A stretch of DNA of 32,356 nucleotides from a virus (taxonomy: Duplodnaviria; Caudoviricetes). The notes under the pieces were generated by a model. It was given only the letters and a program-made list of their open reading frames with translations. It had not been told where the DNA came from and did no database searches. This document shows, in pieces, positions 1 through 32,356 of the stretch (position 1 is the first letter of the stretch; each line of letters opens with the position of its first letter). The position numbers and the translations under genes were made by a program. Location of the stretch: IMG/VR virus record IMGVR_UViG_3300012921_000062, positions 1 to 32,356 of that record; one strand, given 5' to 3'.

Positions 1-1341
1 TCATTTGTGGACGAAACAGACCGGGGCTGTGATGTCGTATGACTTGAACGCGGAATGCAGCGGAGCCCCTCGACGCCAGATGCGATCGAGGTTGTGGCGG
101 CGGTAGACCAGTTGATTCAGCGCCGCCATGCAACTGGCGGTCTTCTCGCTGCTGCCCTTGTGTCCCAGTGTGGCCCAGATGTCATAGAGCAGCGACAGCA
201 GCGGAGCGCGGAAGCCACCGAGGATGCCCGCATTGAGGATTGGTCGATCGAGCAACGCGGGATCGACTGTCCCGAAGGTCCCCTGCAGGCGTTCGAGCAT
301 CCAGCGGCCGGCGGATGTGTGCGCGTTGATGTGCCAGGGCTCGATGCCGATCCACAGATCGTGATCAGTGCGGAGCAGGGCAAAGGGATTATCGTTGATA
401 CGGACGTCGAACAGGTCGGTCATGAAAGCCGTGGCCACCCCGCTCTGGGCGATGTACTCCGCCGCCAGGTGAAACCGCCATGCGTTGGCGTGGGTGTCGG
501 CAGGGATCGGATCCACCCGCACGGCCTCAATACCAGCGGCCTGCAATCGCTCGCAGAAGGCCTCAGAGAGACCATCGTGCAAAATGACACCACGCAACCG
601 CTGACGCACGATCCCGGTAGCCCAGGGTTCGACCAGGTCCCAGCGATCGGCGGCGATGCGATGCCCGCTCTGTGGATCCGCCGCCGAATTCAGATAGACA
701 CTCACCACGAGGCGATCGAGCCGCCGCGGCCGCAACTCCGAGCGGCTGCCAGTGTGCTTGCGGTAATAGTACATCGCGGGATTGCGGGCCACCTGCCAGC
801 CATCGCGCAGGATCCGCTTCCAGACTTCGACATCTTCCACCGTTGCTTCATTCGGCCGGTCGAAGGCCCGCGAACGATCGGCTGCCGCGCGGCGGAACAC
901 CGCCCCCGCATGAATGAAGTTACTGTCCTCGATGTCACCGGGGACCGGGTTCCACACCAGGTCGGAATCACCGAAGTCAGTTACCGGGGAATAAGCAATC
1001 CCCACGCGGGGATCCGCAAACAACGGCACGGCAGCTGCGAGGTAATCCGGGGCGATCCGGTCATCGGCATCGAGGCAGCAGACGAGCGGGGCCGACGTCG
1101 CCAACAGGCCCGCCCGGCGGGCTTCGTGCGGGCTCCGGGCCTCGATGCGGAGACAACGCACACCACGACCGGCGAAGCGATCAGCCACGGCCCGCGTGTG
1201 ATCCGTGCTGGCATCGTCGATGACCACGATTTCCGCTGGTGCCAACGATTGAGCCAGTACGGACTCCAGGCACTCGGCCAGGTAGCGGCCGTAGTTATGA
1301 CAGGGAATCACGACGGCGACACTCACGGGAGGAAACTCCAT
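1..1341 (-). CDS. Two-domain glycosyltransferase (N-terminal GT2; C-terminal second GT-A-like domain)
   Basis: GT2 motifs VAVVIPCHN, VIDDAS, LDADD and ED; C-terminal FMTDLFDV...NPF and LNAGILGG; start trimmed to ATG 1341 (MEFPP). Confidence 0.88.
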   Translation of the reverse strand: MEFPPVSVAVVIPCHNYGRYLAECLESVLAQSLAPAEIVVIDDASTDHTRAVADRFAGRGVRCLRIEARSPHEARRAGLLATSAPLVCCLDADDRIAPDYLAAAVPLFADPRVGIAYSPVTDFGDSDLVWNPVPGDIEDSNFIHAGAVFRRAAADRSRAFDRPNEATVEDVEVWKRILRDGWQVARNPAMYYYRKHTGSRSELRPRRLDRLVVSVYLNSAADPQSGHRIAADRWDLVEPWATGIVRQRLRGVILHDGLSEAFCERLQAAGIEAVRVDPIPADTHANAWRFHLAAEYIAQSGVATAFMTDLFDVRINDNPFALLRTDHDLWIGIEPWHINAHTSAGRWMLERLQGTFGTVDPALLDRPILNAGILGGFRAPLLSLLYDIWATLGHKGSSEKTASCMAALNQLVYRRHNLDRIWRRGAPLHSAFKSYDITAPVCFVHK

Positions 1342-2501
1342 TCGTTTTCGCCAAGAGTCAGGCGGGGATTGCAGACCGCCACATGGCCATCGAGGCCCAC
1401 GGAAACGCGATAGCTGGCTGAGCCCGGTCCGTGTGCGTGCTGCCAATCCAATTGACCATCAGGAGTCAACACGACCAGCGAGGGCAGTCGTGAGGTGAGG
1501 TCGGGATCGTCGCCGAAGTCGCCCTGTGTGATGCCCGCGATGCGCCCTGAGAGATTGGCATCGATCGGACCGAGCCACGTTTGACGAGCATAGGTCCACA
1601 GCAGATTTAAGTCGGAGTCATACTGCCCGACCGGATGCGCGGCCCCCACGTCGGCATTCCAGAAAGGTCCAACGCTGAACGTCATGCGGCCACTGCCATC
1701 GACCGCCACGCCGCGACAGTGCTCCTCATCCACGTCGGGATCGCCCGGCCCTGCTGGTGGCAGGTAAGTGTGGGTGGAGTCGATCACGACAGATGCATCC
1801 CGAATGAAGATCGGGGCATAGCCGCGCTCGTCCGGATACTCCTCCAGGGGATGGTCCTGGTTGCTGCTGGCGGCGTAGACCCGATTGACGTCGGTCAGGT
1901 ACTTGATGTCATAGACCGGGCGTCGACCAGCGAAAAAGTCGGTCTGATACCACGATGTGACATTCCCCGTGGGGCGATGCACGGTCAGGCCAATGTGGTA
2001 TGCAATTAACCCGCCCGAGGGACTGTCAGCCGTGGTCATGGGCATGCCGACAAAGTTTCCCTGCCAATCAAATTTGGCGACCACCTGGCCGAAGATTGGG
2101 TGGTCGTCCGCAACGAAAAACCAAAAGAAGCGATCTGAAAGCACATACACATTCCCCGCGTCGTCGACCTCAACAGCGAGCGCGGATGGGTGCGGGTCTG
2201 GATCGGTTGTCAGATAGTCAACAAATGGCCCCAGATCGATGCGCCAGCGCGTTGTGCCATCATTCTTGTAGCAACGCAAAGCCCATTGCCGCACATCGTC
2301 TTCATCGGCCGGACTGACCGCCGACACCACCGGGCCGCAGACGATCACATCACCATTCATGGGGCTGATGCAGACGTCGGCGGGTGTGATGCCGACCGCG
2401 CTCGGCACGGACCAATCCCGCACCCACTGCGTGTGCCCCTGGGGATCGTAGAGCCGCACGGTGTATTGCTTCGGATCACAGCAAGGCCAGGCGTGGCACA
2501 T
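1323..2501 (-). CDS. Beta-propeller protein, probable tail/receptor-binding or virion protein
   Basis: Repeated propeller-blade-like motifs (AVEVDDAGNVYV, GVAVDGSGRM, LTPDGQLDW); ATG 2501 overlaps the upstream stop as TGATG. Confidence 0.65.
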   Translation of the reverse strand: MCHAWPCCDPKQYTVRLYDPQGHTQWVRDWSVPSAVGITPADVCISPMNGDVIVCGPVVSAVSPADEDDVRQWALRCYKNDGTTRWRIDLGPFVDYLTTDPDPHPSALAVEVDDAGNVYVLSDRFFWFFVADDHPIFGQVVAKFDWQGNFVGMPMTTADSPSGGLIAYHIGLTVHRPTGNVTSWYQTDFFAGRRPVYDIKYLTDVNRVYAASSNQDHPLEEYPDERGYAPIFIRDASVVIDSTHTYLPPAGPGDPDVDEEHCRGVAVDGSGRMTFSVGPFWNADVGAAHPVGQYDSDLNLLWTYARQTWLGPIDANLSGRIAGITQGDFGDDPDLTSRLPSLVVLTPDGQLDWQHAHGPGSASYRVSVGLDGHVAVCNPRLTLGENEWSFLP

Positions 2502-3205
2502 CAGAGATTCCTCGTCAGGCACTCGCCGTGGACCCACGTCCAACCCAGCGGGTCGAACGGCAGACACCAACCGAAAGCCCCCGGCTCTAACTCAATGTCC
2601 GAGGGCAGGCCGGTCCACACCGTTTCGGCTTGCGCCGTGGGAATCCACCAGTCGCGATACAGCCTCAGATTGTGGCCGGTGTCAGCGAGGCCGGGCAGAG
2701 TTATTGCATCAAATTCATCGGCGTACAGGATGTGCCACTGCCGGGCGGTATAGGTGATCGGGACGTCATCGGTGCCCAGGTTGCTTTGATGCCCGATCAC
2801 TCCCAAGACATCGGGCACGCCCACCAGGTCGATCAAGGCCTGCTGCAGCTCGGCGGCCGTCAGATCGTCGTCCAGTTCGGGGGTCTGTCGCCCCTCGAAC
2901 TCGAAGCGAAAGGGGGTGGGCTCATCCCAATCGAGATTGCGGATCCGCAGCGTCTGCATGCGGAGTCGGGTGGTCTCACAGCGTAGGGCCTCGGCCGAGA
3001 AGCGCCGGCCGTACTGGTATTCCCCATCACCAGCCCCGTCGTCGTCCTCCGGGGCCTCGAATGCCCCATTGAGCATGAACATCGACAGCCCAGGCTGGCG
3101 CTGACTCTCGCGGGACGCGTCAGTCGGTTCTCCCGCTTCGTAGGCGGTCACCACGCGATTCATGCGGGCGATGTCGGCAGCGGTGAGACGATAACCTTTG
3201 GCCAT
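2501..3205 (-). CDS. Minor tail protein
   Basis: Lies in the tail module and carries a copy of the repeat domain seen twice in the upstream gene (QTLRI...FRFEFEGRQT...TAAELQQAL). Confidence 0.6.
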   Translation of the reverse strand: MAKGYRLTAADIARMNRVVTAYEAGEPTDASRESQRQPGLSMFMLNGAFEAPEDDDGAGDGEYQYGRRFSAEALRCETTRLRMQTLRIRNLDWDEPTPFRFEFEGRQTPELDDDLTAAELQQALIDLVGVPDVLGVIGHQSNLGTDDVPITYTARQWHILYADEFDAITLPGLADTGHNLRLYRDWWIPTAQAETVWTGLPSDIELEPGAFGWCLPFDPLGWTWVHGECLTRNL

Positions 3206-3229
3206 GGCCACTCATCCCGAAATGGAATC

Positions 3230-5545
3230 TCAGATCTCGACAGACCCGTCCACGGTGGCACCCAGCATGCGGAGCGATCCCCCGGTTCGCTCGATGTCCC
3301 CGGCGGTCACATTCGGCCCCACGAGCACTTGTCCACCGCGAATCTTCAGGGCATCGAATTCGGATGCCTGGTCGGCATCGATCGCGATTCCGCAGTCTCC
3401 CGACAGGATCTCCAGAGTGTTGCCGGCACCGTTGCCCAGCCATTGCACGGCGGGCACGTTGTCGCTTGATCCCGAGGACGCGACTTGCTGGAGATTCACC
3501 GGCAGTCCGCGCGTGTCGACGTGGAACCGCGTGGATCCATCGCCATCACCGCGCCCGATCCGCAGTGCATCGATCCAGGCTGCCAGGAAGCGGGTGCGGT
3601 ATTCCAGGAAGGCCGCCTCGCGGTTCGTGCGGGCCAGTCCCAGGCGGCCCCGGTACTTCGCGTCACTTTCCCCATACGTGAAGTGCACGCCGAGGTAATG
3701 CGGGCCAGTGCCCGCGCTGGTGATGGCCACCGGCGGGCCGTCCAGCGTGGTGGAGACGCGCACATAAGGGCCGCTGGGATCCAGGTCACGAATGTAATAC
3801 GTGGTCTCGTCACTGAGGCCACCCGGGAGCGTATCCTCGGTGACGAGCTCGACCGCTTGACCCTCCCACAGAGCGATCTGTGGGTCCGCGAGCAGCAGCC
3901 GATCCGTCGCGGGATCCGCGGTGAAGGCCGTGCGCTGGCAGAGACCATAGAGCAGGTCGACCTGGTTGTCACCGAGATAGAACTGATCGAGCCGCTGCGG
4001 TACGCCGAAGGCTCCCGCTTCGTCCTGCCAGTTGAGCGGATCGTCCCAGTGATTGGGGCCTCGGCTGCGTTGCTCTTCCACGATGGTGACCGCCGGACCA
4101 CCCGAGGTGACCGTGGTCACGATGACATTGGCGTTGACCAGCGTGTCAGTCGCCGTCATCTGTGGGAGATCGCCCAGCGAAGCGGCGAAGCTGAACGTAA
4201 TCGTCGCCGGCCACGGTCCGCCGGAGCAGAGCACGTTCCCCGCGCCGACGTTCGACAAGGCTTCAATCGCCGCCTGGGCCTCGGCGGCCGTGGCATCAAA
4301 ATCGAGGGCCGCGGCGGTCTCGCCATCGAGATCGAGCGTCACCTGGCCGCTGCGAGGCGTCCCCGTCAGTGCCACGGTCTGGATCTCGGCCAGCCCCCCG
4401 GTTTCGACATGCAGCGTGGGGACGGTGCCGTAACCCGCGCCGTTATTGTCGAACACTGCACACAACCCATCACCCGAGTTCACGCGCAGGTGCAAATGCA
4501 CGCGCTTGTCGGTCGCGTAATAGGCTGAGTTCACCAACTCTTGAATGATGTGCGCGATATCCCCCATGTCGACCTTGGAGTCTCCCAGGTCACTGTCCCA
4601 GCCGAAGGGCTCGGCCGCGGCCGTCAACTCCCGCGTCATCACATCATTGGCGATCGCATTGGCCGTGCCCGCAAACGAGGCCACATCGGGTGAGCCGTAA
4701 CACACCCCGCTGATAGTCATGCTGACGTTGCCGACTGATTGCACGTGCAGAGAAGCTGCCGTGATGCTGGCCCCGAAAGGGATCGTGGGCAACTCAAACA
4801 CCAGCAGCAGGTGATGCATTTGCTCATTCAGCACGTCGCGGCCCAGATATTGCGCCACGCTGTTGGCGAACCAGTTCGCACCGGCTTCGGGATTGTCGTC
4901 CGGCCAGTAGACCGTGCCGATCGTCGTGTAGGTGCGATCGACGGTGAGACCACCCGTGCTGTCGCCATCTTGGACGGTGTCGATCGAGGCCCCGGAGTTG
5001 CCGCCGGTGAGGTTGCTGCCATCAACGACCAGGCTCGACACATTCTGCTCGGCGAAGCGGCCGCCGAACGTCACTGTCCAGGGGCCACCTGCATCGCCAG
5101 TGACAGCCACATCACCCACCTCGATGGTGGAGAGACCTTCCAGGGCCGTCTGCACGGTCGCGGCGGAAGCGTTGTAAGCGATGTCGGCGTCGTCCCCATC
5201 GAAGGCCACATTCCACGTGCCGCCGGCAGGAGCATTCACGAGGGTGATGATCTGCACTTCGTCCTGGCCCTCATCTGAGGCGATCGTGATCACCACAAAA
5301 AACGGCACGCCGGCGGTGCGGGCCGTGAGCAGCAAGTCGCTGCCCGAGGCACTGGCCACGGCACCCCGAAACTCCGCGTGCGTGCTCCCGTTCCAGGCCG
5401 TGGCGATCGCCGCCGCCGACCAGGTGGAGAAGGTCAGGGATTTATTGCCGATCTGGAACGTGATGGCTCCGTCCACCAGCGGCGGCTTGATGCGCTGCAC
5501 TTTGGCCACGGCGGGAGCATCACCACGAAAGAAACGCTTGGCCAT
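3230..5545 (-). CDS. Large modular minor tail protein
   Basis: 771 aa, downstream of the tape measure; two EVQ/EIQ...ASAATVQTALE repeat domains, a carbohydrate-binding-like insert (LLVFELPTIPFGASITAASLHV) and a Gly-rich C-terminus. Confidence 0.72.
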   Translation of the reverse strand: MAKRFFRGDAPAVAKVQRIKPPLVDGAITFQIGNKSLTFSTWSAAAIATAWNGSTHAEFRGAVASASGSDLLLTARTAGVPFFVVITIASDEGQDEVQIITLVNAPAGGTWNVAFDGDDADIAYNASAATVQTALEGLSTIEVGDVAVTGDAGGPWTVTFGGRFAEQNVSSLVVDGSNLTGGNSGASIDTVQDGDSTGGLTVDRTYTTIGTVYWPDDNPEAGANWFANSVAQYLGRDVLNEQMHHLLLVFELPTIPFGASITAASLHVQSVGNVSMTISGVCYGSPDVASFAGTANAIANDVMTRELTAAAEPFGWDSDLGDSKVDMGDIAHIIQELVNSAYYATDKRVHLHLRVNSGDGLCAVFDNNGAGYGTVPTLHVETGGLAEIQTVALTGTPRSGQVTLDLDGETAAALDFDATAAEAQAAIEALSNVGAGNVLCSGGPWPATITFSFAASLGDLPQMTATDTLVNANVIVTTVTSGGPAVTIVEEQRSRGPNHWDDPLNWQDEAGAFGVPQRLDQFYLGDNQVDLLYGLCQRTAFTADPATDRLLLADPQIALWEGQAVELVTEDTLPGGLSDETTYYIRDLDPSGPYVRVSTTLDGPPVAITSAGTGPHYLGVHFTYGESDAKYRGRLGLARTNREAAFLEYRTRFLAAWIDALRIGRGDGDGSTRFHVDTRGLPVNLQQVASSGSSDNVPAVQWLGNGAGNTLEILSGDCGIAIDADQASEFDALKIRGGQVLVGPNVTAGDIERTGGSLRMLGATVDGSVEI

Positions 5546-5549
5546 CAGA

Positions 5550-6413
5550 TCACCTCAAAGGCAGGACACCGAGGGGCGCCTGTTCGTAAATTTCCTCTTC
5601 CAGAATCACCACGTCTTGCGGCTCTGGTTCCGGGATCCAGAGACCATTCCTGTCCAGCAGCTGCGGTTCATTGGGCGGCTGCCCGTTGATCAGGATCGGC
5701 CGTCGCACCTTGACCGGCTGCCCGAATCTCGGGCCCGGGGTGCGAGACGTCTCCGGCACACGCTGGTTGTAGCCCACGGAGGGGTAACGGTAATTCCACT
5801 TGCTCTTGCGATAGGCCAGCTCAAACGTCGTGGGATAGAACTCCACGTCGTTCTGTTCCTGCATCTCTCCAAAGTCGACTTTGCGCAGCAGTAACGAGCG
5901 CGGCTCGCGATCGCGGCCCCCGATCCTCAGCGTCTCGGAATTCACCACGTCTTCGAGGTCGGTCATCCATTCAGCAATCTGCGGGAGATTCTTTTTGAAG
6001 ACGAAGACCCGGATCCGCTCCGGCTTGTCGATCGGCTGCACAATGTCGCCCGCACTGTTCAGGATGAGTCGGCCCCGGCGATTCAGGATGGTCGCCGAGG
6101 GCAAAGTTTCCGTCCGCATGCTGTACCGCACCGGTTCATCGAGTGGATTCCTGGTGATGGTGTCGGTGTAGCGCACCGAGGCCATCCAGATCTTGGCGTG
6201 CTCCAACTGGTCGGCACCGAACTCGTCGACAAAGAACGACGCTTGCGAGGGGTGCGGTTGCCAGCGCTGAAACTGCGGCAGATCGCGCTTGATCTCCAGC
6301 AAGGAGTCATCCAGCGAGCTCACGTAGATCTGTAGCTTCTGCGTCAGTTCCTGCCCGGACCGATTCGAGCGGATTTGACCGGCATCTTTAACATCCCACC
6401 GCACCACGCCCAT
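5550..6413 (-). CDS. Tail tip/distal tail-type protein
   Basis: Immediately follows the tape measure with TAATG coupling; 287 aa; position-based call. Confidence 0.6.
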   Translation of the reverse strand: MGVVRWDVKDAGQIRSNRSGQELTQKLQIYVSSLDDSLLEIKRDLPQFQRWQPHPSQASFFVDEFGADQLEHAKIWMASVRYTDTITRNPLDEPVRYSMRTETLPSATILNRRGRLILNSAGDIVQPIDKPERIRVFVFKKNLPQIAEWMTDLEDVVNSETLRIGGRDREPRSLLLRKVDFGEMQEQNDVEFYPTTFELAYRKSKWNYRYPSVGYNQRVPETSRTPGPRFGQPVKVRRPILINGQPPNEPQLLDRNGLWIPEPEPQDVVILEEEIYEQAPLGVLPLR

Positions 6414-8437
6414 TAGTTGGCTCCATCCAGTGACAGCACGTCTCCAGAATCGTCTCGCCGTGTGCGGTCTAACTCATCCTGGATGCCATCCAGCTTTGCG
6501 TTGGTCTGTTCGACCCCCTTGGCCATGCGGGCGGTGTTATTCGCCGTCTGCTGGTCGGCTCCGCCGCCACCGAAGGCCGACAGGATTTGCTTGAGACCCT
6601 CCGCAGAGCGGATGTCAGCCGAGTTCGCGGCCTGCTGCGAGCGGACCGCCCCGCCGGCCAACTGGCCCTGCAGGGAGTTGCCCCCGGGCTTTTGCTTCGT
6701 GGCCCGATCGGCTTGCAACTGATTGGCCTTCGCGGCGGCATCGGCCAGCCGTTTCTGGGCCGCTGCTAGGGCCGCCTGCTCGCGCTGGTCGGCCGCGTCG
6801 CGCGCCCGTGATCGCTGGTCGCGCTTCTGCCCGGTCATGTTGTCGACTTCGCCGAGCGAGCCTTGCCGGTTCTGTTCGATCTGGGCCAGGCGGCGTTGTC
6901 GTTCCTGTTCGCGGGCCAGGATGCTGGCATCGGCCGAGCCACTCGCCCCACTGTTGCGGCGGGCGAGATCGGCATCCATCTCAGCCATGACCTCGTTGGG
7001 GTCGAGGCCTTCCATTTTCGCGATCAGCCAGGCGAAGCCCTTGCCCACGAAATTCTGGGCGGTTCGCCAGCCGTTCATGAATCGCGTGGTAAATGACGTC
7101 CATGCATCGGCCAGGAAGTCGACCGATTGCACCCAGGCGGTTTCGAGCACTGCGGCGGTGTTGATAAAGGCCTTGGAGACGATGGCCTGGGCCCGCTGCC
7201 AGACGTCCAGGAAGGCGTCCCGGAAATCGAGCCATTTTGATTCGAGGAAGTTGGTGACGCGGACCCACTGCAAGCGCAGGAAGGCCATCGCCACCTCAAA
7301 GGCCGTCTGCAAGTCGCCCGCCTGAATCGCCGCCACGATGCCACCCCACGCGGTCAGGGCATCGTCTTTTAGTGTGCCGAAGGCCTCGGCAATCCAGCCC
7401 AGCGAGGAGCGGCCCGCCTCGGTGAAGCCAAAGAACCAGGTCGCCAGGCCCGCGAGCGCGATGATCACGAGGCCAATCGGGGAGAGCACAAACGACAGCA
7501 CGGCCCCGAGGCCCACCCACAGCGTCACAAAGCCCCCGATGACCATGCTGGCCAGGCTGATGACACCGCTGAGCCCTACCAAGGCCACGCCGATGCCACC
7601 GATGCCGGCGGCGACGGCGATCGCCGTGAGAATCAGAGACCTGTTGTCACTGACCCAGCGGGCCACGCCCCCGGCGAGCTTGGTGACCCACTCGAAGGCC
7701 GCGGTGATGGCGGGTGCCACGGCGGTGAACAGACTCACCGCCACCGCTGTCAGTGAGGCCTTGAGCTTTTGGATGGAGTCGGTCATGGCCGCGAGCGATT
7801 CGGCATCTTCGCCGCTCATCGAGCGGCCGAGATCTCGGGCTTCTTGTCGCAAGGCCGCGATGCCGGCCGAGCCCTCGGAGAGCATGGGCAGCAGTTGCTG
7901 CCCCGACTTACCGAACACGGCCATCGCCGCGGCGGTCCGCTTGGCGGGATCCTCGATCTGGTTGACGCCATCGGCCAGCGCCGCGAACTGATCCTCGGGC
8001 GACAGCTGCATCAACTGTTCGGCCGACATGCCGAGGTCGGCCAGGGCTTCGCGTGCCGACTTCGAGCCACCGGCCGCATTGGCGATGGTCTTCTGCATCC
8101 CCATCCAGCCACGTTCGAGCGTGGCGGCATCAGCCCCCGCAAACTCGGCCGCATGCGACAGTTCTGTCACGGCCTCCGTGCTGGTGCCAATCCGGTTGGC
8201 CATGTCAGAGGCCTGGGCGCCCATCTCGCCGAACTGTTCGCCCAGCGTCATGATGGCCGCCACACCGGTGACACCGGCGAGGGCCAGGGGCGCGGCAATC
8301 TTGGTGCCGATCGAGCGCAGGCCCGAGGCCCAGCCGGTCAGTTGCGACTGAGCCGCTTTAAGGCCCCGCACCAGGCGGCTGTTGTCGCTGAAGATTTCGA
8401 CATAAGCACCGCCCGCCTTGACGTCACTGGCACCCAT
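6413..8437 (-). CDS. Tail tape measure protein
   Basis: 674 aa, Ala/Gly-rich and helical; AGGAYVEI N-terminus, TAAAMAVFGKSG motif, hydrophobic stretch and periodic Trp; follows the chaperone pair. Confidence 0.93.
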   Translation of the reverse strand: MGASDVKAGGAYVEIFSDNSRLVRGLKAAQSQLTGWASGLRSIGTKIAAPLALAGVTGVAAIMTLGEQFGEMGAQASDMANRIGTSTEAVTELSHAAEFAGADAATLERGWMGMQKTIANAAGGSKSAREALADLGMSAEQLMQLSPEDQFAALADGVNQIEDPAKRTAAAMAVFGKSGQQLLPMLSEGSAGIAALRQEARDLGRSMSGEDAESLAAMTDSIQKLKASLTAVAVSLFTAVAPAITAAFEWVTKLAGGVARWVSDNRSLILTAIAVAAGIGGIGVALVGLSGVISLASMVIGGFVTLWVGLGAVLSFVLSPIGLVIIALAGLATWFFGFTEAGRSSLGWIAEAFGTLKDDALTAWGGIVAAIQAGDLQTAFEVAMAFLRLQWVRVTNFLESKWLDFRDAFLDVWQRAQAIVSKAFINTAAVLETAWVQSVDFLADAWTSFTTRFMNGWRTAQNFVGKGFAWLIAKMEGLDPNEVMAEMDADLARRNSGASGSADASILAREQERQRRLAQIEQNRQGSLGEVDNMTGQKRDQRSRARDAADQREQAALAAAQKRLADAAAKANQLQADRATKQKPGGNSLQGQLAGGAVRSQQAANSADIRSAEGLKQILSAFGGGGADQQTANNTARMAKGVEQTNAKLDGIQDELDRTRRDDSGDVLSLDGAN

Positions 8438-8443
8438 CGAGAC

Positions 8444-8735
8444 TTACTCCTCATCATCCAGGCCAAGCAACTTCTCAAACGTGGACCACGAAATCCGGTC
8501 CTGTGTCGGCGAGCGGTTCGCCGCCTCGATCGGATGAAACTCCCACGGCTGAAAGGCCGTGCCGCGCTTCTCCGGGTTGCGGTGGCAGTTTGCGATCAGG
8601 CACAGCAGCTGCGATGTATGGTCCCAGCGGTCGCGGTGATGGGCCTCGACCATGAAGACCAGTTGCCGCAAGGTCAGGGGTTGCGGGTCGAGTCCGAGGA
8701 TGCCGGCAAGTTGCCAGTGGAGTTCCCAGAGATCG
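8444..8735 (-). CDS. Tail assembly chaperone T-like frame (probably expressed as a G-T frameshift fusion; start approximate)
   Basis: Open -1 frame overlapping the end of the upstream gene; WQLAGILGLDPQPLTLRQL...WDHTS segment; directly upstream of the tape measure. Confidence 0.7.
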
Positions 8736-9189
8736 ATCGTTCGATGCCCGCCTCGATCTCCTGCTGCAACTCTTTCAGGTCGGAGTTCGCCATCGTTTGC
8801 TGGATCGCCCGGAGATTCCGATTGCGGACATTCGCGGCCGCGCTGAGCACTGTCTCCACCAGTGGCTTCAACGCGGCCCGCTTCTCCGGGGGGTAGTAAT
8901 CCACCATGCCCGTCAGCAACGCAGCCACGGCATCCCACGAGTGCTCTTCGTGCAGGGAGTCGGCAAACTCCTCATCGCCCACACCTTTGTCCCGCAATTG
9001 CGGTCGCAGCTGCACCAGAAGCACCTGCAACAGCTTGAACACGTCATCGCGGATCACCGCGAGTGCTGGGGAATGGGGATTATGCAGGGTCAGCAGATCG
9101 AGGCCTGTTTCCGCCTTGACGCGGGCGATCGAACCGAGCGTGAACTCGATCGACCAGAGGCGTTTTTTATTGTCCGTAAACGTAGCCAC
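8674..9189 (-). CDS. Tail assembly chaperone G-like protein
   Basis: Between tail tube and tape measure; GTG start with AAGGA ribosome-binding site. Confidence 0.75.
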   Translation of the reverse strand: MATFTDNKKRLWSIEFTLGSIARVKAETGLDLLTLHNPHSPALAVIRDDVFKLLQVLLVQLRPQLRDKGVGDEEFADSLHEEHSWDAVAALLTGMVDYYPPEKRAALKPLVETVLSAAANVRNRNLRAIQQTMANSDLKELQQEIEAGIERSISGNSTGNLPASSDSTRNP

Positions 9190-9245
9190 GGTTCAGCATC
9201 CTTGCAGCGGGCTTGTGGTTGGGAGTGGCGGACGGGTGTTTGATT

Positions 9246-9518
9246 TCAGTCTTCGACCACCGGCTGCTCGGCGGGGATGAGTCCCAGCACGATCTTAAGC
9301 TGATCGGAGCGGATGCCGACTTCGCGGACATTTCCGGCACGCTCGGCACCGAGACGCAGATCGGCTAGCAGCTTGGCCTCATACGTGCCGGCGGGTGCCA
9401 CCGCCGCAGCGAGTCCTCGCAGCCAGTCACTGAGCGGCACCCGGACGACGCGTGCGGAGGCTTTCGCGTGGCTTGCTGCAGGCTTTCCGTCGAGAGCGTT
9501 TTGCAATACCTGAATCAT
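9246..9518 (-). CDS. Hypothetical protein in tail module
   Basis: 90 aa ORF with GAAAGG upstream; fills the gap between tail tube and chaperone. Confidence 0.55.
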   Translation of the reverse strand: MIQVLQNALDGKPAASHAKASARVVRVPLSDWLRGLAAAVAPAGTYEAKLLADLRLGAERAGNVREVGIRSDQLKIVLGLIPAEQPVVED

Positions 9519-9575
9519 CGAACTGGCCTTTCGGTTGAACTGGGATGGGGTGACGACGTGTATTGCGATGTGGAA

Positions 9576-10037
9576 TTACGCGCCTTCTTCGGTGACGCGT
9601 TCCACCACGGGCGTGGTGGAGTCGTCCGGATCACGCACCACCAGCTTCACCGTGGTGTTGGTGTGCCCTTCCTGGTCCTGAGTTTCTCCAAACTCGGAGA
9701 CTTCCATCTGGATACGCACGCCCTTGCGGTCCCCGCTGGTCGCATCGGCTGCGCGCAGCACCATCAGATCCAGCTGCGTGCTGTTCCAGTAGGAATCCTC
9801 AAACGCCACATACTGGGTATCCCCATCATCAGCGTTCATCTCGAATTCCAGGCCGAACTCTTTCAGCGTGCCGATGAAGGCCTTGTAGCCCCCATGCCGA
9901 CGCGTGGTGACTTCGCCCATGGTTTTGGTTTTCGGGATGCCGGGGTTCCGGACATTCTTAACTTCAACCCAGGTGGGGGAAGCGTACGTGCCGGTGTTCC
10001 GTTTCAGCACGCAATCGAGACCAGCACGAGCACCCAT
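9576..10037 (-). CDS. Major tail tube protein
   Basis: 153 aa, beta-rich (WVEVKNV...EVTTR...YKAFIGTLKEFGLEFEM); position before the chaperones. Confidence 0.8.
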   Translation of the reverse strand: MGARAGLDCVLKRNTGTYASPTWVEVKNVRNPGIPKTKTMGEVTTRRHGGYKAFIGTLKEFGLEFEMNADDGDTQYVAFEDSYWNSTQLDLMVLRAADATSGDRKGVRIQMEVSEFGETQDQEGHTNTTVKLVVRDPDDSTTPVVERVTEEGA

Positions 10038-10087
10038 GGTGCAATCCTTTCAGGGATGAGACGAAACAGGGTCAACACGAGACGGAC

Positions 10088-10116
10088 CGGCGGTGATTTC
10101 GGTGAAATCACCGCCG
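10088..10116. promoter_or_regulatory. Perfect 13-bp inverted repeat CGGCGGTGATTTC-GGT-GAAATCACCGCCG upstream of the tail tube gene
   Basis: Read directly; the core recurs at 14496-14512 and 18241-18257. Confidence 0.55.
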
Positions 10117-10539
10117 TCGCGAGATGTAGCGCGGCGTCGAACACTGCCAGCCCTGCGGCGTCCAGCGGCAGTTGCTGGCCGTGGCCGGCATCGGCTGCGG
10201 GGTAAACCGAACGGCTGGCAGGGGGGGCGACGGAGCGGCCGTCATCTCGGGCGGCACAGGTCGCTTGGCCATGACCTCGAACGACAGCGCGGGCACGGCG
10301 GTCGCCATGGGTGCGGAGCGCATCGCGGCGAAGTCGATCGCCGGAACGGCCGTCAGCGGCCGGTCGGGCAGCATGGCTTGGAATGACAACTCGGCCGCGG
10401 CCGCACTCGTGGCGATCGAGCACAGCAGCGCGGCAGTGGCCACACGCACACAGCAGCCCCGCACCATCAACAGCGACGCCAGGCCAAAGGCCAGCACAGC
10501 AAAGAGCAACAGCATCATCAGAACACCCATCCTTTCCAT
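10108..10539 (-). CDS. Small membrane/secreted protein of the putative lysis cassette
   Basis: Two N-terminal hydrophobic segments, Pro/Ala linker, C-terminal C-x8-C motif. Confidence 0.6.
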   Translation of the reverse strand: MERMGVLMMLLLFAVLAFGLASLLMVRGCCVRVATAALLCSIATSAAAAELSFQAMLPDRPLTAVPAIDFAAMRSAPMATAVPALSFEVMAKRPVPPEMTAAPSPPLPAVRFTPQPMPATASNCRWTPQGWQCSTPRYISRRR

Positions 10540-10543
10540 AGAA

Positions 10544-11605
10544 TCAAGGAGCCCGCTGAGGTCGCAGCGGGGAGAAGTCGATTTCCTGAGCCGGGAAGCC
10601 CGTCACGGAACTGAAAGCCCAGAACGTGCCCCCTTGGAGCATCCATTGGAGTGTGGCCAGCGAGACTCGGAAGGAGCCCGGTGGATCTTCGCCATTGGCA
10701 GGATGTGCATCGATACCGTGCGAGTTATGCAGCACACACTGCTGACGTGCGCCATCCCAGCCGACAAAGGCCACCTGGTGCCCACCCTGGTCCGTCCCGT
10801 CGAAATGCGTGATGATCCGCCCCGATTCTGTCCGCGTGCGGCCTGGCGACCAGGTGAAGGCCGCCGTCCCCGCGTAGCCGTTTTGCAGGGCTTCGATCAG
10901 CTCGTCCACGGTGCGAATCGGATAGCAGTCGCCACCCGCGCGGGCCTTGGCCAGTCGCAGCCATTCAGCGGGCGGACCGCTGCAGCCGAGCTTGCGGGCC
11001 AGGGCTCCCGAATAGGGCTGCTGGGCCTCGCCATAGGTCAGCCAGCCCCGCGCCTTGAAACCCTCGGCACAATCATCAGGATAAGCGCCGTCACTGCGGC
11101 AGCCGGGGCGGCCACCGCCAATAGTGACTCGCATCACGCCATACTGAAACGGCTGAAACGGGTCATCGATACCGCTGGCGTTGCCCGACAGCACCGCATT
11201 GGCCAGCGTGTAATAGACCGCCGTGGCCCAGCCAAAGGAGACACAGTCGCCGATCTGCTGCGGCCCCGGGGGATAGTGCTGGCCGCGCGGCTTGCGCGGC
11301 GATTCCACCTGCAGCACGGCCTGCCAGAGCAAGGCCGATTTGCGGCGGTCCACCGCGCCGGCCACTCGAAAGGGAGCAGGATAGCGGGCCTCGGCTGCCC
11401 GGGAGACTTTCAGGAAGTCGGCAGGCAGACCCGCCTGGAACTTTTGCGGAGCCGCTGCGGCCATCACCGGCGGGTCAGGTGACTGCGGGGCTTCGGGCGG
11501 GCAACTGCGCCACACGAGTGCCGCCAGGCTGACCAGCAGGCAACAAGCCAGCAGGCGATTCAAACCCAGCTGGGACCAGGCCACACGGAATTCAAAGCGG
11601 GGCAT
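10544..11605 (-). CDS. Papain-like (C1-type) cysteine peptidase with N-terminal membrane anchor
   Basis: QQIGDCVSFG (oxyanion Q, catalytic C), GGHQVAFVG (H), HNSHG (N); hydrophobic LLACCLLVSLAALVW; alternative start 11614. Confidence 0.85.
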   Translation of the reverse strand: MPRFEFRVAWSQLGLNRLLACCLLVSLAALVWRSCPPEAPQSPDPPVMAAAAPQKFQAGLPADFLKVSRAAEARYPAPFRVAGAVDRRKSALLWQAVLQVESPRKPRGQHYPPGPQQIGDCVSFGWATAVYYTLANAVLSGNASGIDDPFQPFQYGVMRVTIGGGRPGCRSDGAYPDDCAEGFKARGWLTYGEAQQPYSGALARKLGCSGPPAEWLRLAKARAGGDCYPIRTVDELIEALQNGYAGTAAFTWSPGRTRTESGRIITHFDGTDQGGHQVAFVGWDGARQQCVLHNSHGIDAHPANGEDPPGSFRVSLATLQWMLQGGTFWAFSSVTGFPAQEIDFSPLRPQRAP

Positions 11606-11644
11606 GCGGACCATCCTTGGTCAAAGGGAAGAATGACAAACAAT

Positions 11645-12610
11645 TCACTTCGCCGCAGCGTTCAGTCCCGTGAGCGACTCTTCTGCCAAGGTCTTCCACT
11701 GCGCCATCGTCGGCAGTTGTCCCGACGTGTAGAGTTTGATCACTTTGTCCGTGAAGGCCGTGCGGGCATCATTCCAGGCTGTGGGCAGGCACTCGTTGAA
11801 TGCGGCACCGATCGCATTTACGACCGCCTGCGGCGTGGTCAGCTTCTTGTCCTCGATATCAGACGCCAGTTGCGACACTTTGCCCGCCAGGCACAGAGTC
11901 TCACTGCGGCGGTTGCTGGAGTTGACGAACTTCACCAGGTCATAGGTCGCCTGGGCCATGCCGAACTCGCCCACGGGAAAGGTGGGCTCCGGATCCGGCT
12001 GCGGAGTCGGATCCGGAGTGGGGGTGGGTTGCGGCGGCGGCGCGGGGGCGGGTTTCGGGGTGGGAACGGGAGGCGTGGGCGGGACATACGAATCACCCGG
12101 CACGAAGAAATCGTGATAACGCAGCACGGGCTCCTGACCAGGCACGGCGACCGAGACAATCAGTTTGTACATGCCGGACATTGTGTTCATGCGGGCGATG
12201 CGTCCCCCCTCTTTGGCTTCGAGCAGGGGCAAGTCGTCGCGCTTCGGGAAATGGTCCCAGGCAATGCGCGTCCCCTCGGGCAAGTCCCCTTGCACATAGA
12301 GGTCGCAGGGATAGCCCGGCACGGGCACAGAAGAAGGCCCGACGATGCGAATGTTATCGGCGGCCACGGCCTGACCCGCCAGCCCGCACAGCAGCAGAGC
12401 GGGGAGCAGCTTCTGCCACATCGCGGTCGTGATCGCGGAGCCGAGATGGCTCTGCACTGATTTGAGGACCGTATTGACCAGGACAGGGATCCCGGCCGCG
12501 AGAATCGGCGTCCAGACCGGACCGAAGTCCGTCGACGTAAAGAACTGAATCACATAAGTGGCCAGCACGCCGGACAGACCGAGCAGAAACGATTTGATGT
12601 AAGTCGACAC
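11645..12610 (-). CDS. Holin-like two-TM domain fused to a signal-peptide-bearing Pro-rich exported protein
   Basis: GTG 12610 with GGAG RBS; two short TM helices, then MWQKLLPALLLCGLAGQAVA signal-like peptide (ATG 12421), a beta domain, a PxPxP linker and a helical C-terminal domain. Confidence 0.6.
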   Translation of the reverse strand: MSTYIKSFLLGLSGVLATYVIQFFTSTDFGPVWTPILAAGIPVLVNTVLKSVQSHLGSAITTAMWQKLLPALLLCGLAGQAVAADNIRIVGPSSVPVPGYPCDLYVQGDLPEGTRIAWDHFPKRDDLPLLEAKEGGRIARMNTMSGMYKLIVSVAVPGQEPVLRYHDFFVPGDSYVPPTPPVPTPKPAPAPPPQPTPTPDPTPQPDPEPTFPVGEFGMAQATYDLVKFVNSSNRRSETLCLAGKVSQLASDIEDKKLTTPQAVVNAIGAAFNECLPTAWNDARTAFTDKVIKLYTSGQLPTMAQWKTLAEESLTGLNAAAK

Positions 12611-12614
12611 AGCG

Positions 12615-13169
12615 TCACTCCATGGAGTTGCGGTAGAGTTCGGGAAAGTTATCGATCTCGGCATCCAGGGCCGGGCGCATGTAAGGCCGCGGCTCGATGT
12701 AAACTTGGCGACCCAGTCGCTGGCTGGTCACGTACCCGCCAAACTCCAAGGCCTGCGGAGCGGATCCCGAGGTGCCATTGAGCTTGGCCGGTCCCACCAC
12801 CACGGAGCGGCGACTGGGGTCATACACGAAGTAAATGTGATCGCGGAGCAGACCCCAGATCGAGCGGGGCGGCTCGCCGGGTTTACTGTGGGCGAACCAC
12901 CAGATGCGGGGCTTGGCTCGCCCCTCACGCTGGGCACGGTCGACAGCAGCGTAGTAGGCGATCCGTTCCTGCGGATCGAGTTCCGACTCGCGTTTCCGCC
13001 GGGCCTTGCGGATGCTGCTGCGGGAGCGACGACGGACGAAAGCCCCCGCCTTGCTGAGGCGATTCTTCTCGCCCCGATCCAGGCTGCGAATCACGCGCTC
13101 ACGGTCGAAGAAAAACCGCCCGACCGAAGCCCCCACTCGGTTGCCGAGTTGTCCGGAGAAAAACGTCAT
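12615..13169 (-). CDS. Neck/tail completion protein (HK97 gp10/virion morphogenesis-like)
   Basis: Basic protein; SKPGEPP..G.LR..I, LEFGG and IEPRPYMRPAL motifs; ATGA overlap with the upstream gene. Confidence 0.75.
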   Translation of the reverse strand: MTFFSGQLGNRVGASVGRFFFDRERVIRSLDRGEKNRLSKAGAFVRRRSRSSIRKARRKRESELDPQERIAYYAAVDRAQREGRAKPRIWWFAHSKPGEPPRSIWGLLRDHIYFVYDPSRRSVVVGPAKLNGTSGSAPQALEFGGYVTSQRLGRQVYIEPRPYMRPALDAEIDNFPELYRNSME

Positions 13170-13609
13170 GGCGCCTCCTCCGGCGGGCTGTAACCGAGCA
13201 GGCACTCCACGCTGACGAAGGCTAGAAACACCCGCGTCTTGGAGAGGGCTTCCAGGTCATAACGCGGCACCATGCTCCGCCGAATGACCCGCGCACCGGC
13301 GAGCCGGAGTTCCCGGCAGAAGTCGTGGATCTCACGCACGAGGTGCAGCAGGGGATCAATCGTTTCGCTGCCTGTGCTGCCCACCTTCTGGTGGATGGCG
13401 ATCATCAGGCCGTGGGTTTCCTCGTCCGCATAGCGGGTGTCGAGTTTGCTTTCCGTCCCAACCATCAGCACTGTGACGGACAGCTCCTCGGACGTAGTCA
13501 ACTGCTTGCGCTCGAGGTAACGACGCACCGCCGTGAACTCCGCCGAAAACGCATGAGCGTTCAAGGCGGTCACCAGAGCCTCGGCGATATCGATGATCGG
13601 TTCACTCAT
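13166..13609 (-). CDS. Tail terminator-like protein
   Basis: 147 aa in the neck cluster; ATGA coupling; position-based call. Confidence 0.6.
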   Translation of the reverse strand: MSEPIIDIAEALVTALNAHAFSAEFTAVRRYLERKQLTTSEELSVTVLMVGTESKLDTRYADEETHGLMIAIHQKVGSTGSETIDPLLHLVREIHDFCRELRLAGARVIRRSMVPRYDLEALSKTRVFLAFVSVECLLGYSPPEEAP

Positions 13610-13974
13610 CGCTGCACCGTATGGAGACGGAAGCCGCTGCGGTTGCTCGCCAGCGGCTCCCAGACGTGGTCATTCATGCCCGGCGAGACCATCCAGGTCT
13701 CGGCCGGCACACCATCCACGACACCCACGAGGATCAGGTCACCCACCTCGGGCTGCGTGGCCTCGCCATCGAGCACGTAATCGGCCAGGAAGCCGATCCA
13801 GTCGCGCTCGCCCCATTGCCGCGTAAAGCCGTGCTGCCCCTGGGCGGCGTTGTCCTGGTCGGCGGGCATCAGGCGGAGTTCCGCCTGCAGTTCGCCGCGC
13901 TGCAGGACCACGTCGAGACCGCCCACACGCAGCAGCGTGCGGAGCGGCCCTTCGGTAAAGAAATCCAGCGACAT
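13606..13974 (-). CDS. Head closure/head-tail joining protein (gpFII-like)
   Basis: 122 aa, beta-rich with PEVGDLI motif; follows the capsid genes. Confidence 0.65.
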   Translation of the reverse strand: MSLDFFTEGPLRTLLRVGGLDVVLQRGELQAELRLMPADQDNAAQGQHGFTRQWGERDWIGFLADYVLDGEATQPEVGDLILVGVVDGVPAETWMVSPGMNDHVWEPLASNRSGFRLHTVQR

Positions 13975-14008
13975 GACACAGACTCCCGGGGCCAGGCGGC
14001 CGGACCGA

Positions 14009-14416
14009 TCAGAACATGAGCGACACGGTGAACGACTTGTCCGAGGCGTCGCCGGCGTCGCTGTTGGTGGCTTTCACCCGCACGTAGCGATTCACGTTCG
14101 AGGGCAGTCGAAAGCGGGCCGAAGCGGCCGCGGCTCCGGCCCCGCCAGCGCCGGTTTGCACCAGGACTTCCTTCGCGATGGCGACCGCTGTGCCAAACGC
14201 CGGGTCCGTGTCATGCTCGATCGAGTATTTCATCGTGTCGGCATCGCCCAGGTCGGCCGTCACCAATGCGGGAGCCTCAATCAGCAGTTCGCACGGAGCC
14301 AGGAAATCCCCGTTGCTGCCGTGTCCGAGATCGAAGCCATCGGTCGACGTGGAGCCCGCACCGTTGGGCAGGGCCTTGGTTTGAATGAGTTGCGCGTCAC
14401 GCACTCCGAATTCCAT
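14009..14416 (-). CDS. Capsid cement/decoration protein (Bbp16-like)
   Basis: D..L...AL....STDGFDL N-terminus and LPSNVNRYVRV C-terminus; directly after the major capsid gene. Confidence 0.7.
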   Translation of the reverse strand: MEFGVRDAQLIQTKALPNGAGSTSTDGFDLGHGSNGDFLAPCELLIEAPALVTADLGDADTMKYSIEHDTDPAFGTAVAIAKEVLVQTGAGGAGAAAASARFRLPSNVNRYVRVKATNSDAGDASDKSFTVSLMF

Positions 14417-14440
14417 GATGATCGCCTTTCAGGTGGCCAG

Positions 14441-14466
14441 GTGACCGGCGGTTGCCCGCCGGTCAC
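14441..14466 (-). other. 11-bp stem hairpin with GCAA (GNRA) tetraloop after the major capsid gene
   Basis: GTGACCGGCGG/CCGCCGGTCAC perfect stem; no U-tract follows, so more likely an mRNA stabiliser than a terminator. Confidence 0.6.
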
Positions 14467-14509
14467 GGGAAGTTACAAGAACAAAGAGAGTCCGCTGATT
14501 ACGCCGAAA

Positions 14510-15421
14510 TCAGGCGATGGCTTCGGTGTCGACGATGGAATCCGTGGGCACGAGCGGAATGCCGTCGAAGTCCTGTGGCGTGGGCACTTCCTTGCCGGTT
14601 TCGGTGGTCGCCGTACGGCTCTTCCGCAGCTGCGTAATCGAGCGTCGAGACGCGAAGATCACATCCGGCTTCCAGCCCACCGGGAACTTGGCCATCGCAT
14701 CAGCCATCAGGGCGTCGGTCAGGCCCTTACCGGCCTGGGCCGTCAGATTCTTGATCCGCACCACGCTGTTGAGGCTGGCCAGCTTGAGGCCGATCCACGC
14801 CAGCATTTCCTGGTGATAGACGGTCATCTTCTTGCCGTTGGAGTCGGTCTCCACGACCTCCTTGACGTCGGACAGCTTCAGTTCGGCGTTGTTCCCGTAG
14901 AGGAACTGCAGACCCATCGGACCCCACTTCACAAACCACACGCTGGAGCCGGTGTCGGCCGTGGTGCCGGTGGCATCGACCGTCATCGCATCGGCGTTGT
15001 ACATCGCCAGGAGCCCGGGGAACCCCTTCGCATCGTTGCCGGTGCCGTAATAGAACTGCTTGCCGACGTGAATGAACTGTCCCATCGTGATGCCCGAGGC
15101 CTCGGTCGCGATGTAGGACGCGGCCCCGTCCTCGTGGGCATCAGCGACGGCCTTATCGCAAGTCCAGATAGGGTTGGCGATGAAGCAATTGAAGAGCCGC
15201 TCCTCGAAATTCGATTTGACGGGGGCCGTCCCCTCATTCGCATTGCGGAAGCTGCCCCCGGGCAGGGCGGTGCGGACGTTTTGCTTGTACTGGATCCCCT
15301 TGATGGGCCGCGACGCCCCCATCCGGATCTCCGGCACCGCCAGTTGGACTTCGTCCACGAGAGCCGACAGGCCCTCACTGCCGAGAGATTTCGCGATATC
15401 GAGCAACGTAGGCAGAGGCAT
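14510..15421 (-). CDS. Major capsid protein
   Basis: 303 aa; PTLLDIAK, VRTALP...FRNANEG, FYYGTGNDAKGFPGL and GIPLVPTDSI..TEA resemble BPP-1-type HK97-fold capsid proteins. Confidence 0.9.
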   Translation of the reverse strand: MPLPTLLDIAKSLGSEGLSALVDEVQLAVPEIRMGASRPIKGIQYKQNVRTALPGGSFRNANEGTAPVKSNFEERLFNCFIANPIWTCDKAVADAHEDGAASYIATEASGITMGQFIHVGKQFYYGTGNDAKGFPGLLAMYNADAMTVDATGTTADTGSSVWFVKWGPMGLQFLYGNNAELKLSDVKEVVETDSNGKKMTVYHQEMLAWIGLKLASLNSVVRIKNLTAQAGKGLTDALMADAMAKFPVGWKPDVIFASRRSITQLRKSRTATTETGKEVPTPQDFDGIPLVPTDSIVDTEAIA

Positions 15422-15505
15422 GACAGCATCCTTGCGGGTGATAAGTGAGAATCAGTGCTCCCGGTCCCACAGTCGCAGTGATCACACATCCGCAGTGCCC
15501 GCGGA

Positions 15506-16549
15506 TCAGGCTTGCCCGGGCAGCTTGATCGCGGCCGCGAACTTGGCTTGATTGTCGGTGAGCCCCGCGAAGGTGTTTTTGAATGGGGCTTTGCCGGGAT
15601 CCGGCGGTGGCGTGGTGCTGACGGGCGTGCTGCCACCCATGCTCCCGGCCGCAGCCTCTTTGAGCGCCGTCATCTGCGACGTATGCTCATCTTCCTTCTT
15701 TTGCAGTTCGGCGGCGTATTCCGTCTTGGCCTTCTCCAGGTCCGCCGACAGCTGCGTGATCTGCGAGGACAACTCCGTAATCTTGGTGTCCTTGGTTTCA
15801 GACTCGGCCTTCATGTCGGCGGCGAACTGGGTGAAGCAATCCTCAAACGGCTTGCCTTCGGCGTACCACACGCCCCCCTTGGCTCCGAAGGTGGCGAGAT
15901 AGTCCTTGCCGGTTTTGCCCGGCGTGTCGGCGGTCTTGGTGCTCACGGGAGCATCCCCTTTCTGGAAAATGGAAACAGAGACCTCGCCGGGTTCACCGGC
16001 ACCGAATTGCAGCGACGTGTTGGCATCCGCCCCGTAGGGCAGAGTCGCGACACCCCACAGTTCCCAACTGCGGAAGATATTGAGCGGCCCCTCGACGGGG
16101 ACGCCGTTGACTTCCGCCGTGTACCCTTCCGGGAGAAACTCAACCTGGAGTCCTTCCCAGTTGGTCGTGATGCTGGCTTCGTAGGGCACACCGGCCTTAC
16201 GTTTGCCTGCGACTTCATACGCGCGGTCACCCTCTTTGAGGCTGACCATGGCTCCCCCGAGACGCAGGGTGTTGTCCCGCAGTTCAATGCGGTCCGCGAA
16301 GCCGATCACGTCCGAGGGGTTGTGGCAGTAGTCGACCGAGATCGAGGGCTTCGGTTGCACCATGCCCGCGAAGTCATGGACGCAGCGGCCCCAAAACGGG
16401 TGATAGGCCACGCCCCCGGTGCGGGCGAGCATCTCAAACGGATAGAGCGTCGTGCCATCGTGCTGAGACTGTGGCACCTCGGCAGCCGCAAACTCGGCGG
16501 CGAACCGCAGGGCCGACCGGGGCACGGGACGTAATTCAGGCTGCGGCAT
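15506..16549 (-). CDS. Prohead protease fused to scaffold domain
   Basis: VDYCH...IG and GVPYEASI motifs (H and S), GADANTS; C-terminal coiled coil; start trimmed to ATG 16549. Confidence 0.8.
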   Translation of the reverse strand: MPQPELRPVPRSALRFAAEFAAAEVPQSQHDGTTLYPFEMLARTGGVAYHPFWGRCVHDFAGMVQPKPSISVDYCHNPSDVIGFADRIELRDNTLRLGGAMVSLKEGDRAYEVAGKRKAGVPYEASITTNWEGLQVEFLPEGYTAEVNGVPVEGPLNIFRSWELWGVATLPYGADANTSLQFGAGEPGEVSVSIFQKGDAPVSTKTADTPGKTGKDYLATFGAKGGVWYAEGKPFEDCFTQFAADMKAESETKDTKITELSSQITQLSADLEKAKTEYAAELQKKEDEHTSQMTALKEAAAGSMGGSTPVSTTPPPDPGKAPFKNTFAGLTDNQAKFAAAIKLPGQA

Positions 16550-17981
16550 GGGCGGCCATCTCCCGAATGAGGGCGTTGTCGGGGCTGACGTTGGTCGGCA
16601 GACCCAGAGACTCCAGCAACTGATTCTCGGCGGAGAGCTCGCGGGCGATGGTCTCAAAGTCCTCGCCGCGGGATTTCATCAGCCGCGTACGGGACGTGAG
16701 CGCACCCGAGAGCGCGGCCAAGTCGCCCTGCACCTCTTTGAGGGGGTCAATCCATGGCAGGCCCACGGCCACCCATTCCCATTGCAGTTGCTCCAGCGGC
16801 ATGATGGGGAGCAACCCCTGCAGCATCATCAGGCGGAGCCGCCAGGCGGTCAGAAAGTCGAGCATTTGCCGCACGTTAGCACGCTTGATTTGGGCGGATT
16901 GCTCGTACTGAAGCAGCGCCTGTCGGGCACCGCTGTAGTTAGTGAAGTTCTCCGCAAAGAACGAGTACGGGATGTCCAGGGCCTTGAGGATCAGTTGCAG
17001 CAGCAACTGCGTGAAACTCTGAAACTCCGAACTCGGCGTCTTGGATTCGAGGAATTCGGCTTTGTCGCCGATGTCCAGGTCGAGAATGATCGGCTTTTTG
17101 CCCAGCTTGATCTGGGTATAGTCCTGACCCGCTTCCCGCTCCTCGGACGTGACACTGGTCGGATCGCCACGATAGAACGCCAAGGCAAACAACTGGTGAA
17201 TCTTCATCCGGCACAGGGCCAGATCGAGGCCTTCGTACAGATCAATCAGCGAATTGAGAGCCGGTGCCAGCGGGGAAATCCCGCGCACCTGGTCGAACCG
17301 CTCGAAGTAGCCGTGCAGGTACAGGTGCGATGCAGGCAACATCCGCTCGAACACGAAATCCTGACCGTTCGGCGCAAAGTCCGAGGCCTTGCTGCGCTTC
17401 GTGATGCAGTATTGCTGTGCCCGGCCGTAATCGTCGATTTCCACGCCGTGGATGACATTCTCCGGATTGACGCCGAGCGGCAGACCTCCGATCGGCGTGC
17501 GGACGCGGTCCCCCTCGATGCCTTGCACGTGACCATCCCGCAGCAGATGCAGCCCGCAATCGCCATCCACCACCGCCCGGCATTCCGCCATGCGGATCAT
17601 GGCCATCAGCCCCAGTCGGGCCGCCACGTCGCATTGATCGCGCCGCGACCACTCCCTGATGCGGCGTTCGATGAGCTTATTCAGCTCAGAGTTTCCCGTT
17701 TTCGCCTGAAAATTGAACGTCGTCACATAATCCAGGTGGCGGCGAATCATCCAGCCGGCGGTGGGGAAATTGCGGGGAATGTCGCGCGTCTGGCTCAGCA
17801 GCTTGCGACGCTCCAGCGGCGGCAGTTCATGGTCTTCCGACCGCAGAATTCCGGTTGCGGGACGCCGCTTCCCCTCGCTGCTGGCCGCGTCATAGCCGAA
17901 CAGATTGATGCCGTGAGCCGTATACCGGGAGTCGACGTCGATCATGCCGCAGGCTGCGGCGATGTTGGCCGCAACCATCAA
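16536..17981 (-). CDS. Portal protein, lambda gpB family
   Basis: YDAA...R, R.DQVRGISPLAP, NYSGARQALL and WIDPLKE motifs. Confidence 0.95.
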   Translation of the reverse strand: MMVAANIAAACGMIDVDSRYTAHGINLFGYDAASSEGKRRPATGILRSEDHELPPLERRKLLSQTRDIPRNFPTAGWMIRRHLDYVTTFNFQAKTGNSELNKLIERRIREWSRRDQCDVAARLGLMAMIRMAECRAVVDGDCGLHLLRDGHVQGIEGDRVRTPIGGLPLGVNPENVIHGVEIDDYGRAQQYCITKRSKASDFAPNGQDFVFERMLPASHLYLHGYFERFDQVRGISPLAPALNSLIDLYEGLDLALCRMKIHQLFALAFYRGDPTSVTSEEREAGQDYTQIKLGKKPIILDLDIGDKAEFLESKTPSSEFQSFTQLLLQLILKALDIPYSFFAENFTNYSGARQALLQYEQSAQIKRANVRQMLDFLTAWRLRLMMLQGLLPIMPLEQLQWEWVAVGLPWIDPLKEVQGDLAALSGALTSRTRLMKSRGEDFETIARELSAENQLLESLGLPTNVSPDNALIREMAAHAAA

Positions 17982-18193
17982 ACCACTCCTCGGAAATCGA
18001 CCTCGATCAGCTGCGACCGCTTGCCCTGCTCTTTCGCGACCCGACGTTCCCAGTAGTCCAACTGCTTCTGCAGGTCGCCATAGCTGACCACCTGCCCCGC
18101 GATTGTGACGGAGGCCAGGCCAGCGGACTCCAGCAGCGTCTGCTGGAGTTTCGTGACCATCTGCTCGGCAAAAGTCGGTTCAGGTTCGGGCAT
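17978..18193 (-). CDS. Head-tail adaptor (gpW-like)
   Basis: 71 aa; SVTIAGQVVSYGDL; immediately upstream of the portal; start ATG 18193. Confidence 0.75.
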   Translation of the reverse strand: MPEPEPTFAEQMVTKLQQTLLESAGLASVTIAGQVVSYGDLQKQLDYWERRVAKEQGKRSQLIEVDFRGVV

Positions 18194-18276
18194 GCCCTGT
18201 TGATAGAATTGGCACCATCCGACCGGGAAGCCGAAGGCGGTGATTTCAGCGAAATCAGTCACGGAAAATCATCGCG

Positions 18277-18606
18277 TTAAGATGATCTCTCCGTTTTGCG
18301 GTTCTCAAAGCAACGATCCTTGCGGGCTTGACCGCAGGCGGCACACTTCGTCGATCGCCACAGGATGTGCGTGTAGGGCCGATGGTCGGATGTCACTCCG
18401 CTGATCTCCCGTTCGACCGTGTTGGTGTAGGCCGTGCGCTCGGTGGAGTGGCATTTGCGACAGTGCGAGACCTTCACGTCGACCACCTCGGTGACGTTGG
18501 GGCCGCGAGATTTCGCCGCTGGGGGCTTGGCCGGCGTGGACGTGGTTTGGGCCACCGGTGGGGATTGGGGCTTCCGGGGCTGCGTTTGCGGGGGCTTCTT
18601 GGCCAT
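18277..18606 (-). CDS. Zinc-ribbon protein, possible late transcription regulator
   Basis: CRKC...CAAC pair with a basic Pro-rich N-terminus; between terL and the head genes. Confidence 0.6.
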   Translation of the reverse strand: MAKKPPQTQPRKPQSPPVAQTTSTPAKPPAAKSRGPNVTEVVDVKVSHCRKCHSTERTAYTNTVEREISGVTSDHRPYTHILWRSTKCAACGQARKDRCFENRKTERSS

Positions 18607-18620
18607 GTGAGCATCCTTTG

Positions 18621-20726
18621 TCAGTGATAGGAGACTTTGGGGGCACGTTTAGTTTTGGAACGCGGCTCGCCCATGCCCGTGTAGGTGGGCTGGCAGCCGA
18701 GCTCCTCGCCGCCGATCCAGGCGAGTTTCGTGGCATCGAGCCAGTGATTGTCTGCACCGGGACGCAGCAGATATTTCCGCACCTTGCTGCCGTCCGGCCG
18801 TGGTTCATCTATCGGATCCTCGGAGGTCAGGTGATCGCAGAAGCAGCGGTGCTCGGCGTGCTGGGCCTCGAACATGAGCCAGGCCCCGGCCGCTCCCTTG
18901 GGCGTCATGAAGGCGTTGTGCACCTTGGAGATCCACACGGGGCTGTTGACCACGGCGTACCGCACCGGACGTCGACCAGGTGGCGGGACGTAATAATCCT
19001 CGCCCTTCGACCAGCGCGCCCCGCCGCTGGTTTTGCGGGCCGGGTTCGGCATCTTGGATGCCGTGGCCCCCTGGGTGGGAAAGAGCATCGCGGAATACTT
19101 GGACTCACGGCAGAAGCGAAAGACGACGTCGGGCAAATACCCGGCATCGATCACAATCTTTCCCACACGCACGATTTCCGGGGACTCCTCTCGCTGCAGC
19201 TCCATTTTAATGAGCTCCGTCGTGGCCGCGTCCAGGGCCGCATACAGCCGGGCCTTATCGTCGCGCTCGATCTTGTCACGGTCAAACAGGGCTTTTTCAA
19301 TTGTGGGGGAGGCATCCCGCTTGAGAAAGTAGCGGGTGTTCTGTTTTGGCCAGGTGCCATAATCGAGCACGTAGCCGGTCGGGACATGCTCCAGGCCGGC
19401 GATGACCCAGTACAAGAGATCGTCATGGCAATCGAGCCCCGCAGCCACATATTGCACCGGCTGCGGGACGATGCCACGATCGCGGCCGCTGAGACGCTTG
19501 AGCAGATGCTTCACTTCCAGCTTGCGGATATCACAGACCATGCCCGTGGCGGGATCGTTCTGGGCCTCGGCATAGAAGGCCTGGCGATCGCGGAGCCATA
19601 AGTTGATCGCGTGCTGGATGGCTGACACTTCGCCCGGATCGAAGTGTTCTGCCCACGTCTCTTCCGCGAGCGCATCGATGACCTTGCGGTTCTTTTTGTA
19701 GTGCGCGTTGCCCGCGGCTCCCTCGTCTCCGTTGCGGAGCCCTTCCCGCCGCGCTTCGCCGTACTGCCGCCACGGGCCGAGGTCTTTCTCCTCGGCCATA
19801 CGCTTCAGCATCTTGTACCGCCGGCCGCCGTACTCCGGATGGAGATCACGGTTCAGGATCCGGTCCGCCATATCGTTTGGCTTGATCACGGTGCACGGCA
19901 CAATCCCCGACAGCGGCGCGCCGGGCCCAGCCATGCCGAGCACTGCCCCCGCCAGCAGCCCCTCACGCTGATCGTTCTGTTTAGCGCTGGCGGCAGATCG
20001 ATCAGTCTGGGGATCGTCGGCGATGAATAGTGTGGGCCGCACGCGATCGCCATTCGGGAACACATGCGATGTGCCGCGAATCTCCGAGCCCAGCAAACCA
20101 CCACAGCGGATGATGGATCCGCGAAAGCTGGTCCCAGTCAGCGGCGGTAAGATGATCTCGGTGTTGTGGGCACGGACCACGATCCGCTCGCCATTGAAGA
20201 GCGGCTTCCGCTGATTGGTCCCTTCGAGGGACTGGATCGGCAGGCAGACTTCGGGGAAATCCTCTAGCAGGAGCTCGTTGGATTCCAACTCCGTACGCAC
20301 CGCCTTCATCAGATCGACGGCTTTGCCCTTGCTCGCCGCGATCAACATCACGAACCGATGGCCATGGCAGAGGATGGCCCACAAGACCGCCACTTCGCAC
20401 AGGGCTGTCTTGCCACTGCCGCGCGGCATGGCCAGCGACACGATGCCGGTGCCGGTGATGATCCGCTCGAAGTCGGCCATCACTTCCAGATGGTGCGGCC
20501 CCCACTTCTTCGTGAAGCGGGCCGCGAAATAGGTCTCACAGAATTTGCGGAGCGACTTGGTGGCCGCCGCGCGGCGTTTAGGATTTACGACCTTGGGCAG
20601 CGGGCCGATCTCGCGATCTTTCGCCGACTGTTCGCGCTGTCGCTGGCCTTCACGCTCACGTTTGCCGGCATACTTGCGCTGCTGCGGATCCTGCTGGGAA
20701 TCGTTGGCATTGGATCGCTTGGCCAT
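18621..20726 (-). CDS. terL: Terminase large subunit (GpA-type)
   Basis: Walker A MPRGSGKT, Walker B LFIADD, nuclease motifs GLDCH, VIDAGY and DNHWLD. Confidence 0.93.
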   Translation of the reverse strand: MAKRSNANDSQQDPQQRKYAGKREREGQRQREQSAKDREIGPLPKVVNPKRRAAATKSLRKFCETYFAARFTKKWGPHHLEVMADFERIITGTGIVSLAMPRGSGKTALCEVAVLWAILCHGHRFVMLIAASKGKAVDLMKAVRTELESNELLLEDFPEVCLPIQSLEGTNQRKPLFNGERIVVRAHNTEIILPPLTGTSFRGSIIRCGGLLGSEIRGTSHVFPNGDRVRPTLFIADDPQTDRSAASAKQNDQREGLLAGAVLGMAGPGAPLSGIVPCTVIKPNDMADRILNRDLHPEYGGRRYKMLKRMAEEKDLGPWRQYGEARREGLRNGDEGAAGNAHYKKNRKVIDALAEETWAEHFDPGEVSAIQHAINLWLRDRQAFYAEAQNDPATGMVCDIRKLEVKHLLKRLSGRDRGIVPQPVQYVAAGLDCHDDLLYWVIAGLEHVPTGYVLDYGTWPKQNTRYFLKRDASPTIEKALFDRDKIERDDKARLYAALDAATTELIKMELQREESPEIVRVGKIVIDAGYLPDVVFRFCRESKYSAMLFPTQGATASKMPNPARKTSGGARWSKGEDYYVPPPGRRPVRYAVVNSPVWISKVHNAFMTPKGAAGAWLMFEAQHAEHRCFCDHLTSEDPIDEPRPDGSKVRKYLLRPGADNHWLDATKLAWIGGEELGCQPTYTGMGEPRSKTKRAPKVSYH

Positions 20727-20778
20727 CCATCAATCCCCAAAGCCCCGCGGCCGGCAAGAAAGTTTCTCCACCATTGCG

Positions 20779-20838
20779 ACTGTTCCCGCAGGGGGGAGGA
20801 GCCGACCGCCGGGGGAGTACCTTTTGCCCGGCGGTCGG
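20779..20838 (-). other. Candidate packaging (cos-like) site
   Basis: Noncoding gap upstream of terL; minus strand AGGTACT...TGCGGG resembles the lambda cosQ (GGGTCCT)...CGCGGG layout; 12-bp inverted repeat at 20802-20813/20827-20838. Confidence 0.45.
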
Positions 20839-20922
20839 TGGCCGCTGTTGGCGGCCGTCGTGGCCCAGCGGCCCGGGGCGTCGGGCAGTCCCTGCCTCGC
20901 AACACCCCGGGCCGCGCATCGA

Positions 20923-21567
20923 CTAAGCCGTGGTCTTCGAGACCTTCACCTTCGCAGGTGAGACCACGATGGCATCATTACAGCCAGTGACGTTGATGCC
21001 GAGGTTCTTGAGTGTGCCGCGGTTCTTTGGGAACTGCTCCCACACGGCTTTGATGCCGTCCTTGTCGAGTGACGGCGTGAGACGAATGATCTGCTGCAGG
21101 CTGAATACCCCCAGTGTGATCTTCTTCAGCAGGTTCGCCACCAGACTTGGCAGCTTGATCTTCTTCTCGATCGCCGCGACCACGGCCTTTTCATTGACGC
21201 CTTCGCCCAGGGTGACGGCCAGGGGTTGCAGCTTCAGCGAGAGATCCCCGTGAGCCAGCTTCAGCGTTTTGCTGTCGCGGGCGAGATGCTGCTGCAGATG
21301 CTCTTCAGCCCACGCCTGCAAGGCGGTCTCCAGGGCCTCAGCCCGTCTATGCACCGTCGTGCTGGGCACGTCTTCATCAGCTAGCCGCAAAGCAAACAGG
21401 GCCTCTTGCGCGGTCTTCAGCGCTTCGACCTTAGCCTTGGTCTCCGCATCGATGGTGGCAATGCGATGTTGACACCAGCCGAGCTCATGCAGGGCCGCGT
21501 CGACGTCGTCCAGGCTAGTGAGGGTGAATTCGGCCGCGAGAGCAGCCGGGCGGGAGGGGATGGCCAT
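20923..21567 (-). CDS. gam: Mu Gam-like host-nuclease inhibitor / DNA end-binding protein
   Basis: SLDDVDAALHELG helix, coiled coil, LQAWAEEH, SKTLKLAHG.L and LDKDGIK motifs. Confidence 0.8.
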   Translation of the reverse strand: MAIPSRPAALAAEFTLTSLDDVDAALHELGWCQHRIATIDAETKAKVEALKTAQEALFALRLADEDVPSTTVHRRAEALETALQAWAEEHLQQHLARDSKTLKLAHGDLSLKLQPLAVTLGEGVNEKAVVAAIEKKIKLPSLVANLLKKITLGVFSLQQIIRLTPSLDKDGIKAVWEQFPKNRGTLKNLGINVTGCNDAIVVSPAKVKVSKTTA

Positions 21568-21743
21568 CAGAGCTTCCTTGCTTCGATCTGCCCGGTTGGC
21601 CGTGAAAATGATAAACTGCCCCGCTCACATCGTGTGGTGGCATCCGTGCCACGGGGCAGTTCTGTCGACCGAGGGACCGGGTGACATGTTCAGAGCACAA
21701 TCTTGGCGCTCTGCAACTGTCAAGGCCGAACTGTGAGGAAACG

Positions 21744-21929
21744 ATGGCCAGGGCTAAAGCACATAAGAATGTCGCCTTCTCCATTCCGCTTGAAGACTTC
21801 AAGCGGTTGGAACGATACGCGTCAAAGCAACGGCTTTCAAAGAACGCGTTGCTGCTGAGGCAGATCTTCCCACTGCTGGAGACCTTGCGCGAGCTCGATG
21901 AGCAGCAGGAAGATGCTGAGGGTCAATAA
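21744..21929 (+). CDS. Small ribbon-helix-helix DNA-binding protein
   Basis: GAGGA RBS; KNVAFSIP strand followed by two helices; the only credible plus-strand gene, divergent from gam. Confidence 0.6.
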   Translation: MARAKAHKNVAFSIPLEDFKRLERYASKQRLSKNALLLRQIFPLLETLRELDEQQEDAEGQ

Positions 21930-21936
21930 CCCGTAG

Positions 21937-22173
21937 TTACCCGCCCTTTTTCGGTCGGCCCCGGCGGCGCTTCGGGGGGGCGGGCTGTTCGTCATTGCGC
22001 GGCCTGCCCTCAGGCCGCACGGTTTCGAGCAATTCTGGACGTCCCATTTTTTCGCACATCGCTGCGAGGATGTACTGAGACAGGTTGATCCCGTGGGCTT
22101 CGCACCAAACCTCTACAGCTTGGTCGATCGCAGCGGGTACGCGGATGTTGACTTTGCGACTTGGTGGCATCAT
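21937..22173 (-). CDS. Ribbon-helix-helix regulator with C-terminal AT-hook motifs
   Basis: KVNIRVP...GINLSQYI (RHH) and GRP motifs (EGRPR, KRRRGRPKK). Confidence 0.7.
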   Translation of the reverse strand: MMPPSRKVNIRVPAAIDQAVEVWCEAHGINLSQYILAAMCEKMGRPELLETVRPEGRPRNDEQPAPPKRRRGRPKKGG

Positions 22174-22185
22174 GCACATGGTGGC

Positions 22186-23187
22186 TTACTCCGTTTTTGA
22201 TTGCAATTCAGGGGCGGTGGTCCACGGTTGCGGGATCTTGCTCTGCGCGGGCCGCAACACGGTCTCCAGCGACTGGATGTAGTGCGTCCATGTGATCGTC
22301 GATGCGGCCCACTCCTTGGGCAGGGTGTGGCCCAGCAGCATTGACCCTGCGATGGTGTCGACAGCGCTGTAAGCGTTGCCCGCCGTGCGCCTGAGACCTT
22401 GCGCAGTGAATCGCGGCACGTTCGCTGCCTTGCAAATTTCGGTGAGCGTTTTCCGCAGCAGATCAGGCTGATACCTGGTCTTGATCGCGATGAATATCGG
22501 CACATCGGGACCACGATCGGGCAGCGTATCGAGATGATCGATCATGATCTGATTGAGCGGCAACAGCAGCTTTTTCCCGTGTCGCTCGGTCTTATGCGGC
22601 ACGATGCTGATCATCATGTTTTGTCGATCGATCATCGATCGACTCAACCGCTCGGTGAGGTCCCCGTATCGCAAGCCGGTGTTGTACCCAATGACCAGCC
22701 ATGCGCGAAAAAACGCACAAGGATCACAGTCGGGCGGTGCCCACATCGCGTCCTTGCAAGCGCGATAGACTGCGCGGAGATGCTCGGTCGGAATCGGCGG
22801 CTCCACGCGTGTCTCAATCATCAGCTTATCCCCAATCCAGGGGCACGGCCCGATCAGCCCCAGCGCGCGTGGTGTGCTGCTGGTGTTGGGCCCGACGTGC
22901 CTCAGAACGGTGCGCATGAGTGCGATGTGCGTCTCGATCGTGATGGGTTTCATTCCCTTCGCCAGCGCGGCTTCGCGGAATCGATTGAAGTCGGCGGTCG
23001 TGATCTTTCCCGCGCGCTGCTCGCAGCCCACAGCCCGCCAGTGCCCAGCCAAGGTAGGCAGCTTGAGTTGTCGTGCTCGGCTGATCTTGCGTGTCTGTGC
23101 ATGCTGGTAATAGATCGCCACGGCACGATCGACAGTGAGCGCAGGTGTGTAGATTTTGCTGATCATGGAGCGAATGAAATTAAACAC
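22186..23187 (-). CDS. Tyrosine recombinase/integrase
   Basis: TGLRYGDL (R), PHKT (K), AQGLRRT (HxLR variant), LLGHT and TWTHY (Y); start GTG 23187 or ATG 23166. Confidence 0.85.
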   Translation of the reverse strand: MFNFIRSMISKIYTPALTVDRAVAIYYQHAQTRKISRARQLKLPTLAGHWRAVGCEQRAGKITTADFNRFREAALAKGMKPITIETHIALMRTVLRHVGPNTSSTPRALGLIGPCPWIGDKLMIETRVEPPIPTEHLRAVYRACKDAMWAPPDCDPCAFFRAWLVIGYNTGLRYGDLTERLSRSMIDRQNMMISIVPHKTERHGKKLLLPLNQIMIDHLDTLPDRGPDVPIFIAIKTRYQPDLLRKTLTEICKAANVPRFTAQGLRRTAGNAYSAVDTIAGSMLLGHTLPKEWAASTITWTHYIQSLETVLRPAQSKIPQPWTTAPELQSKTE

Positions 23188-23267
23188 GAATGCACCTGAT
23201 AAACAGGGGCATCCGTGCCCGGACTGAGAGAATCGAAACGCTTCAGTGCCCATTTGCTCGGGCTGGG

Positions 23268-23516
23268 TTATTCAATCGGCCTGCCAGGGCGAATCTCGAC
23301 ATTAGTCACGTCACCGTTCACCACGCGCTCGGCGTACCGCAGCAGATTGACCTGCCGCGTGATGGCGTCAACAACTCGCCGTCTTGCGTCGTCGTCAGTG
23401 ATGTAGCTCGGCGATGATGGATAAATCACCAGTCGCTTGATGTGGTCTGCCCACTCGATTGCGTCAGCGATGATTGATTCGAGCCGGTCGCCGTCGATCA
23501 GATGCTTAGTGCTCAT
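23268..23516 (-). CDS. Hypothetical protein
   Basis: ATG 23516 with GGAGAG RBS; 82 aa. Confidence 0.6.
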   Translation of the reverse strand: MSTKHLIDGDRLESIIADAIEWADHIKRLVIYPSSPSYITDDDARRRVVDAITRQVNLLRYAERVVNGDVTNVEIRPGRPIE

Positions 23517-23528
23517 GACGCTCTCCAG

Positions 23529-23554
23529 AAAAAAGGCGGGTGGCTGTCCCCGCC
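23529..23554 (-). terminator. Intrinsic terminator-like hairpin inside the operon
   Basis: Minus strand GGCGGG-GACAGCCA-CCCGCC-TTTTTT. Confidence 0.55.
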
Positions 23555-23574
23555 GTGAGGTGGGGGGCATGCGA

Positions 23575-24147
23575 TCAAACCGGGGTCTGCTCAGACTCAG
23601 GTGAGTCATTGATGTCGCTGACGCAGCGACTCACCAGCGACAGATGATGCAGCGCGTCATCGATCGCCACGCCAGCACACTGCGGGTCGTTGTTGACCCA
23701 CAGGGCCTTTTCCGCGACCAGGGCGTCACGGAGATCGGCCAGGGCCTTGAGCACGCGGTCGCTGGCCTGGCGGGTGGCAGCGACCGCCGCCCCCGCCTTT
23801 GGGCGAACCCTTTCGGCGGGCGTCATCGCCAGCAGCTTGCGCGCTGTGGCAGCCAAGGGACCGACCCATTTCGCGTCGTTGGTCACCTTTTCCCACGACA
23901 CTTCGCCGTCTGGCTGCACCACGCCAATCCCGGAGTTACTTGACTCGTCGACATGCAGGAGCACATCGCCGACGGCCAGTTCCGCCACCGCATCGACCGA
24001 GACGAATTCTCCAAGATAGGCGTAGCCATTGTTGGCGGGAGTGGCCACTTCGGCCAGATTCTTGCACCAGCATTTCCATCCCTTTTTCTGCATCTTTGAT
24101 CGACTGGCGGACGGCCCGGGAATCTTTACTGTGACGAGATTATTCAT
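23575..24147 (-). CDS. Hypothetical protein
   Basis: 190 aa with CAGGA RBS; WCKNL...NNGYAYLGEF segment; function not recognised. Confidence 0.7.
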   Translation of the reverse strand: MNNLVTVKIPGPSASRSKMQKKGWKCWCKNLAEVATPANNGYAYLGEFVSVDAVAELAVGDVLLHVDESSNSGIGVVQPDGEVSWEKVTNDAKWVGPLAATARKLLAMTPAERVRPKAGAAVAATRQASDRVLKALADLRDALVAEKALWVNNDPQCAGVAIDDALHHLSLVSRCVSDINDSPESEQTPV

Positions 24148-24180
24148 GCTGCTTTCCTGATTTTTTGGGAGTTATAAGAG

Positions 24181-24203
24181 GCCCCGGAGCTTGGCTCCGG
24201 GGC
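24181..24203. other. Intergenic 10-bp stem hairpin
   Basis: GCCCCGGAGC-TTG-GCTCCGGGGC. Confidence 0.6.
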
Positions 24204-24218
24204 ACAAGATGGATGAGG

Positions 24219-24644
24219 TTAGGCGAGCCGCAGCCAGTCGCCGGGCACCATCATTGCGACCGGCTGGCCATCACGATCTTTGATGTCGTCGAAGATCACC
24301 GACACGATGAGATTTTCGGCGTCTGTCACAAACTCGACCGTCCCGCTCTTGCCAGCGGCAACATGCGGCGTGATGTGTTCGCAGCCATGCTCCCAGGAAC
24401 GATAAGTGGCTGTTTCACTCAGACACACACGCATACCAGGCACGAAGCCCCCAGTACGGTCAGACTTGTGAATCGCACCGATTCTGGGGCGTTTGTCTGC
24501 GGCACGGGACGAATCAGCGTAGATCTCATACGACCCACCACCCAGGAGGTCGGCCCGTGTGCCACGTGGTGTGCAGCAGAGCACCCAATAGCCAGCGTCG
24601 AGGGCGTCTTGTGCTTCGCGATTGCTGTTCGTAAACTTGCTCAT
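24219..24644 (-). CDS. Hypothetical protein (possible SH3-like C-terminus)
   Basis: GAGGA RBS before MSKF; FVPGMRV...GTVEFV...VIFDD...VPGDWL pattern. Confidence 0.6.
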   Translation of the reverse strand: MSKFTNSNREAQDALDAGYWVLCCTPRGTRADLLGGGSYEIYADSSRAADKRPRIGAIHKSDRTGGFVPGMRVCLSETATYRSWEHGCEHITPHVAAGKSGTVEFVTDAENLIVSVIFDDIKDRDGQPVAMMVPGDWLRLA

Positions 24645-24749
24645 GGTCTCGATCCTCTTCATCAGGGTCTTGATCAGAGCCGCGATCGACTTGTCCTCGA
24701 TCGCGGCTCACTTCATTTCCGCGACTGACTGCCAGTCGCGTTGATGAGG

Positions 24750-24795
24750 TAACTGTACCACAGTTATCGACAGACGCAATATCTGTGGTACAGAT
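24750..24795 (-). promoter_or_regulatory. Sigma70-like promoter flanked by two palindromic operators
   Basis: Minus strand TTGCGT-N16-TACAGT with extended TG; palindromes TAACTGT-ACC-ACAGTTA (24750-24766) and ATCTGT-GGT-ACAGAT (24781-24795). Confidence 0.65.
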
Positions 24796-24868
24796 TTTCT
24801 TGGATTTTCGGGAAGTTGTCAAAAGGCCCGAAAATCAGGGCGTTGGCGGGGCTGCTGCTGATAGTTGG

Positions 24869-25462
24869 TTAGCGTGCGTTGGGCTTGAATTCGACAACCC
24901 ACACCCACGGGTTTTCGCCCCACGATTCCGGCCCGTTGATCAACTCCCACAGCTTCGCGAACGCCCCGCGATTTGAGAGAGACGCAGGGAAACCTGCAAA
25001 TTGAGCACCTTCCGCGATCGCGTCTTCCTCGGTGATGTCTTGGAGCAGTTCCATGCGTACTGAGACGATCTCCAGCGTGATCCGCGACATTCTGCGGGGC
25101 ATGTGAATGGACGGCTTCCACTTGCCCTCTGCCCACATCGGCCGATCGTTGTCTGCTCGATACCACGCGGTCTTCTGATCGTAGATTTCCGGGTGCGGAA
25201 TCGGTCGGTTGCCGGGCATTGGCGACCATGTTTCCCTCACCCACAGTCGGTCACCAGCAGAGCCATATGGGCAGCGGATAACTGTCGGGCATCCAAGCTG
25301 ACGCACGGCCCAAACCGGACCAGTCACTCTCCACTCCTTCGGACGGCCAATGTCCCCGGAGCACATCCAGTGGTACCCAGACCCGGACATCTTGCGCACA
25401 GCCTCAAACGTTTTCCGCATGGTGAAACGAAAACCCTTACCATTCAGGTAAAGGGAAATCAC
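24869..25462 (-). CDS. Conserved phage protein (ASCH/PUA-like family)
   Basis: CPYG..GDRLWVRETW, WKPSIHMPR..SRI.LEI, LQDI...A.AEG and NPWVWVVEF motifs. Confidence 0.8.
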   Translation of the reverse strand: MISLYLNGKGFRFTMRKTFEAVRKMSGSGYHWMCSGDIGRPKEWRVTGPVWAVRQLGCPTVIRCPYGSAGDRLWVRETWSPMPGNRPIPHPEIYDQKTAWYRADNDRPMWAEGKWKPSIHMPRRMSRITLEIVSVRMELLQDITEEDAIAEGAQFAGFPASLSNRGAFAKLWELINGPESWGENPWVWVVEFKPNAR

Positions 25463-26286
25463 GACACAGATGCGGGGACCAGTTCATCCGGGCAACGCCA
25501 CACGATCACGGTTCCGTCTGGCAGTTGGATCTTCCTTGGTGCGATCGCTTCCAGCCTCATCAGCCGATCCACCAGGGCACGATTCATGCGAGCCAGGGCA
25601 CAGGCAATCTGTGCATCAGAGGCTCCCGACTGTTTACCGCCTCTCACGAGAGCATCAGTCTGCTGAAACCGTTCCCACTCGATTTCCCATTCGTCCCGGA
25701 CGCACTCCTCATCTTCGTATTCCCGCACTGAATCCAACTTTTCCGGCTTTCCGGGAATCCGTGAAATCACGGTGGCACCGATCGGCACAACGGCTTTCAG
25801 TCGTTTGATGTCCTGGGCATTCAGCGAACGGTTCTTGTAGTTCTGCTCACCCACCAACAGCACCGTGGGCCGCTGCGACTTGCCGTTGATCTCTTCACAC
25901 AAACCCCGCACATTTGACACCCGGTCGAACATCGCACAGAGCGATTCGGTTCCGTCCGGATGATGAATCCGGATGAAGGGCTTTCGGTGGCGATTACGCA
26001 CGGCTAGGTGATCCACGTCGAGCAGGTCAGTGATCGACATCAGCATGTTCTCAGAGTCCGGGCCGTAGATCACGACAAAGGGCTCTCGCCTCACGGTCAG
26101 GCACCAGCACGCCGCCGCCAACATGATGGTGGTCGTCCCTTGCCCGCGCGGCAGCGAACTGAGTTCCCGCACTTCTCCCGCATTGATCGCGCCCTCAATC
26201 GCGTGCATGTAGTGCAGTTGCTCAGACGTCGACGGCTGGCTGAAGCGGTCGGGCATCGTTGAATGGCAGAATTCCAGAAATGTCAT
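25459..26286 (-). CDS. Truncated, degenerate paralog of the terminase ATPase domain
   Basis: Aligns by eye to terL residues about 58-250; Walker A PRGQGTT and Walker B VLLVGE; no nuclease domain. Confidence 0.75.
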   Translation of the reverse strand: MTFLEFCHSTMPDRFSQPSTSEQLHYMHAIEGAINAGEVRELSSLPRGQGTTTIMLAAACWCLTVRREPFVVIYGPDSENMLMSITDLLDVDHLAVRNRHRKPFIRIHHPDGTESLCAMFDRVSNVRGLCEEINGKSQRPTVLLVGEQNYKNRSLNAQDIKRLKAVVPIGATVISRIPGKPEKLDSVREYEDEECVRDEWEIEWERFQQTDALVRGGKQSGASDAQIACALARMNRALVDRLMRLEAIAPRKIQLPDGTVIVWRCPDELVPASVS

Positions 26287-26576
26287 GACTCGATTCCTTT
26301 CCTGGGTAAGCGACTTTGTTTGCGGGAGTACTCGATCACGCGATCGAGATGGCCCCGCATGAATTCACGGACCTGGCCTTCGTCGAAGCTGGTGGCCTTG
26401 CCAGCGAGGATACGGTTTGCCTGGCTGTCGGCGACCACGTGCGGCGAGTGCGAGAATGTGCCGAAGCCATACGTCCGGGCGGCGGCACAGACCCCGATCA
26501 CGTACAACGCCTGGTCGCGAGGTGACAAGGCGTCGATATCGAGCGACTCGGCCCCGATGAAGGGTGGATCGATCAT
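26283..26576 (-). CDS. Hypothetical protein
   Basis: 97 aa, ATGA-coupled on both sides. Confidence 0.6.
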   Translation of the reverse strand: MIDPPFIGAESLDIDALSPRDQALYVIGVCAAARTYGFGTFSHSPHVVADSQANRILAGKATSFDEGQVREFMRGHLDRVIEYSRKQSRLPRKGIES

Positions 26577-27571
26577 GATGCCACCTGCGGAAACTCATCC
26601 CACGTGCAACCGTCCAGTTCTCGACCGGCCGCGTCGCGGCCGATGCGTTGCATCCATTGATAGCCAGGGTCAAACGACTTCTCGATCCGCTGCGCTTCGG
26701 TTTCGTCCTTGGCGTTGTGCAGTCGTCTGCAAAACCGAGTAAACCGGCTCAGCGCATATTCGTTCACGAGCGTCAACTTGCCCGCTGGACATTCGGCATT
26801 CGACATCAGGCACACAGAACCATCACGCAGCATCGCCAGGCCAGCCACCTTTCCATAGCGATATTGGCCTTCTCCCGTCGCGTAGTTCCCGCTGGCTTCC
26901 GAATGCCATTCCCCCCATTGCTTGAAGAAGAACGACACCCCAGCGGCTTGGCACTCATCTCGGGTCGAGCGTGCCCAGTCGGGATGCATTGGTCGGGCCT
27001 GTGGACCAGACTCGCCGCCACACACAATCCAGTCGAGTTTTTTGAGATGCTGCCCCCACTTGATGGGACCGAGGGCAGGCTCATAGCTGACCCAGCGGAC
27101 GGCAGCAGGGATGCGGGACAGAATCGGCAGCCGCTGTTTCGCTCGCTCTTGATCCTCGACGGTCGTGCCCACCCACACGTGCGGCCAACCCTCTCCCCAG
27201 TCGGCTGGCAGATGATCCAGAATCCTTTCCGGTCGCTTGGTGACAAGTTGGTACACCACGTCCCGCCGGGTCCGCATGATTTCCCACGCATCATCACGCC
27301 AGGCGTCAGCCCATTCGTGAAAGAAATCCGACCACGAACAGACAAAGATCTTCCAGCCGGAGGGGATAGCGTGTTCTCCGGTCCGCTTTTGCTTCAAGGG
27401 AAGTCGGAACGTCGAGGGCATCGATCGCCGCACGATGGCTGGGTCTTTCCCGTAGCGCTTCATTTCGCGGAACATGTAGCAGTGGGCACACGCGGGGCTG
27501 ACCTTCGTGCAGCCCTGCCACGGGTTCCAGGTCGCGTCGGTCCACTCGATGGCGGATGTCTGTCCCATCAT
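26573..27571 (-). CDS. DUF5131 / phage Gp37Gp68 family protein (radical-SAM-like)
   Basis: TSAIEWTDATWNPWQGCTKVSPACAHCY, TKRPER, SYEPALG, WIVCGGESG and FFFKQWG motifs. Confidence 0.92.
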   Translation of the reverse strand: MMGQTSAIEWTDATWNPWQGCTKVSPACAHCYMFREMKRYGKDPAIVRRSMPSTFRLPLKQKRTGEHAIPSGWKIFVCSWSDFFHEWADAWRDDAWEIMRTRRDVVYQLVTKRPERILDHLPADWGEGWPHVWVGTTVEDQERAKQRLPILSRIPAAVRWVSYEPALGPIKWGQHLKKLDWIVCGGESGPQARPMHPDWARSTRDECQAAGVSFFFKQWGEWHSEASGNYATGEGQYRYGKVAGLAMLRDGSVCLMSNAECPAGKLTLVNEYALSRFTRFCRRLHNAKDETEAQRIEKSFDPGYQWMQRIGRDAAGRELDGCTWDEFPQVAS

Positions 27572-28251
27572 GCCTCCGCTTTCTGCCGGTTGGTCAACGC
27601 ACAGCCGGTGCAAGTCGCTGTGACGTTGGGCGGGAGTTCATCGGGTTCGGTGGCCATCTTCCAGCACGCGGCCCCACAGATGTCACAGGTGGTTTGTTCC
27701 CAGCCCTGGGCACCTTTGGGCACGTTGGCCACCAAAGGACGGCAGATGCGAAACTGCTGACCCGCAGGCCAGATCGCATCGCAGATCAGCCAGACTTCGG
27801 CTTCGCTGGGCTTTCGCAACGTGACCCACTGACCGTCAACATGTTTGTAGGCCAGCCAGCCCTTGCCGGGGCCGCTGGTGACCAGCTTCATTTCCCGCTG
27901 GTTTGCCACGTCGTAGAAACCGATACCGATCGGCTCATGAGGCTGCGGCTGCGTCCGATGCCGATGGTCGTGCAGATCATCAATCATCGTCCGGTCGTGT
28001 TGCACTGCGCAGTCAACACAAAAGAACTGCACCGGCCGGCCGAGTCGGCTCGGCAGGCCGTTTGCAAATTGCAACGCGAAGGTGTCCGCATGCAGGGCTT
28101 GGCCGCACCGGCGGCACGCACAGGGATGGATGCCCTGCATGCGTTCGCGAATCTCTTCCCCCGCATTGGCAGCCACGATGATCACGGCATCATCGGGCCA
28201 AGGGATCGAGCCCGCCTCAGTGTCGAGACGTGGCCCAGCGTTAACGCACAT
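27568..28251 (-). CDS. Hypothetical protein with two zinc-finger-like domains
   Basis: CRRC...CVDC and CDIC...CTGC pairs. Confidence 0.6.
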   Translation of the reverse strand: MCVNAGPRLDTEAGSIPWPDDAVIIVAANAGEEIRERMQGIHPCACRRCGQALHADTFALQFANGLPSRLGRPVQFFCVDCAVQHDRTMIDDLHDHRHRTQPQPHEPIGIGFYDVANQREMKLVTSGPGKGWLAYKHVDGQWVTLRKPSEAEVWLICDAIWPAGQQFRICRPLVANVPKGAQGWEQTTCDICGAACWKMATEPDELPPNVTATCTGCALTNRQKAEA

Positions 28252-28254
28252 GGT

Positions 28255-29292
28255 TCAGTTCTCCGAAATGGAATGGGCGATCGCTTCGAGGACCGCATAC
28301 CGCAGGGCCGAATTCCGCTGCTGGATGCGCTCCCAGCTTTCGTACTCGACCAGGCGGTTCCGGATCGGCTCAGGGATCGCGAACGCATCCGCAATCGCCT
28401 GGGGCGTCTTTCCGGCCACCTGGTCTTCAAACAACTCCAGTTGCCGGTACCGCGCGTCACTCTGCCGTTGGGCGGACGCATCCGACCCAGACGGCAGCGT
28501 GGAGCGCGCGGACTGTGGCACGCGGTCGGGACGATCGGGTTTCATCCAACCGTGCGGATCGCGGGCATCGTCGCCCGGACGCAGGTTGATCAAACGCCGC
28601 CGCACCTTTCCCGGTTCCCACGCTCCGGTCTCGCTGGCGTACCGCAGCACGTCGAGCGCGAGAGCCGGTGGGACGTGGTTTGATGCCAGGCTCTCCAGGG
28701 GCTTCCTCGCCTCGTGGATGCCTTGCCGAAACATTTCCCGTTCCACCACCGCCCACGTCGCCTCGGAGGGTGATGGGGATGGGGGGGAATTAGGAATAGG
28801 GGAATTCAGGAATGTAAGTCCCGCATTTGCATCCGCACTATCCCCCGCATTTACATCCGCACTATCCCCCGCACCGGTGCGGGTAATCGGTTCCATCCCC
28901 CGCAAAATCGGGGGTAATGGTGCGGGGGATTCCGGGGCAGGTGGCAGCGTCTCCAGCCAGGCTGGGGAGAGCACCCAGTAAAACCCCTGGGACCGACAGC
29001 CGTCACGATCATAGTGCAGCAGGCCCGCGTTACAGGCCTTCCGCCGCACGCGGTCGAGTTTGTCCTCGGACCAGTTCAATTGCCGTTCCAGCGTGGCATT
29101 CCAGAAGCAAGGGGGCCGCTGGTAGCGCATCAGGTCTTCGGTCATCACGATCACGGTCAGCAAGGCGAAGGCCTCGGTGCCTGTGATCTGCACGGCTCCC
29201 GAGTCGAGCAGTTGCCGCAGGTAGCGGTTGGCGAAGAAGGGAGGCCGCTGGGGATAATCCGCTCCACCAGGTGGCAAGGTGTGTTGTGTCAT
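28255..29292 (-). CDS. Phage replication initiator (lambda O-like architecture)
   Basis: N-terminal wHTH-like segment (WNATLERQLNWSEDKLDRVRRKACNAGLL) and a low-complexity linker encoded by tandem DNA repeats. Confidence 0.65.
   Translation of the reverse strand: MTQHTLPPGGADYPQRPPFFANRYLRQLLDSGAVQITGTEAFALLTVIVMTEDLMRYQRPPCFWNATLERQLNWSEDKLDRVRRKACNAGLLHYDRDGCRSQGFYWVLSPAWLETLPPAPESPAPLPPILRGMEPITRTGAGDSADVNAGDSADANAGLTFLNSPIPNSPPSPSPSEATWAVVEREMFRQGIHEARKPLESLASNHVPPALALDVLRYASETGAWEPGKVRRRLINLRPGDDARDPHGWMKPDRPDRVPQSARSTLPSGSDASAQRQSDARYRQLELFEDQVAGKTPQAIADAFAIPEPIRNRLVEYESWERIQQRNSALRYAVLEAIAHSISEN
28820..28873. repeat. Iteron-like tandem repeats (candidate origin)
   Basis: CCCGCATTT(G/A)CATCCGCACTATCC twice; CCGCA at 28821, 28833, 28845, 28857 and 28869 (12-bp period). 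Confidence 0.75.
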
Positions 29293-29332
29293 CGCTGAGG
29301 CTTCCATGCTGGTCTAGCGTTCCCAATATTCG

Positions 29333-29632
29333 TCAATGGACCGCTCCTGGGACTTTTCCGCGACCGCGGCCGCGGCTGCGGCTCGCTGGGCCTGCCAGTT
29401 CAAGCGGCACAGCAGGGCATCCCGCACGAACTGATTGCGGCGTCCGCCAGTGTGCAGCAACCGCACCAGCCAGGAGCCGGTCAAGTTCCCCGGGTGTCAT
29501 TGCGTCGACGGTCGGGCCGTACTGACTTTCGAGGGGGTGCGGAATCGGATCACGCTGGGGCTTTGGGGCAGCAGTCCGGAGCGGCTTGCCGACCACCACA
29601 AATTGAGTGCCTCGCATGCGCAACATGATCAC
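29333..29632 (-). CDS. Hypothetical protein
   Basis: GTG start with AAGGAG RBS. Confidence 0.5.
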   Translation of the reverse strand: MIMLRMRGTQFVVVGKPLRTAAPKPQRDPIPHPLESQYGPTVDAMTPGELDRLLAGAVAAHWRTPQSVRAGCPAVPLELAGPASRSRGRGRGKVPGAVH

Positions 29633-29733
29633 GACTCCTTAGGTTTCACGTCGGCTGCTGTCCCGTGGTCCGAGTCCACCCACGGGTCAGCAAGCCGACG
29701 CTATCCGTGGCCACAAGCCACGGGGAGAGAGTT

Positions 29734-30051
29734 TCAAACGCGGAGCGGGCCGCCGATCTGCACCACCAGGTGCCCGCCGACGGCAACGTCATCCGACAGA
29801 TCGAGCAGCAACGCTTCACCCGGTGGCGTGGCAAACCAGCCCGCCGGGTTGTACGGACAGGCAATGCCACCATTGGGGGCAAACGGCATCTCGCCCGTCA
29901 GTGCGCCACCATCGACGGCGAAGCTCACCGCCACTTCCCCAGCCACCACCAGGGCATACGCGAGAACCACAATCGGTTGGCCTTCTGACGCGGGGACCAG
30001 TTCGTGTTCGCCGCTCGTGTTCGCGTCGATCTCGTAATGTCGGATGGTCAT
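29734..30051 (-). CDS. Small beta-sandwich protein, structural-like
   Basis: 105 aa, beta-rich; starts 2 nt after the stop of the Ig-domain gene. Confidence 0.65.
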   Translation of the reverse strand: MTIRHYEIDANTSGEHELVPASEGQPIVVLAYALVVAGEVAVSFAVDGGALTGEMPFAPNGGIACPYNPAGWFATPPGEALLLDLSDDVAVGGHLVVQIGGPLRV

Positions 30052-30053
30052 GC

Positions 30054-30980
30054 TCAGCCAACTCCTAACAGGGTGATGTTGCGACCGCCTGGCAGGGCGA
30101 TCGAAAGAACGAGTGTTTCCGTGTCAGTCCCAGTGCCATTTGTGGCGGTGATCGAGACCTCGAACTCCCCCGCCTCGGTGGGAGTGCCGGTGATGGCCCC
30201 CGTGGCCGTGTTGATCGACAGGCCCGCGGGCAGGCCCGTAGCCCCATAGGACGTCGGGTAATTGTCAGCAGTCACCTGGTACGCGAACGCGGCATCCTGC
30301 CAGCCTGTGGCAGTCAGGCTGCTCGTGATCGCAGGGGCATCGACGGGGATCAAACAGAGCGAGGCCACCACGCAGTTGGTCGCGGACACGCCGCCGGTGA
30401 AGTTCCCGATCGTGGTCGTACCCGCTGACAGGGGCATTTTCTTGCCGACTGTGATGCGGCTGAGTGGCTCACTCCCTGGCCCGGCCGCCGAGGCCATCTG
30501 ACTGACGGTCGTGGTCTCGCTCGGCACGGCTGGATTGGTCGTGCTGATCCCGGAGTAGAACACCACGCCACAGCGATCGTTGCCCGATGATGTCAGGTCC
30601 GGACAGTTGACCGTGTTGTTCGCCGTCGCCACGTTTTCGGTCGGGGTCGCATGCTTGCACCCCGTGACGCGGTAGAGCCGGGCCGCGATCGTGGCCGTGA
30701 AGGATGCCGAGACGTTGGTGGCATAGCTGGCGGGCTCATTGTCGATATCGGTGATGGGCTTGGTGGCCACCACCAGGCGACGCGACCCATTCAACACATC
30801 GACCACCTTCGTGAAGCCGACCGGCAACGTGATCGCGTCGAAGTCATAGGCGCTGATGGCCCACAACAGCAGGTCACCATTGGCCAGGCTGCCCGGTCGG
30901 GCCGGTGCGATCGAGGCCCCGGCTGAGCCAGTGCCAGCGCTCGCGGCCGATGTGCTGTTCGGCAAATCGGGTGAACTCAT
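30054..30980 (-). CDS. Ig-like (He_PIG-type) domain protein
   Basis: APAITS...FAYQVTA...YGATGLPAGLSINTATGAITGTPT.AG.F.V.ITATN motif; ATGA overlap with the csrA stop. Confidence 0.8.
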   Translation of the reverse strand: MSSPDLPNSTSAASAGTGSAGASIAPARPGSLANGDLLLWAISAYDFDAITLPVGFTKVVDVLNGSRRLVVATKPITDIDNEPASYATNVSASFTATIAARLYRVTGCKHATPTENVATANNTVNCPDLTSSGNDRCGVVFYSGISTTNPAVPSETTTVSQMASAAGPGSEPLSRITVGKKMPLSAGTTTIGNFTGGVSATNCVVASLCLIPVDAPAITSSLTATGWQDAAFAYQVTADNYPTSYGATGLPAGLSINTATGAITGTPTEAGEFEVSITATNGTGTDTETLVLSIALPGGRNITLLGVG

Positions 30981-31222
30981 GCGGCCCCCTTCCACTCATG
31001 GCGTGGCATCACCAGGCCACTGTCGGAGAGTTCGTAACCCAGCGCCGCGAGGGCTGCGGGCGAATGCTGGTAGATCGCCAGCAGCACCTCGTGGCGATGG
31101 ATCGGGACAGATTGTGGTGCGGCGATGCCCAGGCGGACCTTGTCGCCACGAATGTCAACCACGGTGATTTCCACCGGGCCTGCCAGGATGCGTTCGTTGC
31201 GCTGACGTGACAGCACAAGCAT
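30977..31222 (-). CDS. csrA: Carbon storage regulator CsrA/RsmA (RNA-binding translational regulator)
   Basis: MLVLSRQRNERILAGPVEITVVDIRGDKVRLGIAAPQSVPIHRHEV; AAAGGAG RBS; C-terminal extension of about 30 aa. Confidence 0.95.
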   Translation of the reverse strand: MLVLSRQRNERILAGPVEITVVDIRGDKVRLGIAAPQSVPIHRHEVLLAIYQHSPAALAALGYELSDSGLVMPRHEWKGAA

Positions 31223-31267
31223 AGATCGGACTCCTTTCCGTTCGGGTTGCGTTCTTACTGACGACAG

Positions 31268-31329
31268 AGCACGGCCCCGGAATCGAACCGGGCGAAACTC
31301 GGGCCAAGGGTGGCAATCCTGCACCGTGC
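31268..31329 (-). ncRNA. tRNA-like element (acceptor stem plus T-arm, shortened core)
   Basis: GCACGGT/GCCGTGC 7-bp stem abutting CCCGG-TTCGATT-CCGGG; only 30 nt between them; no CCA. Confidence 0.55.
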
Positions 31330-31520
31330 ATTGGCCGCTGCTCTCCCGGCCTGGTCACGCGATTCCGGCAGCGTTGCCCGGCTGGTTTGTTGAGCGAGGT
31401 GCCAGCCTCTCGCGCATGTGGGATTCCGCGTCATGCTTTGCGTCGCTTTCCCCAAGTTCGCAGGGTCGTGTTGGTGGACATTTAGCGACCGTCTTGAACA
31501 CGCAAACCATCCAGTCGGCT

Positions 31521-31937
31521 TCAGTGGCACATCTCACGAACCGCCTCATTCTTATTTGGCGAATCGCTGACGTACTCCGTGCACTCGAGTCGAATCGCTC
31601 CGACGTACATCCATCGATCGATGGTGACGCCACTCCGCTTGCTCATCACCAGCCGACCGGCAAACAACCGCCGGAAGCTGGGCTGGTCGATGCTGATCAA
31701 GTCTGAGCCGCAATAGGTGACATGCACCCAGGCGGGCAACATTCGCAAGGTCCGCTCCATTTGCTGCACCATGCGAATGTGATGCTCCCGCGTGTTCTTC
31801 ACACCACGCGGCACAACACGCCTCTCGACGCACGCGGCATCTGCCAGTGTGGCACCGTCGATCGCCAGGTAGTCTTCCAGGGCGTCGAAATAGGGTACGT
31901 CGCTAAAACAGTTCGGGGCGTCGAGAGTCTCAATCAT
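31521..31937 (-). CDS. Hypothetical protein
   Basis: 138 aa with CAGGAG RBS. Confidence 0.65.
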   Translation of the reverse strand: MIETLDAPNCFSDVPYFDALEDYLAIDGATLADAACVERRVVPRGVKNTREHHIRMVQQMERTLRMLPAWVHVTYCGSDLISIDQPSFRRLFAGRLVMSKRSGVTIDRWMYVGAIRLECTEYVSDSPNKNEAVREMCH

Positions 31938-31970
31938 GATCGCTCCTGTGATGTTGGGAGTGATGAAAAA

Positions 31971-32213
31971 TCAGCGTGTGGCTTCCGTTGAGAGATGCAC
32001 GCGGCGAATGTTCCAGCCCCCCACACTGTGGTAATCGATCATGGCCATCTCAAACGATCCGAGAGCATGGCCAGGGGCGTAACGTCGCAGGCCCCACATC
32101 GTCAGATCACGAGCACATTCCCTCGTGATCCAGACGGGGTTCCCAATCTCGATCCCGAACAGCATCTCTGCGGCGTCGGCCGGTGAATCAACTAAGGCAA
32201 CGGCTTCGGACAT
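31971..32213 (-). CDS. Hypothetical protein
   Basis: 80 aa with AGGAG RBS. Confidence 0.6.
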   Translation of the reverse strand: MSEAVALVDSPADAAEMLFGIEIGNPVWITRECARDLTMWGLRRYAPGHALGSFEMAMIDYHSVGGWNIRRVHLSTEATR

Positions 32214-32221
32214 GATGACTC

Positions 32222-32356
32222 CTAAAGGATGGCGGACAACGGCACAAACCGGCCGGGTGGCAACTGCTCTTTCAGTTGCTCTTCAAACTGCGTGTTGTCC
32301 TGATCTTTGTGGACCGCGATGCGATGCACGAACACCAGGCACTCGACACCATCCGA
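32222..32356 (-). CDS. Partial CDS (3' end) running off the window
   Basis: Open frame SDGVECLVF...LSAIL with TAG stop overlapping the RBS of the next gene. Confidence 0.4.
   Translation of the reverse strand, partial: SDGVECLVFVHRIAVHKDQDNTQFEEQLKEQLPPGRFVPLSAIL

Follow-up and report, generated by a model that had tools for sequence, protein, structure and literature searches.

The sequence analyzed here (the window; 32,356 nucleotides) is a prophage of a temperate planctomycete phage that carries its own csrA gene. It is cut off at position 32356, one base from the contig end, i.e. by an assembly break, and its end lies within 122 bases common to the end of another record. Searches of the window with ARAGORN and Rfam returned nothing relevant. 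All features are on the minus strand unless marked (+). The csrA gene (30977–31222; 81 residues) belongs to the early operon and lies upstream of rep (28255–29292), a putative replication-initiator-like gene without a Pfam match. A tyrosine recombinase (integrase-like) gene (22186–23187; likely start GTG 23187) matches phrog_1 (E 2e-21), and its product aligns with P0122 from the first residues onward; Arg173, Lys199, Arg266, His287, and Tyr303 are invariant, and Gln263 is found where His is usual. It is not necessarily the integrase of the prophage, because the gene is mid-genome. The Mu Gam-like gene (20923–21567; PF07352, E 4.5e-11) stands first, preceding the terminase and virion genes. 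Also discussed below are a CxxC (Zn) gene, the major capsid gene (14510–15421; PF20911), a C1-like peptidase gene (10544–11605; no significant match in the PDB), and a tail-chaperone-like gene (8674–9189), named by position.

In a profile search, the csrA product scored 67.1 bits against PF02599 (cut-off 27), and the window CsrA is intact as a putative RNA-binding protein. Alignment to solved CsrA structures shows that Leu2, Leu4, Arg6, Val40, His43, Arg44, and Glu46 are kept, while Arg7 is replaced by Gln. All of the kept residues other than Arg44 are β1/β5 RNA-contact residues; for Arg44, the role is described in the available text of PMC7366521. The RsmE–hcnA complex (PDB entry 2JPP) was among the matches of the protein. 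Of 16 other CsrAs of the related host G003, the nearest shares 58% identity with the window CsrA; the CsrA tree did not resolve the branching, and only pairwise identities from correctly extracted rows are used here. No CsrB/RsmZ-type sponge was found in the window, Rfam giving no relevant match and ANGGA density reaching at most 4 per 150 nt, in coding DNA. FliW is present in one of four related hosts.

A first-pass annotation of this DNA had listed nine ANGGA-type strings, all of which are present on the minus strand where it placed them, and the 12-mer that it reported ahead of both the capsid and chaperone genes is indeed identical. Hairpins with six-base loops lie on the Shine–Dalgarno sequences (SDs) of gam (21571–21582; 3 bp, AAGGAA), peptidase (11609–11622; 4 bp, AAGGAU), csrA (31227–31240; 4 bp, AAGGAG, overlapped by a second ANGGA), capsid (15426–15435; 2 bp, AAGGAU), tail chaperone (9196–9205; 2 bp, AAGGAU), and rep (29300–29309; 2 bp, AUGGAA). 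In these six leaders the GGA ends 7–10 nt before the start, overlapping the SD; the rep site includes an ATG, and the start is probably 29292. The gam leader contains another hairpin 75 nt before the start (21637–21652; 5 bp, ACGGAU). The earlier list lacked a hairpin with a G-C-closed AUGGAG loop and a 3-bp stem (6418–6429), which lies on the SD of the gene that follows the tape measure. The stems at capsid, chaperone, and rep are just 2 bp long and fall outside the predicted lowest-energy fold. Two sites had been called looser: this is apt for the one on the SD of the CxxC gene (18608–18623), where the stem is 0 and no hexaloop hairpin forms, but not for the csrA leader. The csrA SD itself forms a predicted 4-bp CsrA-type hairpin (CGGA-AAGGAG-UCCG), a new feature that is present in the predicted fold at a cost of 0.1 kcal/mol and is likely to be an autorepression site. 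The gam SD hairpin is also seen in the predicted fold, and the GGA is predicted to be unpaired in both leaders. Forcing the capsid, chaperone, peptidase, and rep hairpins costs 1.5–3.4 kcal/mol in predicted leader folds.

This hairpin pattern differs from ordinary SD context. CANGGAWG occurs nine times on the coding strand of the window and three times on the opposite strand, and seven of the nine minus-strand C-closed hairpins with stems of at least 2 bp fall within leader zones, which make up 11% of the window (binomial p 7e-6). When flanks were shuffled around a fixed SD core, the mean was 0.22, and the observed 4 was reached in none of 3000 shuffles. C-ANGGAN-G hairpins lie on the SDs of 4/41 window genes versus 7/505 in G003 (p 0.006), and on 4/12 versus 7/78 of ANGGA-type SDs alone (p 0.037); three more hosts pooled gave 3/264, these baselines being taken from related genomes. 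The counts against shuffles and host leaders suggested in the first-pass annotation show the motif to be commoner here than in host SD context.

Pooled leaders of related phages (2,566 leaders; 635 ANGGA SD sites) carry the same kind of signal. C..G closure was found 87 times versus 57.8 when permuted, and stems of at least 2, 3, and 4 bp numbered 56, 33, and 20 versus 15.3, 4.0, and 1.1, in each case exceeding all 2000 permutations. All four Watson–Crick types occupy the second stem pair (28/13/8/7). The stem excess is confined to the six-base-loop register, in agreement with the hexaloop preference of a CsrA SELEX set (PMC7652899, available text), and the sites lie on the sense strand, peaking 5–14 nt ahead of starts. 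No stem excess was found with a base other than A in the first loop position (4 vs. 5.0) or with a broken GGA (1 vs. 2.4); five-base AGGAN loops (41 vs. 47.2) and G-U pairs in stems (6 vs. 10.0) showed no enrichment, and the antisense control gave 2/2566. In host leaders the signal is weakly present (6 vs. 1.5). These patterns support a view of the hairpins on the gam, capsid, chaperone, peptidase, rep, and csrA SDs as selected RNA structures with the shape of CsrA sites.

In relatives, the hairpins recur with changed stems and accompany phage-borne csrA. The csrA SD hairpin is identical in G001, and G041 and G024 have hairpins related to it upstream of their csrA genes. The rep leader has a 3-bp AUGGAC hairpin with a different stem in the G003 orthologue and two sites in G041; the peptidase leader of G001 has a 3-bp hairpin with another stem, and the G003 orthologue of the CxxC gene has a 3-bp hairpin on its SD. 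A second upstream site is found in the gam leaders of G003 and G050 as well. Of 26 gam leaders taken from genomes at family level, 7 show C-closed stems of at least 3 bp; in two capsid-less csrA elements of G003, gam carries no C-closed site. Among 141 capsid leaders, C-closed stems of at least 2 and 3 bp occur in 11 and 8, respectively; the capsid site was not found in G003 or G001. The G003 tail-chaperone orthologue lacks the site, and the G003 tail-tube gene has one instead. Site-bearing genes thus turn over fast between relatives.

Genes with stems of at least 3 bp number 19/798 in csrA-positive regions and 0/1127 in csrA-negative regions, where records are possibly incomplete and some compared regions contain host genes. 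At least two sites are found in 7/19 csrA-positive and 0/27 csrA-negative phages, or 4/16 versus 0/27 once the window and its two nearest relatives are removed. The comparison of related prophages with and without csrA, proposed as a check on the original idea, shows that all hairpin-rich phages carry csrA, but 8/19 csrA-positive phages have no site, and the hairpin-rich phages represent about three capsid lineages on a quick version of the capsid tree, giving 3/15 versus 0/23 when collapsed to lineages (p 0.054). In five cultured csrA-positive phage records, the 276 called genes have one site among them; the pattern is therefore not a general one. Viral contig scans with a single capsid or recombinase protein gave no matches; alignments or a homologue were required, and the Gam alignment was too divergent for this purpose.

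The recombinase site is modelled as a switch between two states, since the default pairing of its GGA is across the SD and the GUG start. A short hairpin (23207–23220; 4 bp, ACGGAU hexaloop) is the putative CsrA-bound state, and in a long hairpin (23182–23220; 12 + 4 bp) the arm that contains GGA is paired with both the SD (AGGUG) and the start codon. The long form is predicted at −22.7 kcal/mol, with the GGA pairing to the start region at probability 1.0; the short site is buried within it in predictions for the free RNA, and the SD remained paired with other folding bounds. Opening the leader would cost 7–13 kcal/mol and free the start region in part (modelled unpaired fraction 0.13 to 0.36–0.67; in the L412 leader 0.23 to 0.40–0.47). 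The L412 leader has the same design, with a 5-bp counterpart of the short hairpin and the two forms mutually exclusive in silico, as in the window. Four of its five short-stem pairs use bases left free by the long hairpin, which itself differs from that of the window by a U-A to G-C swap and two G-U to G-C changes. Among 43 integrase-like ORFs, the switch is present in two, the window and the closest homologue of its recombinase, in which the design is kept, with letters changed, in a phage without csrA; this evidence comprises two sequences and a start assigned by homology. One further, weak case was found among the 2566 leaders, and a motif scan (38/64 parts; 117 distinct matches) gave G382 as the sole match followed by an integrase; G382 has the switch yet lacks csrA. 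Eight more distant homologues have no clear switch, two of them having a looser ANGGA 34–40 nt upstream. A 6-bp hairpin of the G003 prophage, considered as an integrase site, was dropped, as it sits inside a ParB-domain gene. The design being kept in a csrA-less phage, CsrA binding would likely activate recombinase translation, and host CsrA paralogues can probably read the switch. The integrase site proposed originally is predicted to act in the opposite direction (activation), and it persists in a phage without csrA. Our literature search found no paper on a CsrA-type on-switch such as this.

Two RHH-like small genes flank the gam promoter region. One (21744–21929 (+)) is divergent from gam; its Atlas look-alikes include CopG/RHH clusters at 0.94, its product is 34% identical to that of a syntenic G003 gene, itself matching RHH_1 (E 0.016), and it is a candidate late-operon repressor. 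The other (21937–22179) matches DUF6290 weakly (E 0.063) and phrog_949 (E 6e-4). At the matching end, a helix-turn-helix gene lies next to the integrase in three related elements of G003; two were judged from sequence and one was tested with Pfam, the G003 prophage having an XRE gene (PF01381, E 1.6e-13) in the region matching the missing end of the window. The earlier remark that no CI/Cro-type repressor is visible is therefore uninformative, given the contig break, the XRE repressor-like gene of relatives, and the two RHH-like genes; its hint that CsrA replaces a CI/Cro switch is, on the same grounds, not supported.

Taken together, we consider it rather probable, on the sequence evidence, that phage CsrA clamps the SD hexaloops of gam, capsid, chaperone, peptidase, rep, and csrA, and opens a recombinase leader that is closed by default. 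A CsrA dimer would clamp ANGGAN six-base loops on SDs, likely blocking ribosome loading, and its binding would likely open the recombinase leader. Binding itself, the direction of each effect, and which protein binds are inferred: the repressive set would most likely be served mainly by phage CsrA, with host paralogues able to substitute, and in at least one relative a host CsrA would have to be able to read the recombinase switch. Despite GGA motifs, target choice varies between CsrA homologues (PMC13443453, available text). Overall, free CsrA would lower replication and virion protein output and raise that of the recombinase, as a layer added onto an ordinary helix-turn-helix/ribbon-helix-helix transcription circuit and not in place of it. 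Of the gated set first proposed, capsid, tail chaperone, gam, and rep have hairpins on their SDs, but "lysis" is not borne out, the peptidase being known just as C1-like. It is tempting to speculate, tentatively at best, that in these phages CsrA acts at the RNA level as a counterpart of lambda CII, biasing lysis–lysogeny by copy number and host state. CsrA would be made early per incoming genome and summed with the free CsrA of the host, turning replication and late gene translation off and recombinase translation on, so that one RNA-binding protein would bias the decision.

It is unlikely that these are real operators read mainly by host paralogues, the phage csrA targeting host transcripts or decaying. 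Host copies are plentiful (csrA in 25/33 genomes that hold related prophages, up to 20 copies, and 17 in G003), host leaders carry the weak stem signal, the recombinase switch is found in csrA-less G382, hairpins are kept in the G003 prophage although its CsrA is divergent (Pro at Arg6, Lys at His43), and host manipulation has been proposed for phage CsrAs (available text of PMC8450108 and PMC11879866). Against such a reading, csrA-negative prophages in hosts with 5–14 csrA copies have a site in just 1/347 genes, no csrA-negative phage has two, and the window csrA keeps both its binding residues and the hairpin on its own SD. Doubtful, too, though the SD repression sites may stand beside it, is a recombinase hairpin that simply blocks translation or resembles a terminator and is opened otherwise, the short GGA hairpin being incidental. 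The greater stability of the long fold, by 7–13 kcal/mol, the U-rich sequence after it, and the lack of a clear switch in distant homologues agree with this; the presence of the short hairpin in both leaders with different stems, largely independent of the long fold in L412, does not, and the U-rich tail encodes the conserved recombinase N-terminus.

That the phage lacks a CI/Cro system and has CsrA as its main lysis–lysogeny switch is very improbable: the predicted signs would agree, but the window ends one base from a contig end where a G003 prophage has its XRE gene, RHH-like genes lie at the gam promoter region, and sites are gained and lost among relatives. Just as remote, or slightly more so, is the idea that the motifs have no link to CsrA and are either generic stems exposing the SD or DNA sites (promoters, RHH operators). 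AAGGA is the usual SD here, ANGGA being contained in 85/149 capsid leaders, and a G-U excess is absent; against this, a comparable stem excess is missing from other SD types and loop sizes, pairing is preserved as stem letters change, the sites lie on the sense strand close ahead of starts, and they accompany csrA.

Phage T4 RegA tunes the phage's own translation by repression, and lambda sib controls int output after transcription. The proteins and mechanisms are unrelated to those of the window, where a host-type global regulator would be reused and the gate lies at the 5′ end. SD repression by CsrA/RsmA/RsmE, as described in the available text of PMC7652899, is closer, with GGA in a C-G-closed six-base loop, short stems, SD overlap, paired sites in one leader (here gam), and csrA autoregulation. 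The differences are that here the phage encodes both the targets and the protein, that stems are mostly GC..GC and not AC..GU, and that a CsrB/RsmZ-type sponge was not found in the window. For the recombinase, the nearest parallel is E. coli ymdA, which CsrA activates by opening an SD-sequestering hairpin (PMC7492729, available text). The site is likewise within an RBS-hiding hairpin that binding would open; in contrast to ymdA, there is one site instead of two (a single ANGGA within 85 nt of the start), the alternative fold is a CsrA hexaloop in its own right, and the target, by prediction only, is a phage recombinase. RsmM/Bci of phi297, AUS531phi, and F116, and gp28 of PTXU04, are likewise encoded by csrA genes in phage early regions, and a benefit to infection is reported for phage CsrA homologues; in the available texts (PMC11879866, PMC7546807) the protein is interpreted as targeting the host, and the five records tested lack a hairpin excess. 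According to the former, a 2025 paper, what part csrA plays during the phage life cycle was untested until then, with host manipulation suggested. The present locus offers sites whose occurrence tracks csrA within a phage family, with controls; if the reading is true, temperate phage decisions gain an input at the level of translation, and there is a first clue to why planctomycetes retain many CsrA paralogues. Phage csrA genes were thus already known, and what is new is the prediction of named phage targets, an autoregulatory site, and a recombinase switch of opposite sign.

The hairpins over Shine-Dalgarno (SD) sequences that the first-pass annotation ascribed to CsrA are real, and all nine strings it quoted are present at the positions it assigned. 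C-closed ANGGAN hairpins (six-base loop with GGA, closed by C-G) with stems of at least 2 bp lie on the SDs of 4/41 window genes, compared with 7/505 in 700 kb of the related host G003 and 3/264 in three other hosts. Shuffling the flanks around fixed SD cores gave a mean of 0.22 hairpins, and 0/3000 runs reached four, so the proposed excess over shuffled sequence and host leaders is borne out. Seven of the nine coding-strand hairpins fall inside leader zones, which make up 11% of the window. In the lowest-energy fold, hexaloops are kept on the gam SD and at csrA only; those of capsid, chaperone, peptidase and rep cost 1.5-3.4 kcal/mol to form in predicted folds. Among the sites first described as looser, that of the Zn gene is not a hexaloop in the window. 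The csrA leader site is present but not loose, as csrA's own SD forms a 4-bp hairpin that had been missed.

The same shape recurs in related phages. Leaders of related phage loci and of the window, pooled and de-duplicated to 2,566, contain 635 ANGGA sites at SD distance, 87 of them with C..G closure (57.8 expected). Stems of at least 2, 3 and 4 bp number 56, 33 and 20 versus 15.3, 4.0 and 1.1 expected, exceeding all 2000 permutations, and all four Watson-Crick types are represented at the second pair. The stem excess is confined to the six-base-loop register and is lost when another base replaces A at the first loop position or when GGA is broken; in these leaders neither five-base loops nor G-U pairs are enriched, and the antisense control yields only 2. 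A-U-closed hexaloops are raised as well (31 versus 13.4). The enriched shape is that described for CsrA SELEX ligands in PMC7652899. Within the pool, sites concentrate in capsid (11/141), tail tube (7/76) and gam (3/5) leaders; a separate family-level gam search (30 loci, one of them the G003 prophage; 4 without a callable start) found a C-closed stem of at least 3 bp in 7 of the 26 with a callable start. Site-bearing genes vary between relatives: the nearest prophage, that of G003 (capsid 83%), on locus L208, has two sites in its gam leader and others at Zn, tail-tube and RHH genes, and none in its capsid and chaperone leaders. Upstream of its gam region lies a 14-bp terminator-like hairpin (L208 ~14235-14265, minus strand) whose loop is a CsrA-type hexaloop.

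Stems of at least 3 bp occur at 19/798 genes in csrA-positive regions versus 0/1,127 in csrA-negative ones (19 and 27 phage regions; some csrA-negative records are partial, and some regions include host genes). At least two sites are found in 7/19 versus 0/27 phages, or 4/16 versus 0/27 with the window and its two nearest relatives, G003 and G001, left out. Nine csrA-negative prophages whose hosts carry 5-14 csrA copies show one site among 347 genes. The suggested contrast between relatives with and without csrA therefore holds in part: site-rich phages are all csrA-positive, but 8/19 csrA-positive phages have no site, and the lineage-collapsed association has p 0.054. On a quick capsid tree, the site-rich phages fall into about three lineages (4 changes, a number as low in 32/500 shuffles). 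csrA was present in 12 of the 50 viral records searched from 80, picked mainly by length. Five cultured csrA-positive records (phi297, 50 kb of F116, VvAW1, 219E41.2 and PSTCR8lys) contain 1 site in 276 called genes; csrA carriage thus does not imply a hairpin circuit. In the G003 prophage, Pro replaces R6 of CsrA, and the hairpins are nevertheless kept. This divergent type, which has Pro at position 6 and Lys or Arg at position 43, occurs in three prophage-like elements of one G003 chromosome (L208 19438-19686; L206 4786-5034; L349 10854-11102), two of which have gam, terminase and portal and lack a capsid in the stretches read. The whole chromosome has 17 CsrA and 10 Gam matches, and related genomes have up to 20 CsrAs.

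A self-trained gene caller places 40 of the window's 41 genes on the minus strand. Read from the right end, the gene order is csrA, a replication-initiator-like gene, accessory genes, a tyrosine recombinase, two small RHH-like genes and Mu Gam, then terminase, portal, protease, GP7-type capsid, neck, C1-like peptidase, tail genes and glycosyltransferase. Related capsids occupy 40 genome loci, most labelled Planctomycetota, some Verrucomicrobia or stray bins. In the identical copy L126, the window end is base 173,909 of a 173,910-base contig, within 122 bases common to the start of record G001; an assembly break has therefore truncated the prophage, and whatever lay to the left of its early operon is absent. 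In the G003 prophage, the corresponding region carries an XRE helix-turn-helix gene (PF01381, E 1.6e-13) along with a tRNA and an integrase, and two more G003 elements have a similar helix-turn-helix gene at the same place, judged from sequence. Since the window is truncated, G003 has this XRE gene, and two RHH-like genes, of which one diverges from gam and is conserved in G003, lie in the window, the reported absence of a CI/Cro-type repressor carries no weight.

Several further features accompany this gene order. Directly upstream of csrA is a tRNA-like relic (31267-31345, minus strand) with a T-arm and acceptor-like stem, not called by ARAGORN and also present in G001; five relatives (L249, L252, L261, L293, L300) have tRNA-Met within ~500 bases of csrA. 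A near-tandem, iteron-like 24-base repeat (28820-28875) lies within the replication gene. Upstream of gam (21700-21725, minus strand), TTGACA precedes a -10-like hexamer by 13 bases, a spacing identical in G003 and shorter than a standard sigma-70 promoter requires. A three-gene cassette (10108-12610, minus strand) of a membrane and proline-rich protein, the C1-like peptidase and a small exported protein changes position among relatives and is possibly an unrecognised lysis module.

The recombinase (22186..23187, minus strand) probably starts at GTG 23187, since the first residues of its nearest homologue, P0122 (40% identity), already align there. When the RNA is free, the predicted fold pairs the CACGGAUGC arm with the GUG-holding segment, and the SD is paired as well (23182..23220; 12+4 bp, -22.7 kcal/mol). 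The CsrA-type hairpin (23207..23220) uses the same arm, making the two folds mutually exclusive. The DNA encoding P0122 (L412) keeps the design with changed letters, UCGGC-ACGGAG-GCCGA versus a 10-bp helix over GUG. The long helices differ at three pairs, where G-C replaces U-A once and G-U twice. In the L412 short stem, 4/5 pairs use bases outside its long helix. Such a two-state design occurs in 2/43 integrase-like ORFs, with one further weak case among the 2,566 leaders; eight more distant recombinase homologues show no clear switch. Modelled opening of the long fold, for two sequences, is only partial and costs 7-13 kcal/mol, an expense that would call for capture while the RNA is being transcribed. 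Rather than repressive like the others, as first annotated, this site is predicted in silico to be an on-switch at which CsrA binding opens the SD-hiding fold, the best addition of this analysis. Record G382, which carries L412, looks complete, with a gene repeated at both ends; it lacks csrA and C-closed SD hairpins, so the reader of its switch would have to be host CsrA. Both phages have the recombinase mid-genome, where it may act in integration, excision or resolution. An intrinsic-terminator-like hairpin (23535-23554, minus strand) would set the window's recombinase unit apart from the early genes lying upstream.

The sequence itself shows the csrA gene with its RNA-contact residues, the hairpins with their statistics, and the two exclusive folds predicted for the recombinase leader. 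Read from it, the SD hairpins are likely repressive: free CsrA would lower Gam, capsid, chaperone, peptidase, Rep and CsrA itself, and would raise recombinase. Late lifting of repression, by late-transcript titration or by dilution, is a guess. No sponge RNA was found in the window, and FliW is present in 1/4 related hosts. Our search of the published literature, with subscription papers mostly outside it, found no paper on CsrA operators of phage genes or a CsrA-activated integrase. Among 2,517 phages, 30 carry csrA (PMC7366521), and where the sources discuss phage CsrA, they treat it as host-acting or untested (PMC11879866, PMC7366521, PMC8450108, PMC7546807, PMC12038007, PMC10269572, PMC7652899, PMC13443453, PMC7492729). 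Both predicted modes have precedents in these sources, CsrA being known to repress by SD coverage and to autoregulate (PMC7652899), and to activate by opening an SD-hiding hairpin (PMC7492729); its action on phage genes is predicted to be a new use of this known regulator.
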